Part shown: positions 1 through 64,000 of the stretch, piece by piece
Numbering within the stretch: the stretch's first letter is position 1
How the letters are laid out: every line of letters begins with the position of its first letter
Virus record (IMG/VR): IMGVR_UViG_3300045970_000455
Span: 11,866 to 75,865 of that record
Strand: one strand, 5' to 3'
Length of the DNA stretch: 64,000 bases
DNA from: a virus
Translations under genes and position numbers: made by a program
Notes under the pieces: model-generated
Databases searched by the model: none
What the model was told of the DNA's origin: nothing
The model's input: only the letters and a program-made list of their open reading frames with translations

Positions 1-359
1 TTAGTTATGTCAACTGTTATCATAGGAATAAATCTTGTATTGTTCCATACATCTGTATGTAATATATTCAATACGCTGTTATGATATGTCACGGGGTAGT
101 CAAATGTAACAATATACCCTGCATACAACAATCCTGCCACTAATGTGTTCCAGTCATGTGCTGGATGAAAACTTCTATTTGCACATAGGTATATATGATT
201 TATGCTGTTATCTGTGGCACGAATATGTATTTCGATAAACGGTTGAAACTCTTGCACAAATAAGGTTTTCATCCCAAATGCCGGCGTCTTTTCCACCTCC
301 ATACCAATCATGTATGTTGTTCTTTTTTTGCCCATGAACTCTTCCCTGACTTCTTGCAT
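1..359 (-). CDS. Conserved phage protein of the TGT/glycosyltransferase cluster (3' end runs off the window)
   Basis: Not in the ORF track. Hand translation from ATG 359 is open to the window edge: MQEVREEFMGKKRTTYMIGMEVEKTPAFGMKTLFVQ...HIYLCANRSF...FIPMITV. I recognise the GxEVExTPAxGMKTLFV motif from phage genes neighbouring TGT-like genes. Confidence 0.7.
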   Translation of the reverse strand, partial: MQEVREEFMGKKRTTYMIGMEVEKTPAFGMKTLFVQEFQPFIEIHIRATDNSINHIYLCANRSFHPAHDWNTLVAGLLYAGYIVTFDYPVTYHNSVLNILHTDVWNNTRFIPMITVDIT

Positions 360-362
360 AGC

Positions 363-1199
363 TTATTCTGCCTTTAATAGATTGTGCATTGTTGTAAATG
401 TGTTGTTGATAAGATTTACCGGTTTAGATATATCATATGTATCATCTGCAAATTCTTTAATAATCATATCTATGTTATCAGATAGCACAGTAGATGTTGG
501 ATCAAGATTAAATACAACACCCAATCCTGTTGGAAATGTAGGTATGGTATAGAGTTTCAAGTCTGGCCTGTATTTTGCCAAGATAGGCATAATCTTCCAT
601 GTGTCGCCTGCCCAATATACTGTATTCCACGCTCTTGTTGCTGTAGCAGGAATAGCAGGAAATACATCATGCATAGCAATAACTGTATTCTTGCCAGATG
701 ATTTTTCTACGTTAATGAAATCTCGTAGAACTTGATCATAATAGTGTAACCCGTCAATAAACGAAAAGTTAATACACCCTGTCCCGAACTCATTTACCCC
801 TTCACAATCTTTTACATTATGATTAGAAAAGAAATCATCGCTTGTTGTTTTAAAAATCTTTGCCCATGCATCGAACCCATGCACTATCTTTGGAGCAGGA
901 TCGATACCAACCGAATGTGTATCTACGTTTGCAAACTGTAATGATTGCCCCGATTCAACACCGATTTCTAAATAGTTCTTAGGTTGTAGTGTTGTGTGAA
1001 ACCACTTTAACCATTCTAAATATGTAGGGCCAGGAAACTTATTAATAGTAAGTTCATTATGAATGCCACGCTGAACCTCCATTAGTTCTTTATTCTGCGG
1101 ATGCTTATCTAATAATGCGTCACACAATGTATCTGCACCAACAAAATCTCCCACTTTTATTTTATTTCTTATTACTATTAAGTTGTCTTCTATGTTCAT
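363..1199 (-). CDS. Class I SAM-dependent methyltransferase (Methyltransf_24-like) with short N-terminal helical extension
   Basis: Motifs YLEIGVESGQS, VGIDP, FIDGLHYYDQVLRDF, MHD. Confidence 0.85.
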   Translation of the reverse strand: MNIEDNLIVIRNKIKVGDFVGADTLCDALLDKHPQNKELMEVQRGIHNELTINKFPGPTYLEWLKWFHTTLQPKNYLEIGVESGQSLQFANVDTHSVGIDPAPKIVHGFDAWAKIFKTTSDDFFSNHNVKDCEGVNEFGTGCINFSFIDGLHYYDQVLRDFINVEKSSGKNTVIAMHDVFPAIPATATRAWNTVYWAGDTWKIMPILAKYRPDLKLYTIPTFPTGLGVVFNLDPTSTVLSDNIDMIIKEFADDTYDISKPVNLINNTFTTMHNLLKAE

Positions 1200-1207
1200 T
1201 TTATGCC

Positions 1208-1366
1208 TTATACTAATTCTTCTACTACGCCTAATATTTCTGCAACAACAAACATTGTTCCGGCAAAAAATAAGTTACCTACTGCAAGATTACAGCCTGC
1301 TATAATGCGAATAGCACTTTTCACCAAACTAATGCGTTGGTGTAGCTTTGGATCCGGTGTCTTCAT
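1208..1366 (-). CDS. Small membrane protein (52 aa)
   Basis: Likely start MKTPDPK, just after the glycosyltransferase stop; hydrophobic; ends AEILGVVEELV. Confidence 0.6.
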   Translation of the reverse strand: MKTPDPKLHQRISLVKSAIRIIAGCNLAVGNLFFAGTMFVVAEILGVVEELV

Positions 1367-1367
1367 T

Positions 1368-2546
1368 TCAATATTTTTCCTTTGATACATATTTTCTATA
1401 GTCGTTTGTGTTTCTTGCCCATTCTTCTCCAACGCCTTCAAACACATCAAGCGTACGGTCGATTGTGCCATTTTGCCAATCACTAACTGCACCTGTTTTA
1501 TATCTCGATGGATTAACAAACATTTTTTCTAATCTTTCTACCGCATCATCTATGCTCCACGGTATATACATATTATCTGCATTATTAGCAAATACCTCTG
1601 GAAAACTTCTATATGCTGGATATAATGTTAGCGTGCCCAATGCATCAGCTTCACTCACTGTGTTACTTACCCAATCTTGCAATGCACAGTTAAATAAAAC
1701 GGTACTGTCTGCAAGTAATGCATAGTAGTCATTCTTCTTTAATCCTGTATAAACCTTAAAGTTTGCAGAACCACTATTTTCTAAATACTTTGCAAAATCT
1801 GTGTTATTTTTGTTATTGCTCTTTAGTTTAGGATGCCCACTAAACACGGCAAACTCCACATCAGGTCTAATCTTGTTAAACTTTTGAGCAAGCTGCATAT
1901 AAAATTCTGGTTGCTTCTCATCGTCCCATCTTGCTGCAAAACCAACACGCTGTTCGCGTGATGTGATAGGTTTGAGATATGGTACGCGACTTATAACTTC
2001 TTCTTTACCGAACGGTAATCCAGTTACATAAATAGGTGCCTTAAATCCTGCAATCCGTAAATGCGATACCATTTCTTCGCTTGCTACAAGAATGCCGTCG
2101 ACAAAAGAATCAACCATTTGTTCGAAAGGTCGCATCCATCTAAACATTCCTTCGCGATTTACAAAGTCGTCGGGGTCTATACTCTGTGCAAGACACCTAA
2201 CATATACCTTTGGTTTGAACTTACGCGGAACTTGATCCATGATGTAAGGTAACGATTCCATTCCGGGTGTAAACATATCTTCGAAGAATACAACATCTTG
2301 ACTTGTTACCCTACCTTCTTTCATTAGTTCTATTAGATTTGCCATCTGTGTCATACTATAGTATGTCCTACCATGTGCATCTAATACACTGCCTGTAACA
2401 ATCTTTTTATCTGTGGTAAGTTCGGAACCTAACACAATCTGATAATCAACGCCTCTGCGCTTAAACACTCGTTCGTTCCAGTCGCCGAGTTGTAAAGAAT
2501 AACGAGCCTCATATTGCTCCAATCCCATATAAAATAGTTTTCTCAT
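1368..2546 (-). CDS. GT-B fold glycosyltransferase (group 1-like)
   Basis: FAARWDDEKQPEF, ALQDWVSNTVSEADALG, YRSFPEV match the GT-B nucleotide-sugar-binding half. Confidence 0.8.
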   Translation of the reverse strand: MRKLFYMGLEQYEARYSLQLGDWNERVFKRRGVDYQIVLGSELTTDKKIVTGSVLDAHGRTYYSMTQMANLIELMKEGRVTSQDVVFFEDMFTPGMESLPYIMDQVPRKFKPKVYVRCLAQSIDPDDFVNREGMFRWMRPFEQMVDSFVDGILVASEEMVSHLRIAGFKAPIYVTGLPFGKEEVISRVPYLKPITSREQRVGFAARWDDEKQPEFYMQLAQKFNKIRPDVEFAVFSGHPKLKSNNKNNTDFAKYLENSGSANFKVYTGLKKNDYYALLADSTVLFNCALQDWVSNTVSEADALGTLTLYPAYRSFPEVFANNADNMYIPWSIDDAVERLEKMFVNPSRYKTGAVSDWQNGTIDRTLDVFEGVGEEWARNTNDYRKYVSKEKY

Positions 2547-2556
2547 AGTTTCTTTC

Positions 2557-2787
2557 TTAAAGGTGTTTTATGACATACACTAATGCGTCTTCACTGTTTA
2601 TTATAGCAGTTTCTTTAGAATATACACGATATTCATCTATATATTTAATCGCAGGTACAGGAACAACATGTATCATTTTATTATTAAGTTTTATTACCTT
2701 GCATATTTTGATGGTGTTGTGACGTGCTGCTACCACATACATACCTACACGAACTTGCACACCTAATATATCAAAATGTTCAGTCAT
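2557..2787 (-). CDS. Small SH3/KOW-like hypothetical protein
   Basis: DILGxxVRVGMYVV pattern; ATG 2787 overlaps the upstream stop. Confidence 0.6.
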   Translation of the reverse strand: MTEHFDILGVQVRVGMYVVAARHNTIKICKVIKLNNKMIHVVPVPAIKYIDEYRVYSKETAIINSEDALVYVIKHL

Positions 2788-2962
2788 TTTCTTTGTGCCA
2801 GCGTTCATCGTCATATTGCCTGTTTAACTCTTTTAATATTTCGGAGTCGATTACTTCCCTTATATACCGAGCCATCTGTAGTGCCATGTCTCGTTCCATG
2901 CGTTCTACTTTTGTATATTTTAGTATATCTATGACCTTATCTTTTAGCTGATCATCTGTCAT
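2780..2962 (-). CDS. Small protein resembling a helix of gp23-type major capsid protein
   Basis: Fills the operon gap with overlaps at both ends; contains MERDMALQMARYIREVIDSEILKELN. Confidence 0.55.
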   Translation of the reverse strand: MTDDQLKDKVIDILKYTKVERMERDMALQMARYIREVIDSEILKELNRQYDDERWHKEND

Positions 2963-3251
2963 AATCAACAACACGGATCAGTTTATCGCCCATCCAGTGA
3001 GAGCAAGATTCGTCGGCATCATGTTCAAAATCCTTAAGCATCTTCGCGAATTTTTTCTTTGAGATCTTTCTACCATCAATGATAGTTTCTCCTAAGAATT
3101 TTTGCGATACTTCCTCGAATGCATCTGCATCGTTACCTGAATCAATCATTGTCACTTCATCATATGCATGTTCAAGCGCATCGGCTTCAATAACATAACG
3201 TCGACGAAAGGTAGAAATAGTGTCTACCATGTATAGTTTCTTTTTAGTCAT
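2952..3251 (-). CDS. Conserved phage hypothetical protein
   Basis: Likely start MTKKKLYMVDTISTFRRRYVIEA, with ATGA overlap. Confidence 0.65.
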   Translation of the reverse strand: MTKKKLYMVDTISTFRRRYVIEADALEHAYDEVTMIDSGNDADAFEEVSQKFLGETIIDGRKISKKKFAKMLKDFEHDADESCSHWMGDKLIRVVDYDR

Positions 3252-3664
3252 TTTATACCCTTTAATATATCTACCACTTTCTGTTCTTCTGCCCATACTG
3301 CTTCTTGTTTGATTCTTGCATTTATATACTCTTTAATCTGGTGCCTTGAGCTCCATATTTTCTCTTCATAGAATGCTAACCCGTTGCAAGGACAGTCTAT
3401 AACAATAGCAACATCTCCAACATCTTTAGCCATTACACAATCTACAGCATAATGTATAACTACACCATCTGGATATTTTTTCTGTTTTTCCAGTGCATCC
3501 TCAATATAGCAATCATATTCTTCCGCATCGTGATCGATAATCTCTGCGTCAGGACAATAATGCTCCCTACCACAGAAGCCGCATGTCATGTAATGTGACC
3601 CGCCGCCCGATAGTGCATCGAGAAACATGTGAGATGGTTTTGTGGGAGATGTATAGAAACTCAT
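3248..3664 (-). CDS. Cys-rich hypothetical protein, possibly Zn-binding
   Basis: CGFCGREHYC and DCPCN; ATGA overlaps. Confidence 0.65.
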   Translation of the reverse strand: MSFYTSPTKPSHMFLDALSGGGSHYMTCGFCGREHYCPDAEIIDHDAEEYDCYIEDALEKQKKYPDGVVIHYAVDCVMAKDVGDVAIVIDCPCNGLAFYEEKIWSSRHQIKEYINARIKQEAVWAEEQKVVDILKGIK

Positions 3665-3867
3665 CTTTTTCCTTTCTTATGCCGTATTCTTGTATTACCC
3701 TTTTTACCCGGGGAATCTGCGAACTCGGGACTACCACCGACCATAATAGAGTTTGCCAATATTAGTCCATTTAACAGGCCATGCATATATCCCTTTTCGT
3801 TTGAATCTCGCTGAATAGCTACAAGTTTTGACAATGTAGATAATCTATGCTGAAGATCATGTTGCAT
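3661..3867 (-). CDS. Hypothetical protein
   Basis: Operon-coupled; YMHGLLNGLILA motif. Confidence 0.6.
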   Translation of the reverse strand: MQHDLQHRLSTLSKLVAIQRDSNEKGYMHGLLNGLILANSIMVGGSPEFADSPGKKGNTRIRHKKGKR

Positions 3868-5428
3868 CGTCGGTATTATCTTCCTGAGCTAATGTATCAT
3901 TATCTTCCCCTGCCATTTCCTCCACTGTCGGAAATTCAGTTGTAGAGTTAGGATCGTCATCACCAAACAATGTGCTAAATGTTGTCTTTGTCTTCTTGTT
4001 GCCAAAGCTAACATAGTTAAGAAACTGTAAGTTATCCTCCAACATTTCATACGGATGTTCATTAGCAGGATCAAACAACTTTTCAATAAAATCATTAAAG
4101 TAGATAATAGAGTTGGGAACAAAGTCACTCTTATTTGCTTTCTTATCCCGCATCTTATACCAGTCTTCAAAGTTTACATCTTTTCTTGTGGCGTAGTCTA
4201 TATCTGCAAGCCTGTTTATTTCTTGTATAGCTTGTATGTGATTATATACATTGTGTGCCATAACAAGTGCGTAACTTGTTGTATCCCAACTTGTCTTACC
4301 TATCTTGTTATGCTTATTAGCATCATTAGGTCCCATAACGCACACATCGCTTGTGTATAAACGTTCCATAATAGGGCCTTGGAATGGCATCGCTAACTTC
4401 TGTTCTTTTAAACCTTTGTCATCAATACCGCTTCCCATAGCATACGTCAGCCGATCTGGATTAAAGTAGTTATAGTTGTAAGATAGTGCATATCCGCCTG
4501 CTGCAACAAAAGGTGATGCAGCGTCAAAGCTAATATTAATGTTAGGATTGTGATGTTTCTTTAACACACGTTCTATAGATGTTAAATAGCACGCCCAGTC
4601 TAATCTTCCAATACCCAAAAAGTGTATCCAGTCCTTGCCTTCTAATAGACCATCGTCGCGTAGGTTAAGCAATCTCTCTAAAGATGTTTTCATGTTTTGC
4701 ATATTAACACCGGCAAATGCCCATCCTTCGAATGTTCTATCTCTGGTATATCCCATTGCTTCAACTATATCAGGCTGGCTGAATACCTTTACAGAATCAT
4801 ACCATTCTTTAGAGTTTTTATTATCGCTTCCGGACAACACATTAAGAAACTTAGTCGCGCCGGGCACTCTATGCTTCATAAAATAGTGAAGATTATGTTC
4901 TGTAACATCTAAACAATCTGCAAAACTTGTCAGCCCTGTTTTCTCACTTAATGGAGGTAATGCTGCAAACGCAGGAATATCCAATGTCATAGACCAATCG
5001 GCTGTATGCTCTAAGAATCTAAGAATTTCTTCTCTTAACTTATCACCGCCCGGTCCTTTAACTGTTGTCCAGTCTAACTTGATAACACCTGTAGCAATCT
5101 GAAACCCACCAGAGTCGCCAATGAGTATAGTATTTTCTCTATCACGCTTATGGATCATAGGTTCTCTATCATCACATTTATTTAACTTACGTTCTGCGTG
5201 ACCTGCGCTATACAGTCCATACCCGTATGTATAGTAACTTTTTTCTGCGTCGAAAAAGTTAAGTCCTTGTATACCAAATTCAAACTTTTCAGGAACACGT
5301 TCCTTAGGAATAAAAGTTGGATCAAGCAAATCCTTTCCAAGATGTGTTGTATAGAATCCGGAAATCGCAGGTAGGTATTTAGCCCAGCGACCTTCTTTAT
5401 GTCGCTCTGTAAAGTTTACTATATTCAT
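3857..5428 (-). CDS. tRNA-guanine transglycosylase-fold enzyme, probably DpdA-like DNA 7-deazaguanine transglycosylase
   Basis: GDSGGFQ, MTLD, HFLG, SFDAAS and late HN motifs of the TGT fold; no CxCxxC Zn site; directly downstream of clamp and DNA polymerase. Confidence 0.75.
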   Translation of the reverse strand: MNIVNFTERHKEGRWAKYLPAISGFYTTHLGKDLLDPTFIPKERVPEKFEFGIQGLNFFDAEKSYYTYGYGLYSAGHAERKLNKCDDREPMIHKRDRENTILIGDSGGFQIATGVIKLDWTTVKGPGGDKLREEILRFLEHTADWSMTLDIPAFAALPPLSEKTGLTSFADCLDVTEHNLHYFMKHRVPGATKFLNVLSGSDNKNSKEWYDSVKVFSQPDIVEAMGYTRDRTFEGWAFAGVNMQNMKTSLERLLNLRDDGLLEGKDWIHFLGIGRLDWACYLTSIERVLKKHHNPNINISFDAASPFVAAGGYALSYNYNYFNPDRLTYAMGSGIDDKGLKEQKLAMPFQGPIMERLYTSDVCVMGPNDANKHNKIGKTSWDTTSYALVMAHNVYNHIQAIQEINRLADIDYATRKDVNFEDWYKMRDKKANKSDFVPNSIIYFNDFIEKLFDPANEHPYEMLEDNLQFLNYVSFGNKKTKTTFSTLFGDDDPNSTTEFPTVEEMAGEDNDTLAQEDNTDDAT

Positions 5429-5439
5429 TTAATACCTTA

Positions 5440-6177
5440 TTAGGATTTTCCAGCAGGGAGAATAAAACTGTATTTCCCAATACCGGAATCGATGTCGATT
5501 TTTAATGCGCCCATATCAGAAAAACTCATTGTAGCAGAAGCTGCACTATCTGTTAGTTTCAGGATGCTAATAACTTGCGTCAGTGGATATGTCCATTGAT
5601 GTTTCAATGAACCAGTTACATTTGTCTCAAATGGAACACTTGTTCTATCTGTTGGTCCTGTGCCAATACTGAATTTAAGTGTGCCCTTATCAACAATAAC
5701 AATAAACCGTTTTTCAACTCCACCAACAACACCACAGTTATCGCTAAGTAACGCGATAGATTTCTTCGACGGTGTTATAACAATATCCCATGTTGCACCC
5801 TTAAATGGTGGAACCTTAACTTGTTCGTTAATCATCGTTTCCGACATAAATCTATAGTTAGATACAAAGCCTTCTTTATTATCAAACACAACTTCAACAG
5901 GTACCGTTACTCCGTTACGAACTTCTGTTGCAATGCTAACAGAAGATCCTTCGTGCATACCAATGAATCCTTTTAGGATAGCAAGCCGCGATAGGCCAAT
6001 AGTGCTGTCAATACCTGCGATTGGTTGATTCATGCTGCCGTATATGATAACAGTGTTATCTACGTCTTTTGTTTCTAACTTGGCATCAGATGCCGTACCT
6101 ATTACCTTCACTGTCTCGATAAATCCGAGAGAACCGGTATGTTTAATGATATCTTTAAACTGATCAATGCTTGACAT
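5440..6177 (-). CDS. Putative DNA polymerase sliding clamp (gp45/PCNA-like)
   Basis: 245 aa, alternating beta/alpha pattern, ends KYSFILPA, adjacent to PolB; clamp loader also in window. Confidence 0.7.
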   Translation of the reverse strand: MSSIDQFKDIIKHTGSLGFIETVKVIGTASDAKLETKDVDNTVIIYGSMNQPIAGIDSTIGLSRLAILKGFIGMHEGSSVSIATEVRNGVTVPVEVVFDNKEGFVSNYRFMSETMINEQVKVPPFKGATWDIVITPSKKSIALLSDNCGVVGGVEKRFIVIVDKGTLKFSIGTGPTDRTSVPFETNVTGSLKHQWTYPLTQVISILKLTDSAASATMSFSDMGALKIDIDSGIGKYSFILPAGKS

Positions 6178-6216
6178 TCTTATTCCTTTATTTTTAAAAT
6201 TGCTAACCTATCACAT

Positions 6217-6245
6217 AGTATACGACATTTTTTGCAAAATGTCAA
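6217..6245 (-). promoter_or_regulatory. Sigma70-type promoter for the clamp/TGT/GT operon
   Basis: TTGACA-17-TATACT on the minus strand; overlapped by inverted repeat GACATTTT-N4-AAAATGTC (6224-6243). Confidence 0.85.
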
Positions 6246-6250
6246 ACGTT

Positions 6251-9202
6251 TCAGATGCCTGTGAAGTCAAATAACGTAGTCAAATGCGCGTGTTGCTTTT
6301 GTGTCTTTGTAAGATCCCATTTAAGGCATCCTACCAAGTTTTCTACCTTTTTATCGACAATACCCTCTTCCATTCCTTCTGAATCAAATGGTAGAGATGT
6401 GAACCATTCTGGCAAATGATTTTCATCTACAGGATAGGCAATAGATGTCATTCTATTATCTACAGTATCTTTCAGTTTGCACACAACAATCTTTTGACCG
6501 TCCACAATCCTCATTGCATGTTGGTCCATGTTTATTTCTTTTAATCTGTTCCATGCAAGACTCGCTGTAACATGACCCGGTACATGAAGATTGCCGGATT
6601 TCACACCTTTTAGTTTCTTAAGTGCTGCATCCTCTAATACTTCTTTGTAATGCGTTAGTCTATTAACTGCGCGTGGTGTACCTTGTTGCCAGGGTTTCAT
6701 ATCTTCGAACTTTTCTTTGAACTTCCTAACTTTGTCAAGCACATATGTTTCGCCCTTGTCTGTCAATGTATCCATTAATATTTCTGATAAGAATTCCTGC
6801 ACATACTTTGGCGTATCTGCTCGTTTTAAGTCAAGCCCCATAGCCTTAACTTTCCCGGGCTTATTTCCAACGTCAAGTCTTATACCATCCTTTTCATACA
6901 TCAACACAGCATATCGTTTCTTAACAATATATAATCCGCTTTCTGCTACCACTTCGCGTGAGCTTGCTATAACGCCCGTTGATCTCTTAATAGGTACATT
7001 TAACAATCCTAATAAGAACTCCGGGAATGTTGCAGATACCATCTTAGCAAGATTATTATATAACTCCACTACGCTTTCTTTTGTCCATACAACTGTGCCC
7101 TGCTTAATCTCATCCTTTAATATAGGATATGCTGAAAAATAAGTAGAGTCAGTATCACCATAAACAATAGAATCTCCATAATGATCATATATACCTGTTA
7201 TTACCTCGTTGGTTTTAGCAGCCATATGCTTTGTAATGGTTCTACCTGTAAGAGTGGTAGATTGTCCAAGACGTTGATCAAAGAATCTACTGCCAGCGTT
7301 TAATAACGCGCCGTATGCTGAGTTCAAGTTAATCTTTTTAACAAGCTGCCTCTTATCCCAAAAACCAACTACACGTTTCAATGATGGTTGGTCTCTGCTT
7401 ATTGCCTTTCCATCCTTCACTGTTAAGCTGTGTTGATTCATATACTGGATTACACGCTTCTTATGTCCTTCCGATATTAGTTCTTGCAATTTCTTCGGTT
7501 TATAAGACTCGGTCTCTATGTAGGGATTAGCCTTAATCTCTATGTCACTAATATCGCCTAAATCAAACAGATTTACAGGTACTTTAACGCCTTCTATCTT
7601 AGGGTTGTCTTCTAAAGACTGATAGTTAGTCATTATGCCTTGTAATACCTTACGCTCGTTATACCATCTTGTAAGCAGTGATGGAATAACCCCGTTTATG
7701 TCTGTTCTAAAGATTGTACCGTTGGCGCTTATACACCAAGTATTTTGATTACTGAAAATAAGCTCTCTTAACTCTGCACCAGTGATTTCGAATGAATCAC
7801 CGTTTTCCATATCCAATATTAGTTTGTTACCAATATCGCCGGAATAGAAATCTTCCATCTCTAACACATTAAATCTATCGTTCCACCACGATGCAAAGGT
7901 ATATTTGTTTCCTTTGCTTTCATGTGCAGCAATAGCTTCGTTTGTTCTATCAAGCCTGATCTGCCCGACTATTGTTTCGGGACTCATGTTGAGTGTTCTA
8001 ATAACCGATGGATACAAAGACTTCATGTCGGTTGATCCTAACCACTTATGAAGTCCTCTCTTTGGTGTTGCTACCCAACCACCCGCTGCTCTAACTTCTT
8101 TCTCGTTAGCACTGTGCTTCTTATCAGGGCATACCATATTGTTATGGTGTGCTTCCATCAACACATTTTGATCAGTTACAGCAACCGCACCCATTGTAGT
8201 TTGTATTAAAACACAACTTTGGTGAGCGATAGAGTTTGCTAAATCAATAAACTGTAGTTTCTTATCGAGCCTATCTAATAGACGTGTATCTTGTATGTTA
8301 TATTCTAAAAACTTTTTAAAGTCGTCATTATACAACTCGTCTAATGTGCCTTCATATTGTAGTTTTGTCTCACCCAGCTCTACGTCTGCAATAGCGTTAA
8401 GTGCGTAACTATGTCGTTCTTCGTAGTTATACTTCTTGTATAGTTGCATATAGTCGATTGATATTCTACCAATCAGGTCATATGTTTTTGCTTCTTGTCC
8501 GCCACGGTCAAATGTGCGTTCCTTTGGCATTTGTTCCCATAGGCACAATCTACGCGCTTCATTCTTACCAAGCACTTTCTTAATGCGATTTACCGTGTAT
8601 GGAATATCATATGCTTCGCTGTTCCAGCCGCTTAACACATCTGCGTCTTCGATAATATCTAAAAACGCCCTAAGCATGTCTGCCTCTTCTTTAAAGAGAG
8701 TGACATTGCCCACTTCTTCTGCTATTGCTTGCGCTTCTTCCCATGTTAGTGTTTCAGGTGGCACAGCAAAGCACACAATTTCGTCTATCCATTGCAGATG
8801 AACAGAAATTGCTGTTATGTAGTTGTTTGCCTCTGATGCTTCCGACCAGCCGAGTTCTTTATCAAAGCTGGTTTCAATATCAAAGAATGCTACATTAAGT
8901 GACGGTACTTCACCCGCCGCATAGTTATGCTCTAAACATCTAAAAACAGGATCAACATCACTTTCCCATTTTTTAGAGTTGCTTGATAGTGTTTTTAATA
9001 TTTTCTGTTTTTCTATAAACGTATTCGGTGTTACTTTCTTTACCGAATCGCCATATATGGATTTAAACTGACCTCTTGGATCTGTTAAGTAAAAATGATA
9101 ATCCGGCTGAAATTCTTTATATATCCGCTTACCGTTAACTCTTTCTACTATCTTTATTGTTTCGGAGTCGCCACCGCGCTTAAAAAATGAATCAATATAC
9201 AA
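6251..9202 (-). CDS. Family B DNA polymerase with 3'-5' exonuclease
   Basis: DIET, GWNSEAYD, YNIQD, DMKSLYPS, KINLNSAYG, YGDTDS. Probable TTG start at 9202 after the upstream stop, with GGTAGGGG RBS. Confidence 0.97.
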   Translation of the reverse strand: MYIDSFFKRGGDSETIKIVERVNGKRIYKEFQPDYHFYLTDPRGQFKSIYGDSVKKVTPNTFIEKQKILKTLSSNSKKWESDVDPVFRCLEHNYAAGEVPSLNVAFFDIETSFDKELGWSEASEANNYITAISVHLQWIDEIVCFAVPPETLTWEEAQAIAEEVGNVTLFKEEADMLRAFLDIIEDADVLSGWNSEAYDIPYTVNRIKKVLGKNEARRLCLWEQMPKERTFDRGGQEAKTYDLIGRISIDYMQLYKKYNYEERHSYALNAIADVELGETKLQYEGTLDELYNDDFKKFLEYNIQDTRLLDRLDKKLQFIDLANSIAHQSCVLIQTTMGAVAVTDQNVLMEAHHNNMVCPDKKHSANEKEVRAAGGWVATPKRGLHKWLGSTDMKSLYPSVIRTLNMSPETIVGQIRLDRTNEAIAAHESKGNKYTFASWWNDRFNVLEMEDFYSGDIGNKLILDMENGDSFEITGAELRELIFSNQNTWCISANGTIFRTDINGVIPSLLTRWYNERKVLQGIMTNYQSLEDNPKIEGVKVPVNLFDLGDISDIEIKANPYIETESYKPKKLQELISEGHKKRVIQYMNQHSLTVKDGKAISRDQPSLKRVVGFWDKRQLVKKINLNSAYGALLNAGSRFFDQRLGQSTTLTGRTITKHMAAKTNEVITGIYDHYGDSIVYGDTDSTYFSAYPILKDEIKQGTVVWTKESVVELYNNLAKMVSATFPEFLLGLLNVPIKRSTGVIASSREVVAESGLYIVKKRYAVLMYEKDGIRLDVGNKPGKVKAMGLDLKRADTPKYVQEFLSEILMDTLTDKGETYVLDKVRKFKEKFEDMKPWQQGTPRAVNRLTHYKEVLEDAALKKLKGVKSGNLHVPGHVTASLAWNRLKEINMDQHAMRIVDGQKIVVCKLKDTVDNRMTSIAYPVDENHLPEWFTSLPFDSEGMEEGIVDKKVENLVGCLKWDLTKTQKQHAHLTTLFDFTGI

Positions 9203-9203
9203 A

Positions 9204-9461
9204 TCAGATGCCCCTACCAATCTGCCCTAATAGATCTTCGACTTCTTCAAAATCTGCTCTTACGTTATTTAGATTTGCCTTATGTGCAATCTTTATCACT
9301 TTATTGAGTTGAGCAGGTTTCACTTCCAACTCTTCGGCTATAGCCTTAACTGTTTCGCTAAGACCTACTTTTAGGTCTTCACATTCCTGTAATACCTGCA
9401 CTCCGTCTGTTACCAGTTGTTTCAATCGTGACAAATTTGCGTCTGATAGTTTCGATGACAT
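9204..9461 (-). CDS. dsDNA-binding protein (T4 DsbA / GapR-like)
   Basis: LSETVKAIAEELEVKPAQLNKVIKIAHK coiled-coil pattern; AGGAGAG RBS before ATG 9461. Confidence 0.65.
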   Translation of the reverse strand: MSSKLSDANLSRLKQLVTDGVQVLQECEDLKVGLSETVKAIAEELEVKPAQLNKVIKIAHKANLNNVRADFEEVEDLLGQIGRGI

Positions 9462-9504
9462 AACTCTCCTTGATTTGTTGTGTGCTATACTTAGCAATAA
9501 AGTA

Positions 9505-9533
9505 AGTATAACTGTAATATTTTAGAAAGTCAA
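9505..9533 (-). promoter_or_regulatory. Sigma70-type promoter for dsbA-like gene and PolB
   Basis: TTGACT-17-TATACT. Confidence 0.8.
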
Positions 9534-9535
9534 TA

Positions 9536-9865
9536 TTATACAGCGAAACTCTGTCCGCAACCACATGTTGAGCTGCTGTTTGGGTTTTGTATTACAAACT
9601 GAGAACTCATTAGTTCTTCTTTATAGCTTACAGTAGATCCTACCAAATATTGATAGCTCATGGCATCCACAATAATAGTGACTCCGTCTTTTACTATTTC
9701 TGTATCATCCTCGGCTACTTCTTTATCAAAAGTAAAACCATAAGAAAATCCCTGGCATCCACCACCTTGCACAAATATCCTAAGTTTCTGTTCGGGGTCG
9801 CCGTCATCTATTATGAGGTCACGTATTTTGTTTATTGCCGAATCTGCGAATACGATTGGTTCCAT
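9536..9865 (-). CDS. erpA: A-type Fe-S carrier ErpA/IscA
   Basis: [42 protein letters not shown]. Confidence 0.93.
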
Positions 9866-10239
9866 TAACGTGTTTTCCTATAATCTGCTATGGCTGCTTT
9901 AACAGCATCCTCTGCCAATATGCTACAATGTATTTTTACGGGTGGTAGGGCTAATTCTTCCGCTATTTCTGAATTTTTAATAGTAGCTGCTTGACCTACA
10001 GTCTTGCCTTTAACCCATTCTGTCACTAAACTGGATGAAGCAATCGCTGAACCACACCCATAGGCCTTGAACTTTGCATCAGTAATGATTTCATCTTCTA
10101 CCTTTATTTGTAGGCACAAAACATCTCCGCATGCCGGGCTCCCTACCATTCCTGTTCCTACAGTAGGATCTCCCTTTTCAAACTTTCCAACATTACGAGG
10201 ATTATTATAGTGATCCAACACTTTTTCGGAATATGCCAT
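9865..10239 (-). CDS. iscU: Fe-S scaffold IscU
   Basis: [42 protein letters not shown]. Confidence 0.97.
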
Positions 10240-10820
10240 TATAGCCTCCCGTAAGCATTACCTGTCAGTGGTTCGTTTGTTCCGTGATACGCTTTATCGT
10301 CATATCCGTGTATAGGAGATAATATACCTTCTCTTTCAGTCTTTGATTGTGTGTTATCTGTGAATCGATACATTTGGTCTGGCATAACACGCTTAAACCA
10401 TTCTGCTACCATAGGGCGCACATCACGGTTAGGTTCCGTGTCTTCCAATATACGCAACTCATCCGAGAATGCATCATCCTTGATAATATCTTGCAAGAAT
10501 ACTTCTGCAACACACGCCGGAATAGGTCTTGACATAATCTCTTCCACTAAGTCAAAATCTTCGTTTGATATAGGTAGCTTATGAATGGCTTCCATAACCT
10601 TTATTTCATTTATACTTTCTATTGTAGCTTTTAACTCTGTATAATCTTTACGCAGTTCTTTTTGTAAAAGCCCTTTTTTCGCTTTCGGAGTAGATGGGTC
10701 GCCAATCATATCTACATATTTGTCCATGCGTTGTTGTAAGGCGTTTAGGTTGGCTATCTTCTTTTTAGATAGACTTTTATCGTTCATCCCCTTCGGTAAT
10801 AATAGTTCTAAGATTTTCAT
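10239..10820 (-). CDS. Probable virion head-associated protein
   Basis: MKILELL start and charged composition like other MK(I/L)x(E/D) proteins here; in a late operon. Confidence 0.5.
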   Translation of the reverse strand: MKILELLLPKGMNDKSLSKKKIANLNALQQRMDKYVDMIGDPSTPKAKKGLLQKELRKDYTELKATIESINEIKVMEAIHKLPISNEDFDLVEEIMSRPIPACVAEVFLQDIIKDDAFSDELRILEDTEPNRDVRPMVAEWFKRVMPDQMYRFTDNTQSKTEREGILSPIHGYDDKAYHGTNEPLTGNAYGRL

Positions 10821-11278
10821 TATGAATACACTATCACAACAATACCACTACCACCGTTTCCACCCAGCGCTGATGCACCGCCCCAAATGTAACCGTTGCC
10901 GCCACCACCGCCACCTTGATTAGTTAAACCTGCTGCGCCAGGATTAGCAGCACCACTATTGCCCCCATCTCCGCCGCCTGTACCTGCTGTACCACCCAGG
11001 TGAAATCCATTATCGCCGGTACCGCCACCACCGCCACCGCAACCTGTAAAAATATATCCTACCGCAGTGGATAAAATAGACATTCCTGCTCCACCATTCT
11101 TGCCGCTACCAGCAGATACGGCGCCACCGCCCCCGCCACCGTATTGATTTTCTAAACCAAGACCGCCATCGTTACCTTGGCCTACGTAGCCATCACCGAC
11201 GGTGCCGCCATTAAAATAAGGTGTTCTGCCGCCACCACTACCGCCTGGTTTTCCGCTTATTCCTGTACCTGTTGTCAT
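10820..11278 (-). CDS. C-terminal half of a glycine-rich tail-associated domain
   Basis: GGSGGG, GQGNDGG, NQGGGGGG, terminal GGNGGSGIVVIVY; own GGAG RBS at 11285-11288. Confidence 0.8.
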   Translation of the reverse strand: MTTGTGISGKPGGSGGGRTPYFNGGTVGDGYVGQGNDGGLGLENQYGGGGGGAVSAGSGKNGGAGMSILSTAVGYIFTGCGGGGGGTGDNGFHLGGTAGTGGGDGGNSGAANPGAAGLTNQGGGGGGNGYIWGGASALGGNGGSGIVVIVYS

Positions 11279-11291
11279 TATTTACTCCGAA

Positions 11292-12284
11292 TTAGTTCAC
11301 TGTGTCGGGTTCTTTCTTAAGATTATGACTTAACAAACCATTGTTCACGTATGTGTGAGCGTCCTTGACGGTGATCTTGATTACTTCGCCACGATTGTAT
11401 TTTGAAACACTAACTACCGCATTCGGAACTGATGGTCCTATTAGCATATCACTTGGTTTGAGAAGCGACAGTTGAACCTGTGTACCATCAACCATGAACA
11501 TCGGATGATTGAACGATGCCGTTAGTGTCCTGCCGTTTTCCATTGTCAGCACCCAACGATCGTTGACATCTGGTGTAACTGCCTCAACCTCGAACGAACC
11601 CCATACACCTGTTGTTTCGTGTCTTGTCCACACATATTGACCTGCTTGAAGCATGTCTGCTCTAACCCATGACTGATTGGCAAGAAGAATCATTTCCCAT
11701 GGCGCTGGGCAACCGCCACTGCCGCCACCCCCGCCACCCCCGAGGCCGCCACCAGATACCACTGTTGCTACATCGCCACCGCCACCCCCGCCGCCATATG
11801 CTATAGCGGTACTGTTAAACGAGGATGATACACCATCTGCCCCCTGAACGTTGAGCCCTGATGCTGCGCCGCCTGCGCCTACGACAATCGGTATTACGGC
11901 CCCGGGCGTAACGCTTAGTGTTGTATGAACATAACCACCTGCTCCACCTCCACCTCCACCTTCTAGTGTACCTATACTGCCACCTGATCCACCGCCACCT
12001 ACTGTTAAAACTTCAACTGATGTAACCCCTGCAGGAACAGTCCAACTTTGGCTAGATGTAAATGTCTGGCTAAAATATTTAGATGCTCCGTGGAAGCTAT
12101 CAAGACTAAGTGCTCCGCTTGTTGGTACAAAAGTGCTTGCACCGTGTGGTGATCCTTTTATAAACGACTTCACGTATGTCCCATTACGATACAGTTGTGA
12201 CAAAGAAACGGGTGTGCCAGGTACTGAAAATTCAGTGCCTATAGCAGATAATGATATTGAGTTTGGATATACCGGTAATGTCAT
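11292..12284 (-). CDS. Tail-fibre-tip-like protein: N-terminal half of Gly-rich domain plus C-terminal Hint domain
   Basis: gp38-adhesin-like start (ISLSAIGTEF..SLSQLYR), TFTSSQSWTVPAGVTSVEVLTVGGGG, then GG-CPAPW...TASFNHP...HTYVNNGLLSHN. Confidence 0.85.
   Translation of the reverse strand: MTLPVYPNSISLSAIGTEFSVPGTPVSLSQLYRNGTYVKSFIKGSPHGASTFVPTSGALSLDSFHGASKYFSQTFTSSQSWTVPAGVTSVEVLTVGGGGSGGSIGTLEGGGGGGAGGYVHTTLSVTPGAVIPIVVGAGGAASGLNVQGADGVSSSFNSTAIAYGGGGGGGDVATVVSGGGLGGGGGGGSGGCPAPWEMILLANQSWVRADMLQAGQYVWTRHETTGVWGSFEVEAVTPDVNDRWVLTMENGRTLTASFNHPMFMVDGTQVQLSLLKPSDMLIGPSVPNAVVSVSKYNRGEVIKITVKDAHTYVNNGLLSHNLKKEPDTVN
11322..11711 (-). other. Hint (intein-like/BIL) autoprocessing domain, 130 aa
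   Basis: Cys1, block-B His (NHP), terminal His-Asn followed by Leu; no endonuclease. Confidence 0.85.
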
Positions 12285-12287
12285 GTT

Positions 12288-12653
12288 TTATCCTAATAAC
12301 GGGCGAATAACTTCTACCCAACTAATCGTATTCTCGTCCCACTTATACACTTTTCCATCTACAGGCAAATCAACAGGTGCTGCCCACTGACATGTATTTT
12401 CATTTAATACCCAACTATTATATGGTTTTGGCGGAATAAATGCATCCCTATCAGCATCATACTTAAATCCTATGCCTGCATAGTTCTTCCTAAATGGTGT
12501 TCCACCCAACTTATGCTCTCCGCATAATGTGTTGTAACTTGTTTGGAACCATGTGGCAGGATCGCCTACGGCACCAGAATCTATAAAATCTTGTTCAGCA
12601 ACAATAACCTGTGTAACTATATTATTGTTATCTATACATGCATAATGGCTCAT
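12288..12653 (-). CDS. Conserved partner of Gly-rich tail proteins (putative assembly chaperone)
   Basis: QTSYNT, FRKNYAGIG, DAFIPPKPY.SW, YKWDE motifs. Confidence 0.75.
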   Translation of the reverse strand: MSHYACIDNNNIVTQVIVAEQDFIDSGAVGDPATWFQTSYNTLCGEHKLGGTPFRKNYAGIGFKYDADRDAFIPPKPYNSWVLNENTCQWAAPVDLPVDGKVYKWDENTISWVEVIRPLLG

Positions 12654-12672
12654 ATTTAAAATCCTCTTATTG

Positions 12673-12680
12673 TATTTATC
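12673..12680 (-). promoter_or_regulatory. T4-late-like promoter GATAAATA
   Basis: About 20 nt upstream of ATG 12653; recurrent motif (see findings). Confidence 0.7.
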
Positions 12681-12698
12681 ATATTAGACACCACAGCC

Positions 12699-12722
12699 AA
12701 AAGAAAAGGGACCGTAGTCCCC
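12699..12722 (-). terminator. Intrinsic terminator
   Basis: GGGAC-TACG-GTCCC followed by TTTTCTTTT on the minus strand (UNCG loop). Confidence 0.85.
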
Positions 12723-12739
12723 TATCTTTTTAGTTTTGT

Positions 12740-13105
12740 TTAGATACTAAACTGTTCAGCTACAGACTTAGGTACTAAATCCATATTGAGTTCTTTTGCC
12801 TTACCGATAACAGCCGGCAAAACAAAATACATGCCCGGCATTGCAACTAATGCAGCAAACGATGTTGCCTTCACGAGTTCTTTTGCCTTTTCATTTGCTG
12901 CTGCGATGTCCTTTGGTGTAGCATCACCTGTCATTGCTTTTTGATACACTTTTGTCATTTCTTGAGCATTTGCATACTCCGTGGTAACAATAGTTTGTAC
13001 CTTTTCAAACACATCTTTTGCATCCTTTGGTGTCTTTGGGATTGCATCGAACATGTCGTTGATTGATTTGAGAAAAGCCTGAGGGGTTTTGATTGATGTA
13101 AACAT
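12740..13105 (-). CDS. Helical protein, phasin-like N-terminus and LETM1-like C-terminus (tentative)
   Basis: Amphipathic Ala/Lys-rich helices; ANEKAKELVK..ALVAMPG..VLP....KELNMDLVPKS; own promoter, structured UTR and terminator. Confidence 0.45.
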   Translation of the reverse strand: MFTSIKTPQAFLKSINDMFDAIPKTPKDAKDVFEKVQTIVTTEYANAQEMTKVYQKAMTGDATPKDIAAANEKAKELVKATSFAALVAMPGMYFVLPAVIGKAKELNMDLVPKSVAEQFSI

Positions 13106-13225
13106 TTTATTTCCTTTATATGAGTGCCACTATTGGCCACTATGCTATGTTCTGCCTCACTATGAGCACAGACTTATGCAGTATATTACTTATCAAAAAA
13201 TGTTGCAACCGCACATTTTATTGGT

Positions 13226-13528
13226 TTAATCCTTAGTCTTTTCAATCTTATCGTCTTTATCCGCACCGCCCTCTTCCAAATATACCTTTGCTTGATGCGC
13301 TCTTGTAGTGTCTCTCGTATCTAAAAACTTGTTTAATGTTTGAGACCCTGTACCGTATGCAAGATATGCGATAAAATAATCAACGCTCATTCCACCCAAT
13401 AAAATAAGTTTCCACATAAACACTGTTGCGGCTATTGCTACCACCATAGCAATAATCCTTGCATGTGAATATTGGCCTGTGGCATTATCCTTTATTGAGT
13501 CATTTAGGATTTTTACTACTCTATTCAT
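13226..13528 (-). CDS. Putative holin-like two-TM protein
   Basis: TGQYSHAR followed by two hydrophobic segments and a charged C-terminal tail. Confidence 0.55.
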   Translation of the reverse strand: MNRVVKILNDSIKDNATGQYSHARIIAMVVAIAATVFMWKLILLGGMSVDYFIAYLAYGTGSQTLNKFLDTRDTTRAHQAKVYLEEGGADKDDKIEKTKD

Positions 13529-13529
13529 T

Positions 13530-16500
13530 TTAGATCTTATACTCCACAAATACCGTGCATGTTGCACCAGCTGTTCCTGCTGTGCTTGCTACTGTTGCAA
13601 ATCCTTGTATAGCTGAACCTTCATCCACGTATGTATCTGCAATATATAAACCAATAACCTGTGGATTATTTTCAGTATCTTTCATATACTTGTTTGTTGT
13701 GCCAGTAACACCTACCACAACTGTTGCTGCTGTGTCAGCTATTGTTACATTTATCCTTGTTCTTAATATTGTGCTACCTGCAGGGAATGTTGCTGGTAGA
13801 TTTGTTACACCGTTTGTATTCAATGGCACTGTTACTGTCATTGACTTGATAACATCGCCTGCCGCTATAACAGACGCAATCTGGTCATCAACATATTTCT
13901 TATTGGGGATTGCAAGATCGCCTGTGGTTACAACATTAGCAGAATATGCTGCCGCTGATAAACCTGCTACAGTAAGCACATTGCTGGTTGCAGCGCCAAA
14001 AGAAACTACAATGTTACCGTTGGTGGTTGTAAGTGTTATTGCACCTGTTGTTGCAGCAACATCTAAACTTGTGGATCCTGTTATTGTGCGTGTAGAACCG
14101 TTTGCGGTAATACCGCCCACTACCAAACTTGTTCCGTTATAAGTTAGTGTGCTGGCAGATGCGATAGGGGAAGTTCCGTTACCATATAGTAACTGTGTTG
14201 CTGCAAAAGTTGCTGCGCCAGTACCGCCATTACCTACCGGTAATGTTCCTGTTACATCAGTTGTTAAATCAACTTGGCTGAAACTAACTGTCGTACCGTT
14301 TGTTCTTAATACCCTGCTTGCAACTGCGCCAGATACCCAACTTGCTACGCCTGTAGCACTTGTTACCAATGTAGATGTATTTGCTGTAGCTAACTTATTC
14401 CATGTATTGCCTGCTGCACCAACAAGTAAGTCTCCTACCGCTGTTGTAGCATAACCAGTACCGCCGTATGTAGCACCAACAGTGTTTAATGTTATTGCAC
14501 CACTTGTTGCAGTAAACGATGTCGAGTTGAAACTTGCAACACCCTTTGTAGTGGTTGTTGCATTAGCTACGGTAATATCTACACCACCTGTACCTGTACC
14601 TGTTTGTGTTATTGTAGAAACACCTTGTGCTGCGTCACCTGTGATTGTTAGTTCTTCACCTAAGTTTAATACCTGTACCGTACCACTATCGCCACTAATG
14701 TGTATATGATTATTTACAATCATTGCATTAGTGATGCCACCCGCCTTAACAAATAATCCTGCAGAACCCTGATCTAAACCGCCTGTTGCAGTAGTATCTA
14801 ATAATAAATGTAATGCTGCTGCTGTTGTAGGGAAACCACCACCTGCTACATCTCGTGATGTACCATTGGTAGTCAATATAATAGCGCCGGTGGTGGTGTT
14901 ATATAAATCAACGCCAACTTCATCAGTTGGCAACTGTGCTATACCTGCACCTAAGTTAACATTAACTGTGTTTCCTGATATTATAAGTCCTGTACCCCAT
15001 GTATATGCATTTGAGCCTGAAAACTGTACCCATGTAACATCTGATGTACCAACAGTTACAACAGCCAGAGTTTCTGTCCATCCTGTGTCATGCGCCGCTG
15101 TGCCATTTGACACAAATATCGATGCATTTTGAAACTCTGATATTTGATCTTGGTCTGTTGCACGAGTTAATATCCAGTTTGTAGATGTGCTACCAATACT
15201 TGTTACTGTGTAAATACCATTCTGTGCTAAGGTACCCTGATTCTTAACCAACACTCTGTTACCGACTGATAGTGTTACACCATCTATAACGAAAGTTAAT
15301 GTTTGGGCACCTGCATTTGTTAATGTTGCCCCTACACCTGCTGTTCCATTGGCATATGTTGCTGTTAATGCCACATCGGTAGCTGCTGCAACTGCGTTTT
15401 TCCATGTTAATCCTGCCGCAACGGAATCAACATATGCCTTATTCGCTGCATCTGTATCTGCTGTAGGCGTCGGTAATCCTTTTACAGTTCCTGTACCTGC
15501 GAATGTCAACGATGCATTTGTTGACATTGTGTCGCCGGATACATTTACATATGTTGCATCAACTAACCCTGTTATGTCTGCTGTTGCTACTGCTACCGAA
15601 TTTGTTACGCGACCATATGTATCTGTTGTTATCTTGACAAAAGACCCACCATTGCCCGGATTTGTAACAGTTGCTAAATCAATGGTAGTGCTTGCCGCTA
15701 CACCCGATCCATTGCTGACAGAAATATTACCTGCTGTTCCTGCAATGGAGCCTGTCTGCCATGTTCCGTCACCTGTACGAATAGCATAACCTGTTGTTGA
15801 TAAACCTTCTAACCCTGCTAAGTCATTAGCAAGTGCCAGTGTAGGAGCGCCTGCAACACCGTCACCATTTGATATTGTAATACCTGCTGCTGGTGCAGTA
15901 ATAGTCACAGAAGTATATGTGTCATTGCCTGTCTGAACTAATATACCCGTTGTTGTCTTTATTGCCAACGCTGCTAAACCAGCATCATACCCCTGAACAC
16001 CAGATGTTGCACCCGGTGCACCTGTTACCCAGTTTGTGCCATTCGAGTATATAACATTACCTGTCGTACCCGGTGCAAGCAATTCTTCAAGCGTATTATG
16101 TCCGTCAACATAGGTAGCCAAGTTGTTTAATGCTACAGTTAAGTCTGCCGGAGTTGTTCCGTATATTGTGGTATTTGTTAGTGCTGTATTATTCCATACA
16201 CCTACGTTGCTTACCATAGAACCGAGCGATGTTTCTATAGCGTTTACTTCATTTTGTAATGCGGTGGCATCTCCACCTGTTGCCACCGTCATCCATGTTG
16301 TGCCATTATAAAATTCTAGGGTAGTTGTTGCAGGAGCATCGTTATTAAGGCGCACCATACCCGTGCTTGCTGATGGGCGTGCGGCTGTATTGCCTGTTGG
16401 CAGTAATACCGCTGCTGATCCTGAAATTTGTGGTACATTGGCTGCGAAAAGCTGTAATACATCTGTACCGCCTATTGTGGCTTTAGCGCCTGCTGCCGTA

Positions 16501-16697
16501 AGAACTAGATTACCTGTTGTTAAAGCTACATTACCAGAGGATGATATAATACCTGCTGCGGTTAATGCTGCGTCAGTTGAACCATCAACTGCCTTTAAGT
16601 TAAATGTGCCGGTGGTATGTTTTAATCTGGGACCTGCCTTACCTAGTTGTAGATCCGGTGATACCCCATATAAACCATAGTTGTATGTATTTGCCAT
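13530..16697 (-). CDS. Virion fibre / structural protein (1055 aa)
   Basis: T/G/A-rich; DAANKAYVD, IDGVTLSVGNRVLVKNQ..QNGIY, LPVGNGGTG fibre motifs; late promoter at 16745-16752. Confidence 0.85.
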   Translation of the reverse strand: MANTYNYGLYGVSPDLQLGKAGPRLKHTTGTFNLKAVDGSTDAALTAAGIISSSGNVALTTGNLVLTAAGAKATIGGTDVLQLFAANVPQISGSAAVLLPTGNTAARPSASTGMVRLNNDAPATTTLEFYNGTTWMTVATGGDATALQNEVNAIETSLGSMVSNVGVWNNTALTNTTIYGTTPADLTVALNNLATYVDGHNTLEELLAPGTTGNVIYSNGTNWVTGAPGATSGVQGYDAGLAALAIKTTTGILVQTGNDTYTSVTITAPAAGITISNGDGVAGAPTLALANDLAGLEGLSTTGYAIRTGDGTWQTGSIAGTAGNISVSNGSGVAASTTIDLATVTNPGNGGSFVKITTDTYGRVTNSVAVATADITGLVDATYVNVSGDTMSTNASLTFAGTGTVKGLPTPTADTDAANKAYVDSVAAGLTWKNAVAAATDVALTATYANGTAGVGATLTNAGAQTLTFVIDGVTLSVGNRVLVKNQGTLAQNGIYTVTSIGSTSTNWILTRATDQDQISEFQNASIFVSNGTAAHDTGWTETLAVVTVGTSDVTWVQFSGSNAYTWGTGLIISGNTVNVNLGAGIAQLPTDEVGVDLYNTTTGAIILTTNGTSRDVAGGGFPTTAAALHLLLDTTATGGLDQGSAGLFVKAGGITNAMIVNNHIHISGDSGTVQVLNLGEELTITGDAAQGVSTITQTGTGTGGVDITVANATTTTKGVASFNSTSFTATSGAITLNTVGATYGGTGYATTAVGDLLVGAAGNTWNKLATANTSTLVTSATGVASWVSGAVASRVLRTNGTTVSFSQVDLTTDVTGTLPVGNGGTGAATFAATQLLYGNGTSPIASASTLTYNGTSLVVGGITANGSTRTITGSTSLDVAATTGAITLTTTNGNIVVSFGAATSNVLTVAGLSAAAYSANVVTTGDLAIPNKKYVDDQIASVIAAGDVIKSMTVTVPLNTNGVTNLPATFPAGSTILRTRINVTIADTAATVVVGVTGTTNKYMKDTENNPQVIGLYIADTYVDEGSAIQGFATVASTAGTAGATCTVFVEYKI

Positions 16698-16768
16698 AAT
16701 ATCCTCTTATTAATATACAGTGTCGTATAGAATTTTATATACACTATTTATCGAAAAATCGGAATTAT

Positions 16769-18097
16769 TTAAACATATGTTAATGTGATGATAGCCTCTC
16801 CTTGAGTGGCTCCGTCTGGTGTGAAGTATGCATTTATGTTTGTGTCTATGCCTGTATTATACAAATGATCAGATGTGGTAGCATAAGTGCCCAGGACTCC
16901 AAGGTTTATTAATCCATCTGGCATTAATCTATCATTTACTGTATCGTCGCCAATATTTATGATAGGAGTACCGTCAAAAATAGTAGTGACTGATATAGTT
17001 ATTAATGTTACTCTTCTTCCGGTACTAAGAGTGCTTATTAGTGCCGGAGATGTAGTGGTATGCAGCACTGTTAGTTCTGCGCTATACGCATCTGCCTGTG
17101 ATGAATCCTTATTAGTAGTTTCTACCCATGTATCGGATACCCAGATATACATGGCCCACTCGCCGTTACCATTATCTATGATATACGCCATAGATCCGGC
17201 GGTGGAAGTTAATGGCCTTGATGCTAAGTTCGGATATATACCAACAGCAGGAGTAGATCCGCCGCCACCGCTTACACTACCAGTAAGTTGCATACCAGTG
17301 GTGTTGTTTAACTTTATGTATGCTGTTTGCGACGACTGGGATAATGTAAGATGTCCCGGGCTGCTATCATCATGATAAATGATATCGCCGGGTACTCCGG
17401 GTAATGATGGAGCAATGCCTTCTATTATGTGATTGGCAGGAGTTATTAAAAATGTGTCAGGTGAATCAGATACATCGCATACTCTACCAATAGGTTGTCT
17501 ACCGAAATATGTTAGTTGATACTGCCCTGTGCCAGGATCTATACATATTTCGTCGCCCACTATAAATCCGTGAGCTACTTTATTTAATCTATACCTAAAG
17601 GTTGGATTATTGATTCTAAATCGAGATATTAAGTCAATGCTAAAGTTTCCATCTACAAATGCGCTAGTGCTGACAGGTAATATAATAGGTAATCCATCGT
17701 CGCCCAAGGCAAATATATAACAGTCCCCTTCACCCATTATGCCTTGCCCGTATCCGTCTATATCATAAAACGTGTTAAACCGTTCTACGTCTTCCAGTAT
17801 CAGGGTAGCAGCGTATCTTGTCTGAGATACAATAGATTTTATTTGAACTGCTCTTGTTGGGACTCCGCCAGCTAACCATAGTCCGGGTCTTAAATCTAAT
17901 CCGTCATACGAGTATGGTGTAGTTGTGTATTGAGATGAGTGATCTTGTGCAAGTATAACAAGATCAGCCTGCCATGTATAGAATGCACCATTGTTGTACC
18001 AATAACTGCCGTCATTGTACGGCCAGGTACTTACCCCGACTATATTAGACAGGGCGGCCTGTATAAATATGTTTGGTAGTTTATTTGAAAATGACAT
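16769..18097 (-). CDS. Virion structural protein
   Basis: Beta-rich; C-terminal domain similar to that of 13530-16697. Confidence 0.7.
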   Translation of the reverse strand: MSFSNKLPNIFIQAALSNIVGVSTWPYNDGSYWYNNGAFYTWQADLVILAQDHSSQYTTTPYSYDGLDLRPGLWLAGGVPTRAVQIKSIVSQTRYAATLILEDVERFNTFYDIDGYGQGIMGEGDCYIFALGDDGLPIILPVSTSAFVDGNFSIDLISRFRINNPTFRYRLNKVAHGFIVGDEICIDPGTGQYQLTYFGRQPIGRVCDVSDSPDTFLITPANHIIEGIAPSLPGVPGDIIYHDDSSPGHLTLSQSSQTAYIKLNNTTGMQLTGSVSGGGGSTPAVGIYPNLASRPLTSTAGSMAYIIDNGNGEWAMYIWVSDTWVETTNKDSSQADAYSAELTVLHTTTSPALISTLSTGRRVTLITISVTTIFDGTPIINIGDDTVNDRLMPDGLINLGVLGTYATTSDHLYNTGIDTNINAYFTPDGATQGEAIITLTYV

Positions 18098-19507
18098 TTA
18101 TACTTCTATAAAAGATCCCAGAAAATAGAAATGAGGACTAGCGGAGTTTGTTGCTCCAGTTGCAGTCTGTGTTACACCAGTTGCTGTTATGCTACTATTT
18201 GTTCCATTGTATGTATTTCTAAATGTAGATGTTCCCGGTGGAACCTTATATACATAAGTGCCTGTCGTATCAGTATTATCCCATCCCTGGAATGAATAAC
18301 TAGAAAACAATACCAACTTTCCGTTTATTGTAAATGTTATAGTTGTTGCGCTTGTGTTAACAGACCATCCCACAGGTGGTGTACCAACCGGTACCCATAC
18401 CCCACTCCAGTTAAATCTCATAGCAAAGTTAATGCTTGTAGAAGTTAATGTGATACCTCCTGCACTATTTGTTATAGTCATCCCTGTTCCAGCAGTAAGT
18501 GTAGATCTTGTAAATCCTGTCCCATTGCCGATATCTATTTGCCCCGGTGCCGGATTAGAACCTATACCAGTACCACCATTCGAAACACCTAATACTCCGG
18601 CTAATGTAATAGTGCCTGAAGTTGTTATAGGTCCGCCCGATGTAGTAAGGCCGGTTGTTCCACCACTTACATTAAGACTCGAAATTCCTGTAGTTGGTGT
18701 CATCCATGCTACGTTGCCGAGGGTGTCACTACCGTTTGATGTTAATACTTTCCCTGCATTGCCTATTTGAGAAGGTAAAACAAGTTCCCATGATGCAACA
18801 AAGCCGTTAGACGTTAATACCTTGTAATGATTATTTGTTTGCGAAGGTAATAAGTTCGTTAACGCTTGTACTGAATCACCAGAACCTGTTCCACCGTGTG
18901 ACACACTAAGTATTCCACCCAGAGTTAATGTGCCGGTTTGATTAAAGGGTCCACCTGTTAGTGATAGTCCTGTTGTCCCACCGCTTCCATCAACACTCGT
19001 TACCGTGCCTGTTCCGTAAATCAATGGCACATTTATTAAATCACCGTAATCACCTGTTGTTGCAACCGAGGCTAGGCCCGTAATGCTAGAGACTGGTATA
19101 GAGGGAGAATAGACCAACTGTGTGCCAGTTGAATTCCATAGAACATAACCGCTCGGGAGCGATGGCTTCGCTGTATCACTTAAACCGGCAAAACTAAAAC
19201 TACTGCTTGACGGCTTGTGCAGTAGAGTATTATAGTCTGTGTATGTGTTTTCCCACAGACTAGAGAACGAGTTGTATACCAGTGCTTGTCCGTGATTTGC
19301 ACTGGTAAGATTGATTGGGCTTATATTTACATCAAGTAGTTGATCAAGTCTGGTAACACCCGTGCCACCACCGCCGCCCACTATTTCTGTATTAATAAAT
19401 GCTTTTCTGATTACATCATAAACAAGAGACTGACCATCCTTTAAGTTCTTAATAAGAAAGGTAGGTGCATACTGTGTTAATATGGTATTATTGCCTACTA
19501 TTGACAT
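18098..19507 (-). CDS. Tail-fibre-like protein
   Basis: Duplicated SGGTTGL..GGP...GT.TL.G.L.VS.GGTG repeats, LPSQ..N..KVLTSNG repeats. Confidence 0.8.
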   Translation of the reverse strand: MSIVGNNTILTQYAPTFLIKNLKDGQSLVYDVIRKAFINTEIVGGGGGTGVTRLDQLLDVNISPINLTSANHGQALVYNSFSSLWENTYTDYNTLLHKPSSSSFSFAGLSDTAKPSLPSGYVLWNSTGTQLVYSPSIPVSSITGLASVATTGDYGDLINVPLIYGTGTVTSVDGSGGTTGLSLTGGPFNQTGTLTLGGILSVSHGGTGSGDSVQALTNLLPSQTNNHYKVLTSNGFVASWELVLPSQIGNAGKVLTSNGSDTLGNVAWMTPTTGISSLNVSGGTTGLTTSGGPITTSGTITLAGVLGVSNGGTGIGSNPAPGQIDIGNGTGFTRSTLTAGTGMTITNSAGGITLTSTSINFAMRFNWSGVWVPVGTPPVGWSVNTSATTITFTINGKLVLFSSYSFQGWDNTDTTGTYVYKVPPGTSTFRNTYNGTNSSITATGVTQTATGATNSASPHFYFLGSFIEV

Positions 19508-19518
19508 TTATGTAATCC

Positions 19519-19956
19519 TTATAAACTCAATAGAACTGAATCAACTTGGCCCCATTGCCAGTTTTGCCATTGGGTGGTTGTATCGATTGCCTGTATATAA
19601 TCACGTGTAAGTACCGCACGTAGATATACAAAGTTTCCAATAAACGTTACTGCTGTAGATCCTGTGTCGCCACCGTTTGAACCAGTGGGGTCAAGTGCGT
19701 TTACGGGGAATGTTAGAAACTGAGTATTTGTTGCGCCGGTAGGATTTAAACTTATCCAAAACCAATCTTCTGGTTGAGGGACTAACGCCAGTGTTCCCTG
19801 TATTCCTACACCGCCAACAAGATTTTGATAAATCAGCTGAACTGTTGCCAATCCATCTGTATATCCATAGTATGCATTTCCGCGTATAGGATCGCCTACA
19901 ACATTCCATTTAGTGCCCGTGTTCGGCATCATATTTACACTTTTTCGAATTGCCAT
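19519..19956 (-). CDS. Conserved virion structural protein
   Basis: YYGYTDGLATV, IQGTLA..P...DWF, FIGNFVYLRA; late promoter at 19979-19986. Confidence 0.7.
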   Translation of the reverse strand: MAIRKSVNMMPNTGTKWNVVGDPIRGNAYYGYTDGLATVQLIYQNLVGGVGIQGTLALVPQPEDWFWISLNPTGATNTQFLTFPVNALDPTGSNGGDTGSTAVTFIGNFVYLRAVLTRDYIQAIDTTTQWQNWQWGQVDSVLLSL

Positions 19957-20032
19957 GTTAATCCTTCTGTATTTTAAGTATTTATCAAATAATAATCAGA
20001 TTTAATATGGTATGGAATACCTAAATACGAGC

Positions 20033-20060
20033 CAAAAATAAAGGGGCATAAGCCCCTTTA
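20033..20060 (-). terminator. Intrinsic terminator after clpA
   Basis: AAAGGGGC-TTAT-GCCCCTTT then ATTTTT. Confidence 0.85.
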
Positions 20061-22274
20061 TTAGTTTAGCATATCTATGTTTTCTTGTATGCGTTCAGAT
20101 ACGATAACAGATATATCATCGTCTACAACGGACACAACAACATGGCCGCCGTCTTTTAGTTTACCGAACAAGATTTCTTTCGATAGCGGTTTCTTGAGTT
20201 TTGTTTCAGCAAGCCTCTCAAACGGTCTTGCACCCATTAGTGGATCTAGTCCGTTTGTTGCTAACCAATCACGCGCCTCAGATGTTACGTTAATAGTGAT
20301 GTTTCTAGGTTCCAACATCAGCTCTGTCTTTTCTATCTCTGAGTTAACAATAAGCCGCATTTCAGGAAGGCCTAACTTGTTAAACTTAATAGTGGCATCT
20401 AACCTATTTCTAAACTCGGGTGTGAACAGTCTCTTTAACTCTACATCCACCGCACCACTGTTGTCTTGGTTACCAAAGCCTATGCGCTTTCTTTCTGCAT
20501 CTGCTGCACCTGCGTTGGCTGACATAATCAATATAACATTTGAAAAGTCTACCGTTTTACCTTTGCTTGACGTTAGCCTGCCCGCATCCATAACCTGCAA
20601 TAATACAGAGAATATATCGGGTGATGCTTTTTCTATTTCATCTAACAACAATACGCAGTTAGGATGAGCATCAATTTCTGCAATAAGTTGCCCTTCTCCC
20701 ATCTTACCTTCGCCGTGGCCTACATAACCGGGAGGCGCACCTATTAGTTTGGAAATAGTGTGTTTTTCCATGTATTCCGACATGTCAAACCGCACTAGCT
20801 TAACACCGAGCAGTTCTGCCAACTTCTGTGCTGCAAAAGTTTTACCGCTACCTGTTGGTCCCGTAAATAAGAAACTACCAATCGGCTTGACAGGGTTTCG
20901 TAAACCTGCTTTTGCCATGTAGATTGCTTCAGTTAATGCTTCGATTGCCGCATCCTGACCATACACCTTGTTCTTAAGTTTTGGTTCTAAGTTAGCAAGT
21001 TCGTCATTTGCCTTTATGTCAATCATATCTTCGGGCATGTGAGCAATCTTTGCTGCTTGCTTAAGAATATGCTGTAATGTTACGGTAGGAGATTCTTCTA
21101 ACTTAGCAACTGCACCAGCAGCATCCATAATATCGATTGCCTTATCTGGGAAGAACTTAGTTTTCAGATACCTATCTGCTAAATCTACACAAAGATCGGT
21201 GGTGCCTACGTCATACGAAATCTTGTGAAACTTCTCATAGTGTTTCTGTAATCCGCTCAGGATAAGTTTAGTTTCTGCAGCGGTGGGTTGATTAATGTCA
21301 TACTTCTGGAATCTACGCAGCAGAGCCTTGTCCTTTTCAAAGTGTTCATGAAACTCGTCGTACGTGGTTGCACCAACGCACATTAACTGCCCCTTGGCAA
21401 GCATAGGCTTTAGTAAGTTGCCGGCATCCATTGTGCCGCCACTACCTGCACCAGCGCCCAATATCATGTGAATCTCGTCGATAAACATAATACAGTTGCC
21501 TAGCTTTTTAACTTCTTCGAGCACACCTTTAAGTCGCTCTTCGAAATCACCTCTAAACTTAGTCCCTGCCAAAAGTGCGCCAATGTCTAAACTGTACACC
21601 ACTTTATCGTGCAATGCTTTTGGCACTTCTTTATTGACAATCTTTAATGCCAATCCTTCTGCAAGTGCTGTCTTACCTACACCTGGTTCACCCACATACA
21701 CAACATTGTTTTTCTTGCGTCTTGCTAAAATCTCAATCGTATCTGCTACTTCTTTTGCCCTGCCAATCACGGGATCGATTGTTCCGTCTGTAGCTTCTTT
21801 ATTTAAGTTCAGTGCGTATAGTGATAGCGGGCTTTCGTTTGCTGCTGGCTTGTCGCCTGTCTTTCTTAGATGTGCAATGATCTTTTCTCTTGTTACGCCG
21901 TGCTTTGCAAGAAAGTAATGAGAGTGACTTGTTTCTTCACTCAGAATGCTGAGTAAAACTGCTTCACTTGTTAGTTCTGTTCTGCCGCTAAACATTAACT
22001 GAGTTAATGCCCTTTGCATTGTGCGCTGAACAACACTTGTTCTTTTTGCAGGAACATCTTTCAGTGTGTCTGGCTTCTTAAGTGCAGGGTCACCTAAGAA
22101 TGTAATGACATCTGTTTTGATTTTTGCGGGCTGGGAACCAACTGCTACGATCAGTTCGTTTACATCTTTTTCGTGTAACAATGATAACAGAATGTGTTCC
22201 ACTGTTATATATTCGTGGTTGTTATCGTTAGCAATACCGACTGCACGCGAAAACATCTTATCTACTTTACTCAT
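20061..22274 (-). CDS. clpA: ATP-dependent Clp protease ATPase ClpA
   Basis: Clp N-domain, two AAA+ modules (GEPGVGKT, GPTGSGKT), KFRGDFEERL, GAPPGYVG, IGF loop; no M-domain. Confidence 0.95.
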   Translation of the reverse strand: MSKVDKMFSRAVGIANDNNHEYITVEHILLSLLHEKDVNELIVAVGSQPAKIKTDVITFLGDPALKKPDTLKDVPAKRTSVVQRTMQRALTQLMFSGRTELTSEAVLLSILSEETSHSHYFLAKHGVTREKIIAHLRKTGDKPAANESPLSLYALNLNKEATDGTIDPVIGRAKEVADTIEILARRKKNNVVYVGEPGVGKTALAEGLALKIVNKEVPKALHDKVVYSLDIGALLAGTKFRGDFEERLKGVLEEVKKLGNCIMFIDEIHMILGAGAGSGGTMDAGNLLKPMLAKGQLMCVGATTYDEFHEHFEKDKALLRRFQKYDINQPTAAETKLILSGLQKHYEKFHKISYDVGTTDLCVDLADRYLKTKFFPDKAIDIMDAAGAVAKLEESPTVTLQHILKQAAKIAHMPEDMIDIKANDELANLEPKLKNKVYGQDAAIEALTEAIYMAKAGLRNPVKPIGSFLFTGPTGSGKTFAAQKLAELLGVKLVRFDMSEYMEKHTISKLIGAPPGYVGHGEGKMGEGQLIAEIDAHPNCVLLLDEIEKASPDIFSVLLQVMDAGRLTSSKGKTVDFSNVILIMSANAGAADAERKRIGFGNQDNSGAVDVELKRLFTPEFRNRLDATIKFNKLGLPEMRLIVNSEIEKTELMLEPRNITINVTSEARDWLATNGLDPLMGARPFERLAETKLKKPLSKEILFGKLKDGGHVVVSVVDDDISVIVSERIQENIDMLN

Positions 22275-22281
22275 GATATCC

Positions 22282-23097
22282 TTAAATGTTAAATATATCT
22301 CTATGCGGCAATGTCTTTAATAATGCCAGCTGTTCTTCTTTAAGATCCCGCGGTGTTGTGATTGTAATCCGTATTAGCAAATCACCTAACCTATCTGTCT
22401 CGGGATTCTTCATACCTTTTCCAGCGAGTCTAACAATCTGTCCATTCTGAATACCCGCCGGTATAGTAAACTGTAGTATAGCACGATCTAAGTGTGTAAT
22501 CATAGCATTCACGCTCAGTATGGCCTCGATAGAACTTATCTCTACATCTACTAGTAAATCGTCGTTTGATCTCTTAAACTTAGTGTGAGGTTGAACCTCG
22601 ATAATATACAATGCCGAATCAATAACAAACTTCGTACCTGATCGAATACCTGCAGGTAGATTAATAGTTTGGTCTGACGGTAGTTTAATCTGTTTGCCAA
22701 CATACGCATCTTCTAAAGATATTGTTATTAAATGCCGCGGCTGTTGTCTTGGTTGATATTGATGCCCGAATATCTCACCGAATGGTGAATTTCCCCTAGA
22801 AAATATACTAGCGAATATGTCGTTGATATCCCCGGCAGGATTCACGCCTTGTGACCATTGCGGTTGTTGCGATGGGTCTTGGTGGCCGAACTGATCGTAG
22901 CGTGCTCTCTTTGCTGGATCGCTAAGACAATCATTGGCTTCATTGAGTTCTTTGAACTTTGCCTCTGCTGCTACTTTGGCATCACCTGTATGTCTATCAG
23001 GGTGATGTTGCATGGCTGATTTCCGATATGCTTTTTTTATATCATCGGCTGTGGCAGTCTTCTCTACGCCGAGGACTGCATAATAGTCTTGTTTCAT
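22282..23097 (-). CDS. dnaJ: DnaJ/CbpA-type co-chaperone (no Zn finger)
   Basis: J-domain DYYAVLGV...HHPDR, G/F region, C-terminal RLAGKGM..GDLLI. Confidence 0.92.
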
Positions 23098-23101
23098 TAT
23101 A

Positions 23102-23209
23102 TTACTTTTTTCCGTAAAAGAGTTTACACCAAAAGTGCTCTATCCACGAAAATATTACTACGAAGGGGAATATAAAGATTAGATAGAGTATATCTAACAG
23201 TATATTCAT
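23102..23209 (-). CDS. 35-aa single-TM peptide
   Basis: Hand translation [35 protein letters not shown]; TAATG overlap with infA; fills the gap to dnaJ. Confidence 0.55.
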
Positions 23210-23424
23210 TAAAATCTGTAAATAATTCTACCGAGATTTAAGTCGTACACGCTCATCTCGACTTCAACCAAATCGTCTAGGATGATATGAATATTGTTCT
23301 TTCTAATCTTACCGCTAACTACAGCATTCATTGTATGCCCGCTGTCTAGCTTCACTTTAAATCTTGCGCCAGGGCTCGCATCAGTAACACGTCCTTTAAC
23401 AACAATAGTATCATCTTTAGCCAA
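23209..23424 (-). CDS. infA: Translation initiation factor IF-1
   Basis: MAKDDTI.VKG.V...P.ARFKVKLD.GH...A.VSGKIRKN.I.I...D.V.VEMS.YDL..GRIIYR; TTG start. Confidence 0.95.
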   Translation of the reverse strand: MAKDDTIVVKGRVTDASPGARFKVKLDSGHTMNAVVSGKIRKNNIHIILDDLVEVEMSVYDLNLGRIIYRF

Positions 23425-23428
23425 TTTA

Positions 23429-24187
23429 TTATCCTTTATATTTAATTTCTGTATCTCGAAGTAACATTATTGTTCCGTCGGATTGCCTACTTACACATAG
23501 AAAACTATCTATAGGTAGCACATCATAGTTCCCTAACATTCCATTAAGAATAGTTGCTTCGATAGGTTTATCAAATAACCTAAACGCCGATTCAGCCAAG
23601 AAGTTTCTATTTATAACTGCATCGTATTCACCGACATCAACTACCTCGGCAACCATTTGTCTACTACCTGTGCCTAGTATAACATTGTTGTTGTCAAAAG
23701 TCAAGTAAAGTAAATGTGAATCCTGTAAAAATTCAGAGATTTCTTCTTTCTTAGAGGTCTTCATAAATTCGTCCTTTGTTGTATAATCAGCCGGGTTAGA
23801 TGCCACAAAATCAAATAGCATAGGATCAGATAAATCAAACTCACGTGAGTCAGATAGATATGTCCTTACCTTCCACTTCAACTTTCCCGAAACATTTTCT
23901 ATGTCTTTTACAAGTGCTACAAACTTATCAGGAAATGTTTTATCTCTTTTTAGTTCCACAAATACAAGATAGTTACCGTCCTTGTCTGTGTTAGGACTTA
24001 CTTCGGCGTCGAGTATGTTAATGTAGCTTCGTTGAATAAAGGTGTTTAAATCTTCAGCAGGATCTTTATCTAACAAATAGAATGCCACAACAATAACATC
24101 TTCTTCTTTACCTGCCTTTGGTTCAAACTCATCTATAGACACCACGGGTAATATCATTTTTACCAAATCTTCGTTTTTTAAGCTCAT
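23429..24187 (-). CDS. Conserved jumbo-phage hypothetical protein
   Basis: SIDEFEPK.G.EEDVIVVAF...PAEDL..FI motif. Confidence 0.7.
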   Translation of the reverse strand: MSLKNEDLVKMILPVVSIDEFEPKAGKEEDVIVVAFYLLDKDPAEDLNTFIQRSYINILDAEVSPNTDKDGNYLVFVELKRDKTFPDKFVALVKDIENVSGKLKWKVRTYLSDSREFDLSDPMLFDFVASNPADYTTKDEFMKTSKKEEISEFLQDSHLLYLTFDNNNVILGTGSRQMVAEVVDVGEYDAVINRNFLAESAFRLFDKPIEATILNGMLGNYDVLPIDSFLCVSRQSDGTIMLLRDTEIKYKG

Positions 24188-24777
24188 ACACCGCCCTGCT
24201 GTTGTTCATCGCCTGGTTGGGCGGCCATATCGGGCGGTTGACCGCCCATATCGCCTGTACCGTCATCCACTGCTGCATTTGGATCTTCTGCAGGAACTTC
24301 ATCATATGCACCTGCTAACTCTTCATTTGTATCTTCTATATCTTGCTGAATAATGTCGTCTATATTTTCAAGGCCGCCCTTTATATACCGTATAGGCATG
24401 TCTATAGTAACAAGCCACACATCGTGGTCTGCCATCTTTGCTTTTTTAGATTGTATATCTGACCAATCTTCAGGACCACGCACCTTAACAGGTTTGCTGA
24501 ATGTGCCTTTTCTAAAGTTAACAAGAGCACCTAACTTTGTTAATCTTAGTCCTGCCTTTGGGTCAGGCATCATAGAATAAGGATACATAAACGTCACCTT
24601 AAACCAATACCTGCTAATGATAGGACCTTCAACTATTTCGCCTAGTATCCAGTTTTTATATGCAAATAACTCTGCATTATCTAACGTCCGTTCAAACTCA
24701 ATAAGCATATCAAGTATGCCTTCACCCTTGGATATTCCTACCAAAGTGGATTTTATTGTATCAAGATCTGTAGCCAT
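24184..24777 (-). CDS. Conserved jumbo-phage hypothetical protein (late)
   Basis: EFERTLD...YKNW..GE.VEGP..SRYW, MPDP; late promoter at 24796-24803. Confidence 0.7.
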   Translation of the reverse strand: MATDLDTIKSTLVGISKGEGILDMLIEFERTLDNAELFAYKNWILGEIVEGPIISRYWFKVTFMYPYSMMPDPKAGLRLTKLGALVNFRKGTFSKPVKVRGPEDWSDIQSKKAKMADHDVWLVTIDMPIRYIKGGLENIDDIIQQDIEDTNEELAGAYDEVPAEDPNAAVDDGTGDMGGQPPDMAAQPGDEQQQGGV

Positions 24778-24976
24778 TTCTGTCCTCGTTTTTAGTATTT
24801 ATCATATTTTATTCAGTTGCGTATTATTGTTGTTTTTATTTTTTATTTAGGAATTTGCATAAATACTATTACATGACATCAATACAAATTATAGATGCAT
24901 TTCACACTATCGATATTATTCTTATATCGATACTATCCGTTCGTTCTAAAATTATTAACTATTTGGAGTACTCACT

Positions 24977-25723
24977 TTGAGCAAAAATCGTAAAATGGCA
25001 AAAGTATCTCATCCGTCCCACACAACCTTTAAACCAGCAACAGAACATGTATCAAATGTTGTTAAACTAGGTAATAGAAATTATAAGAAAGCTGAACTAC
25101 TTCCACGCAATACAGCGCAGGAAGCATATGTAGAATCGTTGTTAGAAAAAAGAATGGTTTTTGCTGTTGGGCCTGCAGGAACAGGAAAAACTATGTTGGC
25201 GGTTATACGGGCAATACAGGCGTTAAGATCACACGAAATAAGCAGGATTATTCTTACACGCCCTGCTGTTAGTGTAGACGAAAAACACGGATTCCTGCCA
25301 GGCACACTAAACGAAAAAATGGAACCGTGGACAAGACCTATCTTTGATGTGTTTGAAGAGTATTATGGATTAATAGAAACTAAGGCAATGTTGGAAGATG
25401 GTACAATAGAGATTGCTCCTTTAGGTTTTATGAGAGGTAGGACATTTAAGGATGCTTATATTATTGCAGACGAAATGCAAAATGCAACACCAGATCAAAT
25501 GAAGATGTTGCTAACAAGAATAGGTACAGGAAGCAGCATGATACTAACGGGCGATCTTCACCAGCACGATCGCGGCTTTGATAAAAACGGGTTAAAGGAT
25601 TTTATTGATAGACTTGCGTTAAATAAGAAAAGCTCTATGTGCATATGTAAGTTTGGTAGAGAACACATTGAGAGAGATCCGCTGGTAGCAGATGTATTAG
25701 AAATATATGGAGAGTTAGACTAA
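24977..25723 (+). CDS. phoH: PhoH-family ATPase
   Basis: GPAGTGKT, LTRPAV, GFLPG, FMRGRTF, ADEMQN, TGDLHQHD. Confidence 0.96.
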   Translation: MSKNRKMAKVSHPSHTTFKPATEHVSNVVKLGNRNYKKAELLPRNTAQEAYVESLLEKRMVFAVGPAGTGKTMLAVIRAIQALRSHEISRIILTRPAVSVDEKHGFLPGTLNEKMEPWTRPIFDVFEEYYGLIETKAMLEDGTIEIAPLGFMRGRTFKDAYIIADEMQNATPDQMKMLLTRIGTGSSMILTGDLHQHDRGFDKNGLKDFIDRLALNKKSSMCICKFGREHIERDPLVADVLEIYGELD

Positions 25724-25789
25724 CTGCCTTCACCCTTAAGTATAAAATAAAATGATAAATATATAATATTTGTCATTAAGGGGATTTAA

Positions 25790-26095
25790 ATGAAATTAAG
25801 CGATATACTTAGGGGTGTAGCAGACAGAATGGACAGCGAGCCCTCTGCCGATGTATGCTCGGCTGTATCTCCTACCAATACTGCCGAACCTGAAGGAACA
25901 CCTACTGATAAGTTTCTTCCTCCACTGCAACTAAAACTAGAACTATTAAAAAAGGCATCTGGTGTAAAAAGTGTGTATGATGAAGAAAATGATGATCAAG
26001 AAGAATACAATAAAATGGTTCAAGAACTCAGAAAAAATGCTGGACTAAGTCCTATAATGAGTGAACTTCAAGATGACGATTTGTTAGATATATAA
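25790..26095 (+). CDS. Small acidic late protein, probably virion-associated
   Basis: MKLSDILR, PPLQLKLELLKK; GATAAATA at 25754-25761. Confidence 0.6.
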   Translation: MKLSDILRGVADRMDSEPSADVCSAVSPTNTAEPEGTPTDKFLPPLQLKLELLKKASGVKSVYDEENDDQEEYNKMVQELRKNAGLSPIMSELQDDDLLDI

Positions 26096-26098
26096 AAT

Positions 26099-28276
26099 AT
26101 GAGTTTTATACAGAAGTTATTTTCCAGTAGAGTTAATGGTGTAAGTTCCGCTGACTTCGTAGGACAAGAAGGCAGAGTTTGGTGGGATCCTATAACCAAT
26201 AGTTTCTATAGTGGCAATGGTGTCGCGGGCGGAACACCTATAGGTGGTGGAAGCGGAGTAGGAACAAGCGGCTATAGTGGCTACAGTGGAACAAACGGCA
26301 TAATAGGCGTTAATGGTTTAAGTGGTTATAGTGGCGTTAATGGTGCTGCAGGTACAAGTGGCTATAGTGGTACAAATGGCACAATAGGAACAAGCGGCTA
26401 TAGTGGTACAAATGGTGCTGCTGGAACAGCAGGAACAAGCGGCTATAGTGGTACAAATGGCATAATAGGTATAGATGGTTTAAGTGGTTATAGTGGTGTG
26501 AGTGGTGCCACAGGAACAAGCGGTTATAGCGGAATAAGTGGAGTGAGCGGGGTCTCGGCAAGCCCCTCATCGGGTAGCTTTACAACTGCTGTTTCCTTTT
26601 CTACAGTAGGCCCTATCTATATGCCTCAACAAAGTGTTTCTTCTGTGTTAACCTTTACGTTAGGTGCAGGAACTGTTCAAGGCTCTAGCACGTATGTAAG
26701 ATTAGTAGCAGATGGAGTAAATGCACCTGTATTTACGGGATACACTCAATGGGGTGGGTCAATGGGGTATGATAATCGAAACGGAATCGTCAACCAGATA
26801 ACATTTTGGTATGACGGGTACGATTATTGGTACTCAATAGGACAGGCATTAGGTGCGACACCTATTGTGTCTGTTATTCCTACTGTCAGTTCTATAACTG
26901 TTCAGAACTCAACTCCATCGTCCGTCGATATACTGTTCTCTGTTGCTATTGATACAGGTTTCATTCCTAGCTTATCAGCATTTACTGTGTCTGGAAAAAC
27001 TTTATCTGGTGTGCCTGTTATAAGTGGAAATACAGTAACGCTAACTGTCATTTCGGCATTCACTAGTGGCCAATCAGCAACAGCAGCATATACTCAGCCA
27101 GGAACTAATAACTTGCGTAGCACCACAGCAGGACTTGTGGCTAACTTCTCCGGAGTATCAGTTACAAATAACGTAGCGTCAGTGGCGTCTGCCGTTACAA
27201 TGACAGGTCCTACAACCGGTACAGTAAGCGTGGCATCTACCAACTTTACATTAGGTGTATCTCCAAATGGTGGAGCCATTGCAGGTACTGTTATAGTTAC
27301 ACCAAACGACAGTGCAGCAGGAGGAACATTTACTCCTACCTCTGTAAATCTTACAACTGGATCTCCTACAGGAACATTTACATATACTCCTGCAAGCACA
27401 GGTGCTAAAACTATAGCAGTTACTAATAACGGTGGATTGACAAATCCTGCTAATATTACATATACAGCAGGTGCCGCAACAACAGTTCCTGATGCACCAA
27501 CAATAGGTACAGCGACAGCTGGTGTAACATCCGCAACTGTAGCATTTACTGCACCAGTAAGTAATGGTGGAGCAACCATAACAGGATATACTGCTACTTC
27601 ATCTCCGGGCGGCTTCACAGGTACGTTGGCTCAGGCAGGATCAGGAACTATAACAGTTAATGGATTGACTGCTGGTACACCATATACATTTACAGTGACA
27701 GCAACAAACTCGGTAGGAACAGGATCGGCATCCGCAGCGTCTAACTCTGTGACGCCAACTAGTGCATCCTTCCCAAGATTCATTACATTAAGTAATATGA
27801 CTGAGTCTGGCACAGGCCCTTACACATATCAATCAACCAACTCTGGTGGATTTGGCACATCGGGCGGTATATTAAATCAGTCGTTCCAGACTGGTGTTGA
27901 TGGTACGGTAGATATTACCAATGTGGCTAGGGTTGAGTTTATATTTGGATTGCAGACAGGTACAGCGTCTGTTGGTGCATTTGGAACATATCCTGTTGCA
28001 CTTCACACTGCTACGGTTGGTGCCCCATATGCAGCATTTACAAGCGGGGTTGGCCAAACAGAGTTGACAACCACAACTAATCAAATAAATGATATTATGA
28101 GATTGCGTAGAGTAGGAACCACTGTGTTCGGTGAAGTTGCTCGTGCTGCTACACCTACCACGTGGATATCTATATACACATGGACAGGTGTGTCAACTTC
28201 TGCTATACATCCGGTAGTTAATGTATCCGGGTCAGTAGCTAATATTACTAACCCAACCACCTCCGGTCTTGCATAA
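26099..28276 (+). CDS. Virion appendage protein: G-X-S collagen-like stalk, Ig-like domains, fibronectin type III domain
   Basis: SGYSG repeats; VPDAPTIGTATAG...NGGATITGYTAT...YTFTVTATNSVG is FN3. Confidence 0.85.
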   Translation: MSFIQKLFSSRVNGVSSADFVGQEGRVWWDPITNSFYSGNGVAGGTPIGGGSGVGTSGYSGYSGTNGIIGVNGLSGYSGVNGAAGTSGYSGTNGTIGTSGYSGTNGAAGTAGTSGYSGTNGIIGIDGLSGYSGVSGATGTSGYSGISGVSGVSASPSSGSFTTAVSFSTVGPIYMPQQSVSSVLTFTLGAGTVQGSSTYVRLVADGVNAPVFTGYTQWGGSMGYDNRNGIVNQITFWYDGYDYWYSIGQALGATPIVSVIPTVSSITVQNSTPSSVDILFSVAIDTGFIPSLSAFTVSGKTLSGVPVISGNTVTLTVISAFTSGQSATAAYTQPGTNNLRSTTAGLVANFSGVSVTNNVASVASAVTMTGPTTGTVSVASTNFTLGVSPNGGAIAGTVIVTPNDSAAGGTFTPTSVNLTTGSPTGTFTYTPASTGAKTIAVTNNGGLTNPANITYTAGAATTVPDAPTIGTATAGVTSATVAFTAPVSNGGATITGYTATSSPGGFTGTLAQAGSGTITVNGLTAGTPYTFTVTATNSVGTGSASAASNSVTPTSASFPRFITLSNMTESGTGPYTYQSTNSGGFGTSGGILNQSFQTGVDGTVDITNVARVEFIFGLQTGTASVGAFGTYPVALHTATVGAPYAAFTSGVGQTELTTTTNQINDIMRLRRVGTTVFGEVARAATPTTWISIYTWTGVSTSAIHPVVNVSGSVANITNPTTSGLA
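26260..26560 (+). repeat. Coding tandem repeats (GTSGYSGTNG)n
   Basis: Recurrent GGAACAAGCGGCTATAGTGG(T/C)ACA units. Confidence 0.9.
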
Positions 28277-28938
28277 TGGGACCTATATTTAACACTCCCT
28301 ACACAGCGCAGTTTAGGGATGATAATGTTCATATAACGTTCGACGGTAATTCTATTGTAGACCCGTTGTATTCTACTTTATGCACCAGCCTAGAAGGTAT
28401 GCAACCTATCAATAAGAGATTAACTATATCAAACTTTGGACTGAGTGGCCAGACGACACAGAATATGAGTAGTTCTGCTTCTGATGTTGATAACTCGTTT
28501 GTTGCAGGGAAGACAAACTACCTGCTTATATTTGAGATTACAAATAGTATTTTCAACTCAGGAAAAACAGGATTAGCTGCATGTGCAGATATGGTAACAT
28601 ACATTTCTGGTAGATTGGCTGTACACCCTACCTGGAAACCTATAGTGCTAACTTGCATACCACGTGGGTCAAACTTAGGTGCAACATGGACTGCGGTAAC
28701 CGGCGAAGCTCAGCTACAGGCAGCAAATACATATATTCGTACCAACTATTTGGCAATGGGATGTGTAGCATATGTAGAGACTCGTAGAACTGGTGGTCCG
28801 TTTGATTTTACTGACTCATCTAATCTTGCTAACTTTCCTTCCACACTGTGGACTGACGCAACTCACCCTAACAGTGCAGGTAAGGCAATACTCGCTCAAT
28901 ATATTTCCGATGTGCTGAGATATCAGCCTACACCTTAA
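28276..28938 (+). CDS. SGNH/GDSL-family hydrolase
   Basis: FDGNS, GLSGQTT, EITNS, DATHP. Confidence 0.85.
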   Translation: MGPIFNTPYTAQFRDDNVHITFDGNSIVDPLYSTLCTSLEGMQPINKRLTISNFGLSGQTTQNMSSSASDVDNSFVAGKTNYLLIFEITNSIFNSGKTGLAACADMVTYISGRLAVHPTWKPIVLTCIPRGSNLGATWTAVTGEAQLQAANTYIRTNYLAMGCVAYVETRRTGGPFDFTDSSNLANFPSTLWTDATHPNSAGKAILAQYISDVLRYQPTP

Positions 28939-29184
28939 TCATTTATCTTTAGATAATGCCTGTATCTGTGCTTCCATTACGATAATGGTATCGGTCATTA
29001 GTTTCAGCGTTGCTGCAACCTTTGTTCTATATGCTGTATCGTCGGCTTCATGCACATATCTTGCATCAGAGAACATAATACCCGCTACAGTTAATACAAC
29101 GGTGCCGGCTAGGCCTGCTAATGTTTTCAACGGATTATCTTTTACTACCTGAACTGCCTTTGCTATATTTTCTGCTATACTCAT
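28939..29184 (-). CDS. Small single-TM protein
   Basis: Hydrophobic segment then coiled coil; ATGA overlap. Confidence 0.55.
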   Translation of the reverse strand: MSIAENIAKAVQVVKDNPLKTLAGLAGTVVLTVAGIMFSDARYVHEADDTAYRTKVAATLKLMTDTIIVMEAQIQALSKDK

Positions 29185-29429
29185 AGTTGTTTCGCCCATT
29201 TAATCTTGTTCCAAACTCTTTCGTGACACCAGTACACAAAGGGTTTAATAACCATCTCTGTAGCACCTATTGCTAAAGATATGGCAAACACTCCTGTTAC
29301 AAGATATGATATTATAACAGTAGTTAATGTACCACATACTCTATAACTGTATGCCTTAACTAGACTTCTTATCGGAGATTCTCCGTTGTTAAGCCCCCAA
29401 CTATTTATGAACTTTTGTATTAAACTCAT
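29181..29429 (-). CDS. DUF2061-like membrane protein
   Basis: RSLVKAYSYR...YWCHERVWNKIKW. Confidence 0.8.
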   Translation of the reverse strand: MSLIQKFINSWGLNNGESPIRSLVKAYSYRVCGTLTTVIISYLVTGVFAISLAIGATEMVIKPFVYWCHERVWNKIKWAKQL

Positions 29430-30028
29430 TCTTCTAGCCCGTATTCTGCAGATATAATACCGTATATTTCTTTCCACGGAGTAACGTGACTAACTGTAGG
29501 AAATGCAGAAGATGTATAATGAGAGTTATACGGATGATTTATAAGAATTGCTTTCATCCCTAGTTCATGGCCTGCTTCGGCATTATGTATATGATCTTCT
29601 ATCCAAAAGTATCCCGTATTTTGCCATTTCTCTAATGCACTCTTCTTATAAGATCCTATTTCTAAACAAATAATATCATCAAATATATCCCCAAATATGC
29701 GCGAAGCATTTACTAATCTATGTTCCTTAGCTTTAGGATTACTACTTATGCTTGTCACTACAGTAAATCTGAAACCTTTGCTTGCTAGTTTTTCTAGGTA
29801 TTCTACAGAATCTGCAAATGGCATAATATCTTCTATATGCCGGCTGTCGTTAAATTCTTTAACATACGCCATTGCTTGACTCACTGGTACGCCATGTCTC
29901 GACGAAATATTATAGTGATGATCTGTATCTACAAGTTGCGGATAACCTTTACTCTCCATAAAGATATTAAACCCACTGTTCCAGTCGGCTATGGTCCCGT
30001 CGTAGTCAAGTATTATTTTCTTTTCCAT
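29426..30028 (-). CDS. HAD-superfamily 5'(3')-nucleotidase-like phosphatase
   Basis: ILDYDGTIADW, VVTS, K, WIEDH. Confidence 0.85.
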   Translation of the reverse strand: MEKKIILDYDGTIADWNSGFNIFMESKGYPQLVDTDHHYNISSRHGVPVSQAMAYVKEFNDSRHIEDIMPFADSVEYLEKLASKGFRFTVVTSISSNPKAKEHRLVNASRIFGDIFDDIICLEIGSYKKSALEKWQNTGYFWIEDHIHNAEAGHELGMKAILINHPYNSHYTSSAFPTVSHVTPWKEIYGIISAEYGLEE

Positions 30029-30029
30029 T

Positions 30030-30374
30030 TTAATCAAATATCGTTGGTAATCGTACATTACCGAACTGGTCTGTAATAGTATCTGGTGCTTTTTCAATCT
30101 GAAAAGATTTGTATGCACTATCTAATTCAGCCATCTGTTTTTCATATTTGCGAGTAATAAAGGACTCAAACTCATTATAGTTGCCAAGTCCGGCACGCTC
30201 ACCTATTATCATCTTTCTGTTAATATAGTCGCCTATAGCACTAGACATACTATAATGCTTGGGCCGCAGGTTATTAACAAACTCTAGTTTTTCATTGGTC
30301 TCCCACACAGTGTTAGACCCCTTCTTTAAACTGTGTTTATGAGATAACACAACAAATAGTTTTTCTTTACCCAT
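30030..30374 (-). CDS. Hypothetical protein
   Basis: Operon-coupled ORF. Confidence 0.65.
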   Translation of the reverse strand: MGKEKLFVVLSHKHSLKKGSNTVWETNEKLEFVNNLRPKHYSMSSAIGDYINRKMIIGERAGLGNYNEFESFITRKYEKQMAELDSAYKSFQIEKAPDTITDQFGNVRLPTIFD

Positions 30375-30375
30375 A

Positions 30376-31311
30376 TTATTCCTTCGCTATAAGTTCTAGT
30401 TCTACAAATGTTGCACTAAGGTTGATTTCTAAATCAGCACACATTGCATGTTTTACCAATCCATCTCTAATAGCAATGATTGCCGAATTTTCCTTATCTG
30501 CATTACCGTCTGCCCATATATCAAGATTTTGATACATAAACTTATACATCTCCTCATACTCATCTTGCAGCAACTGAGCACATATAAGTCTTCTTGCTTC
30601 TACATATTTCTTTGCTCTAAACAAAGCAATCATATCTATCTTATAATCTGCAACTGTTTCTGCATCCTCGTTTGGAGAAAGTAGTTTATTGTTGAATGTA
30701 TTTGCTTGAATCATACTTATACCTCTGCGAAGGTCTGGGTATGTTTTCTTTACAATAGTATCTAATGCATCTATATCGATTTCAACAGATTCTTTATCTA
30801 GTATATCTACAAGACGCAATAAGAACTCATCATTATCAAGTTTTTCAATATGCATACGACCTGTTTCACACCTAGACTTGATAGCAGGCATAATCTTATG
30901 CGGATAGTTGCATGTTAAAAGGAATCTTACAGAGTTAGAGTACTTTTCCATTGTCCCTCTTAATACACCTTGTGCAGGTGGTGATAGACCATCGGCCTCA
31001 TCAAGGAAGATGTATCTCATATCTCCGTAACCCATTGTCTCAGAGAAGTTGGTTACTTTTTCTCTGATAAAATCTACACCATTATCCCTAGATGCATTAA
31101 CTTCCATAACATCATACGGATCAATCTTCAATTCATTTAATAGAATTTTTACAAGTGTTGATTTTCCTGTGCCAGGCGCGCCAGATAATAACATATGCGG
31201 GAGGGCACCTTGTGATATCCACTGTTCGATTTGTTTTTTCTGCTTACCATCTTTGAAAACATAACCAGCAAGACCACTCGGCCTATACTTTTCTGACCAT
31301 AACTTTTTCAT
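30376..31311 (-). CDS. Clamp loader AAA+ subunit (gp44/RFC-like)
   Basis: LWSEKYRP, GAPGTGKS, EVNASRD, LDEAD, TCNY, SRC. Confidence 0.95.
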   Translation of the reverse strand: MKKLWSEKYRPSGLAGYVFKDGKQKKQIEQWISQGALPHMLLSGAPGTGKSTLVKILLNELKIDPYDVMEVNASRDNGVDFIREKVTNFSETMGYGDMRYIFLDEADGLSPPAQGVLRGTMEKYSNSVRFLLTCNYPHKIMPAIKSRCETGRMHIEKLDNDEFLLRLVDILDKESVEIDIDALDTIVKKTYPDLRRGISMIQANTFNNKLLSPNEDAETVADYKIDMIALFRAKKYVEARRLICAQLLQDEYEEMYKFMYQNLDIWADGNADKENSAIIAIRDGLVKHAMCADLEINLSATFVELELIAKE

Positions 31312-31322
31312 AATGACTCTTA

Positions 31323-31670
31323 TTAAAATGCGTGTGTAGTTGTATATTCCGAAAATGTAACAGCAGACTCCGGATCTTCATCCGAAACAAGCATAACAGA
31401 TTGTGGCCATTCTACACCCCACACCTGTGTATGATCACCCGAATCTTCTTTTATTTTTAACATTCGTGTCCATCTACCATTTTCGATTAGTATCCACTGT
31501 CCTACAGTGATTTCATCTATGCCTTCACCTACAGCATATACCTTGCCCCAGCGAGGACGAATGCCCTCGCTCTTACCGTTATCATCTGGAATAATAATTC
31601 CGTTGATAATGCGCGATCCTCTTTCTAAATCAGTTACTAGAACTTTTCCCGGCATTGCTTTGATTTTCAT
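31323..31670 (-). CDS. groES: GroES-like co-chaperonin
   Basis: KVLV...GIIIP...WGKVYAVGEG...ITVGQWIL. Confidence 0.85.
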   Translation of the reverse strand: MKIKAMPGKVLVTDLERGSRIINGIIIPDDNGKSEGIRPRWGKVYAVGEGIDEITVGQWILIENGRWTRMLKIKEDSGDHTQVWGVEWPQSVMLVSDEDPESAVTFSEYTTTHAF

Positions 31671-31818
31671 CTATGTCCCTTTCTTTTACATTGGCGATTA
31701 ATAATGCATCTTCGATTTCTTTTATTGCATCTATATTATGCACTATTTTTAGTTTTTCTACAACATTTCGGTCTATATTGTAGGTTATATTATTAATCTT
31801 ACCCGAAATGGTATCCAT
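31630..31818 (-). CDS. Small protein resembling a segment of gp23-type major capsid protein
   Basis: Starts just after the upstream stop; YNIDRNVVEKLKIVHNIDAIKEIEDAL. Confidence 0.5.
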   Translation of the reverse strand: MDTISGKINNITYNIDRNVVEKLKIVHNIDAIKEIEDALLIANVKERDIDENQSNAGKSSSN

Positions 31819-31819
31819 A

Positions 31820-32122
31820 TTAAACAACAATGTCGCCGTTGGGTAGTTCTTTTTCTTTTACCTTCTTAACAACGGTAGGTTTAACTGTTTCTACTACATC
31901 GGGGATAGGACCTTTTAGTCCTGTTGCCACTACGTCACTCTTTACAGTAGAATTGTGTTCTGTAACAACTTGGTTGATTGTTTTTGTTATTACCCCGCCG
32001 CGGGTAAGTTGATCACCTTTAGCATTAACTCTGTGATTACCTACAGCAGGTGTTTTCTCATTTTCTCGGCGCATTGAATCCATGTCAATAGTTAATCCGC
32101 GATACGTTGTATGTGATGCCAT
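31820..32122 (-). CDS. Conserved jumbo-phage hypothetical protein
   Basis: YRG..IDM......NE..PAVGN.RVNAKGDQL motif. Confidence 0.7.
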   Translation of the reverse strand: MASHTTYRGLTIDMDSMRRENEKTPAVGNHRVNAKGDQLTRGGVITKTINQVVTEHNSTVKSDVVATGLKGPIPDVVETVKPTVVKKVKEKELPNGDIVV

Positions 32123-32133
32123 TTTATTTCCTC

Positions 32134-32649
32134 TTATTTTAAAAAATCTCTTATATCAAGTTTATAACGAATACCGTCGACTCTGTGAGTTCCTATTAGA
32201 TATAATATATAAGAACTTGTCGAACTTCCTCTTCCTACGCCCCAAACAAACTTATTCTTCCTCATATAATCTATAAGGAAAATAAACAAACGTAAAAGCA
32301 TAATCAAATCACGTTCTTCAAATAATTCGTATTCTTCCTTAACCCTGTTGATTTGTTCTTGTGTAGTGCATTTATCTATTAGCCACTTAAACACGTCTAT
32401 ATTCTGAAACTCAATAGGTAATAACCATTCACTGGCCCGAATTGTATGAAACTCGTCAAACGATAATGTTTCTTCGGGTGTATCTAAGAATACAGTGTCG
32501 TGCTTTAATAATTCACTTTTATATTCATTGTATAATATAATGTCATTATCTGTAATAACATTTAAGTGACTTATATTCTTACCTTGTAATATTAACTCTC
32601 TAAGATTATCACTTGACAGTATAGCCTGCCCGTATGAATCTATTTTCAT
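32134..32649 (-). CDS. Stand-alone fragment of DNA polymerase III alpha (DnaE palm N-part)
   Basis: RVKEEY..F, WGVGRGSS.SSYILYLIG.HRVD; ends before the PDIDxD catalytic motif. Confidence 0.8.
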   Translation of the reverse strand: MKIDSYGQAILSSDNLRELILQGKNISHLNVITDNDIILYNEYKSELLKHDTVFLDTPEETLSFDEFHTIRASEWLLPIEFQNIDVFKWLIDKCTTQEQINRVKEEYELFEERDLIMLLRLFIFLIDYMRKNKFVWGVGRGSSTSSYILYLIGTHRVDGIRYKLDIRDFLK

Positions 32650-32650
32650 T

Positions 32651-33364
32651 TTAAACTTTTTTCGGTTTCCATCTTTCGACCTGCACAATTCTAGCAGGCT
32701 CCCTAGGGACAGTTGTGAATTTTTCAGATGCTTCTTTTACTGCTTTGTCGAATTCATCCATCGGATCCATAACATCTTTGAACAGCTCTTCATCGGTTAA
32801 TGTGGTATCCTCGGGTCTAACAAATTCAAAACAGAAACCATCGTTCCTTAACCACCAGGGTATCTCATCTCGTGATTTACCTTCAGTGTAATAGTCTGCT
32901 GTTTTATTTGGTAGGTTATATCCTGTTTCTGCAGGATCGAATGTATATTGAACGGACATGTCACTACCCTTTAATCTCATTTCTCCAATCAACATATTTG
33001 TTTCTGCCAATATAGATAGTTTAGAATGCAATAGTTGAATGATTACATCATCATATGGTTCGACAGGAGCATACATCATTATGTTTGACGATAGATTAGC
33101 AATATACAAATCATCCTCATTGCTTACATCTACCATTATAATATTAGGTAAGTTTGTGTCAAGCCAAAAATACAACTTCTGATAAGTCATTGTCGCTTCA
33201 TACTCACTTATGTCAGTTGATTTAGCTTTTTTGTCTATGGCAACAAGGTCAATAGACAAGTGCCAATCAACAGGAACCAATGCACTGTCTAATATTCTTA
33301 CTCCAGTAAAATCATACTCGAGTGTCATATGATTTCTAATACGGAGTTTTCCAGATGTCATCAT
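32651..33364 (-). CDS. Hypothetical protein, possibly degenerate T-fold
   Basis: Long ORF coupled to the DnaE fragment; fold guess from hydrophobic pattern only. Confidence 0.6.
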   Translation of the reverse strand: MMTSGKLRIRNHMTLEYDFTGVRILDSALVPVDWHLSIDLVAIDKKAKSTDISEYEATMTYQKLYFWLDTNLPNIIMVDVSNEDDLYIANLSSNIMMYAPVEPYDDVIIQLLHSKLSILAETNMLIGEMRLKGSDMSVQYTFDPAETGYNLPNKTADYYTEGKSRDEIPWWLRNDGFCFEFVRPEDTTLTDEELFKDVMDPMDEFDKAVKEASEKFTTVPREPARIVQVERWKPKKV

Positions 33365-33627
33365 AAAGTTTTACCTGTATTACCTTCCAGCTTACCTAAC
33401 TCAAGTGGTTGATTTGCTTTAGGGTTTTTCTTTTCTAGTTCTGCAGTTCTTATTTTTTCTAATCGCTGCACTCTCTCATCTTCGAGTGACTGAATGACTT
33501 CTTTTATACTCTGCACTGTGGGATTATGCCCCATCATTGTTTGGTGGTTCATATATGTATATGCTCGACCTAATCTCTCTAATATAACTTCGTCTGATAA
33601 CTTGCTAACGTCTAAGAATGGATGCAT
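33361..33627 (-). CDS. Hypothetical coiled-coil protein (late)
   Basis: MHPFLDVSKLSD; CATAAATA at 33650-33657. Confidence 0.65.
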   Translation of the reverse strand: MHPFLDVSKLSDEVILERLGRAYTYMNHQTMMGHNPTVQSIKEVIQSLEDERVQRLEKIRTAELEKKNPKANQPLELGKLEGNTGKTL

Positions 33628-33679
33628 ATAACCTCTTGTGATACTCTTATATTTATGCGTAAATATATTGTTAGTATAA

Positions 33680-34096
33680 CTATTCCGATACCTCTGTATA
33701 TTCCTGTATTGTGAATTTTACATTGGTAGGCCACATATATACATGCCGTGCTGTTTCTCCTACCGTTAACCTAAACTGTAATGCATCCATTTCTTCCTTA
33801 AACACCCAATATGATCTATAAATCATTTGTTCTGTGCTGAAATTAAGCGTATATTGCTGGGCGAATGGCGGGATAATCAGCGCAGGCCGAGACTCTTCCG
33901 GTATAGTTATATTTTCTATCTCCGGTGAACTATATCCCCATGTATTGGTTGTACATGTTTTAGCAATCTTTAATATTTTTCTAAATTCTATGATGTCTAT
34001 ATTGAATGACCCCGCAGGGGTGTTGTGATCCAACCTAACTACATACGGATTAGTTATAAACAACGGTACATTAATGTGAAATTTCTTTACAATCAT
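33680..34096 (-). CDS. Hypothetical, F-x4-DA-x2-F-x-L family
   Basis: WVFKEEMDALQFRL. Confidence 0.65.
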   Translation of the reverse strand: MIVKKFHINVPLFITNPYVVRLDHNTPAGSFNIDIIEFRKILKIAKTCTTNTWGYSSPEIENITIPEESRPALIIPPFAQQYTLNFSTEQMIYRSYWVFKEEMDALQFRLTVGETARHVYMWPTNVKFTIQEYTEVSE

Positions 34097-34335
34097 ACAT
34101 ATTCATGATTTAATCTATAAAAGTTCGTCACATCAGATTTTTCAGAGAAACGAATAACAACATACTGACCCATATCGAGTTCAGCGTACAATCCTTTTAT
34201 AGACTTGAAACTTTTCTGAATCTCATCTATTCTGCGATAAAATACAGCAGGGTGTAACTTAACGGAATTCCACCCAGCAGTATAGCTATCAACTGAAATC
34301 GGATCGCCTACGATACACTTTCCTTCTTGCTTCAT
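34093..34335 (-). CDS. Hypothetical, divergent member of same family
   Basis: IRFSEKSDVTNFYRL. Confidence 0.6.
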   Translation of the reverse strand: MKQEGKCIVGDPISVDSYTAGWNSVKLHPAVFYRRIDEIQKSFKSIKGLYAELDMGQYVVIRFSEKSDVTNFYRLNHEYV

Positions 34336-34584
34336 TTACTTCTCCAATGGTATAACTGAGTCTGCCGGTACGAGTTTCTTTAAATATTCCATCGATACAC
34401 CCCTGCGCGTCCCTTCCACAGACACCCTATACTCATTTCTGAAATGATTCCAAAAGTTTGGCGGATACTTTTTTAATGGTCGTAGAATACCCGATACCTT
34501 AAGAGTATAGAGTTTCTTTTCCTTTAAGTGCCAGAAATATCCTGAATATTTAGTTGCGACAAAATCACTTGGTAGAGTTACCAC
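34336..34584 (-). CDS. Hypothetical protein
   Basis: YSGYFW....KLY.LKVSG.LRPL; operon-coupled. Confidence 0.65.
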   Translation of the reverse strand: MVTLPSDFVATKYSGYFWHLKEKKLYTLKVSGILRPLKKYPPNFWNHFRNEYRVSVEGTRRGVSMEYLKKLVPADSVIPLEK

Positions 34585-34864
34585 ATCTATTCTCCATAAC
34601 AGTTGACCATTTATCTATAATAGACTGACCTAGTTCTTTCACGTCAGTCGGAATAGGATACTCCGTTAACGCGCTTATATGCTGTAACATCGATAATGTA
34701 TATTCTTTTCCCGATGTTGTCTTTATGGTAAATCGAAGATCACCTTTTAATCTATCAATGACAGCATCCTCGTCGGCGCGAGCGCTAAGATCGATGCTCT
34801 CTATAAATGGCAACCCTATAAGTGTGCCATTAGATATAACAAATGCCGGTGTGTAAGCTGCCAT
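34565..34864 (-). CDS. Hypothetical protein
   Basis: Operon-coupled ORF. Confidence 0.6.
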   Translation of the reverse strand: MAAYTPAFVISNGTLIGLPFIESIDLSARADEDAVIDRLKGDLRFTIKTTSGKEYTLSMLQHISALTEYPIPTDVKELGQSIIDKWSTVMENRCGNSTK

Positions 34865-35130
34865 TAAATCAGTGTAAGATACAGAGTGGATGTAGGATCA
34901 AACTCTTCCTTAAAAATATAGATCTTAGGATTCACAGTTTTACCTGTGTTCAGGGTCTTCAGTATTCTGCCTTGCATTGTCCAGCATTCACTGCCCTTAC
35001 CTACATTTTCATTTAACCAGTTAACAATCTTATAAAAGTGTTCACGATCCCGAATGGTTACTGAAAAGGAATGAAGTGCATTCTGTTCCTTAAAATTCTT
35101 CGGTTCTTCCTTTTTGATTTGTTTAGCCAT
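34864..35130 (-). CDS. Hypothetical, related small family
   Basis: WLNENVGKG...W; sigma70 promoter upstream. Confidence 0.65.
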   Translation of the reverse strand: MAKQIKKEEPKNFKEQNALHSFSVTIRDREHFYKIVNWLNENVGKGSECWTMQGRILKTLNTGKTVNPKIYIFKEEFDPTSTLYLTLI

Positions 35131-35156
35131 GTTTCGCTTTCTGTTATTAAGTGTTT

Positions 35157-35185
35157 ATTTTACTATATTTTTGTAATATTGTCAA
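35157..35185 (-). promoter_or_regulatory. Sigma70-type promoter
   Basis: TTGACA-17-TAAAAT. Confidence 0.75.
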
Positions 35186-35643
35186 CAAGGTGTTGATAAA
35201 TCTAACTCGATTAATTCTACCCCAGCCTCTATTGCATAATCTCGCACCTTATTAAACGAGTCACCCCATCGAACCAGTTGTGCTTCGGTAGGCATCGGTG
35301 CTACAAATCTAATGATGCCTGCCTGTAGCATATGAACAAAACATCGATCACAGGAAATAAATGGATATGTGTAAAGAGTTGTGTTATTCAAATCTTCTTT
35401 CGCAAATAATAATGCATTCATTTCGCAATGCACAATTCTACTATATTTTTCTGCCCTGTTATTATAGTTTTCTGCTAGATCAGGCATTGCCCCCGGAAAA
35501 CCGTTAAATCCAGTTGATATCATTCTCTTGCCAGAAGTAATAACTGCGCCGGTCTGTGTGCTAGGATCTTTAGACCATGTTGATATTAACTTTGCCATCT
35601 CCAGGAACCTTAGGTCCCATTTTAGTTGATCTTGTTGATTCAT
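35182..35643 (-). CDS. dCMP deaminase
   Basis: WSKDPSTQTGAVI, STGFNG, HCEMNAL, SCDRC. Confidence 0.92.
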   Translation of the reverse strand: MNQQDQLKWDLRFLEMAKLISTWSKDPSTQTGAVITSGKRMISTGFNGFPGAMPDLAENYNNRAEKYSRIVHCEMNALLFAKEDLNNTTLYTYPFISCDRCFVHMLQAGIIRFVAPMPTEAQLVRWGDSFNKVRDYAIEAGVELIELDLSTPC

Positions 35644-35957
35644 CTCGACAGTCTCTCCCTAACAAGGATATTGGCAAGTTCATCACCGAAGTTATCTTCG
35701 TTTGATATAATATACAATGCGGTAAGTCTTCTATCTAACAGTTGATCGTATTGCACCATTTGCACAATGTGACCACCACCTTTGGCATTGTATAATGTAA
35801 AATTCATACCAGACGAATCTTCTAGCCCAATCGTATTACTACCCAGATTAATGCCTGTGCTTGCCATTTTGCCTTTGTAGTTATCGCTTACAGCGACACA
35901 TTCTTCACGCATTGCCCAGCTAATAAATCTTCTACTTAATCTTCTAATCATGCTCAT
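35640..35957 (-). CDS. Conserved phage hypothetical protein
   Basis: MNFTLYNAKGG...YD...DR....LYII. Confidence 0.65.
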   Translation of the reverse strand: MSMIRRLSRRFISWAMREECVAVSDNYKGKMASTGINLGSNTIGLEDSSGMNFTLYNAKGGGHIVQMVQYDQLLDRRLTALYIISNEDNFGDELANILVRERLSR

Positions 35958-36195
35958 TCTTATAGTTCCATTTTAATTTAAATGCTACTGCATCCATCTC
36001 TTGTCTAAATGAATATTGTAATGTATTCATGTCCTTAATAAAACAATACCAGTCTTCTGTAAACTTACCCACGCAACTGTTACACCAGTCATCCACAGGG
36101 TGATTATACCTGCCCGGAGTCATCGACATATCGTTACTCGCTGGCCTCCCTGTCATAACGCTATAAGGCCATATTCTTTTATTTAATACTCTCAT
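35944..36195 (-). CDS. Hypothetical, F-x4-DA-x2-F-x-L-x-W family
   Basis: WC...VG....W, YSFRQEMDAVAFKLKW. Confidence 0.7.
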   Translation of the reverse strand: MRVLNKRIWPYSVMTGRPASNDMSMTPGRYNHPVDDWCNSCVGKFTEDWYCFIKDMNTLQYSFRQEMDAVAFKLKWNYKNEHD

Positions 36196-36196
36196 T

Positions 36197-36418
36197 TTAC
36201 GACCAAACTAACTTAAATGCAACGGCATCCTCTGGATTTCTAAAATAGAAGAATGTATTACCAAATGCACCATCCATACACCAAATCATATTATCGGCAA
36301 TGTCATCATTATAATGCCATCCACCTTTACCGATACGTTCCTCACACCAATGCTGCATCTCTGTATGGAGATGATACTTTTCTTTTCCGAATGTTATTTT
36401 ATGCGTTAGCTTGGCCAT
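36197..36418 (-). CDS. Hypothetical, F-x4-DA-x2-F-x-L-x-W family
   Basis: WCEERIG.G.W, FYFRNPEDAVAFKLVW. Confidence 0.7.
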   Translation of the reverse strand: MAKLTHKITFGKEKYHLHTEMQHWCEERIGKGGWHYNDDIADNMIWCMDGAFGNTFFYFRNPEDAVAFKLVWS

Positions 36419-36816
36419 TTTAGTTCAAATAGTATAGCAGATTCTTCTTTATTAAAATCTATAGCTAGTTTATTACCATCGACAGAATGTATTCTCCAAT
36501 CCCAGTCGGTTCCTTGCACTCCTACATTTTCTTCTAACCAAGGCCTATATTTTATGTTTGGCTCGTCGTCAAGCGCCTTCATAAATGGTCTGATAGAAGT
36601 ATGTAATATGTTCATAGTGGTAACCATTCTAGGATAATTCATGTATAATATATATTTGGCATTGTCCCTAAACTTAAACTTGAATATATTATAATATGGA
36701 TGAATGCCCGATGATAAGTTAGATAAAGGTTGTATACTAATGATTTTATCTGCTATCAATGTAGGGTTAACTGTCCTAATCACAGGCATTATTATCTTCT
36801 TAAAATCAAATGTCAC
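36406..36816 (-). CDS. Fusion of a capsid-protein Gol-like peptide to the small family domain
   Basis: IIMPVIRTVNPTLIADKIISIQPL at the N-terminus; WLEENVG.QG.DW and IDFNKEESAILFELKW at the C-terminus; GTGA overlap. Confidence 0.7.
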   Translation of the reverse strand: MTFDFKKIIMPVIRTVNPTLIADKIISIQPLSNLSSGIHPYYNIFKFKFRDNAKYILYMNYPRMVTTMNILHTSIRPFMKALDDEPNIKYRPWLEENVGVQGTDWDWRIHSVDGNKLAIDFNKEESAILFELKWPS

Positions 36817-37712
36817 AATAATTTACTCCATATAGTTGTATAAAGTGATGTCATTTCTTTGCCTATACATTCTTTTTCAATATCTCTTTCATAACTTTCC
36901 TTTATTGTTGTATTATTTGTTTTCCACGGATACGCTTTTTTATCTCCCCTTAATTTTACATCTTCTTCTGTATAATGAAACGGTCCGTGATATTCTAATA
37001 TTTCTACGATGTTTTCTTTATCACCCCTGTGGCCATCCTTAAATACCACTAAATCATATAACACCCATCTTCCATTTCTATATATTCCCCATTCGTGCAA
37101 CCCTATATCATAGTCGGCATATGCACATTGCGACACAGTATAACCTTTCTGAAGTATATATTTCCTAATATATAATGTAGCTTCCTTGCTTGAGTTAGAT
37201 TTGTCAAATCCGCCTCTTGCAATTTTAGTAGCAATTACCTTCTCTGATACAGACTTATTTTGCATAGGACTGCTATAACCATATTTTTCTATATTTGTGG
37301 CTCTTCGTTGCATTTTAACAGAGTCGGCCTGGGCGCCACAAGCTATACCATAATTTTTAAAGCTGGTTTCTTTTTTCTGCATTTTTATCGAATCTACTTT
37401 TGATGGATTATCGACTCCATACAATTCGATAAATTTATCTTTTATTTTATTTTTTATAATATCAGATGATGCGGGATTGGTGGTCCCGTATCTTTCTAAA
37501 CTTGTAAGTTTAGCATTCTCTTTACCGCATTTACAACATCCTATACCTGCTCTATGATCATTTGCGAATTGTGAGAATTCCCCATGAATAGGACAAATAA
37601 TTATTATCTTCCTACCTGAACCTGTATATACTACCTTAGAATAATCATAGTATAATGCACCATCTGGTCTGGTTAACTTAATTTTATCAATATATTGTTC
37701 TGTTGTAATCAT
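36813..37712 (-). mobile_element. Free-standing putative homing endonuclease (Zn module, ExYGxxNP repeats, PD-(D/E)XK-like C-domain)
   Basis: YDYSKVVY..ICPIHGEF, four E(R/K)YG-type repeats, YDLV...LEYHGPFHY; GATAAATA at 37728-37735. Confidence 0.7.
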
Positions 37713-37765
37713 ACTATCTCCTTAATATATTTATCGTAGATTAAGGAAATAAGCGATATATTTGA

Positions 37766-38209
37766 TTAGATATCGCCGGGTTCGCGATTTTCAGATCTTG
37801 TTATAGAAAACTTTCCGCCAGGGTATCTATTTTCCAATTTAGATACATTATCGGCAATAACCTGATTAGGGTCTACACCCAACGAGCGGCACGCATTTGT
37901 CCAATAAAATACAATGTCACCTAATTCCTTCACTAAATGTGCGTGAACTTCTGGAGTAAGTGTTTTTCCGTGGAATACAAGCTTCTTAACAATTTCGCTG
38001 TATTCACCTGCTTCGCCACACATACCCATTGCACCTACTATTAATAATGGCACATTAACATCTGGGCCGTGTTGATGTACACCGTCCACTACTTCGAAGT
38101 TAGCATCCAGACGATCCAAACCATCCACGAAGGTTGTTAAATCTTCACTTGCCTTGCTTGTTACGCCTTCTACGAATTCCGAGTATTTGTTTAAGTCTAT
38201 CTTATCCAT
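37766..38209 (-). CDS. mazG: MazG-like NTP pyrophosphohydrolase
   Basis: GMCGEAGEYSEIVKK, KELGDI, NVSKLENRYP. Confidence 0.9.
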   Translation of the reverse strand: MDKIDLNKYSEFVEGVTSKASEDLTTFVDGLDRLDANFEVVDGVHQHGPDVNVPLLIVGAMGMCGEAGEYSEIVKKLVFHGKTLTPEVHAHLVKELGDIVFYWTNACRSLGVDPNQVIADNVSKLENRYPGGKFSITRSENREPGDI

Positions 38210-38219
38210 TTTCTTCCTT

Positions 38220-39383
38220 TTAAATATATGTTTCTTTTCTAACGTGTTTTACTATCTTATAGAACTTTGTAAACGAGTCTATGGTTTTATATGCATTATG
38301 TACTCTAAGATTTATAGGTAAACCTTTGTTTGGGTGTGGCATTAGTTCTATGCTATTATCTGTTATCAGTTTAAGTTCTCTTACAGCGAACTCGCCTACT
38401 GCAGGTGGCGATGCTAGGGCTCCCCACCACGAGTTATCTAATACATACTTTATTCCTAGATTATTTTCTAGTATGAGTACACCGGGATCTACCATTGCTC
38501 CTGTTGCTGCACGTCCTAGTAATCCATATGCTTCATCTTTTGATATTTCTACCAGTGTTATTGATGGTTTCGGCACAGGGTGTTTTGACACAAATCTCAT
38601 ATTCTTTGTATAGTTAGTAAATGGTGAGTACGATGTATCAGAAAATATACAACCACTTACTTTTAAATGTTCATTTATCCTTTTTATTGATTCTTCTTGT
38701 GTTATTACCGATTCTGCTTTTTTTATTATAGATAAGATTTTTGCATCTTTATTATAAAAATATGATGACGGTATATCTGTCCTTTTTATAACCTGTTTTT
38801 TTACAGAGGAATGCACCTTAAGAGTTCCGCCAAATATGGAACTTGTCAGCGTGCCATATAGCGACATTACACCGCAGTACTCTCCCGTTATGCCATGCTG
38901 TAATAATACAGTATCACCGATAGATACGTCCGATAGTTGCACCTTATTATCGATTAACTTAGTGTTATCCAATATTTTTGCATATCGGCTATCGGTTATA
39001 GGCACAAGTTCCATTTCGGTCGACGAATCATTTCTTATCCATACACATTCTTCTTGTATGAGATTGTTAGAAATAGCCGAACACCTCAAAATATTTTCTA
39101 GATTTAATAAATCAATACGACATGCATATCCGCGGGGATCAACAACCCTCCATGTCGGTGCAGCGTGTGAACTAACACTCCGAGACATATCGAATAGTGA
39201 GAACCCGGGCATAGGCACGTTGTCGAATGTTGTTACAAGTTTATTATCTACAGCAAGTTTTTCAAGCTTCTTCTTTTCGTTTACTGAATCACCAACAGGT
39301 AACACTGTTGTTATACTTAGTTTATTACCGTAGCTAAGGTCAGCGTCGTGCCCTATACATATCTTTTCAGGTATATTAATCAT
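38220..39383 (-). CDS. Conserved phage hypothetical protein
   Basis: FDNVPMPGF, WRVVDPRGY, IQEECVW. Confidence 0.7.
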   Translation of the reverse strand: MINIPEKICIGHDADLSYGNKLSITTVLPVGDSVNEKKKLEKLAVDNKLVTTFDNVPMPGFSLFDMSRSVSSHAAPTWRVVDPRGYACRIDLLNLENILRCSAISNNLIQEECVWIRNDSSTEMELVPITDSRYAKILDNTKLIDNKVQLSDVSIGDTVLLQHGITGEYCGVMSLYGTLTSSIFGGTLKVHSSVKKQVIKRTDIPSSYFYNKDAKILSIIKKAESVITQEESIKRINEHLKVSGCIFSDTSYSPFTNYTKNMRFVSKHPVPKPSITLVEISKDEAYGLLGRAATGAMVDPGVLILENNLGIKYVLDNSWWGALASPPAVGEFAVRELKLITDNSIELMPHPNKGLPINLRVHNAYKTIDSFTKFYKIVKHVRKETYI

Positions 39384-39385
39384 TA

Positions 39386-39616
39386 TTATCCAAAATATAA
39401 ACGAAATACAGTTGCGTCTTCGCCGGATTCGAATCCGAATTTATTACTACTTAACATTGTCCATTTGCCATGTATATTTTTCTTACACCACGGCACGACT
39501 CCTTTTTTTGATACCTCAGATGTCGATAGATTAACTTTTGTGAATGTCCAGCCTGTTGTAGGTATATCACTAAACATTAACTTGTTCATTGGAATGTACG
39601 TCTGTTTATCTTCCAT
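39386..39616 (-). CDS. Hypothetical, F-x4-DA-x2-F-x-L family
   Basis: WCKKNIHGKW, FGFESGEDATVFRLYFG. Confidence 0.7.
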   Translation of the reverse strand: MEDKQTYIPMNKLMFSDIPTTGWTFTKVNLSTSEVSKKGVVPWCKKNIHGKWTMLSSNKFGFESGEDATVFRLYFG

Positions 39617-39638
39617 TAATTCTCCCTATACTACACAT

Positions 39639-39667
39639 AGTATAACAGTAACTAAGTATTTTGTCAA
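39639..39667 (-). promoter_or_regulatory. Sigma70-type promoter
   Basis: TTGACA-17-TATACT. Confidence 0.85.
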
Positions 39668-39686
39668 ATGTGGCTATAAAGCAACA

Positions 39687-40412
39687 TTAAGGTTTGTAAC
39701 GTTGCCAGGGAGATGTTGATTGAGAGAGTCTATTTGCTATAATATGCATAGACATTGGATTATGTCCTAATCCTAAATGACTTGCTCCGGGTATTTCTAT
39801 ATTCTCTGAAATATCTGTTTCATCCTCTATAGAACATTCCCAGGATACAACACCATCTGATTTGCTATAGATTGAGGTAAATGGCACTTTAGGTCGTCTA
39901 GCAATACCTTCTATGATATTTGGATCGCAATGGCTTTTATCCTTACTAAGCATTTCATATAACTTTGTAGCATTTGTTGCATGACTATTTTTAAATGGTG
40001 TGCCTAGGGTTATTACCTGCCTCACAAGTTTAGGACATGCCTTAGATAACTCTCGCGCATATATTCCACCTAGGCTCCATCCTATCAAACTAACCTTGGT
40101 GTTATTATTGTTTTCAGATATTTCTCTTACTTTCTTTTCTATATCTGTTGTTAGTTTTTCTATACCTTTACGTGGTCCTAGATTTCTACCTAATCCCCAC
40201 GGATGAACATCATACCCAATACCTGTTAAAAAGTTACGCATAAACTGAGTCGATCCGTCAGATCCGCCTAGTCCGGGAAATATAATAACCGAATGGCCGT
40301 CCCCCTTAGGTGAAATAAACTGTAGCGGTAAACTAAGCAAGATGCCTTGACCGTACTCAACGGCGCATCTTGCTGCTTCCATTACTAAAAGCATCTTAGA
40401 CGGTGAATCCAT
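39687..40412 (-). CDS. Alpha/beta hydrolase (esterase/lipase)
   Basis: PGL oxyanion region, GWSLGG nucleophile, SDGVV, SHLGL. Confidence 0.92.
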   Translation of the reverse strand: MDSPSKMLLVMEAARCAVEYGQGILLSLPLQFISPKGDGHSVIIFPGLGGSDGSTQFMRNFLTGIGYDVHPWGLGRNLGPRKGIEKLTTDIEKKVREISENNNNTKVSLIGWSLGGIYARELSKACPKLVRQVITLGTPFKNSHATNATKLYEMLSKDKSHCDPNIIEGIARRPKVPFTSIYSKSDGVVSWECSIEDETDISENIEIPGASHLGLGHNPMSMHIIANRLSQSTSPWQRYKP

Positions 40413-40446
40413 GTGTTATCCTTTACTATAACACTATTTAGCATTA

Positions 40447-41037
40447 TCACCTCTTAGAAATAATATGGTCGATTAAACCTATGTCTAATGCTGTTTCTGG
40501 TCTGACAAAGTTATCTCTATCTGTAAGTTTTACCATTGTTTCGTAGTCTGTCTTACCATATGTATAATCAGCCAACATTTGATTTAACTTTTTCTTTAGA
40601 TACAGTGTTTCGTTTGTATGAATTTCGATATCAGATGCTTGTCCATGATAGCCGGCAAGCACCTGATGGATCATAACTGTAGAGTTTGGTAGGCAATATC
40701 TTTTTCCCTTTTCGCCCGCTGCCAATAATAGCGATCCCATGCTTGCTGCCATACCTGTTGCATATGTTGCAATGTTTGGTTTAACATAGTTAAAAATATC
40801 AATCATTGCCAATCCTGCATTTACAGATCCGCCGGGTGAGTTAATATACACATTAATATCTTGTTCTGCGTTTTCAGCTTCGAGAAACAATATTTGTGCA
40901 ATAACAAGCTCAGACATATGCTCCGTAACTTCTCCATTAATAAATATAAGTCGTTCCTTTAGCAACCTGCTAAAAATATCATACGACCTTTCTCCACGCG
41001 GAGTATTTTCGACTACCATCGGCACTAAATGAGACAT
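40447..41037 (-). CDS. clpP: Clp protease proteolytic subunit
   Basis: [38 protein letters not shown] triad. Confidence 0.97.
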
Positions 41038-41083
41038 TTTATTTTCCTTTAAATGATAAATATTGTTTTATATTGAGATTATA

Positions 41084-41467
41084 ATGAAACTACGAGAAAT
41101 ACTTAATGAATCCCCAGAGGACACTGTCGCAAGATTTTATAAAGAGGCGTCTGCCGACTTCGACAAGTTTCATAACTTAGAAGATACCAAATATAAAGAC
41201 AAGAACAAAAAATATTACGATGACCATTTCAAACAATGGTTCGCCGAAGAAATAACCCCCGTATTCACTAAACCAGTAGATAAACAAACTGTATTATACA
41301 GTAATAAGCCAGAGGGAAGCAAGCTTCAATCGCCTGGATACCGAGGTCTTCAGTATGCATTGCACAATGCAGGACTACCATACAATAAAAATGTGCAGAA
41401 ATATCATTCAAACTCGTCAGCCATTATATCTGCAGAAAGAGATGGCGCCAGAAACGATAATAGCTAA
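41084..41467 (+). CDS. Probable head-associated late protein
   Basis: MKLREILNES; GATAAATA at 41055-41062. Confidence 0.6.
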   Translation: MKLREILNESPEDTVARFYKEASADFDKFHNLEDTKYKDKNKKYYDDHFKQWFAEEITPVFTKPVDKQTVLYSNKPEGSKLQSPGYRGLQYALHNAGLPYNKNVQKYHSNSSAIISAERDGARNDNS

Positions 41468-41479
41468 AAGGAAGTATAA

Positions 41480-44086
41480 ATGAAATCACGAGTATCCCCT
41501 GGCGCAACAGTAACAGACGGTGGAAATGTTTCTTATTCGGGGCCTGCTCGAATATTAAACACCGCGCAAATGACCGGCACTGGCGCACAATATCTATACG
41601 ATTTATTTGATGTAAATATTCCTACTCCGTTAGAAGGACAAGTGCTTACATATGACGGCACGACATTTAAATGGGTAAGCGCAGACATTCCTTACGTATC
41701 TATTTTTGCTACAGATATTGTAGTAAATGGTGTCACAGTAGGGCGCGGTGAAAATCTACCATTCTCTTTTTATACATATGGGCAGCCCGGTGTAGAATAC
41801 ACCATAGTAACGCCGGACACTTCTGCAATCCCAACACAATTCACTGATGCGGGTGCATCATCAAATACAGAAGGAGTAACCTTTACTGCTACAATAGTAC
41901 CTAACGGTAATGGAACAGTTATATTTGCTAATACAAAAAATGTAGCGTTGGGTGAGGGTGCGTTGGCAGGCAATGCGGGTGGTAGATTTAATGTTGCTAT
42001 AGGCAATGGTGCAGGATCAGCTATAACACACGGTTCAAGCAATGTTATCATAGGTGGTAATGATGGGTCTTCACTTGTTATAGACAGTATAACATCTCTC
42101 GATAATCATATAATATTATCAGACGGTGACGGTAATATTAGAGCAGAGGTTGATAACACCGGTATATTTAATATACACGGGGAACTAAGAGTAAATGGTG
42201 CAACTGTGGGCGGACTTGGTTCGAGTGGCTATAGTGGTAAGTCAGGATTCAGTGGATGGTCAGGTGTAAGCGGATTCAGTGGATGGTCAGGTGTAAGCGG
42301 ATTCAGTGGAGCAAGTGGCTATAGTGGTTGGTCTGGTACAAACGGCACAATAGGTATAGATGGTGTAAGTGGATACAGCGGCTTCAGTGGTGCTGCACCT
42401 GTCGATGTTCCGTACACAGCAACCGGTATTTCTATGACGGGCGGTACGCTCAACTCTGGAACACTGGCGTCAATACAAACATTCAATGACGGTAGTGTAT
42501 ATGATGTGCAGGAAGGCGACTTAATCCCCGGGTATGATATCCGCATTACATTCACCGGTGTGGTTGATTTTAACAAAGCCATAGTAAATATGTTCTATGA
42601 TGGCACAGCAGGTCATGTTGTGAATATAGAACTTTATAATAATACTTTCAGTCAATGGGACACAATATACACACTGACAGGAATAGAAACAGGATTTAAT
42701 CAGTTCGATTTAGGTGTTGTATCATCTGTTCCGTATATATCGGGCGGAACAGTTATATTAAGGATATATCATGTATCGGACGGAAATATTCTACATAATA
42801 TTAAAGTTGATTATGTTGCTATATCTCGTGCATTACAAGGATCGCAAGGTATACAAGGTATAAGCGGTTATAGCGGTGTAAGTGGTTATAGCGGTGTAAG
42901 TGGTGCAGCAGGTGCTACAGGCGTTGGCACATTAGATGCGTATGGTAATCTTGCTATCGGCCCTGGGGCATTGGCAAGTGGTACATCCAGTAGTCAAGAT
43001 AATATTGCAATCGGTGTATGTGCATTAAATAAAGATACAGGTGGCGCAAATAACATCGCAATGGGCCGCAAGGCGCTATTTTGTAACCTCGGCGGTGTAT
43101 CTAATATAGCGATGGGTGTTGCTGCATTATGCAACAATACACTCGGTTCTAATAACTTAGCCCAGGGCATTAATACACTCCGTAACAACACAACCGGTTG
43201 CAACAACGTTGCGATAGGACTTGGCGCACTATATGGCAATACAGTCGGGTGTAATAACTTAGCAACAGGTAATCATGCACTATACGGCAATACGGCTGGT
43301 AATAATAACTCGGCCCAGGGATACTATTCACTCTTCTGTAACACTACTGGCAGCAATAACATTGCACAAGGATATAAAGCAATATATACCAACACAAGCG
43401 GTAGCAATAATATTGCTATAGGATGTTTAGCATTATGCAGCAACACAGTAGGTGATGGAAATATAGCAATTGGTAAAGGTGCTGGTTTATCTTTAGTATC
43501 GGGTGGAAATAATACAGTTATCGGTTCTTTACCAGGCAGTGCAGATTGCAGTAATACAGTGCTTATCGGTGCAGGTACCTGTGAGCGGCTCCGCGTTGAT
43601 AACAGTGGATTATATGTAAATAACACGTTATTTAACTCTGCCGGCGGCACAGGTGTTACAACACTAACCGGATCAACCAGTAACTTAGCACTAATAGTTA
43701 CCAATATAGCAGAACCGGTGACTGTTTCTGCAACAGCAGCGACAGGTACAATAGCGTATGATGTTACAACTCAATCAGTATTGTATTATACATCATCGGC
43801 AGCGGCAAACTGGACAGTCAACTTTAGAGCAAGTGCAGGAACAGCATTAAATACAGTAATGTCGATTGGACAGGCCATAACCGTTGTGTTTTCTGTAACA
43901 CAAGGTGCAACAGCATATTATAATAATGGATGGCAGGTAGACGGGTCAGCAGTGGTACCAAAATGGCAGGGAGGAGCAGCGCCGAGTTCAGGTAATGTAA
44001 GTTCGATTGATGTATATAGTTACACGATTATCAAAACCGCTAATGCTACATTTACTGTATTGGCAAGTCAGACAAAGTTCGCATAA
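41480..44086 (+). CDS. Tail fibre/adhesin: G-X-S stalks, YadA-head-like 14-aa repeats, C-terminal adaptor domain
   Basis: SG(F/W/Y)SG repeats, NxAxGxxALxxN repeats, terminal IDVYSYTIIKTA..TFTVLASQTKFA. Confidence 0.85.
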   Translation: MKSRVSPGATVTDGGNVSYSGPARILNTAQMTGTGAQYLYDLFDVNIPTPLEGQVLTYDGTTFKWVSADIPYVSIFATDIVVNGVTVGRGENLPFSFYTYGQPGVEYTIVTPDTSAIPTQFTDAGASSNTEGVTFTATIVPNGNGTVIFANTKNVALGEGALAGNAGGRFNVAIGNGAGSAITHGSSNVIIGGNDGSSLVIDSITSLDNHIILSDGDGNIRAEVDNTGIFNIHGELRVNGATVGGLGSSGYSGKSGFSGWSGVSGFSGWSGVSGFSGASGYSGWSGTNGTIGIDGVSGYSGFSGAAPVDVPYTATGISMTGGTLNSGTLASIQTFNDGSVYDVQEGDLIPGYDIRITFTGVVDFNKAIVNMFYDGTAGHVVNIELYNNTFSQWDTIYTLTGIETGFNQFDLGVVSSVPYISGGTVILRIYHVSDGNILHNIKVDYVAISRALQGSQGIQGISGYSGVSGYSGVSGAAGATGVGTLDAYGNLAIGPGALASGTSSSQDNIAIGVCALNKDTGGANNIAMGRKALFCNLGGVSNIAMGVAALCNNTLGSNNLAQGINTLRNNTTGCNNVAIGLGALYGNTVGCNNLATGNHALYGNTAGNNNSAQGYYSLFCNTTGSNNIAQGYKAIYTNTSGSNNIAIGCLALCSNTVGDGNIAIGKGAGLSLVSGGNNTVIGSLPGSADCSNTVLIGAGTCERLRVDNSGLYVNNTLFNSAGGTGVTTLTGSTSNLALIVTNIAEPVTVSATAATGTIAYDVTTQSVLYYTSSAAANWTVNFRASAGTALNTVMSIGQAITVVFSVTQGATAYYNNGWQVDGSAVVPKWQGGAAPSSGNVSSIDVYSYTIIKTANATFTVLASQTKFA
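42225..42390 (+). repeat. Coding tandem repeat with two exact 27-nt copies
   Basis: GGATTCAGTGGATGGTCAGGTGTAAGC at 42245-42271 and 42272-42298. Confidence 0.9.
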
Positions 44087-47000
44087 TGCCAAGTATTGTT
44101 CTATTTGGGGCGGCTGCTGCAAGAGCGTGGGGTAATATAGTAATAGCTCAAGCTGCTGTAGATTCTGATCCATACTTTTCTTCTGTCTCTTTATTGTTAC
44201 ATGCAGATGGCACAAATATGTCAACCGCATTTGCTGATAGCAGTGTTTATGCAAACACGATTACATCCGTAAATGATGCCTTTATAACAACTACAGGCAC
44301 TAAATTCGGCGCTGGCGCAGCGTCTATAAATAATGGCCAATACCTCACGGTACCTGATAGTAGTTTGTTTGATTTAGGCGGAACAGATTTCACAATAGAA
44401 TTTTGGGCATACCATTCTGCCATTGTAACACAACAACAGTTAATAACAAAAAGAGCAAGTAGTTCAGTATTTGGCCCATTCTCAATATTCAATGATCTTT
44501 CTGGAAAGCCGGGGCTATTAGTAAGCACCGATGGTACAACATGGGGAGTGTCTATTATTGCTGCTGCTGCTATTACTATAAATACCTGGCATCATTGGGC
44601 GGCCACGAGAACTGGAAATATTTACAGATTGTTTGTTGATGGGTCGCAGGTAGGAACAGCCACGGTGGCAGGATCATTATTTGTGAATACATCACCGGTG
44701 GCGATAGGATGTAACATAGGCGGATTATTACCATTTGTCGGAAAACTCGATGATATAAGAATAACCAAAGGTATTTCTCGATATACGGCAAACTTTTCTG
44801 TGCCAACTGCTGCATTTCCAAATACTTTACCTGCTGACCCATATTACTCTTCTGTTGCATTATGGTTAAGAGCAAACGGTACCAACGCATCGACTACATT
44901 TATAGATAGTAGTCCTGCGCCGAAAACTATAACAGCATATGGCTCGTCACAAATAAGCACAGCAAGATATGTGACTGGAACATCATCATTATATTTAAAT
45001 GGTACAGCAGATCCAGTGATATTATTAATGCATATGGATACAACGACATTATCTGACGAGAAAGGATTGACTGTAACTATCGGTGGTTCTGCTGCCAGAA
45101 GTGCAACCCAAAGTAAATTCGGCAGCTATTCTGCATATATACCGGGTTCGGGTAGTTATTTGGCGCTACCTCTTGGTGGCAGGTGGTCTACAGGTACAGG
45201 AAACTTTACAATAGATTTTTGGATATATCCTACTGTGATAGGTGGTGGTACAATAAAGAGATATTTTTCTATGGAACAAGCCACAGAATCTATTGTTATA
45301 CGGGAAGAATCAAATGTAATAAAGGCATATTTTAGATTTGGATCGGCGACGGTAGTCAGCTTAGTCGGATCAGCGGCACCAACATTAAACACATGGCAGC
45401 ATATAGCATTAGTAAGAAACGGAAGCACGTTTACATTATATAAAAACGGTACAAGTATCGGAACATTAACAAATGCAGGGGCTATAAATGCATCTGCAAC
45501 GATACCTACCATAGGATCGGCTGCTGAATATTTTACCGGTTACATAGATGAATTTAGATTTACTAAAACCGCTGAATGGACAACAACATTTACTCCACCG
45601 GTGGCGGCATATACAACAACAGATACATCAACATATTTACAAGCAGCAGCAGACACTGCATTTAATCTTACAAGCGATTTTACGATAGAATCATGGGTTA
45701 ACTTCACTGTATTACCGACAAGTGGAATATATGTGGGAGTGATTACAAAAAACTGGGATCAGCCTGACTTAAATAATAACTTCTTCTTTGGTATAGTAAA
45801 TACAGCAGGCGTATATTATGTTCAACTGTACTATGGAACAATAAATGGTCAAACAACTACTGTGGCACAGCAAGCATTTCACACATTACCATTAAATAGT
45901 TGGGTGCATATAGCAGCAGTTAAATACAATGGAATAATAACAATATACGCAAATGGTGCTGGCGGCACGCAACTAAGTGCTCCTGCATTCTTCGAAACTA
46001 CGGCACCGATCAATATAGGTGTAGCGAACCCTACTAGTTCTTCCGGTTATACTTGGTTAATGCAAGGAGCATATTTAGATGATATGAAAATAACTGCTGC
46101 GGCAAGATACACATCAGACTTCAATATGTATAATACAGTTGCACTACCATATGATCCATACTTTAATAATGTTACGCTGATGTTACACGGCGAAGGTGTG
46201 TTAAATGGTACTGTGTTTCTCGACTCGAGTCCTACCATAAAAACAGTTACACCTACTGGCACTACCCTGACAACAACTGCACAATATAAATATGGTAGTT
46301 CATCTATACAATTTAATGGTGGAAATTCATACCAATCTATAGCAAACAACGCAGGATTTACGTTTGGTAGCGGCGATTTTACAGTAGAGTTATTTATTAG
46401 GGTGAGTGCTTCTACTGGATCACCCCAACAGATATTAGGTGTATGGCATAACAGTTTAGGATGGGCGTGGCAGATTAATGTAGATACCAACCGCTATGTA
46501 CTTTTTACTTGTAATACAAACATTTCTGCGGCATCGGCGGCACCTATATCTTACGGGGTGTGGTATCATATAGCAGCAGTAAGATCAAGCGGAAGTATAA
46601 TGTTATTTATTGATGGTGTGCTGCAATCGACTACTGCATTCACAGCAAGTGTTACCGCATCTACCTCACCGTTGGTAATCGGTTCTGTTTCTGGACCCAT
46701 CACCTGGTTTTATGCTGGATGGATGGATGAGATAAGAATAACAAAAGGTGTAGCAAGATATACATCGTCGTTTGTACCGCCTACAGGTGCATTTATTGAT
46801 GCAGGACCGCCCGATACAGTAGATCCATACTTTTCTTCTGTGTCTCTATTATTGCATGCCGATGGTTCGGAAGGTTCTTCCACATTCACTGATTCAAGTG
46901 CTATACCGAAAGTGGTAACACAGCGCCCGTCAGCATTAGGATTAGGAACAGGCGTATCAGTATCGGGCGTGGCTGCTCGTGATATGATTTTTGCAAACGG

Positions 47001-48384
47001 TAAATTCGTTGCTGTACGATCGGGTGGAGCATATGTATCTACTAATGGAACAACATGGATAGGTTATACGATAGGACAGTTTGGTGCAAATGAAGCATAC
47101 GGTCTAGCATATGGTGCAGGAGTGTATGTAACAGTGAGTGGTGGTTCGGCGCAGGCAGCTACATCACCCGATGGTGCCGTGTGGACGGCAAGAACATTGC
47201 CCGTTAGCGGCGGCTGGCAGAAAGTAGTATACGGAAACGGAACCTTTCTTGCAATAACAACGTACCAAGGAGCAACTTCGACGGATGGTATAACATGGGT
47301 ACAACATAATATACCTGCTGCTGGCACCATAGGTTTAGAGTTTGGTAACGGTATTTTTGTGCTTGCGCCAGGATATGGTCGAACTGTTTATACATCACTT
47401 GATGGAATAAACTGGACAACTCGCACCAATGTATTAAGTGCAGAATTTGGCAATACAACACAATATATTATGAGAATAGTATACGGTGGTGGCAAATTTG
47501 TATTGGCAACAAGAGGAATGACTGGTACAATAAGTTACACAGCATCTTCTGCCGACGGCATAACATGGGTAACATCCACTATGCCATATTGGTTATATTG
47601 GGATAGTTTAACATACGCTGGTGAGTTTTGGATTGCTGCTACATATTCTAGTACAGTAACAGCCATTTCTTATGATGGTACAACCTGGCACCCTGGCCCG
47701 GCGCTGCACAGTGTCGGCGGTGCTTGGTATTGTGGCGCATACGGTAACGGCGTTGCGGTTATCGGTAATCTAAATGTTTCATACTACGAAGTATTTCCTG
47801 TACAAGCAACACGATCTACCATTAGCAATTCTACAGGTAGATTTAATAGAACCTCTATAGCTGTAAAAGGATTTAATGATGGTCTTACTGTCAGCCCATA
47901 CACATCATTTGACTTTGGTTCGAGCAACTTTACGATAGAACTATTTGCAAAACTTAATACAATACGCTCAACAGGCCAGTGGGTGCCGCTTATACACAAA
48001 TCGTGGAATGATGTAACACGCGGATATGCATGGTGGTTAGGTGTCTCGGCCAGTGGTGCTTCTTTTTACTATACATCATCGGGCGAAATAGCAACAATGG
48101 CAAATGCATATACTGCTTCTTCTATACTAGCAAATGTGTGGATACATTATGCTGTAGTAAGAAATGGAAATTCTATCACTATTTATGTTAACGGTGTTGG
48201 TGGCACACCTACAACATTTGCAGGATCTATCTATGCTAACTCATCGGATCTTATGATTGGAATGGATCCTAACTCGAGTACTAATGATTTGCCAAATGCA
48301 TACCTGGACGAAATAAGAATCACTAATGCAGCAAGATACACCGCAAACTTTAACCCACCGACTGCACCGGGACCTAATGCATAA
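44086..48384 (+). CDS. Multi-LamG (ConA-like) receptor-binding protein with Asp-box beta-propeller
   Basis: Five FT(I/V)(E/D)x-type LamG units with D(E/D)xRITK-like ends; (T/A)SxDGxxW repeats. Confidence 0.88.
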   Translation: MPSIVLFGAAAARAWGNIVIAQAAVDSDPYFSSVSLLLHADGTNMSTAFADSSVYANTITSVNDAFITTTGTKFGAGAASINNGQYLTVPDSSLFDLGGTDFTIEFWAYHSAIVTQQQLITKRASSSVFGPFSIFNDLSGKPGLLVSTDGTTWGVSIIAAAAITINTWHHWAATRTGNIYRLFVDGSQVGTATVAGSLFVNTSPVAIGCNIGGLLPFVGKLDDIRITKGISRYTANFSVPTAAFPNTLPADPYYSSVALWLRANGTNASTTFIDSSPAPKTITAYGSSQISTARYVTGTSSLYLNGTADPVILLMHMDTTTLSDEKGLTVTIGGSAARSATQSKFGSYSAYIPGSGSYLALPLGGRWSTGTGNFTIDFWIYPTVIGGGTIKRYFSMEQATESIVIREESNVIKAYFRFGSATVVSLVGSAAPTLNTWQHIALVRNGSTFTLYKNGTSIGTLTNAGAINASATIPTIGSAAEYFTGYIDEFRFTKTAEWTTTFTPPVAAYTTTDTSTYLQAAADTAFNLTSDFTIESWVNFTVLPTSGIYVGVITKNWDQPDLNNNFFFGIVNTAGVYYVQLYYGTINGQTTTVAQQAFHTLPLNSWVHIAAVKYNGIITIYANGAGGTQLSAPAFFETTAPINIGVANPTSSSGYTWLMQGAYLDDMKITAAARYTSDFNMYNTVALPYDPYFNNVTLMLHGEGVLNGTVFLDSSPTIKTVTPTGTTLTTTAQYKYGSSSIQFNGGNSYQSIANNAGFTFGSGDFTVELFIRVSASTGSPQQILGVWHNSLGWAWQINVDTNRYVLFTCNTNISAASAAPISYGVWYHIAAVRSSGSIMLFIDGVLQSTTAFTASVTASTSPLVIGSVSGPITWFYAGWMDEIRITKGVARYTSSFVPPTGAFIDAGPPDTVDPYFSSVSLLLHADGSEGSSTFTDSSAIPKVVTQRPSALGLGTGVSVSGVAARDMIFANGKFVAVRSGGAYVSTNGTTWIGYTIGQFGANEAYGLAYGAGVYVTVSGGSAQAATSPDGAVWTARTLPVSGGWQKVVYGNGTFLAITTYQGATSTDGITWVQHNIPAAGTIGLEFGNGIFVLAPGYGRTVYTSLDGINWTTRTNVLSAEFGNTTQYIMRIVYGGGKFVLATRGMTGTISYTASSADGITWVTSTMPYWLYWDSLTYAGEFWIAATYSSTVTAISYDGTTWHPGPALHSVGGAWYCGAYGNGVAVIGNLNVSYYEVFPVQATRSTISNSTGRFNRTSIAVKGFNDGLTVSPYTSFDFGSSNFTIELFAKLNTIRSTGQWVPLIHKSWNDVTRGYAWWLGVSASGASFYYTSSGEIATMANAYTASSILANVWIHYAVVRNGNSITIYVNGVGGTPTTFAGSIYANSSDLMIGMDPNSSTNDLPNAYLDEIRITNAARYTANFNPPTAPGPNA

Positions 48385-50684
48385 TGCCGGTTATTAACTC
48401 TTTCGGAACAGCAGCAGCTAGGGCATGGGGTACAGCCACAAATGTGGTTAATGTACCGATAGATCCATACTTCGATAACGTGGTATTCTTAGCACACTTT
48501 GACGGCACAAATGGTAGTAATACCATAGTTGACAGCAGCTACTTAGGTAATACTCCAACCATTAACGGTGCCGGTACTATAAGTACAGTTGATAAGAAAT
48601 TCGGAGTATCATCGTGGAAAGCCTCAACCGGTAACTCTTACTTCACTGTATCACTCGGATATGACGGATATATGACAGGTGATTTTACATGGGAGTGCTG
48701 GTATACAGGCAACGGTGGCACCAATGTTATAATGTGTTCAGCTACAGCGGCAGGAACAGCCTATAACCCGGCTGGCGGCTACATATACAACGGATACTAT
48801 CAGGGCTATGGTGGAACGGCATTGCCATTAACTACATCCAATGTGGCATGGACTCACATTGCTATAAGCAGAACCGGAAGTTCTTTATCATCTTTCACAA
48901 ACGGTGTTCTCGGTAGCACAGTGACATATGCAGGTGCGATTGATCTTCAACTGTGTAAATATGGATATTATATAACGGGCGGTAATCTCTTCTATCAAGG
49001 ATACTACGATGAGATTCGAATAACAAAGGGAATCGGCAGATATACATCAACTTTTTCTGTACCTACTGCTGCATTTCCTGATAGAGGCCCAACAACGTAC
49101 GATTCATACTATTCATCTGTATCGCTATTGTTGCACGGAGAAGGAAGTAACGGATCTACAACCTTTACAGATAATAGTCCTACACCAAAAACAATAACAC
49201 GGCAACCAGCAGGGTACAGTTTAGGACCGATTACAACCGTAACAGGAACACAGGCATCGAGAGATATCATATATGCCAACAATCAGTTCGTATCAATAGC
49301 AGGTACCGGTTCGATGACATCACCCAATGGCATCACTTGGACAGGTGGAACCTTGCCTGCAGGGCCTACCGCATATTGGGGATTAGCATACGGCAACGGT
49401 GTATATGTAACAATGGGCAATAGTTCTGCAATAGCAGCAACATCTACAGATGGATTAAACTGGACATCTCGTGCATTACCTGTATCAACAGGCTGGTATT
49501 CGGTTGTATTCGGTAATAATACCTTTGTGGCGAGTAACTCCGGCAATACATATGTATTAACCTCATCCGATGGTATAACATGGACTCAAAGAACTACACC
49601 AGCAGGATCATCGTGTTTACCTGCATTTGGCGCAGGATTATTTGTATATCCAAACTACAACCCGAGAAATGTGTATACATCTCCCGATGGTATAACATGG
49701 ACAACAAGGACAAATGCGCTGCCAGCCTGGCCGGTTGCAACAACAGTATCCATAATAAAATACGGCGGTGGGAAGTTTGTATTAGGAACAACAACAAGCA
49801 CAGGCACGGTAGGGTATACCGCATATTCATCGGACGGTATAACGTGGACACAATCAACTTTCCCTCATACTGCTGTTGCGTATTGGTATGGGTTGGCACA
49901 CTCCGGAAATATGTGGTATGCATCTGTATATGGTGCTAGTGTCGGCGCAATATCATATGATGGCATTTATTGGCAAGCTGTTTCGGGCGGAGGGAATAAT
50001 GGTGCAAATCATGTTGCGTACGGTAATGGTGTATTTGTGGTTGGTAATCTATCATTAGGTCAGGTGGCTGTAATACCGGAGGTATCTTCACAGACAGCAA
50101 TATCTACCACAACCAAGAAGATTGGCACATCATCGATGTCGTTTGCAAATAACAGTCTTACGGTAACACCTGAATCTTCGTTTGATTTAGGTTCTGGAAA
50201 CTTTACGATAGAAATGTATGCTAAGTTTAATACATTACCGGCAACCGGTAACTATATGGCTCTTCTTACTAAAGGATGGAATGATACAGCACAAAACGAT
50301 TATTCATATTTCTTCGGTATAGGGGCAGGTGTTGGCACAGGGGTAACAACCCATCTTGCTTTTTATCATAGTTCCAATGGGCTGGCAGCAACAGTTACAT
50401 CTGCAAATGTAACATGGACAGGTGTTGCTATAAACACATGGGTGCATTTAGCAGCGGTAAGGAATGGTAACGCTATCACTTGTTATGTTAACGGTATTGG
50501 CGGCACACCAGAAACTTTCGCCGGAACAATATTTAATTCTACAAGCAATCTTTACATAGGTGTCGATCCTACCGTTACATTAAATATTCAGCCTAATGCA
50601 TACTTAGACGAAATAAGAATCACAAATGCAGCAAGATATACAGCAAACTTTAACCCACCTACTGCACCGGGACCTAATAGTTAA
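48384..50684 (+). CDS. LamG plus Asp-box beta-propeller receptor-binding protein (paralog)
   Basis: Two LamG units; TSxDGITWT repeats; same N-terminal peptide and C-terminus as the upstream gene. Confidence 0.88.
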   Translation: MPVINSFGTAAARAWGTATNVVNVPIDPYFDNVVFLAHFDGTNGSNTIVDSSYLGNTPTINGAGTISTVDKKFGVSSWKASTGNSYFTVSLGYDGYMTGDFTWECWYTGNGGTNVIMCSATAAGTAYNPAGGYIYNGYYQGYGGTALPLTTSNVAWTHIAISRTGSSLSSFTNGVLGSTVTYAGAIDLQLCKYGYYITGGNLFYQGYYDEIRITKGIGRYTSTFSVPTAAFPDRGPTTYDSYYSSVSLLLHGEGSNGSTTFTDNSPTPKTITRQPAGYSLGPITTVTGTQASRDIIYANNQFVSIAGTGSMTSPNGITWTGGTLPAGPTAYWGLAYGNGVYVTMGNSSAIAATSTDGLNWTSRALPVSTGWYSVVFGNNTFVASNSGNTYVLTSSDGITWTQRTTPAGSSCLPAFGAGLFVYPNYNPRNVYTSPDGITWTTRTNALPAWPVATTVSIIKYGGGKFVLGTTTSTGTVGYTAYSSDGITWTQSTFPHTAVAYWYGLAHSGNMWYASVYGASVGAISYDGIYWQAVSGGGNNGANHVAYGNGVFVVGNLSLGQVAVIPEVSSQTAISTTTKKIGTSSMSFANNSLTVTPESSFDLGSGNFTIEMYAKFNTLPATGNYMALLTKGWNDTAQNDYSYFFGIGAGVGTGVTTHLAFYHSSNGLAATVTSANVTWTGVAINTWVHLAAVRNGNAITCYVNGIGGTPETFAGTIFNSTSNLYIGVDPTVTLNIQPNAYLDEIRITNAARYTANFNPPTAPGPNS

Positions 50685-51448
50685 AGAACTGCGTTGATAC
50701 TTGCTGCTAAATCTGCATCATAGTTATCGGCAGTTTCATCAAACCAGTTCGTGCTTCTAATAGCCCACTCCCAATATGAGTGTGGAATATTTTCCAATAG
50801 TTCGCCTTTATGCTTACCAAATGGGAATTTCTTATACAATATTGGTTTAGACAACCATTCTACTATCTGAGGACCGTACGGTTTGCTAGTGTCTAATAAG
50901 CTATTACTCTCCATTAAATCCACCAAAAATTCAAGCAATTTTCCGGTCATATACGAATCGTTGCCCGCACGGTGGCAATGCATCTCTATAGGCACCTCTA
51001 AATCGAGCGCAAATCTTAAGTATGGTAAGTTTGTTTCTTCTACGCTATCTATATCACTAAATAACTTTTTGGACATACGCCATGTGCATAACCAGTTATG
51101 CTTAGATGTATCTATTCCGTGATTACCTAACACACGCATATCATAAAAATGATTATGAGCAACAAGATATCCACTTGCATATCCGTCAACTACAGATTTA
51201 AATATTTCCTTAGAATCTACGAATGCAGGTTTGTCTTCAACCATTTCATTTGTTATATAACAGATAGATTCTATCTTGGGCGGAATAGTTCCCTTTACGG
51301 GTTTGTGTAGTTCCTGAAATATTGTCCAATCATTATCTTCACGGATAACAAAACCAGTTTCAATGATTTCAGCGAGATTGTAATCACTGGAAGTTGTCTC
51401 TGTATCTAATATCAAACAACTTTTCAAAAAATCTTCTTTATGTGACAT
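50681..51448 (-). CDS. DEDDh 3'-5' exonuclease (ExoX/DnaQ-like) with C-terminal FGKHKG module
   Basis: LDTETT, AHNHFYD, HRAGND, FPFGKHKG. Confidence 0.92.
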   Translation of the reverse strand: MSHKEDFLKSCLILDTETTSSDYNLAEIIETGFVIREDNDWTIFQELHKPVKGTIPPKIESICYITNEMVEDKPAFVDSKEIFKSVVDGYASGYLVAHNHFYDMRVLGNHGIDTSKHNWLCTWRMSKKLFSDIDSVEETNLPYLRFALDLEVPIEMHCHRAGNDSYMTGKLLEFLVDLMESNSLLDTSKPYGPQIVEWLSKPILYKKFPFGKHKGELLENIPHSYWEWAIRSTNWFDETADNYDADLAASINAVL

Positions 51449-51611
51449 TTATTTTACCTTTCTTTTCTACTCTTATATCTGCATCATCTGGTATAGCATA
51501 GGGACACGACTCTTCCCATAGTTCCGGGTGTTTGTCTAAATCTGCTATTTCACTTAAAAATTCGTATCCTTCTTCTGCTATTCCGTATATTATATATTCA
51601 TACTTATACAT
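51438..51611 (-). CDS. 57-aa acidic hypothetical protein
   Basis: Hand translation MYKYEYIIYGIAEEGYEF...; GGAG RBS; TTGATT-17-TAAACT at 51635-51663. Confidence 0.55.
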   Translation of the reverse strand: MYKYEYIIYGIAEEGYEFLSEIADLDKHPELWEESCPYAIPDDADIRVEKKGKINVT

Positions 51612-51677
51612 ATGTTCTCCGCTTTATCTTAATAAGTTTAACACAATCTATATAGAAAATCAAGTTTTCAATCATAG

Positions 51678-51701
51678 GTAGTGGCACAAAAGTGCCACTA
51701 C
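51678..51701. terminator. Perfect hairpin, possible terminator
   Basis: GTAGTGGCAC-AAAA-GTGCCACTAC just downstream of 51710; weak U-tract. Confidence 0.55.
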
Positions 51702-51709
51702 AGTTTATT

Positions 51710-52183
51710 TCAATATCTTTTTAATGTAAATACTGGTGCAGCTTGAAATGATCTGTCTAACACCTTATACACCTGATATCCTGTCACAAACTTGATAGGA
51801 CCAAGTGTGCAAGAATATCTCCATATATCACCTCTTTCCCAGAACCCTAAAGGAGTCTCCGGAATATAGTCGGTAGTAGGTTTACCTAATCTAACTGCTA
51901 ATGTCATTAAACAGTTTCTAACCCCTAACCAGTACCAACTTGTAAACCATTTACCATACTTGTCATATATCTTTTTAACGGTAGGTTCATACATACCGCC
52001 CGGTAATCTTTCATCGGGTGTAGAGAACCAAGATAACCACTTAGGTAAATCCCCACGTATAACACCATCGGTTGGCTGCTTATCCCATTTAATAAAAGGT
52101 AATGTAAGTATTACCAAGAACGGGCATAAGAAACTTAATACAAGTAACAATACACCTAATATGACTGGAACTATATATTTCAT
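51710..52183 (-). CDS. Conserved phage membrane-anchored protein
   Basis: N-terminal TM; LPKWLSWFSTPDERLPG, YWLGVRN. Confidence 0.7.
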   Translation of the reverse strand: MKYIVPVILGVLLLVLSFLCPFLVILTLPFIKWDKQPTDGVIRGDLPKWLSWFSTPDERLPGGMYEPTVKKIYDKYGKWFTSWYWLGVRNCLMTLAVRLGKPTTDYIPETPLGFWERGDIWRYSCTLGPIKFVTGYQVYKVLDRSFQAAPVFTLKRY

Positions 52184-52184
52184 A

Positions 52185-52631
52185 TTATCTGCCCTGAGTT
52201 AACCTTTGTAACAGTGCCTCTGCTGTCTGCATTGACTTCTGCAGATTAAACATCATTTTATTTAATGCATTTATAGTTTCGGCATCGGGTGGCATTTCTG
52301 ATTTGGCTGCTACCCTATTAGATGCGGCACTACCCATAGTTTGCGGCGCTGTATTACCTGTGATGTTCCCCATCATCCCGTCAAACTTTGGATCGCCGGT
52401 TGCTTCTTTGACTTGTTCGGCTACCGCTGGTGTCATTCCGGTATTGTGTTGCTTCATCAATTTCTTGTCATCTGCGGCAAGAGCTTTGTCATAATACGCT
52501 TTCTTGTCATCTTTCTCAGGATTTACTTTACCCTTGACAAAATTCTTTACACCGTTGACAACATCACCGAGGCCTTCTTCAACTTGCTTTTTGGCAGGGT
52601 TGGGCTTCTTGGAGAATTCATTTAATTTCAT
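52185..52631 (-). CDS. Probable internal head protein
   Basis: MKLNEF, VEEG; low complexity. Confidence 0.55.
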   Translation of the reverse strand: MKLNEFSKKPNPAKKQVEEGLGDVVNGVKNFVKGKVNPEKDDKKAYYDKALAADDKKLMKQHNTGMTPAVAEQVKEATGDPKFDGMMGNITGNTAPQTMGSAASNRVAAKSEMPPDAETINALNKMMFNLQKSMQTAEALLQRLTQGR

Positions 52632-52632
52632 A

Positions 52633-54534
52633 TTATTTGCCGTAGCCCTTCATGTTACCTAACTTAGCAAAGCGAGACATCCAATCTAACACATCTTGGT
52701 CGGCGGATTCTGCTAATTGAACATCGGAATTAGTTGCACCTTCCGACTTAACATGGGAATTTAATCCTGCCGACTTATTCCGTCTTCCTCGAGTTACTGA
52801 TCCAGACTTGCTACCACGAGTACCGTTAAGTGTTTTACCTAAATTTTTCTTTTCTTCACGGTCATTATAGTTGCCCACCTTAACTTTTCCACCACGCGCC
52901 AAGAAATCAGTCAATGCAGGATCGTCTGGCTTCTCTTCGTTCTCTTCATCTAATTCTTCTTCAACATCTTCGTCGACTTCTTTATCTGCTTTTCTACCGT
53001 TAGGATTTTGTGTATGCACTAATCCTGTCTTGGTTTTAGTGGTAGTTCCACCTGTAGAAGATTTTTCGGATTCGCCGGGCTTTAATTCTTTATCTTCCTT
53101 TCCAAGATCTTCCCACGGGTTACCCTCTTCCTTAATCTTAGTACCTGCTGTGCCTAATGTAACCATTCCTAAGACTGATTCATTTAGTTTGTCGTATTTC
53201 TTCAATGAGTTCATCATTGCTGCTACGTCTTGGTCTACATTTTCCATAATTTCTTTTCCTTTATAAATGGTTAATTCTGGTGTTGGCGCTGTACCTGTTG
53301 GGCCAGCGACAGAGCCCTTTATTCCTAAATCTTCAACTATTATTCTTTCTGCTAGTTCTCTAATGCTTTCCATAGGCGCCTGTTCTGGCTGTTGTGGTTC
53401 AGCTGGCGCTGCAATCTGCGGCTGTGCTGCGTTATCGGGCTCTGATAACTCAACTTCTGCTGGTCGTTTTGTGTCTGTAAAATATCCAGATGTACGAAAT
53501 CGAGACAACTTAGCTATTTCTTTATTCACATCGTATTCTTTAACTTTAGTTTCGGGATCTCTATTTAGCGTAGGATCTTCTTTCCACTCTTCGGTTTTTG
53601 CTTTTATTTCTGCGCTATTTGACTGTAACCCTGTTACAAGATCATCATACAAATATGGATATTTTTCTGATATGAGTGTAGTAGGGCGCACAGGTATATT
53701 TCCTATGTCCATAAAATCACCCGATCCTGCGTCAAACTGAAACTTAGATATAGTGTCAATCTTTGACCCGGCCCTAGGGCCTTGTCGCACCTCAACTTCA
53801 GTTTTGATTAACTTTTTCTTGCCGGTCTTTTCATCTACACCATATGGCATAAAAACAAACAACATAGATCTATTCGCATAGTTGTGCCAGAAACTTAATT
53901 GAGTAGCATTAACAGTACACCAGCCTGATCCTTCGCCAATCATTCTACTGCCAGGCTTATTAAACGGAACAGCAATTCTGTAATCATCGTTGTCAACCAC
54001 TGTAATGGCCTTTGCTAATAATCTTAGTGCTTTCTTTTTATCTTGATCTTTATAAGATTCTAACTCTGCCGCATATGTAGGATTTGACTTTAGAATCTGA
54101 CTTAAATAGTTAATGCCTGCAAAGTTATCAATCGATCGATGGGGCTCCAACAGTTTTTTCTTATTCTTTAGTGCATACCAGTCAGCGAGAATCATATTTA
54201 GATTCCCTGTTATATCTTCCCAGTTAGATTTTCTATTGATATATGATTTGGTAACCCAGCCAACATCGGCACCATTGCTGGAATATACAACACCATCATA
54301 TCCTTTCTTTTCTATGGAATCTAAGTTCTCCAAAAACCAATGAGCTACTTTCTCGTCGGTGGATTTATCGAATATCCTTGAAGTGCCTCGAGGAAACCTA
54401 GCGGGATTAAAGGCTGCTTCGTTACGAAGAATTCTTGCAATCGCCGCGACAAGTTCCTTATTACTGAATACGCGCTGGCTTCCTGCAGTAAGTGCCACAT
54501 CCTCTTTTAAAAATCGTCTTAGCTTGTTCATCAT
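52633..54534 (-). CDS. Probable internal head / ejected protein with GxGxxWCT domain
   Basis: IGEGSGWCT...F.HNY...KFQFD....FMD; acidic linkers with LNES, LAES, IMEN. Confidence 0.6.
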   Translation of the reverse strand: MMNKLRRFLKEDVALTAGSQRVFSNKELVAAIARILRNEAAFNPARFPRGTSRIFDKSTDEKVAHWFLENLDSIEKKGYDGVVYSSNGADVGWVTKSYINRKSNWEDITGNLNMILADWYALKNKKKLLEPHRSIDNFAGINYLSQILKSNPTYAAELESYKDQDKKKALRLLAKAITVVDNDDYRIAVPFNKPGSRMIGEGSGWCTVNATQLSFWHNYANRSMLFVFMPYGVDEKTGKKKLIKTEVEVRQGPRAGSKIDTISKFQFDAGSGDFMDIGNIPVRPTTLISEKYPYLYDDLVTGLQSNSAEIKAKTEEWKEDPTLNRDPETKVKEYDVNKEIAKLSRFRTSGYFTDTKRPAEVELSEPDNAAQPQIAAPAEPQQPEQAPMESIRELAERIIVEDLGIKGSVAGPTGTAPTPELTIYKGKEIMENVDQDVAAMMNSLKKYDKLNESVLGMVTLGTAGTKIKEEGNPWEDLGKEDKELKPGESEKSSTGGTTTKTKTGLVHTQNPNGRKADKEVDEDVEEELDEENEEKPDDPALTDFLARGGKVKVGNYNDREEKKNLGKTLNGTRGSKSGSVTRGRRNKSAGLNSHVKSEGATNSDVQLAESADQDVLDWMSRFAKLGNMKGYGK

Positions 54535-57500
54535 TAACCAGCCAACATAGCACGACGAAGCGCATCTCTTATCTGCTGCATTTCCACTGAATGCGCTTTA
54601 TCGCCGGGCACTTGTCTTCCGTGTATAGCAGGTGTAGGTGAAGTTATTCTCCTTATATACTCTTTAAATTTCGGATCATATTCATTTTCTGCACCCGATA
54701 AATCTATGATAGCCTTTTTAAAGCTATCAACAACAACAGGCAATGACATAACACTGGTAGGATCCTTTGTCGCATCCAACGAGACTTTGACTTTTTCCAG
54801 CGCCTCGTGGTGGCGATCGAGCCGGTATCGCTCATCGACGGTGCCGGCTTCTCTCGATTCGGCTTTCACGAGGCCGATGACTTCGTTAGTAATACGAATG
54901 ACAAGAGTCGGGCCAAGTTTGTTTAACAAGGCAGCTATAGCAGGTTGTTCGTTAAAATACCTCGGAGCAGCGGGCTTTGTTGCCTTACTTGCATATCTTA
55001 TATTGGCATTATCTCGTTGCCTAGCAGCATCGGCGTTGGTACTTGCGCTCTCATATACGCCTGGTTCGCCTGGCATAGTTTTGCGCCATGTTTTCTTTTC
55101 TATATCATACCCCGGTTTCTCGTCACCTTGTTTATACTTGCCCGGGATATGGTTATACTTTTCCGGATCGTTTTTGTGCCAGGCTGGTCTACTTGCAGGC
55201 GTATCTAAATCGCGGCTGGTATTAACATTCTTATATGTTAGTTGTTTTTCTGGTTTGTCAACCATTGGTATTATTTTTGCACGATCATCACCGACAGTAG
55301 CTAAATCAAAGTTAGGATCAACCATTTGTCCTTTATGACTTACTGTAACATCTTGACCACCGGTTGGACGAGGAGTGCTCTTTACACCTGGGTTATATTC
55401 TCTATGTGCAATTTTGTTTCTTTCTACGGCGCCCGGGGACGATGGTGATAACTCTTCAGGGCCACCACGCAAACCGTCCCAACCTGCCATCCACACAGCA
55501 ACAATAGGGCCAATCTTGTCATTCAATAAGTTAAATACATTATTAGGATTCTGAGTATCCCTGCCATTAGCCAATCCCATTCTAGCCTTTACAGTCTGTA
55601 TCTTAGGCGCTGTTGGATCCTGAAAATCATCAAGGTCAGCATCATTAGGCATTACTGCGCCTGCAGGTTGTAATAAGTTAGCAGGAATTCTTTCTCCGTT
55701 ACTCGAGAATGCAATAACTTCATACCTAATCGATCCGTTATGACTTTTCCAAACTGGGGGGTGCGGTGGTTTCTTTTTAGCTGCCGATGCTCTATATTTT
55801 TCTACAGATGCCTTGTTCGGCTTTATTGCTGCTACGCCGCCTTGGCCTGACACAAAAATAAAGTCATCCCCATTATTATTGAAGTATGCCCAAGCTAACT
55901 GGGATGCATTTTTCGAACCCGATACAGGAACCGGCACCATTTCGGCCTCGTTGCTAAGTTTTTGCACTCCGTGGACAAACTGTATAAGCCTTCGCGCACC
56001 TTCTTTCTTACCTATTAATCGAGCAACAGGGTGATTAGTTGGTTTAGCATTGCCTAAGCGAGCAGCCATTGCTGCCTTCTTTTTAGAATTCTGTATAGCA
56101 GCATATTCTTTACCGGACCTAGCCGATTCGTCTATATCTGACTTACCAGAAACTCTAATAGCTTCTCTAACTTTTTCATCTAGTGCTAATTCTTCAAATA
56201 GTGATAAACCCATAATATTTCCTTTAATATTTTCTCTTAATCTCGGCGTATTTCGGCCACCTAAAGCTCTTCCCGGAGGTTGGGCACCCGGGCCTTGTAT
56301 TCTTGCTGTGTTATCTGGATAGGCATAGATGTATTGTCCCTGTGGATCTCTCACAACATGGAATCTAATACCGTTTGCTCTATACTCTTTTACATCAGGT
56401 CTATAACCCGGTATCGCTAATCCATGGCTAACATCTACAATACCCATATCTTCTGCATTGTCTCTTAACCAACCTGCTACAGCACGCATTTCTGCATCTG
56501 TGTTTGGCCCTTGTCCGCCCACATTGGCTATAGTTTGTATGTCGCCTACTGGAGTTGATGTAAACATACTAAACACTGATCTACCCATGCCCCTTATGTG
56601 CGCATCATTCATTCCCGGTAAGTTGCGAACATGATGCCAATCGGGTGACTGAACACCTGCTGCTTGCATTGCTGTGCTAATCACTGCAGGCACATCCCTT
56701 GCTGTTCTAACAACTAACTCGTTTTGCGGAACAGGAATAACTGGATTGTCGACATCGGGTGTTATTGCATCGCGATTAATACGACTCATCCAGTTCATCA
56801 TTTCTGGATCAGGTGTCATACCTGCCAATCTATCTTGTGTATCTTGCCTTGATGCTGCCGGTAGATCCATTTGTGGTTCTTCAGGGTCAGGTAATGTATC
56901 ATCGAACTCGCCGTCATCACTGTCTGGTACCGTTAATGCATTATCGTCTGTATCACCATCTAAATCTAAGAAACTTAGGTCGTCTATGCTAGGCTTTGTT
57001 TTTGTTGTTGTCTTTTTCGGTCCAATCGGTGGCGCAGTGGCTTCATCAGCATATGCTACCTCTTCTCCAAACAAAGGCTGCTCTACATCTACTGCATTTT
57101 GAGGCTCTTCGGCAAAATCCACAGGTATTTCAGTTAAGTCGTCTTCTGTATTTGTTAGAGGAGAATCAATACCATCTCTGAATTTATATTCTGTCTTAGA
57201 TACTATATCACCTAACTTAACACCTTTACTAGGTGTGGTTTCTTTATTTTCTGTGTTGTCGGGAAAACAAGTCTTGCAAGACCATTTATCACATCCGCAT
57301 TTGTCAGAAACCGGCTTTTCTTCTGCAAGAGGTTTACCTTCGTCTGCTAAGGCCTCTTCTACAGCCGATATCCATTTTGAAAATTCGTCTTGATTATTCA
57401 TTGATTCTTTTACCTTTACATTATCGGCGCCTAGCGAAATCGGCGATAGATTACCATCATTGTCCATATTCTTAAAGTTGTCTTTAGCATTTTGTTCCAG

Positions 57501-58208
57501 TACGGCACTAACCTTTTCAGTTGCCACTGTAATAGTTTTACTATCGAAACTGATTATACATTCTTGACCGCTTGTCGAATATGCAACAAAGATACCATAT
57601 CCAGGGCCAATCACTGTGCCATATACATCATCTACCTTAACCATATCTCCTGGACGAAATTCTGGCTTATCTTTCATAGATCCCACTGTGTCTGGTGCTA
57701 TACTCGAGTGAAACCAGTTATTGCCGGTTTTTAACTCATCTACAGATGGATTATCATCATTGTTTATAGAATTTAAATCATTTAACTTATATTCTTTATT
57801 CTGTCCTTTGATATCAATAATAGCACCTGCGCTTGTATATTTCACAAATCTTCCAACACCACCTCCTGCAGACGGCGTTATCATAACAGTATCATTTTCG
57901 CTGAATGTATCTTTACCTATATTATCTTCGACAGGTAGATCTTTCTGTGTAGATTTAGGGGTATATTGTATATTATTAGACGAACCCTTTTTGCTTAAAG
58001 CTGGTGCAGCATATACGGGTGCTGCAGGCTCTTCTTGTTTTGTGCCTGCCATTAAGTCGTTCATATTTAACGACACATTCACTGTAACAGGTGCAGTGGC
58101 AGTTGTTGGCGAACTTTCTTGTTCTATATTATCTTGAAAACTGGCAATATTGGCAGCAAGTAATTCTGCACCCACTACAATATCCATCCATTTTTTAATA
58201 TCTGACAT
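54534..58208 (-). CDS. Large probable head polyprotein (KOW/SH3-like repeats, Zn ribbon, further domains)
   Basis: FSENDTV and FRPGDMVKV, CGCDKWSCKTC, acidic linkers; GATAAATA at 58234-58241. Confidence 0.6.
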   Translation of the reverse strand: MSDIKKWMDIVVGAELLAANIASFQDNIEQESSPTTATAPVTVNVSLNMNDLMAGTKQEEPAAPVYAAPALSKKGSSNNIQYTPKSTQKDLPVEDNIGKDTFSENDTVMITPSAGGGVGRFVKYTSAGAIIDIKGQNKEYKLNDLNSINNDDNPSVDELKTGNNWFHSSIAPDTVGSMKDKPEFRPGDMVKVDDVYGTVIGPGYGIFVAYSTSGQECIISFDSKTITVATEKVSAVLEQNAKDNFKNMDNDGNLSPISLGADNVKVKESMNNQDEFSKWISAVEEALADEGKPLAEEKPVSDKCGCDKWSCKTCFPDNTENKETTPSKGVKLGDIVSKTEYKFRDGIDSPLTNTEDDLTEIPVDFAEEPQNAVDVEQPLFGEEVAYADEATAPPIGPKKTTTKTKPSIDDLSFLDLDGDTDDNALTVPDSDDGEFDDTLPDPEEPQMDLPAASRQDTQDRLAGMTPDPEMMNWMSRINRDAITPDVDNPVIPVPQNELVVRTARDVPAVISTAMQAAGVQSPDWHHVRNLPGMNDAHIRGMGRSVFSMFTSTPVGDIQTIANVGGQGPNTDAEMRAVAGWLRDNAEDMGIVDVSHGLAIPGYRPDVKEYRANGIRFHVVRDPQGQYIYAYPDNTARIQGPGAQPPGRALGGRNTPRLRENIKGNIMGLSLFEELALDEKVREAIRVSGKSDIDESARSGKEYAAIQNSKKKAAMAARLGNAKPTNHPVARLIGKKEGARRLIQFVHGVQKLSNEAEMVPVPVSGSKNASQLAWAYFNNNGDDFIFVSGQGGVAAIKPNKASVEKYRASAAKKKPPHPPVWKSHNGSIRYEVIAFSSNGERIPANLLQPAGAVMPNDADLDDFQDPTAPKIQTVKARMGLANGRDTQNPNNVFNLLNDKIGPIVAVWMAGWDGLRGGPEELSPSSPGAVERNKIAHREYNPGVKSTPRPTGGQDVTVSHKGQMVDPNFDLATVGDDRAKIIPMVDKPEKQLTYKNVNTSRDLDTPASRPAWHKNDPEKYNHIPGKYKQGDEKPGYDIEKKTWRKTMPGEPGVYESASTNADAARQRDNANIRYASKATKPAAPRYFNEQPAIAALLNKLGPTLVIRITNEVIGLVKAESREAGTVDERYRLDRHHEALEKVKVSLDATKDPTSVMSLPVVVDSFKKAIIDLSGAENEYDPKFKEYIRRITSPTPAIHGRQVPGDKAHSVEMQQIRDALRRAMLAG

Positions 58209-58266
58209 GTCTCGTCCCTGTTTGTTGATATTGTATTTATCACAGAGACAAGATATTTTGGCCGTG

Positions 58267-58291
58267 AAAAAGGCACTCGAGAGTGCCTTTT
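58267..58291. terminator. Bidirectional-type intrinsic terminator
   Basis: AAAAAGGCACT-CGAG-AGTGCCTTTT. Confidence 0.85.
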
Positions 58292-58305
58292 ATCTGTGTG
58301 GCGTA

Positions 58306-58515
58306 TTATGGGTATATTGCTAACTTTACAGTATCTTTTACCTTTGTTATTAGTTGACTTGCTGTAGCAGTTACACCCACAGCAATCATTATAGGAAGGG
58401 TTACCATACATACAACTATTATGCTGGTAACCTGTATAGGAAATGATAATGTTTTATCCCCATTCAACGTTAACCAGTGCCCCGTTGACATTATAGATTT
58501 ATTTGGTTTCTTCAT
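58306..58515 (-). CDS. Small membrane protein
   Basis: One long hydrophobic segment. Confidence 0.5.
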   Translation of the reverse strand: MKKPNKSIMSTGHWLTLNGDKTLSFPIQVTSIIVVCMVTLPIMIAVGVTATASQLITKVKDTVKLAIYP

Positions 58516-58669
58516 TTGATAATTCTTTCTCTATTATATATGTTGCCATGTCAGCAGATAGTGTCATATACACTCGGTCATAATGTTCTTCGCAATATGA
58601 TTTACCATCAAGCGACACACGGTTACAACCGCATCCTTCGCCTATCCATGTGCAGGTATTACTCGTCAT
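58499..58669 (-). CDS. 56-aa GcrA C-terminal-domain-like protein
   Basis: Hand translation MTSNTCTWIGEGCGCNRVSLDGKSYCEEHYDRVY...; C-x-W-IG...C...YC-x2-H...VY pattern. Confidence 0.6.
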   Translation of the reverse strand: MTSNTCTWIGEGCGCNRVSLDGKSYCEEHYDRVYMTLSADMATYIIEKELSNEETK

Positions 58670-58979
58670 TATCAATGTATTCTAAGATAACGGTGCTATA
58701 ACCATGTTCCACAGAATATTCTATGATATCTGCTATTACCACTTCTTCTTCTGTGGTTGTATACCATAAGACAGAAGTATGATCAACCAAGTTGCTACCT
58801 TCTAGCATCTTTACTGCTTTTTCTAAATACTCTTTTATATCGGTGCCGTCTACATACTCGCCGGCTGCTGCTAGTATTTCGGACTGAGGAATAAGTTGTA
58901 CCGTATCTACGAATCTCCCCTTAGAATCAGCAACATTAAAAATAGTTCCTAGAGTGTCGATATTTGTTATTTTATACAT
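58659..58979 (-). CDS. Acidic hypothetical protein
   Basis: ORF with ACTAAATA upstream at 59034-59041. Confidence 0.6.
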   Translation of the reverse strand: MYKITNIDTLGTIFNVADSKGRFVDTVQLIPQSEILAAAGEYVDGTDIKEYLEKAVKMLEGSNLVDHTSVLWYTTTEEEVVIADIIEYSVEHGYSTVILEYIDNDE

Positions 58980-59036
58980 TTTTATAAACCTTATAATAAT
59001 TTAAACATTGATGCTAACAGTATTCTTATACTGTAT

Positions 59037-60068
59037 TTAGTGAAATTGATAAAACTTTGATTTGTTATCATAAAATCTATCTACGCCTACTGATCTGTCA
59101 AGTGTTGCCCTTTCTGTTATCGATAGTAAAAATTCTAGTATCTGCTCTTGCTTTATATTGTCATGTAATGTGTCTGTATTAATCGACGTTATATTGGCGG
59201 ACGACCCTTCGGGTAGTGTGCCTATAATAAGGGGTGTGAAGGTTATTTTACCTTTCCCCGATACCACATGGCGTTGATCCAATATAAGAGAGTAGTTTAT
59301 ATTTTCGGGGCGGACACATACTATACTATGAAAGTTGTGTTGATTAGCATCTATACATGCAAATAGTTCAGCTGATGAATTTGTGTTTGTATATATTCTA
59401 TGTTCATCGACTACATTAGACGAGCCTTTACCAAATAACGTGTGATTATAATATGCATCATCCATAATAACTGTGTTTCTTAAGCAGAAAGATAGTGCTG
59501 CAATATGATTTTGATAAAATGTTGTTAACTTTAAATGGGCCTGCGGTTGCAATACATAATTCGCAACAATATTCATAGCACATAGGCTATTAAATTCTTC
59601 AACTATTTCTACGTCGATTTCTTTGTCAATATGAAATATAATAACCGAATTATAAAATGTTTCATAATGAGTTCTGTATTGTATGTAGATAGGTTCATCT
59701 ATGTCGCCAATGATATGAAACATAGTGTGATTCTGACATACTAAATACGCCATTGTTGAAAATACCTCAGAGTCGTATAGTCCTTTTGGATTATTATTGC
59801 TCTGTATTTCCATGGAGTTGGAAATATCTACACTGCTATGATCAAATAATAGTTTACTGACACGAATTTCGTTTCCAATCACAATGACCTGAAGACCTTC
59901 TAATGTGTGGTCTATGATCATCTGTGTTTTGTTATTTTGTATATGAAATCTTTGAGGGAAGAATGAAGATATGTTCGAGTGAACATATTTGTCCTGTTCC
60001 GCCAATGCGGCCAGTTCTGGATAATATTTTCCCAGGAATGTTTTTATAGGTATAAGAGTCGACGGCAT
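59037..60068 (-). CDS. Degenerate SufD/SufB-like beta-helix protein
   Basis: PIYI...N.VII.....VEIVEE...N.V...LQPQA.L and VVSGKGKITF periodicity; lacks the C-terminal CSHGAT-type region. Confidence 0.55.
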   Translation of the reverse strand: MPSTLIPIKTFLGKYYPELAALAEQDKYVHSNISSFFPQRFHIQNNKTQMIIDHTLEGLQVIVIGNEIRVSKLLFDHSSVDISNSMEIQSNNNPKGLYDSEVFSTMAYLVCQNHTMFHIIGDIDEPIYIQYRTHYETFYNSVIIFHIDKEIDVEIVEEFNSLCAMNIVANYVLQPQAHLKLTTFYQNHIAALSFCLRNTVIMDDAYYNHTLFGKGSSNVVDEHRIYTNTNSSAELFACIDANQHNFHSIVCVRPENINYSLILDQRHVVSGKGKITFTPLIIGTLPEGSSANITSINTDTLHDNIKQEQILEFLLSITERATLDRSVGVDRFYDNKSKFYQFH

Positions 60069-60069
60069 C

Positions 60070-60384
60070 TTACACTGTCTCAAATGTAGCAACTAATGGA
60101 AAAGAGTTTGCCCTAGCACATAAAATAGTTTCACGAGTTTTTTCTTCAGCTATTTCTTTTGTATATGGCGCACCTGCAACACCTTTACCTTCTTGATGTA
60201 TTTCTGCTGTCAGCTTAAATGCTTCTTCCAGCTCTCGGTGGAATATCTGAGTTAGCACTGCTACAACAAATTCCATAGTTGTAGTTTCATCATTATGTAA
60301 AATAACTTTATACATGCTCGGTGGCTGCACATCGATTACTTCACTGATTTTTTCTTCTATGGCTGTTTCTGTTTCTGTTGGCAT
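60070..60384 (-). CDS. clpS: N-degron adaptor ClpS
   Basis: PPSMYKVILHNDETTTMEFVV, IHQEGKGVAG, YTKEIAEEK, FPL. Confidence 0.95.
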   Translation of the reverse strand: MPTETETAIEEKISEVIDVQPPSMYKVILHNDETTTMEFVVAVLTQIFHRELEEAFKLTAEIHQEGKGVAGAPYTKEIAEEKTRETILCARANSFPLVATFETV

Positions 60385-60406
60385 AATATTCCCCGGGGTT
60401 ATACAG

Positions 60407-60435
60407 ATTATACACTACCCGGGGTCAAAAGTCAA
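60407..60435 (-). promoter_or_regulatory. Sigma70-type promoter for clpS
   Basis: TTGACT-17-TATAAT. Confidence 0.85.
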
Positions 60436-60458
60436 ATGGTTAAAAATGATAAATAAGT

Positions 60459-60513
60459 GTAGTTCGCGATACCACTAATATCCAACTACTCTAATGCTTA
60501 TAAGGAACATCAG
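60459..60513 (+). ncRNA. Candidate structured 5' leader RNA of the endonuclease gene
   Basis: GTAGTT/AACTAC and GATA/TATC nested stems, then CTAATG/CATCAG enclosing the AAGGA RBS; follows GATAAATA at 60448-60455. Confidence 0.55.
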
Positions 60514-60515
60514 CT

Positions 60516-61151
60516 ATGTATTTAGCATACACATATTTTATTAAGAACAAAATCACCAATCAGTTTTACTACGGGTTTAGGTGCGGAAATATTACTCACA
60601 AAAGACATCCCGAAGACGATCTTTGGATTGAATACTTTACATCATCTAAAAGAATTAAGTCACTCATAAAACAATACGGAACAGCCTCCTTCGAATGTAA
60701 TATACTACTAAAGGATTCTAATAAGGAAAAATGTTATATTTACGAACAAGAATTAATTTCCAAAAATATAAACAACGAAATGTGTCTTAATCAATATTGC
60801 AATCTAAATGGAATATGGTCGATGGCCGGTGCAACTCATTCAGAAGAAACGAAAGAAAAAATACGAATTGCGCGGGCTTCACAACCTGCTACCATGGCAG
60901 GAAAACATCATTCAAATATCACTAAAGAAAAATTAAGTAAGGCGCAAACAGGAAGATCGTCCGCCAGAAAAGGAACCACTGTTTCAGATATAACATTAGA
61001 AAGAATGAAAATTGCCCATACAGGTAAACAAGCCTCGGATGCCACTAAAGAAAAGATGAGAATGACGCACACAGGTAAGCGCATGTCCGAGGAGACCAAG
61101 TTAAAGATAAGTGCATCTCGAACAGGTAAACATTATCCTAAAGAAAAATAG
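60516..61151 (+). mobile_element. Free-standing GIY-YIG (Seg-like) homing endonuclease with NUMOD3 repeats
   Basis: YTY...YYG.R, YFTSS, conserved E and N; HSEETKEKI-type repeats; opposite strand to its neighbours. Confidence 0.85.
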
Positions 61152-61156
61152 TAGTA

Positions 61157-61186
61157 AAATTAACGGGGAATAATCCCCGTTAATTT
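61157..61186. terminator. Bidirectional terminator between convergent genes
   Basis: AAATTAACGGGGA-ATAA-TCCCCGTTAATTT. Confidence 0.85.
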
Positions 61187-61195
61187 ATTATTTTA

Positions 61196-61603
61196 TTATT
61201 TTATCATTATGAGTTTTGGCTTTACTTCGGGCGTATTCTTAACAAATTTTATTGTTAGTATTCCATCCTCTAATACAGCATCTTGTATATCAAAGAATTC
61301 TGCTATGCGGAATGTCTTTGAGAATGATCTTTTTGCAAGACCTCTATACTGATAAGTTGATTCTGGAGAATCCCCTTTAGTTGCAGTAATAGATAACACA
61401 CCCTGATTTTCTTGTATTGTAACTTCGTTTTTCTTAAAGCCGGCAATAGCAAGCTCTAACAAAAATTCATTATCAGATACAGTGATAATATTGTGTGGTG
61501 GATAGTTTACTGTGGTATGAGAGAAATCCCTAAATACGGGACCGAACCCTACAGCAAATTCATTAAAACGATCGATAATACGATCAAAGTCGCTATTAGA
61601 CAT
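61196..61603 (-). CDS. hsp20: Small heat-shock protein Hsp20 (IbpA-like)
   Basis: VGF, NYPPHNI, LAIAGF, YRGLAKRSF, LEDGILTI; ATG 61603 with AAGGAG. Confidence 0.95.
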   Translation of the reverse strand: MSNSDFDRIIDRFNEFAVGFGPVFRDFSHTTVNYPPHNIITVSDNEFLLELAIAGFKKNEVTIQENQGVLSITATKGDSPESTYQYRGLAKRSFSKTFRIAEFFDIQDAVLEDGILTIKFVKNTPEVKPKLIMIK

Positions 61604-61608
61604 ATTGT

Positions 61609-61627
61609 AACTCCTTAAAAGCAAGTT
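61609..61627 (-). promoter_or_regulatory. ROSE-like RNA thermometer hairpin
   Basis: AACUUGCU-UUUA-AGGAGUU: UYGCU opposite the SD with a bulged G. Confidence 0.7.
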
Positions 61628-61711
61628 TAATTTCGTGCACTATTGCACTATTTTATAAGGCCCTATAACAGGCGCCCTACAAAACTATTTATCTCTATAA
61701 CCTATAGAGAT

Positions 61712-61969
61712 TTAATATTTTTTATCTTTATGCCAGTTTCCTGCGGTAATCATATCCTCGACTTGCCGCTCCCATCTACGACGGGCTTGTTTCTTCATTC
61801 TCTGACGCTCTACCGCCGGCTTCTCATAAAACATTTTTTCTTTTAGTGTGTATAATAATCCGAGGTCTTGTACTTTTTTAGACCAGATTCTTAATGCTTT
61901 ACCAAAGTCGTCGTGTTTAACTTCGACAACTATGCCACGTGGTTTTCTCGTATCTCTATATTTATTCAT
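61712..61969 (-). CDS. rpsU: Ribosomal protein bS21
   Basis: VEVK.DDFGKALR.WSKKV...G....LKEK.FYEKP...R...K..ARRR. Confidence 0.9.
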   Translation of the reverse strand: MNKYRDTRKPRGIVVEVKHDDFGKALRIWSKKVQDLGLLYTLKEKMFYEKPAVERQRMKKQARRRWERQVEDMITAGNWHKDKKY

Positions 61970-63182
61970 TAACTTTCCGTTTCTTTACTTTGTAAATAGT
62001 TTTTATAATCCCACCGACACCCACTAATATTTTAGCAACACCCGATTTAGCAAGGGACGGCAAAATGAATTGGGTCGATTGAAGATCTTGTTCTATGATT
62101 GTGCGTAGCCCGCGTGCCCCAACTTTCTGCTCCATGCATTTAGTTGCTACATCATGTAAGTATTTATCATCAAATTCTAGAGATACGTGTTCATATTTAA
62201 ATAACGCTTTAAACTGACTTAATAGATTATTCTTTGGCTCTTTTAATATTCTAACCATTGTGTCTATTGTGAGATCTTCAAACACAACAGTTACAGGGCA
62301 TCTACCCACAAATTCAGGTATCAATCCAAACTTTATAAAATCCGGCGGTGTAATAAACTTTGCCATATCGTGTGCTGCGCCATTTACTTTCAGCGTTGCA
62401 CCTATGCCTATACTTGCATTAGATTTACGTTTTTTGATTATCTCGTCAAGCCCAACAAATGCACCGCTGCAAATAAATAACACGTTCTTTGTATCAAAAT
62501 CTATGGGATCATCATATCCGTCTGGTATTTTTATTATAGCGCCCTCGATCATTTTTAGCAAGGCCTGCTGCACACCTTCGCCCGATACATCTCTACCAAC
62601 AGTTGATGTTTCACTCTTTCTGCTCTTCTTATCTATTTCATCTATAAAGATAATACCGTGTTGAGCTAAATCGACATCGCCACCTGCATTTTCAACTAAT
62701 CGTGTTATTAAGTTTGATGCTTCTTCGCCCACATACCCTGACTCGGTGAGTGTGGTTGCATCTGCTATTACATACGGTAATTCTAATAGCTTGGCTATAG
62801 TTTTCACTGTTAATGTTTTGCCTGATCCGCTTGGTCCTACCATTAACACATTTGATTTTTCAATCTCAATATCTTTTAGCTTATTATTAACTCGCTTATG
62901 GTGGTTATAAAATGCTACAGATAAAGCAATCTTAGCCGAATCCTGTGCAATAATATATTCGTCTAAGTGTTCTTTGATTTGTTCCGGAGTTAATATTTTA
63001 CTTTTTTTAATTCGAACGGCTACTTTCTTTTGTTCTTCTTTATGTAGGGTATCGAAACTAAAATCAACGCACTCGTTACACATATATAGTGTATGCGTGT
63101 GCTTAACAGGTCCCTCAATCATATGAATCACTTGTGATCGGTCTTTATTACAGAACGAACACTTTATACTGTTTTCTTCCAT
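61962..63182 (-). CDS. clpX: ATP-dependent Clp protease ATPase ClpX
   Basis: CSFC..CNEC Zn domain, GPSGSGKT, GYVG, DEIDK, RDVSGEGVQQALLK, GARGLR. Confidence 0.96.
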   Translation of the reverse strand: MEENSIKCSFCNKDRSQVIHMIEGPVKHTHTLYMCNECVDFSFDTLHKEEQKKVAVRIKKSKILTPEQIKEHLDEYIIAQDSAKIALSVAFYNHHKRVNNKLKDIEIEKSNVLMVGPSGSGKTLTVKTIAKLLELPYVIADATTLTESGYVGEEASNLITRLVENAGGDVDLAQHGIIFIDEIDKKSRKSETSTVGRDVSGEGVQQALLKMIEGAIIKIPDGYDDPIDFDTKNVLFICSGAFVGLDEIIKKRKSNASIGIGATLKVNGAAHDMAKFITPPDFIKFGLIPEFVGRCPVTVVFEDLTIDTMVRILKEPKNNLLSQFKALFKYEHVSLEFDDKYLHDVATKCMEQKVGARGLRTIIEQDLQSTQFILPSLAKSGVAKILVGVGGIIKTIYKVKKRKVNE

Positions 63183-63183
63183 A

Positions 63184-64000
63184 TTATCCCTTCTTGAACT
63201 CTTTTAACCAACTTAATGCTTTAGGGTATTTATCTGCTTTGCTGACCGGAGGGTTGGTTATCTGACTTACAGGACGGGGCGTCGGGGATCTTCCCAATAA
63301 TACCTGTAATGTATCGGGAGACTGCGCCCACGGTTCTGTTTGTGTCGGTGTTGTAGGTAAATCTTGCCATTTCTTTTCTATTTCAGCCAGTCTGTATTCT
63401 TCTTTTGCTAATATTTCGTCGTCCGTCTCTATTTCTTGTAGCGGAACTTGTATCTCTGTGCTTTCCATAACACTACTCGTAGCTTCTGATGGCGGCGGAG
63501 ACGCGGATGCAGTGTAGACAACAGGCTTCTCAGGTGTTTGATCTGTTTCATGATCTGTGTTGGCGGCCGGTAAGGCATCGCCGGGTAGCGCCCATGGCGG
63601 CGGTACATATGTTTCTTTGTTTTTTTCACGCTTGATCCGTAATAATGTGTGATTAGCTGCGATCAGTAGTATAACTGCTAACGGGTCTAATGTCGATACA
63701 ATCAACAATGTAAATAATTTTACTGCTGTTTCTACATTTTTAGTTTCATCTCCGTCACTATAGAATAGTTCGGCAATATATCTGATTGGGCCTACTTCTA
63801 ACTTGAGTGCTCTTACTTCCGACTGTAACTTAAACTTCTCGTCACTGTATCCGTCTATCTTTTTCTGCGATGCATCTATATCTTCTCTTAGCTGTTTTCG
63901 TTGTGGTGCTTGAGATCTGCGTATTGTAACTGCGCGGTCTGCTCTATCTTTTCCTAAATAAGAGTTGATTGTGGTATCAAGTTGTGCTATAACTTTTTCA
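63184..64000 (-). CDS. Conserved coiled-coil membrane protein (5' part outside the window)
   Basis: Frame is open to the window edge: ...KLEVGPIRYIAELFY...AVKLFTLLIVSTLDPLAVILLIAAN. Confidence 0.75.
   Translation of the reverse strand, partial: EKVIAQLDTTINSYLGKDRADRAVTIRRSQAPQRKQLREDIDASQKKIDGYSDEKFKLQSEVRALKLEVGPIRYIAELFYSDGDETKNVETAVKLFTLLIVSTLDPLAVILLIAANHTLLRIKREKNKETYVPPPWALPGDALPAANTDHETDQTPEKPVVYTASASPPPSEATSSVMESTEIQVPLQEIETDDEILAKEEYRLAEIEKKWQDLPTTPTQTEPWAQSPDTLQVLLGRSPTPRPVSQITNPPVSKADKYPKALSWLKEFKKG

Follow-up and report, generated by a model that had tools for sequence, protein, structure and literature searches.

The 64,000-nt stretch of viral DNA analyzed here (the window) appears to open with the first genes of a 7-deazaguanine DNA-modification operon without QueC, from an uncultured, PA5oct-like freshwater jumbo phage, an explanation that we hold, taken whole, with slightly better than even confidence. 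Overall, we lean toward deazaguanine DNA modification in which a glycosyltransferase (GT) adds a sugar. The minus strand carries a run from polB through the clamp, a TGT-fold enzyme, four small ORFs, the GT and a methyltransferase to p169 (Table 1), with intergenic gaps of -49 to +168 nt, and these ORF coordinates bear out the gene layout given in the original prediction (clamp, TGT-fold enzyme, small ORFs, GT-B enzyme, methyltransferase and a partner, all on one strand). Further genes of this operon follow downstream of the window edge: p246, a second protein of the p169 type, a DpdL homologue and a probable QueE. In full, its order is polB, clamp, TGT-fold enzyme, four small ORFs, GT-B enzyme, methyltransferase, two genes of the p169/p246 type, DpdL homologue, two unknowns, QueE, one unknown and RNase H/FEN.

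Table 1. Features at the start of the window (positions counted from its first letter).
Feature	Position	Strand	Evidence or remark
p169, divergent additional copy of a conserved unknown protein	1..359	(-)	119 aa in window (3-359); ORF starts in window, ends beyond edge
Class I SAM-dependent methyltransferase (Methyltransf_24), predicted, 278 aa	363..1199	(-)	PF13578 E 3.7e-9, 37.8 bits vs 26.3 cut-off
GT-B (GT4-like) glycosyltransferase, predicted, 392 aa	1368..2546	(-)	Glycos_transf_1 (PF00534) E 4.9e-4
Small ORF, 85 aa	2557..2814	(-)	Conserved in 19/80 related loci
Small ORF, 114 aa	2952..3296	(-)	Conserved in 17/80 related loci, identity up to 77%
Small Cys-rich ORF, 138 aa	3248..3664	(-)	Conserved in 17/80 related loci
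Small ORF, 68 aa	3661..3867	(-)	Directly after TGT-fold gene in 24/80 related loci
Long TGT-fold enzyme without zinc site, candidate DNA guanine transglycosylase of DpdA3-like type, 523 aa	3857..5428	(-)	AlphaFold model, motifs
PCNA-like sliding clamp, predicted, 245 aa	5440..6177	(-)	Atlas model vs PCNA clusters; phrog_12062 E 4e-33 (unknown function)
Sigma70-like promoter match, TTGACA-17-TATACT	6217..6245	(-), 6245->6217	11/12 consensus positions; between polB and clamp gene
Family B DNA polymerase, polB	6251..9220	(-)	PF00136 E 7e-26, PF03104 E 1e-20, phrog_262 E 1e-190; context gene outside the finding

The upstream end of the run is formed by replication genes, and in 78/80 related loci polB lies ahead of the cluster. 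The putative promoter ahead of the clamp gene is no more than a consensus match, which shares the top score in positions 1-9600 with one plus-strand site, and sigma70-like sites across the region are fewer than expected (18 observed vs 33 in shuffles). Judged from its Atlas model (pTM 0.90), the 245-aa protein has the two-domain clamp fold of the PCNA/gp45 type, aligning with PCNA_N and PCNA_C clusters at TM 0.75-0.78 over 225-227 residues and with a viral 'PCNA N-terminal domain' cluster at TM 0.94; Pfam and PDB sequence searches with this protein returned no match. Its PA5oct homologue, EST35_0314 (44% identity), is annotated as structural from MS, which we take as a sign of loose annotation. 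The further proposal that the modification is made at the replication fork is not supported beyond gene neighborhood.

The DpdL homologue and the probable QueE are both encoded 2-3 kb downstream within this operon. The DpdL homologue is 39% identical to phiST CGPG_00067 (E 8e-18, 106 aa) and 50% identical to ACP17 ASD50405 (E 1e-41); that DpdL, a QueD-like protein, acts as a decarboxylase is itself a prediction in published work. The probable QueE scores with five QueE NCBIfam models at E 4e-14 to 4e-9, far under their curated cut-offs (52.6 vs 206 bits), and it shares 47% identity with the QueE annotated in BUCT-ZZ01 and 31% with that of PA5oct. FolE and QueD were not found on the 75.9-kb fragment (~20% of a genome); among five large relatives, FolE is present in all five and QueD scores above its cut-off in three. 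In complete relatives these two genes lie outside the operon. QueC was found neither on the fragment nor in any of these five relatives, and a DpdA1-type gene was not found in PA5oct or complete relatives, in a search whose positive control worked. The original prediction had named preQ0 as an example of the 7-deazaguanines that phage DpdA enzymes insert and had pointed to folE, queD, queE and queC as genes to be sought beyond the window edge. Three of these were recovered, a probable QueE (with DpdL) in the operon and FolE and QueD in relatives, and QueC was not; the donor base is therefore likelier to be CDG or 7-deazaguanine than preQ0. Since FolE, QueD and QueE occur with DpdL and without QueC, the system is assigned to the QueC-less DpdL/DpdA3 type and not to the preQ0 type.

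If the known pathway applies, FolE, QueD and QueE would supply 7-carboxy-7-deazaguanine, which DpdL, as a predicted decarboxylase, would convert to 7-deazaguanine. The TGT-fold enzyme, with its two invariant aspartates, would then replace guanines of the phage DNA with this deazapurine, the reaction proposed for DpdA3. For the later steps the guide is gene linkage only: the GT may belong to the pathway and transfer a sugar onto the deazapurine, as the free base or in DNA, in this genome the Methyltransf_24 enzyme could then methylate the product, most simply at a sugar hydroxyl, and p169/p246 may be a further component. The inserted base may in this way be glycosylated and then methylated, with the likely benefit that phage DNA would be shielded from restriction and other DNA-targeting defences. 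If this is true, the product would be a decorated purine in DNA, of which we found no description in the searchable literature.

The argument for the sugar step comes from the genes that accompany the GT. Most of the following counts derive from related phages with conserved synteny and are not independent events: among non-redundant GT loci, the DpdA-like gene is present in 56 of 57 and DpdL in 57 of 57, while the 47 non-redundant DpdA-like loci contain DpdL in 44 cases, a p246-like gene of the p169/p246 family in 43, the GT in 36 and QueE in 34. The predicted co-occurrence of the GT with this TGT-fold clade thus holds in 56 of 57 loci, and it extends to the cultured phages PA5oct, ACP17 and BUCT-ZZ01, where the DpdA-like, GT and DpdL trio occurs in differing gene orders. 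Where this GT is missing, the locus has a divergent GT-like gene (355-373 aa), beside which ADH_N and GFO/IDH/MocA oxidoreductases are found in the one locus scanned (L007). The match of the window GT to PF00534, the C-terminal nucleotide-sugar domain, lies below the cut-off (20.1 vs 26.4 bits); this domain is matched by 14 of 20 GT homologues (best E 8.9e-7) and is precomputed on several cluster relatives, and a sequence search for a solved relative of the window GT found none.

Alternatively, the operon could encode a plain dDG (or dCDG) system, with the target of the GT, the methyltransferase and p169/p246 lying elsewhere than in the DNA base: a glycan of the host envelope, for example, a protein of the virion or a different nucleotide. 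The precedent is Cellulophaga phage phiST, which replaces all of its G (100%) with 2'-deoxy-7-deazaguanosine (dDG) by means of a short DpdA3 and DpdL, with no GT (Cui, Hutinet et al., NAR 2023, PMC10516641), and deazaguanine DNA in itself therefore does not require a GT. On unsubstituted 7-deazaguanine, moreover, position 7 presents no evident O- or N-acceptor (no C7 hydroxyl or amine), which argues against a sugar step; the GT belongs to a very large family, in which at least 7949 proteins score; and annotations here are loose, as the PA5oct clamp homologue illustrates. Against this explanation, the GT adjoins DpdL and a DpdA-like gene in four phage lineages whose gene orders otherwise differ, the variable enzymes near it (oxidoreductases, a methyltransferase) are of the sugar-tailoring or small-molecule type, and the genes sit among early replication genes, not structural genes. 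We consider it unlikely.

A related explanation is that synthesis or insertion of the deazapurine itself depends on the GT-like and p246-like proteins, which might, for instance, assist the long-form transglycosylase or handle an activated intermediate, such that the final base is still dDG and carries no sugar. The two direct neighbors of dpdA in ACP17 are a p246-like and a GT-like gene, and a GT is found with all four long forms examined (416-540 aa) and not with the 259-aa phiST form, in a comparison of five genomes only. However, the phiST pair failed in E. coli too and phiST has no GT, the GT here retains the signature of a nucleotide-sugar-binding C-terminal domain, and sugar-nucleotide-type oxidoreductases stand beside the divergent GT in other lineages. 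We consider a helper function for the GT unlikely, slightly more so than a target other than the DNA base, and transfer of a sugar to the deazapurine remains the reading that we favor.

The methyltransferase is an optional, lineage-specific accessory and not a core partner. It was expected to co-occur with the TGT-fold enzyme in related genomes, which fails for the 80 nearest related loci (0/80) and succeeds in another sublineage, where all 11 homologues of at least 50% identity lie inside the same cluster between DpdA-like and p169-like genes; one of the 11 is a very short locus, in which the match adjoins the p169-like gene. Its PDB profile matches are weak only, to the class I methyltransferases BamL and CCoAOMT (E 0.03-0.5). 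The full p169 ORF encodes 169 aa (L001:11715-12224) in tandem with its paralogue p246 (L001:10964-11704), and p169 retains all 10 invariant residues of a 39-sequence family alignment. This family is also present in ACP17 (A3 HMM 5e-29), and its AF2 model (pLDDT 90) has no clear fold match, with the best structural match at Z 7.1.

For the enzyme proposed to act on DNA, the predicted structure confirms a TGT-type (beta/alpha)8 barrel. The AF2 model of the 523-aa protein has a pLDDT of 91 and a pTM of 0.89, the top listed PDB matches in Foldseek are all TGT (E 3e-7, prob 1.0), and VIA aligned ~305 aa with tRNA-guanine transglycosylases at Z 18-19 and an rmsd of 4.4-4.6. Together with the kept DSGGFQ motif and invariant Asp residues, these alignments uphold the TGT-fold call in the original prediction. 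The protein itself gave no match to Pfam PF01702, which matches 4 of 55 members of the DpdA-like family (best E 0.0045). The family profile places DSGGFQ, MTLD, NVLQG and GWAFAG on D102, D156, Q203 and G230 of Z. mobilis TGT, in a match of only E 1.4; in that alignment D102 and the base-binding D156 correspond to D105, which is invariant, and D150, which is kept in 54 of 55 family sequences. D302 (in SFDAASP) is also invariant and, from motif order, would pair with the nucleophile D280 of Z. mobilis. The zinc site CxCxxC...H is absent from the protein, which has four Cys only (85, 172, 280, 363), and no conserved Cys cluster is seen across the family alignment; the protein also has a C-terminal extension of ~130 aa, its final ~40 predicted to be disordered. 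Profile comparison suggests a weak link to DpdA3: hhalign aligned the family with phiST DpdA3 (CGPG_00065) at a probability of 77% and E 2e-5 over only 85 columns, and the family HMM ranked phiST DpdA3 first among phiST and 9g ORFs at only E 0.016. The same HMM matched the 424-aa ACP17 protein at E 3e-10.

The enzyme has the fold and the catalytic motifs of a tRNA-guanine transglycosylase and might thus act on phage or host tRNA like a classical TGT. This is highly improbable: no tRNA gene was found in the 64-kb window, the zinc site is missing, the gene follows polB and the clamp in 78/80 loci, DpdL-type systems yield dDG in DNA, and PA5oct DNA is resistant to G-site restriction enzymes. It is just as improbable that the modified base is turned into a nucleotide and built in by the phage polymerase, leaving the TGT-fold enzyme to salvage or proofreading. 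In favor of this, BUCT-ZZ01 has a purine phosphoribosyltransferase (PRTase) inside its cluster, phiST has an annotated phosphoribosyltransferase and MazG-like pyrophosphatase, and replacement reaches 100% in DpdA3-type phages. Against it, a search of this fragment recovered no PRTase, no other gene of the cluster is as conserved as that of the TGT-fold enzyme, which retains its catalytic aspartates, and the DpdA3 authors argue for post-replicative insertion.

Among known systems, the T4 alpha- and beta-glucosyltransferases are phage GT-B enzymes that decorate 5-hydroxymethylcytosine in DNA. The likeness to the proposed pathway is in concept only, a GT-B enzyme on an already modified DNA base; the base differs, and hmC supplies an acceptor hydroxyl, whereas none is evident on 7-deazaguanine. 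With Z. mobilis TGT and phage 9g DpdA1, the window enzyme has in common the barrel fold, the DSGG(F/Y)Q motif and the aspartates, and the 9g order of polymerase, clamp and DpdA is the order here. Unlike both, the window enzyme has a C-terminal extension and lacks a zinc site and a PF01702 match, and the hhalign probability between its family and 9g DpdA1 is 0.4%.

The system shares with phiST a QueC-less FolE/QueD/QueE set with a DpdL homologue, a very divergent TGT-fold transglycosylase and modification genes that adjoin polymerase genes, and phiST DpdA3 is the best, though weak, profile match of the DpdA-like family. In contrast, the window transglycosylase is twice as long (523 vs 259 aa), and the operon has a GT, a Methyltransf_24 enzyme and a p246-like protein, none of which phiST has. 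The Synechococcus phage BUCT-ZZ01 (Kyanoviridae), a T4-like cyanophage of 156 kb, encodes a GT (UTS52032) that is 59% identical to the window GT and directly adjoins two genes, one DpdL-like and one DpdA-like (416 aa), with FolE, QueD and QueE in the run; the region yielded neither a methyltransferase nor a p246-like gene. In the cultured Acidovorax phage ACP17, p246-like, DpdA-like (424 aa), GT-like, DpdL and QueE genes form one run with FolE and QueD beside it. The GT-like proteins of ACP17 and PA5oct are only ~22% identical to the window GT, and neither phage has the methyltransferase; a p246-like gene was not seen in the 17.5-kb region examined in PA5oct. The virion DNA of Pseudomonas phage PA5oct resists restriction enzymes with G in their site, from which its authors infer a modified G, naming QueE and a PTPS and no transglycosylase (PMC12191111). 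This cultured phage encodes a DpdA-like protein 52% identical to the window protein, and its genes run in the order seen here: polB, clamp, DpdA-like, GT-like, DpdL-like, QueE and RNase H.

The minus-strand genes at the left edge of the window very probably form a DpdL/DpdA3-type operon for modifying DNA with a 7-deazaguanine. Since the operon crosses that edge, we added the 11.9 kb of the record preceding the window (L001) to the analysis. Each element that the original prediction had listed was found, all on the minus strand, and the operon continues beyond the edge with p246 (a tandem paralogue of p169, the 169-aa protein that spans the edge), a 114-aa DpdL homologue, two unknown genes, a radical-SAM QueE-like gene, one further unknown and an RNase H/FEN gene. 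The sigma70-like site is the joint-best match in the region, and such sites are not enriched relative to shuffles. The clamp protein has no Pfam match, and the four small ORFs that follow the 523-aa gene are each conserved in 17–24 of 80 related loci. A 138-aa small protein (window 3248-3664, minus strand), kept in 17 of these 80 loci, carries several Cys pairs (CGFCG...C...C, DCPCNG) that perhaps form a zinc-binding module.

Features of the operon within the window, with their supporting matches
Feature	Position	Strand	Support
polB	6251-9220	-	PF00136, PF03104, phrog_262
sigma70-like site TTGACA-17-TATACT	6245->6217	-	11/12 consensus positions
PCNA-like clamp, 245 aa	5440-6177	-	Atlas model vs PCNA clusters, TM 0.75-0.78
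TGT-fold protein, 523 aa	3857-5428	-	predicted structure
glycosyltransferase (GT), 392 aa	1368-2546	-	
Methyltransf_24 methyltransferase (MTase), 278 aa	363-1199	-	
p169 ORF	starts at 359, runs over window edge	-	169 aa in full

The source IMG/VR record, of which the window covers bases 11866-75865, is linear, 75.9 kb long and ∼20% complete according to CheckV, making it a fragment of a jumbo phage of roughly 300–400 kb; a word index of the window matched pond and wetland metagenomes. The rest of the window encodes tail-fibre, baseplate and Lon-like protease genes, the last an ATP-dependent protease of 737 aa (window 20061-22274, minus strand; phrog_4871, E 4e-243). Two giant neighbours of 1432 and 766 aa (window 44086-50684, plus strand) share repeated baseplate-wedge-like modules and the same PHROG families, and a local G+C peak of 0.47 against ∼0.38 nearby, with strongly negative GC skew, lies at window 10001-12000. 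The window polB is one intact 989-aa ORF, while that of phage PA5oct (L002:1581-6807) is interrupted by a homing-endonuclease gene. Downstream of the operon, ∼9.3 kb past the left edge, a 293-aa radical-SAM protein (L001:1643-2524, minus strand) resembles RlmN/Cfr C-methyltransferases (TIGR00048, E 2e-17; PF04055, E 2.5e-9) and was not found in the flanks of the 80 related loci.

Searches of Pfam, NCBIfam, PHROGs, PADLOC and PDB sequences returned nothing usable for the 523-aa protein, which belongs to a very large family of 780 representative clusters (50% identity) at E 1e-3 or better. In an alignment of 55 diverse members, S74, D105, S106, G108, P152, H269, G272 and D302 are invariant, and the AlphaFold model built from this alignment reached a pLDDT of 91 and a pTM of 0.89. 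The top Foldseek matches to the model were only tRNA-guanine transglycosylases (E 3e-7, probability 1.0), and VIA-align against TGT gave Z of 18–19 with ∼305 residues aligned at an rmsd of ∼4.5. The family profile also falls in register with Z. mobilis TGT at GDSGGFQ/D102, MTLD/D156, NVLQG/Q203 and GWAFAG/G230, though with an E-value of only 1.4. The predicted TGT fold is thus borne out by AlphaFold, Foldseek, VIA-align and the aligned motifs; the CxCxxC...H zinc site is not present.

As for its place among the phage enzymes, the family is far from the DpdA1 of phage 9g (hhalign probability 0.4%) and shows no DpdA4 (DUF6610) signal. Its closest known relative is phiST DpdA3, with an hhalign probability of 77% and an E-value of 2e-5 across just 85 columns; in Acidovorax phage ACP17 the family HMM matches a 424-aa protein at 3e-10, and in Campylobacter phage CP220 it detects no relative. 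We file the 523-aa protein as a candidate member of the DpdA3-like group, in a long, zinc-less form. A genome search with PF01702 found no match in the fragment, PA5oct or relatives, but these blanks carry no weight because the same search passes over phage 9g DpdA1, a validated enzyme; that PF01702-based searches overlook even this enzyme is a warning new to this work. We replaced the PF01702 search with a 9g DpdA1 protein query, for which the positive control worked, and found no DpdA1-type gene in PA5oct or the complete relatives.

The 114-aa protein past the edge shares 39% identity (E 8e-18) with phiST DpdL, a predicted 7-carboxy-7-deazaguanine decarboxylase (PMC10516641), and the radical-SAM protein in the operon matches five QueE models (E-values between 4e-14 and 4e-9) without reaching their curated cut-offs. 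No FolE, QueD, QueC, GalE-type epimerase or PRTase was found in the 75.9-kb fragment, which is uninformative since the fragment holds only about a fifth of the genome. We also searched five large relatives, of which three are complete and carry terminal repeats: FolE occurs in all five, QueD above the cut-off in three and QueC in none. Of the folE, queD, queE and queC genes looked for past the edge, a QueE-like gene is present in the operon and FolE and QueD in relatives, and QueC was found in neither the fragment nor the five relatives. This pattern marks a QueC-less DpdL/DpdA3 system, the type that yields dDG in phiST (PMC10516641), rather than a preQ0 system.

Co-occurrence was counted once from the DpdA-like gene and once from the GT. 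In the first count, the 47 non-redundant loci with at least 5 kb downstream contain DpdL (44), a p246-like gene (43), this GT (36) and QueE (34); in the second, the 57 non-redundant loci with enough upstream sequence contain the DpdA-like gene in 56 cases and DpdL in all 57, within 1 kb of the GT in 32, although these counts come mostly from related phages and overstate independence. The expected co-occurrence of the GT with the DpdA-like clade is accordingly seen. Independent support comes from three cultured lineages in which the trio of DpdA-like, GT and DpdL genes recurs in differing gene orders. Loci without this GT have a divergent gene of 355–373 aa in the same place, and one such gene and the PA5oct homologue give weak Glycos_transf_1 matches. 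In one relative of this kind (L007:12571-14330), GFO/IDH/MocA oxidoreductase and ADH_N-domain genes precede the divergent GT-like gene and are probably further sugar-tailoring accessories. We lean towards the GT being a working member of the deazaguanine pathway; neither its profile nor that of the MTase found a significant solved relative.

The predicted partnership of GT and MTase holds for the GT, while none of the 80 nearest DpdA-like loci has the MTase. Among its 14 relatives in IMG/VR, all 11 at ≥50% identity lie inside the deazaguanine cluster, between the DpdA-like and p169-like genes and ahead of DpdL and GT, and the three at 31% identity lie outside it. The MTase thus appears specific to the cluster without being essential to it, and its recurrence as an accessory is new here, as is the tandem p169/p246 pair produced by duplication of the unknown partner gene. 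In this genome the MTase and the extra p169 copy stand between GT and p246, at a position left empty in the closest relatives; p169 forms a long branch in the family tree, from which a joint arrival with the MTase is not discernible. The p169/p246 family accompanies the cluster almost as consistently as DpdL does and also occurs in ACP17, and both paralogues keep all ten invariant family residues. A p246-like model (pLDDT 90) has an alpha/beta architecture with no convincing solved fold (the best Foldseek match has E 0.03, and VIA gives at most Z 7.1, to STAS domains, with Z 6 to QueE half-barrels), so that the modelled protein is best described as an alpha/beta protein apparently tied to the deazaguanine pathway. 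An STT3/PglB identity came from Atlas feature matches only, which we judged untrustworthy.

A sugar-bearing deazapurine in DNA is a tentative reading of the product, and its further methylation in this genome is doubtful. The difficulty for a sugar is that unsubstituted 7-deazaguanine offers no classical acceptor group, and that phiST, which lacks a GT, still produces plain dDG. One way out would be that insertion by the long-form transglycosylase depends on the GT and p246-like proteins. Cui et al. describe both a dpdA and a dpdL in ACP17, found that this pair, like that of phiST, gave no dDG in E. coli, and wondered about missing enzymes (PMC10516641). In ACP17 (KY979132; L193:9138-11832) we observe, as an addition of this work, that the candidate dpdA is flanked by exactly these two kinds of gene, one p246-like (A3 HMM, E 5e-29) and the other GT-like (A2 HMM, E 2e-17), neither of which was part of the published test. 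The other way out, a speculative and improbable route to the sugar-bearing product, draws on the GT–DpdL linkage and general chemistry: DpdL-type decarboxylation would expose the electron-rich, nucleophilic C7 of 7-deazaguanine, to which the GT-B enzyme would attach a sugar through a carbon–carbon bond, giving a C-glycosylated purine in DNA. The Methyltransf_24 enzyme would O-methylate that sugar in this genome, and the widespread p246-like protein and the long-form transglycosylase would be adaptations to the bulky base.

Phage DNA is known to contain eight derivatives of 7-deazaguanine; to our knowledge none bears a sugar, and the glycosylated DNA bases we know of are all pyrimidines. Our literature search found no description of a GT in a deazaguanine pathway or of a sugar-bearing deazaguanine in DNA, and DpdA5 queries likewise found none. 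GT-linked deazaguanine genes are widespread in environmental phages, with at least 600 matching IMG/VR stretches, and lineage-specific tailoring enzymes such as the window MTase adjoin the GT. A decorated deazapurine, should this prove to be the product, would represent a new class of DNA base, bearing on restriction and glycosylase-based defences, sequencing artefacts and DNA-labelling enzymes. The outcome may account for the failure of dpdA plus dpdL in E. coli, and would identify the transglycosylase so far missing from PA5oct.

Three phages with the trio, PA5oct, ACP17 and BUCT-ZZ01, are in culture, so the question of the sugar is already open to testing. PA5oct resembles the present operon in its gene order from polB to RNase H and in its DpdA-like, GT-like and DpdL-like genes. 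Its DNA resists G-site restriction enzymes, and the authors of that work name QueE and a PTPS but no transglycosylase (PMC12191111), a gap for which the obvious candidate is the family of the 523-aa protein. ACP17 has the order p246-like, DpdA-like, GT-like, DpdL, QueE. The T4-like cyanophage BUCT-ZZ01 encodes a 416-aa DpdA-like protein and a DpdL-like protein followed by a GT 59% identical to that of the window, with FolE, QueD, PRTase and QueE beside them; the PRTase, annotated as a xanthine-guanine phosphoribosyltransferase within the cluster (L095:14430-14891), hints that the free base may be turned into a nucleotide in some lineages.

Follow-up and report, generated by a model that had tools for sequence, protein, structure and literature searches.

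[quoted passage not shown] The initial annotation had proposed three dispersed mini-genes, each resembling a different piece of the MCP, which together would form a capsid-decoy system. The phage is a distant relative of the giant T4-type phages GAP32 and PA5oct. The stretch is present in DNA sequencing runs from pond, wetland and other fresh water, with no RNA run among those listed, and a megablast search of window positions 30000-38000 against 50,697 phage genomes gave no match. The phage's own capsid gene is absent from the contig.

Capsid similarity of the three small ORFs

All three ORFs are real, lie on the minus strand and encode the peptides that had been reported for them, and the three T4 gp23 strings given for comparison are exact, at gp23 residues 94, 270 and 287. 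ORF1 (2780..2974, minus strand; 64 aa, or 60 aa from the ATG at 2962) is a small helical protein within a run of DNA-modification genes. ORF2 (31630..31830, minus strand; 66 aa, or 62 aa from the ATG at 31818) overlaps a GroES/gp31-like gene by 41 nt. ORF3 (36406..36816, minus strand; 136 aa) consists of a capsid-peptide tag and a small carrier domain.

Smith-Waterman comparison of ORF3 with the GAP32 MCP gave a score of 93, against 28.9 +/- 4.3 for shuffled sequences (n=500; z=15), and none of the 500 shuffles reached 93. BLASTP aligned ORF3 residues 5-53 with GAP32 MCP residues 58-106 (E 3e-10), and the profile-profile comparison with the capsid protein by hhalign reached a probability of 96% (E 2.9e-9). 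In contrast, ORF1 against T4 gp23 gave z=1.9, with 30 of 500 shuffles reaching its score and an hhalign probability of 2%. For ORF2 the corresponding values were z=2.5 and 13 of 500 shuffles; its best alignment differs from the claimed one, and the hhalign match (probability 5%) required a 16-residue gap. The unfiltered HMM search of 424 window ORFs likewise separated ORF3 (E 1e-4) from ORF1 and ORF2 (E 2.3 and 2.7), which ranked amid unrelated ORFs. The Pfam Gp23 profile matched ORF3 at profile positions 4-34 (E 6.7e-4, 19.6 bits), and the own-genome profile scan gave ORF3 18.8 bits for Gp23 (PF07068), whereas neither Pfam nor PHROG yielded a capsid match for ORF1 or ORF2. Among the tblastn matches listed for ORF3 (100 records), all 25 that are annotated are capsid genes; ORF1 and ORF2 found no capsid match in the 50,697 phage genomes with the cut-off relaxed to E<=10, and no relatives in viral contigs. 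ORF1 forms a singleton cluster, the ORF2 cluster holds only copies that are at least 97% identical, and ORF2 is missing between the same two flanking genes in the nearest relative, G001.

Among the three small ORFs, capsid similarity beyond chance is thus found at the sequence level only in ORF3, and ORF1 and ORF2 appear to be unrelated small ORFs whose generic helical similarity to gp23 is chance-level noise. The idea of a dispersed decoy in which each ORF presents a different gp23 epitope draws on the hhalign and HMM searches, in which the top alignments for ORF1 and ORF2 land on the named spine-helix region of gp23, and on proteins elsewhere that combine several capsid motifs, such as P0155. 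With chance-level scores, no capsid matches for these two ORFs and the gap in G001, we consider such a three-part system highly improbable; what is left of the original proposal is the ORF3 part.

The tag covers ORF3 residues 5-53 (36658..36804, minus strand). Its core, residues 9-33, aligns without gaps to T4 gp23 residues 95-119, where 9 of the 25 positions are identical (M, R, P, LIA, I, QP), and the tag is homologous to gp23 residues ~94-122, the Gol or N-arm segment. The comparisons show homology, and the ~45-residue tag appears to be a copy of the most conserved segment of the gp23-family MCP. Detection favours the best-conserved capsid segments, and because of this bias little weight can be given to the tags being the most conserved capsid parts. 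In the predicted structure the tag forms a helix (residues 5-21) followed by a strand (24-30), with a pLDDT of ~60. The tag of the window is the most diverged of its family, with QPL in place of QPM followed by an insertion, and sits on a long branch in the segment tree. The consensus of the ORF3 family is much nearer to capsid proteins than the window copy, and the tagged family protein P0048 shares 72% identity with the GAP32 MCP over 43 residues.

Genomic context and selection

ORF3 starts with GTG, with GGAG 9 nt upstream, and overlaps the stop codon of the upstream ORF, a DUF7487 homing-endonuclease-like gene (36813..37712, minus strand) that lies between MazG and ORF3 but outside the conserved module. 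The conserved upstream neighbours are a MazG-like pyrophosphohydrolase and a 387-aa protein, p387 (37766..39383, minus strand), in an early-type block. At least 12 contigs share the syntenic order p387, MazG, ORF3, small paralogues, p105 and dCMP deaminase, and five homologues of ORF3 were found with identities of 52-90% (P0001-P0005; loci L003-L012). The N-arm tag thus adjoins a separate domain in a syntenic slot after MazG.

The endonuclease-like ORF occurs in the window and in L004/L005 only. In the 12 other syntenic loci with MazG it is missing and the ORF3-type gene follows MazG directly, with the tag present in 7 of the 12. For the 26-codon core of the tag, dN/dS was 0.10 (L010/L011), 0.11 (L003/L010) and 0.26-0.27 (window against L003 and L004). 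These ratios show that the tag is under purifying selection.

A neutral relic, i.e., a scrap of a capsid gene that was carried over through recombination or with the neighbouring homing endonuclease, or a broken capsid gene, would account for an endonuclease-like ORF directly next to the tag in the window and L004/L005. The endonuclease-free loci, more than half of which carry the tag, the purifying selection on the tag and its recurrence on many carriers all speak against it, as does the remainder of ORF3, which is a conserved independent domain and not capsid-like. We regard a relic as very unlikely. In particular, ORF3 as an endonuclease-broken capsid gene and the tag as a hitch-hiker are ruled out by the endonuclease-free loci together with the non-capsid C-terminal part.

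The surroundings of ORF3 are non-structural, with MazG and dCMP deaminase nearby, and the operon is headed by a sigma70-like promoter match. From consensus promoter matches only, we infer early transcription of ORF3 from a promoter of the sigma70 type. With 5 matches in the window against 10 expected, the T4 late-promoter motif TATAAATA is not enriched. Upstream of some tags a stretch 'GTPKIDKKAIS' looks conserved; it was not counted as part of the tag, and the simplest explanation for its conservation is that, in another frame, it overlaps the conserved 3' end of MazG.

The carrier domain

Residues 54-136 of ORF3 have no capsid similarity and form a separate domain common to untagged paralogues. 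The small alpha/beta domain itself, which we call FKLxW, spans residues 73-136 (36409..36600, minus strand), has the order beta-alpha-beta-beta-alpha and carries the conserved motif EPN..YRPWLEENVG.QG.DW.W...LFELKW. The domain HMM recognises ORF3 with E 3.6e-22, and the pattern W..E..G..G..W.W ... A..F.L.W is present. Across 37 sequences the positions P86, Y90, R91, W93, L94, E95, G99, Q101, W105, W107 and W134 are invariant.

At least five copies of this family lie within the window, all members described here being on the minus strand. Two untagged paralogues of 73 aa (36197..36418; E 1e-12) and 83 aa (35944..36195; E 4e-14) are accompanied by a more distant member of 88 aa (34864..35130), which is syntenic in relatives, and by a member that heads the operon (39386..39616) just 3' of the sigma70-like promoter match at 39667-39639. 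With the ORF3 model, Foldseek found no match in the PDB at E<=0.001, and the BFVD search returned uncharacterised small phage proteins only. The VIA-wide fold search gave generic RRM/ferredoxin-like rows with a best Z of 3.8 and no clear fold.

Recurrence of capsid peptides in related phages

At least 31 other protein clusters fuse the same tag to small domains of the FKLxW type. Among the best 150 cluster representatives, 28 have the tag before the small domain, 3 have it behind the small domain and 17 combine the tag with something else. In L016 the same slot after MazG holds the tag on a different small-domain subtype, adjoining an untagged gene of the ORF3 type. The tag is thus the constant part and the carrier the variable part, and the tag recurs on different carrier sub-families. 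In a tree of the 39-residue segment, calculated without support values, tags interleave with capsid-protein lineages, which suggests that the capsid segment was captured repeatedly.

A second capsid peptide was found in the relative G001, where a small-domain protein of 88 aa has a C-terminal tail that corresponds to GAP32 MCP 318-338. This tail is conserved in the homologues of the 88-aa protein and stops just short of T457/R460/G461, the cluster of length mutations in the P-loop. The tagged proteins P0143 and P0152 carry a propeptide-like helix too. The notion of exapted capsid epitopes is in this way partly supported: it holds for the ORF3 segment, which is selected and lies outside a head module, and gains from the second peptide and the dozens of tagged clusters in relatives, whereas ORF1 and ORF2 have no capsid-related homologues. 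Our literature search found no description of the widespread family of capsid-tagged FKLxW mini-proteins to which ORF3 belongs.

Possible function of the tagged protein

We assign a probability of about one half to the reading that ORF3 alone is capsid-derived and acts as a two-module mimic or decoy mini-protein, with ORF1 and ORF2 unrelated to it. A flexible N-terminal tag of ~45 MCP-derived residues would be displayed on the small alpha/beta carrier domain. The tag may imitate the unassembled or nascent capsid N-arm and would then occupy a partner that normally reads this segment. To our knowledge, EF-Tu is the sole reader of the isolated Gol peptide known by experiment, with the Lit protease acting on the complex. 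Therefore we prefer a pre-emptive competitor or decoy that would be directed toward an EF-Tu-centred or other capsid-sensing host factor. Such a decoy would titrate sensors of the Lit or CapRel type. Against a decoy counts that the T4 Gol peptide is an activator of Lit and not a blocker, so that an unaltered copy would do harm in a host with Lit. Co-folding of the tag alignment with E. coli EF-Tu, run without controls, gave a score of 0.00, which speaks neither for nor against binding.

Gol is a 29-residue region of gp23 and its most conserved part, binds domains II/III of EF-Tu and inhibits the GTPase of EF-Tu (PMC3014915). These activities would also suit an EF-Tu-binding module for translation control, in which the tag recruits EF-Tu-GDP and the carrier, ferredoxin/RRM-like in fold, makes contact with RNA or the ribosome. 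The structures nearest to the carrier, RRM-like and translation-factor domains, are weak matches with Z <4 throughout. Fold matches of this kind are at noise level, however, and this model does not account for the relative's second, unrelated capsid peptide. In addition, EF-Tu is far too plentiful for titration by a small accessory protein, and translation control appears improbable.

A role at the capsid itself has more in its favour. The tag could dock the small domain on the prohead, at a scaffold-facing or inter-capsomer N-arm site, with the protein serving as head-loaded cargo, decoration protein, or modulator of assembly or size. In the T4 prohead the segment is turned toward the scaffolding core, and at a later stage it makes inter-capsomer contacts; gp23 residues before L106 are disordered in the prohead and probably face the scaffold, and the head-length mutations A94V and G97S lie at the start of the segment (PMC9546572). 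The position of the second peptide of G001, just short of another cluster of length mutations, the propeptide-like helix of P0143 and P0152, and the tags that appear to follow capsid lineages in the segment tree point in the same direction. ORF3, however, sits in a nucleotide-metabolism block and not in a head module, lacks a T4-type targeting leader, and has no L/I-x-E site within its first 20 residues, which contain no Glu. Furthermore, the tag was lost and the gene kept in the syntenic lineages L013-L015 and L018. We rate a capsid-associated role as rather unlikely.

The decoy reading of ORF3 can be extended to a broader view, which we put forward tentatively and which is possible though doubtful: T4-type giant phages of fresh water and soil would repeatedly copy short, strongly conserved peptides of their own MCP onto an expanded family of small domains as portable counter-sensing mimics. 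Expressed from non-structural, probably early operons, such mimics would pre-occupy immune sensors or other host factors that read nascent capsid protein. Two such peptides are seen so far, the N-arm/Gol segment and a strand-turn-strand that precedes the P-loop and was found in a relative.

Comparison with known systems

Conserved virion proteins are the main patterns sensed by bacterial immunity, as in Lit/Gol, CapRel and several STAND/Avs sensors. Among phage counter-measures, we found escape mutations described and, for DSR2, the inhibitor DSAD1 (PMC11087589). If the proposed function is true, a free small protein that bears a selected, recurrent and homologous copy of the best-conserved capsid peptide would represent a new type of counter-measure; under the assembly alternative it would represent a new type of head-assembly accessory. 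It would also offer a handle on the old question why Gol is so conserved and what benefit the phage has from EF-Tu binding.

In the Gol/Lit/EF-Tu exclusion system of the e14 prophage, the experimental Gol peptide is displayed outside a folded capsid protein, like the ORF3 segment. The likeness is one of sequence, and the ORF3 tag differs in having a gene of its own, within a non-structural block, and in its fusion to a carrier. DSAD1, which acts against tail-tube sensing by DSR2 (PMC11087589), resembles ORF3 as a small phage protein that may fill the site with which a sensor reads a conserved virion protein. The ORF3 tag is a homologous copy of a capsid segment, and it has no known sensor. For DSAD1, we know of no evidence of homology to the tail-tube trigger against which it acts.

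The T4 internal proteins (IPI-III, Alt) share with the tagged proteins the modular arrangement of a short N-terminal tag on variable small cargo. The T4 capsid-targeting sequence has an L/I-x-E protease site at its end and does not derive from the capsid protein, whereas the ORF3 tag is capsid-derived and without such a site, and thus does not qualify as a cargo leader.

Compared with PF07068, the HK97-fold family of T4 gp23/gp24 and GAP32 gp250, ORF3 has only ~45 residues, the N-arm end and the first strand, and no P-domain, A-domain, spine helix or remaining fold. Its Pfam score stays below the 24.4-bit cut-off and covers positions 4-34 of the 376 in the profile, so ORF3 is not a member. With 136 aa against 390-520 aa for MCPs of the gp23 family, it cannot be a capsid subunit.

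When cultured phages were searched with the tagged proteins P0048 and P0149, the annotated matches among those listed were all in capsid genes. The sole near-full-length match among them is a 462-aa ORF of Stenotrophomonas phage RAS14, which is probably the capsid gene of that phage. Partial PF07068 matches may get proteins of the ORF3 type labelled as capsid fragments. The ESM Atlas search gave unnamed viral clusters only, and in one of these PF07068 is assigned to 13% of the members.

Capsid likeness of the three mini-genes

[quoted passage not shown] The ORFs and their peptides are present as described, and the three T4 gp23 strings named for comparison are exact (gp23 residues 94, 270 and 287). 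Statistically supported capsid likeness, however, is confined to ORF3. Its residues 5-53 align with residues 58-106 of the MCP of the giant T4-type phage GAP32 (BLASTP E 3e-10); the Smith-Waterman score is 93, where shuffled sequences give 28.9 +/- 4.3 (z=15). ORF3 also matches positions 4-34 of Pfam Gp23 (E 6.7e-4), and when the family of ORF3 was compared, profile to profile, with a capsid alignment, the probability was 96%. When 50,697 phage genomes were searched by tblastn (100 records), 25 of the 30 matches listed were annotated, and all 25 fall within capsid genes from giant T4-type phages.

ORF1 and ORF2 reached z 1.9 and 2.5 against T4 gp23 (30 and 13 of 500 shuffles attain the score), and the best alignment of ORF2 differs from the one claimed. 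Probabilities in hhalign against the capsid were 2% and 5%, respectively. No capsid match was found for either in Pfam and PHROG, or at E<=10 in the collection of 50,697 phage genomes. When all 424 window ORFs were searched with the HMM unfiltered, the two came fourth and sixth (E 2.3 and 2.7) amid unrelated ORFs, as would be expected when the eye selects those sequences that best resemble an amphipathic helix by chance. The cluster of ORF1 is a singleton, and that of ORF2 contains only copies at least 97% identical; in the nearest relative ORF2 is absent and its two flanking genes abut. In the window, ORF2 overlaps by 41 nt the start of a GroES/gp31-like co-chaperonin gene (31323-31670, -; Pfam Cpn10, PHROG head morphogenesis), whose product shares 82% identity with its counterpart on G001, a syntenic contig of 134 kb. 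Due to chance-level scores, missing capsid matches and poor conservation, both were rejected as capsid-derived. A dispersed decoy system of all three ORFs against the capsid sensors Lit and CapRel is thus highly improbable.

Architecture and conservation of ORF3

ORF3 starts with GTG, preceded by GGAG 9 nt upstream. In the predicted model the capsid-derived tag (residues 5-53) forms a helix (5-21) and a strand (24-30), and the C-terminal carrier, a small alpha/beta "FKLxW" domain (residues 73-136), folds as beta-alpha-beta-beta-alpha with pLDDT 70-88. Tag and linker have low model confidence, which would be expected of a flexible appendage. Untagged paralogues of the carrier lie at 34864-35130, 35944-36195, 36197-36418 and 39386-39616, and the domain is common to hundreds of small proteins on freshwater and soil phage contigs. 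Searches returned no Pfam family, no PHROG family and no clear structural neighbour, and the carrier represents a family of its own.

Homologues of ORF3 (52-90% identity) occur in a conserved block in the order 387-aa protein, MazG, ORF3, small paralogues, 105-aa protein, dCMP deaminase and 88-aa protein; the block recurs in at least 12 independent contigs. The 387-aa protein (38220-39383, -) has no Pfam family; in at least 12 contigs it stands in strict synteny with MazG and with the slot of ORF3, at 30-38% identity. Selection on the tag was measured over a 26-codon core. For the related loci L010/L011 and L003/L010 dN/dS is 0.10 and 0.11, L003/L006 show zero non-synonymous change at pS 0.15, and the window compared with L003 and L004 gives 0.26-0.27. 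The tag core is under purifying selection.

Directly upstream of ORF3, exactly between it and MazG and overlapping its start, lies a DUF7487 homing-endonuclease-like ORF of 299 aa (36813-37712, -). This ORF is an insertion: it occupies the same site in L004/L005 (62% identity), and the remaining 12 syntenic loci with a MazG gene lack it. Because this insertion is limited to the window and L004/L005, ORF3 as a broken capsid gene and the tag as a hitch-hiker of the endonuclease were both ruled out.

The tag as a portable module

Searching 1.84 billion cluster representatives with a tag profile retrieved 1,736 proteins at E<=1e-3. Among the best 150 of these, the tag precedes a small FKLxW-type domain of several sub-families in 28, follows the small domain in 3 and is joined to another C-terminal part in 17; the remainder are untagged domains, or true capsid proteins or fragments. 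At locus L016 the tag in the slot after MazG is borne by another carrier subtype, and an ORF3-type gene without tag comes next; in some lineages the tag is lost or a zinc ribbon stands in its place. The tag is thus a portable, selected module. In a tree of the 39-residue segment, short and lacking support values, tags and capsid lineages are interleaved, a pattern no more than suggestive of repeated capture or of co-evolution. Searches of the GenBank phage collection with the tagged proteins P0048 and P0149 and with ORF3 found no tagged mini-protein; in these searches they are confined to metagenomes.

A Cys4 zinc-ribbon is inserted between tag and carrier in the ORF3-family variants P0014, P0016, P0017 and P0026, and replaces the tag in L013:611-1039. 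The proteins P0155 (381 aa) and P0057 (474 aa) have a mosaic look, with capsid motifs in changed order (spine helix, Gol segment, propeptide-like helix, FYSPYVPLM...TRYG), and may be 'mini-capsid' paralogues or permuted forms.

G001 encodes an 88-aa small-domain protein (L076:1309-1575, +) with a 21-residue capsid-like C-terminal tail, which shares 52% identity with GAP32 MCP 318-338, the GYKG...YYCPYIP segment (pairwise E 4e-8), matches Pfam Gp23 positions 303-326 and is retained in the homologues P0008 and P0009 (72% and 55% identity). The clade thus has capsid-peptide tags of a second kind; the present contig, itself only one fifth of the genome, has no counterpart of the tail. With the ORF3 tag and the separate G001 tail, the general idea of different capsid pieces on different mini-proteins therefore holds in the clade, although ORF1 and ORF2 are not examples of it.

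Possible function of ORF3

In ORF3, a gene within a nucleotide-metabolism block, a small carrier displays a copy of the capsid N-arm/Gol segment that is under selection. In T4, the Gol region comprises the 29 residues where gp23 is most conserved, and binds EF-Tu domains II/III, whereupon the e14 Lit protease can cut EF-Tu (PMC3014915). We favour, with a probability of about 0.35-0.4, that ORF3 would act by mimicry of this segment and compete with the nascent capsid segment, or serve as a decoy of it, for the host factor that reads it; this factor may be EF-Tu-centred or may be a different capsid sensor. Taken jointly with the well-supported anatomy of ORF3, this explanation stands at even odds. 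Expression is probably early, as the operon begins with a match to a sigma70-like promoter.

In the T4 prohead the gp23 residues before L106 are disordered and probably face the scaffolding core; once the head has expanded, they make up the N-arm and contact neighbouring capsomers. Two head-length mutations, A94V and G97S, map to the beginning of the segment, and T457A, R460C and G461S just after the segment copied in the G001 tail (PMC9546572). The main rival is a capsid-associated role of ORF3 in targeting, decoration or assembly modulation, which we consider unlikely. As for the decoy, literature searches and a recent review of phage counter-measures contained no description of one made from a capsid fragment, and capsid-tagged mini-proteins appear to be a class undescribed in print.

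The phage and its contig

The 64-kb window belongs to a 75.9-kb IMG/VR contig with an estimated completeness of ~20%, and its DNA was found in pond metagenomes. The full capsid gene is absent from the contig, and ORF3 is the sole Gp23-profile match in the record. The clamp-loader protein shares 52% identity with its counterparts in Pseudomonas phage PA5oct and relatives, and the phage therefore belongs, as an uncultured and distant member, to the GAP32/PA5oct type of giant T4-superfamily phages. A 184-aa ORF (32134-32688, -) matches PF07733, the DNA polymerase III alpha NTPase domain, only N-terminally (positions 16-94 of 260); the polymerase gene may be split here, or the ORF may be a fragment of one. 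On the two strands of the window together, the T4 late-promoter motif TATAAATA is rarer than expected (5 found, 10 expected), and the late-promoter signal of this phage group probably differs from that of T4.

Follow-up and report, generated by a model that had tools for sequence, protein, structure and literature searches.

Two adjacent genes on the minus strand, ORF A and ORF B, encode the two halves of a single Gly-rich domain, and the first of them ends in a Hint domain (Table 1). The window, by which we mean the whole stretch of 64,000 nucleotides that was analysed, comes from an uncultured pond phage. The sequence-only reading had described a first half running through poly-Gly into a Hint domain with Cys1, His-Asn and +1 Leu and then a stop, followed 13 nt later by a second half with its own GGAG ribosome-binding site and the N-terminus M-T-T-G, and all of these elements are in place. 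No promoter or terminator was found in the spacer between the two genes, and the stop codon of ORF B shares bases with the ATG of the following gene (TAATG). The gene upstream of ORF A belongs to a family, phrog_7759, which in other phages lies directly 3' of fibre genes ending in a Gly_rich_2 domain.

Table 1. Features of the split locus, with positions counted from the first letter of the window.
Feature	Position	Strand	Description or basis
Upstream gene, phrog_7759	12288..12653	-	121 aa; 3 nt before ORF A
ORF A	11292..12284	-	330 aa: Gly-rich N-half, poly-Gly, Hint, 9-aa tail, stop
A residues 1-70, conserved N-terminal module MTLP.YP..ISLS.I..EF...	12075..12284	-	alignments to unsplit homologues
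A residues 76-189, first half of Gly_rich_2	11718..12059	-	PF21722 positions 3-118/226
A residues 173-191, Gly run ahead of Cys1	11712..11768	-	alignment and complex model
Hint domain, A residues 192-321	11322..11711	-	130 aa; Cys1, block-B S-x-x-H, terminal His-Asn
Cys1 of Hint, A residue 192	11709-11711	-	ORF translation
Asn321, end of His320-Asn321	11322-11324	-	ORF translation
+1 Leu, tail LKKEPDTVN and TAA stop	11292..11321	-	Lys at +2 and +3
TAA stop of ORF A	11292-11294	-	
Intergenic spacer A/B	11279..11291	-	13 nt; read directly from sequence
GGAG in spacer A/B	11285-11288	-	6 nt ahead of ORF B ATG
ORF B	10820..11278	-	152 aa, second half of Gly-rich domain
ORF B ATG	11276-11278	-	protein begins M-T-T-G
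Downstream gene	10239..10820	-	193 aa, no known family; translationally coupled to ORF B

Residues 1-191 of A match the PF21722 profile over positions 3-118 of 226 with 62.3 bits (cut-off 24.3) and phrog_2295 over positions 540-705. ORF B alone reaches 9.8 bits against PF21722 over positions 103-225, matches phrog_2295 over positions 692-846 (E 1.8e-10), and is found by BLAST in the C-terminal parts of full-length family members with E values of 1e-35 to 1e-27. The PF21722 profile is covered by the two ORFs with an overlap of about 15 positions and neither polypeptide contains the whole domain; the earlier claim of one domain split over two genes is confirmed. The N-terminal module of A is common to the unsplit homologues P0003-P0006 and P0009, and alignments of residues 1-191 with unsplit homologues show 45-48% identity. 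The closest counterparts are single-chain Gly_rich_2 proteins such as P0003, in which PF21722 positions 4-224 lie in one chain, and P0004, to whose residues 1-185 and 168-342 A(1-190) and B(4-151) align, respectively; both are colinear with A(1-190) at 48% and with B(4-151) at 39-40% identity (BLAST with SEG and composition correction switched off), but carry the domain in one chain and without a Hint. In B only M-T-T is new, and residues 4-152 are colinear with the family up to the final GGSGIVVIVYS. With its GGAG ribosome-binding site, its coupling to the next gene and all family motifs kept, ORF B looks expressed. The Gly run at A 173-191 repeats the motif G-x-x-GGSGGG, which also occurs at residues 8-17 of B, and is probably the linker of the Hint cassette.

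Stops close all three frames between the Hint tail and the ATG of ORF B, and therefore a single sequencing indel cannot account for the split. A frameshift or sequencing error joining A and B was ruled out on the same ground, and ribosomal bypass of the gene-60 type was ruled out as well, since there are no matched take-off and landing codons leading into the frame of ORF B.

The AF2 model of the Hint (pLDDT 94, pTM 0.85) has the predicted fold of the Hint (Hedgehog/intein) superfamily. Foldseek returned 65 PDB matches at E<=1e-3 with TMq of 0.62-0.86, and all among the matches listed are inteins, BILs or Hedgehog; the top matches (TMq 0.79-0.86) comprise BIL2 of BUBL1, mini-inteins of DnaB and the C. 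thermocellum BIL (2LWY), all of them at E 1e-10 to 1e-8, as well as Hedgehog. The superfamily residues are present as Cys192 and an S-x-x-H that aligns with the T-x-x-H of NpuDnaB. The end of the domain matches the TIGR01443 intein_Cterm profile with 17.8 bits (cut-off 15.6) and carries the terminal His-Asn of class 1 inteins, but the +1 residue is Leu instead of Cys, Ser or Thr, and instead of an in-frame C-extein a tail of nine residues is followed by TAA and closed frames ahead of B. The entire 130-aa Hint lies on A and is thus not divided over both products as a split intein would be. The C-terminal His-Asn without a +1 nucleophile is that of type-A BIL domains, and only nine residues follow Asn321, so that the sterol-recognition region of the Hedgehog Hog domain is absent. 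By sequence the Hint stays below the cut-off of PT-HINT PF07591 (21.5 versus 27.7 bits) and is weakly similar to 2LWY (phmmer E 0.084), which it matches by structure with Foldseek E 2.7e-8 and TMq 0.84. A tblastn search with ORF A matched only inteins of Corynebacterium phage terminases, at 32% identity, one with ORF B gave no match owing to the low-complexity filter, and AF2 of full-length A without an alignment was uninformative (pLDDT 37).

The Hint is a member of a large phage family. As a query it finds 567 library proteins at E<=1e-3, with E 6e-42 for the closest of them, which places the assignment far beyond chance. PHROGs holds no family for this Hint, and no description of the phage Hint family was found in the papers of the searchable library. 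A poly-Gly N-flank is typical of the family, and many hosts are phage tail proteins, with Phage-tail_3 in 15/61 besides GpJ and PB4 spike domains. Of 170 non-redundant family domains, 78 (46%) stop <=14 residues past His-Asn, and each of the 61 short-tailed members (61/61) keeps Cys1, the block-B His and His-Asn. The +1 residue is Ser or Thr in 11/170 (6%) and Cys in none (0/170), and Lys stands at +1 or +2 in 162/170 (95%). The invariant His-Asn together with this near-universal Lys points to chemistry in cis that involves the tail of the cassette itself, and judged by its sequences the family behaves like type-A BIL domains. In the tree the Hint of the window is sister (support 0.98) to that of P0121, a protein with a tail of 10 residues, and is nested in clades of which 5/5 and 17/17 members are short-tailed, with weak deeper support. 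Because it groups with short-tailed, C-terminal members, tail and stop came with the cassette and do not reflect decay in situ. When ORFs 3' of short-tailed members were compared by BLAST with the C-flanks of long-tailed members, one marginal match only was obtained.

The sequence-only reading had proposed to model the two halves together. In the complex model the predicted structure has A(1-191) and B interlocked as a single domain, with an ipSAE of 0.93 versus 0.00 for the best of three controls, agreement in >=95% of contacts between runs and a partner pLDDT of 90-91. The calibration of the ipSAE mark, reached by 58 of 80 complexes of solved structure but by only 2 of 110 mismatched pairs, is a rough one, own alignments having been used here. 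About 420 contacts are predicted, with B 142-152 placed against A 73-75, 91-98 and 134-135, and the Gly run A 173-191 makes no confident contacts. A high score is expected because the halves of one domain were modelled with alignments of full-length homologues; it thus shows likeness to the intact fold and is not proof that the pair binds.

The arrangement is a singleton across the 149 representatives of the family and the 78 viral loci searched, where no second split of a Gly_rich_2 domain was found, and genes 3' of other Hint-terminated proteins start with MA, MI, MN, MG, MP, ML or MK and share no conserved N-terminal Thr, Ser or Cys, so that the further genomes with a split and such a residue which the sequence-only reading had suggested looking for did not emerge. 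A word-index search for stand-alone B-like proteins of 83-266 aa gave none at E<=1e-5, at scores that composition bias lowers for Gly-rich sequences. Searches for relatives of the locus with A or B alone found none, megablast of 10000-13500 against GenBank phages gave no match, and the phage itself yielded no close relative. Hint-capped first halves at gene-split points are present in at least two unrelated gene families, that of the window and a second one (L018), and this recurrence could mean that the Hint has a role for split genes beyond self-removal. In the second family the split recurs at an identical point in close relatives that lack the Hint, and distant relatives are fused; split halves thus exist there without a ligase.

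We consider it fairly probable that the Hint removes itself and that the two chains assemble non-covalently. A short-tailed mini-Hint cassette of the C-terminal type, consisting of poly-Gly linker, 130-aa Hint, Lys-bearing tail and its own stop, would have inserted into a poly-Gly loop midway through a Gly_rich_2 gene of tail-fibre type and would have cut it into the cistrons A and B. Following translation, the Hint would form the Gly191-Cys192 thioester, and cyclisation at His-Asn would release the 9-residue tail. The thioester would then be resolved by a tail amine, either the alpha-amine of Leu322 or a Lys side chain, in an attack that would correspond to type-A BIL 'splicing', or by water, so that the Hint would be gone and A(1-191) would remain with or without a 9-residue scar. 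Being presumably unable to close the fold alone, A(1-191) would pair non-covalently with the separately translated B, whose last strand GGSGIVVIVY would insert beside the first strands of A to give a two-chain Gly-rich domain.

The thioester chemistry without a +1 nucleophile, on which the sequence-only reading had built, is sound in principle: such Hint domains still make the N-terminal thioester, which is open to attack by amines, with precedents in type-A BILs and in BIL2 of Tetrahymena BUBL (PMC4031507, PMC8616854). Its further proposal was a rejoining in trans, in which the alpha-amine of the N-terminal Thr of docked B, following removal of Met, attacks the Gly191 thioester and restores the domain as one chain, enlarged by a Gly loop of about 19 residues. 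This we regard as unlikely. The predicted interlocking of A(1-191) with B is in its favour, and as A ~172 and B 4 are neighbours by homology, the alpha-amine of B would be within reach of the thioester, which the flexible Gly173-191 arm could bring to the N-terminus of B. Moreover, BIL domains can ligate via a plain amine and BIL2 of BUBL, the top Foldseek match, conjugates in trans (PMC4031507, PMC8616854), and Hint-capped first halves occur at the split points of a second family. However, comparative support is missing: the split is a singleton among the representatives and loci searched, the genes following other Hint-terminated proteins have no conserved N-terminal Thr, Ser or Cys, and close relatives in the second family are split without a Hint. 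In a reaction purely in trans, the invariant His-Asn and the near-universal Lys of the tail would serve no purpose and would compete for the thioester. It is similarly doubtful that the Gly-Hint-Lys cassette is a portable single-use ligase serving split virion genes, which would keep the Gly thioester on its flexible arm until the second half docks and its N-terminal amine attacks.

The Gly191 thioester might instead acylate a Lys of another virion protein, or an amine or hydroxyl of the host surface, and thereby tether the fibre piece or cross-link it, as Hedgehog and BUBL do. The layout, in which a flexible Gly arm leads to a Gly-Cys junction and the Hint stands at the protein C-terminus, is that of Hedgehog and BUBL, to whose Hog and BIL2 domains the Hint is structurally similar; BIL2 moves its N-flank onto Lys of other proteins (PMC8616854), and many hosts of the phage Hint are tail-tip proteins. 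Such a coupling is nevertheless improbable, since there is no acceptor candidate, the neighbouring genes suggest no partner, the 9-aa tail leaves no sterol- or ligand-binding extension, and the conserved tail Lys is the simplest acceptor, in cis.

We give equally little credence to a decaying gene, in which a recent insertion of the cassette would have inactivated the Gly-rich gene and left A and/or B as non-functional remnants. The singleton status of the split would fit such a decay, open frames are cheap in GGN-rich DNA, another locus (L093) shows that Gly-rich genes do break at GGN-type repeats, and the GC3 of the Hint (0.42), the top value among 14 genes compared (0.25-0.38), hints at a foreign and possibly recent origin. 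Against this, B retains a well-placed GGAG ribosome-binding site, its ATG, all family motifs to the last strand and its coupling, A retains all catalytic residues, the halves are predicted to fit together, and the same DNA is unchanged in a run of a second study.

An assembly or sequencing artefact, which the sequence-only reading had named as a possible refutation, is very improbable: although the region is rich in GGN repeats, which can mislead assemblers, and one low-depth X2 contig joins 11040 to 11721 between two of them, out of frame and found at 80% likeness, a 51-kb Logan contig of depth 15 from a different assembler, which may stem from the source sample, is identical over 10200-12700, identical fragments in the second study include one spanning the Gly|Cys junction, and stops close all three frames. 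The X2 contig was rejected as a Hint-less allele and taken as the Gly-rich gene of another organism.

Protein engineering relies heavily on inteins and BIL domains, and the family described here comprises hundreds of members capping tail-tip and fibre proteins, with catalytic residues that do not vary and a lysine conserved in the tail. The locus is a natural experiment in which a single folded domain is cut in two by a cassette. Whether the Hint only removes itself, ligates its tail or rejoins the two products, the locus shows that Gly-rich fibre domains tolerate two-chain encoding, and it suggests that poly-Gly-coding repeats are landing sites for Hint cassettes; both bear on the reshuffling of phage receptor-binding modules. 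If the portable-ligase reading were true, an unsplit Hint domain would here carry out protein trans-ligation without a side-chain nucleophile.

Among known systems, type-A BILs (Amitai 2003; Dassa 2004; 2LWY; PMC4031507, PMC7664689, PMC7765530) share with the Hint of the window the mini Hint fold, the N-terminal Cys, His-Asn, the lack of a +1 nucleophile and of an endonuclease, and variable, non-enzymatic host proteins. In type-A BILs the thioester is attacked by a free amine of the C-fragment, with cleavage as the prevailing outcome (PMC4031507, PMC7664689), and by analogy self-cleavage or plain-amine splicing would be expected here. They differ in that the similarity to 2LWY and PT-HINT is weak by sequence, the phage family has a poly-Gly N-flank, a near-universal Lys at +1/+2 and often a position at the extreme C-terminus, and the Hint of the window interrupts a folded domain, the second half of which is encoded by a gene of its own. 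The best structural match is BIL2 of Tetrahymena thermophila BUBL1 (6Y75/6TMM; Foldseek E 2.6e-10, TMq 0.84), whose thioester hands its Gly-ending N-flank on to a Lys amine, either in cis or in trans, without ATP (PMC8616854). BIL2 is eukaryotic, shares 16% identity and lies between ubiquitin-like domains, whereas the N-flank in the window is half of a Gly-rich fibre domain with no evident acceptor but the 9-aa tail. The Hedgehog Hog domain (1AT0) is likewise a C-terminal Hint behind a Gly-Cys junction from which an N-terminal cargo is released via a thioester, but it has a sterol-recognition region that the Hint of the window lacks, and the His-Asn conserved here is absent from its mechanism. 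Fractured genes with split inteins (Dassa et al. 2009, PMC2677866) are also phage genes in two cistrons at an intein-type element. There the intein is divided into N and C parts with an endonuclease gene between them, and trans-splicing is possible because the C-extein carries the nucleophile (PMC2677866), whereas in the window the whole Hint lies on the first product, and the second product opens with host sequence following a gap of 13 nt.

The minus-strand gene run of the window (Table) contains a Gly-rich domain that is divided into two genes at a Hint domain, as the sequence-only reading had proposed. ORF A (330 aa) carries the first half, and its residues before the Hint Cys192, A(1-191), match positions 3-118 of 226 of the Pfam family Gly_rich_2 (PF21722; 62.3 bits, cut-off 24.3) and positions 540-705 of phrog_2295, while ORF B (152 aa) matches positions 692-846 of phrog_2295 and, weakly, positions 103-225 of PF21722. 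In full-length relatives the whole domain is on one chain, such as in P0003, which covers PF21722 positions 4-224. A single homologue, P0004, is colinear with both ORFs: A 1-190 aligns to its residues 1-185 and B 4-151 to its residues 168-342. Since a G-x-x-GGSGGG segment of this homologue is aligned by both the end of A and the start of B, either approximately 15 residues were duplicated at the junction or the Gly linker was carried in by the cassette (poly-Gly linker, Hint domain, Lys-bearing tail and its own stop). Only the first three residues of B (M-T-T) are new sequence. All junction elements noted earlier are present, in the order Cys192, a 130-residue Hint domain ending in His-Asn, +1 Leu, the tail LKKEPDTVN, TAA, 13 nt including GGAG, and ATG; stop codons occupy all three frames of the gap.

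Features of the gene run around the split Gly-rich domain
Feature	Coordinates	Strand	Position or remark
1055-aa fibre-like protein, then small proteins		minus	first in gene run
Terminator-like hairpin	12706-12723	minus	between 12740-13105 gene and phrog_7759 gene, upstream of the latter
121-aa phrog_7759 protein	12288-12653	minus	after small proteins, before ORF A
ORF A	11292-12284	minus	after phrog_7759 gene
Hint segment of ORF A	11322-11711	minus	
ORF B	10820-11278	minus	after ORF A
193-aa protein		minus	its ATG overlaps the stop of ORF B
IscU-like and IscA/HesB-like genes	9536-10239	minus	by eye, motifs around conserved Cys residues

The genes of this run are densely packed, no promoter-like or terminator-like sites were found between A and B, and the hairpin suggests that the unit containing both ORFs starts past it. 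The IscU/IscA-like genes come after the structural genes on the same strand, each start overlapping or abutting the preceding stop, and are followed by a DNA polymerase gene. The phage genome is large, because the 75.9-kb IMG/VR record is rated about 20% complete. In eight other phage contigs (L084, L086, L087, L089-L092, L094) the gene for the phrog_7759 protein comes immediately after fibre genes that end in ...GGSGIVI.RY, whereas in the window it immediately precedes the Gly-rich gene; the protein may take part in fibre assembly or act as a partner. Contig L093 (1-470) shows a further rearrangement at Gly-coding repeats: a gene resembling phrog_7759 (77% identity across residues 39-90) breaks off there, and the next ORF, out of frame, has just the C-terminal half of a Gly-rich domain.

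Modelled together, as had been suggested, A(1-191) and B gave a complex score of 0.93 compared with 0.00 for the best of three controls. Among reference cases, 58 of 80 solved complexes but also 2 of 110 mismatched pairs attained this mark, counts that are only rough because own alignments were used. At least 95% of contacts agreed between runs and the partner pLDDT was 90-91; the pLDDT of A itself fell to 63-80 with an unrelated protein in place of B. Approximately 420 contacts are predicted between the halves, the last strand of B (142-152) lying against A 73-75, 91-98 and 134-135. Such a pass is expected for two halves of one domain run with full-length homologues and shows likeness to the intact fold rather than binding. 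In the model B 4-21 but not A 173-191 makes confident contact, which fits a free linker role for the Gly run of A.

A precedent for separate halves is offered by the viral loci L018/L021, in which a Hint-capped protein with a 430-aa N-flank is followed 2 nt downstream by a 583-aa gene. In distant relatives (47-55% identity) the pair corresponds to two parts of single 959-1096-aa proteins, and in closer relatives (76-83% identity) these two genes are also separate, with the break at an identical residue and no Hint, the first ending in ...LE[RQ]Y[RK]N[NS] and a stop. This virion gene family, compared across L018/L095, L097 versus L098, L099, L111 and L115, L125, L127, L131, exists in three states: as one fused gene, as split genes, and as split genes whose first half carries a GGG-Hint-12-aa-tail cassette. 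The Hint-less split state shows that split halves exist there without a ligase. The break is in a Pro-rich linker in this family and inside a fold in the window. As the best reading, we favour with some confidence that the Hint removes itself and that B then complements A(1-191) non-covalently.

For this self-removal, the type-A BIL scheme consists of an N-junction thioester, Asn cyclisation and attack of the freed amine on the thioester, and its products are mainly those of cleavage (PMC4031507); the Hint would follow these steps with its tail amine. Alternatively, the attack on the thioester could possibly be Lys-directed, a variant reported for BIL2 (PMC8616854). By either route the Hint would excise itself and leave a small scar on the host protein. 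His-Asn is invariant and the tail Lys is kept even in four-residue tails, which argues for Asn cyclisation and the tail amine belonging to the reaction of the family.

The proposal that the N-terminal Thr of B rejoins the halves in trans is conceivable chemically and plausible geometrically; however, comparative support is missing, and we regard ligation of A to the N-terminus of B as unlikely. A Gly_rich_2 half beside a Hint was absent from 149 top representatives and 78 viral loci, and a search with A (lengths 181-578 aa) yielded no fused Gly_rich-Hint-Gly_rich form, its sole Hint-bearing match, P0002, having an unrelated N-flank. The window is thus a singleton for this split. Nor was the anticipated Thr/Ser/Cys conserved on genes after other Hint-terminated proteins, which start with MA, MI, MN, MG, MP, ML or MK. 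Coupling of A to a third party, also raised by the sequence-only reading, is improbable as well. A decaying gene is improbable too. An assembly artefact is very unlikely, because a 51-kb Logan contig (depth 15, source sample possibly the same) is identical over 10200-12700 and identical fragments, one spanning the Gly|Cys junction, occur in a second study.

In a tree of 171 non-redundant Hint domains (170 family domains and the window's own) the window's Hint is nested in clades whose members are all short-tailed (5/5, then 17/17; deeper support weak), so tail and stop are ancestral to the cassette and not the decay of an internal intein. Its sister in this tree is the Hint of P0121 (57% identity, 10-residue tail, support 0.98). 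This 872-aa host protein, for which no Pfam family was found, is unrelated to the Gly-rich gene, so the cassette moves between genes. Its N-terminus shows an SGG.DS motif that by eye resembles a PP-loop, and Ser/Thr-rich repeats come after it. The GC3 of the Hint (0.42) is the highest of 14 genes or gene segments (the other 13, all neighbouring: 0.25-0.38) at unremarkable overall GC and is a weak foreign signal. The region is rich in GGN-repeat families; combined with the cassette's poly-Gly N-flank, they offer an obvious recombination substrate.

An exhaustive HMMER search with the Hint returned 567 proteins at E<=1e-3, of which 220 reach E<=1e-10. Among 170 non-redundant domains, drawn from top matches and the 78 viral loci, the domain starts with C-P-[AD]-P and ends with G-[LF]-[LIV]-S-H-N; at least three Gly are among the eight residues preceding Cys1 in 60%, +1 is Ser/Thr in 6% and Cys in none, Lys occupies +1 or +2 in 95%, and a stop follows within 14 residues after Asn in 46%. 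All short-tailed members (61/61) retain Cys1, the block-B His and His-Asn without variation. Their host proteins frequently belong to phage tails (Phage-tail_3 in 15/61, also GpJ, PB4 spike and tail-tip fibre domains). P0124, P0134 and P0143 contain at least two copies of the Hint, either in tandem or near each other, e.g., ...SHN-LVGKG(G)(S)-CPDP....

In class 1 inteins the block-F Asp assists transesterification. In alignment with NpuDnaB, this position is Lys in the Hint (VIKITV versus VFDLTV), which would fit a non-canonical route. No Pfam family reached its own cut-off on the Hint (Intein_splicing 28.4 versus 35.8), and sequence membership in the curated PT-HINT model is likewise not reached (21.5 versus 27.7). 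No published description of this phage family was found among the literature on Hint/BIL domains of phage tail proteins, with most subscription journals outside reach. The AF2 model of the Hint is confident (pLDDT 94) and is structurally closest to BIL2 of the Tetrahymena BUBL1 locus, DnaB mini-inteins, the C. thermocellum BIL (2LWY) and Hedgehog. With type-A BILs it shares His-Asn and the lack of a +1 nucleophile and of an endonuclease, and by these defining features it would work like them. We therefore class the Hint with the BIL type, a kind already known, and the split of Gly_rich_2 is a new instance.
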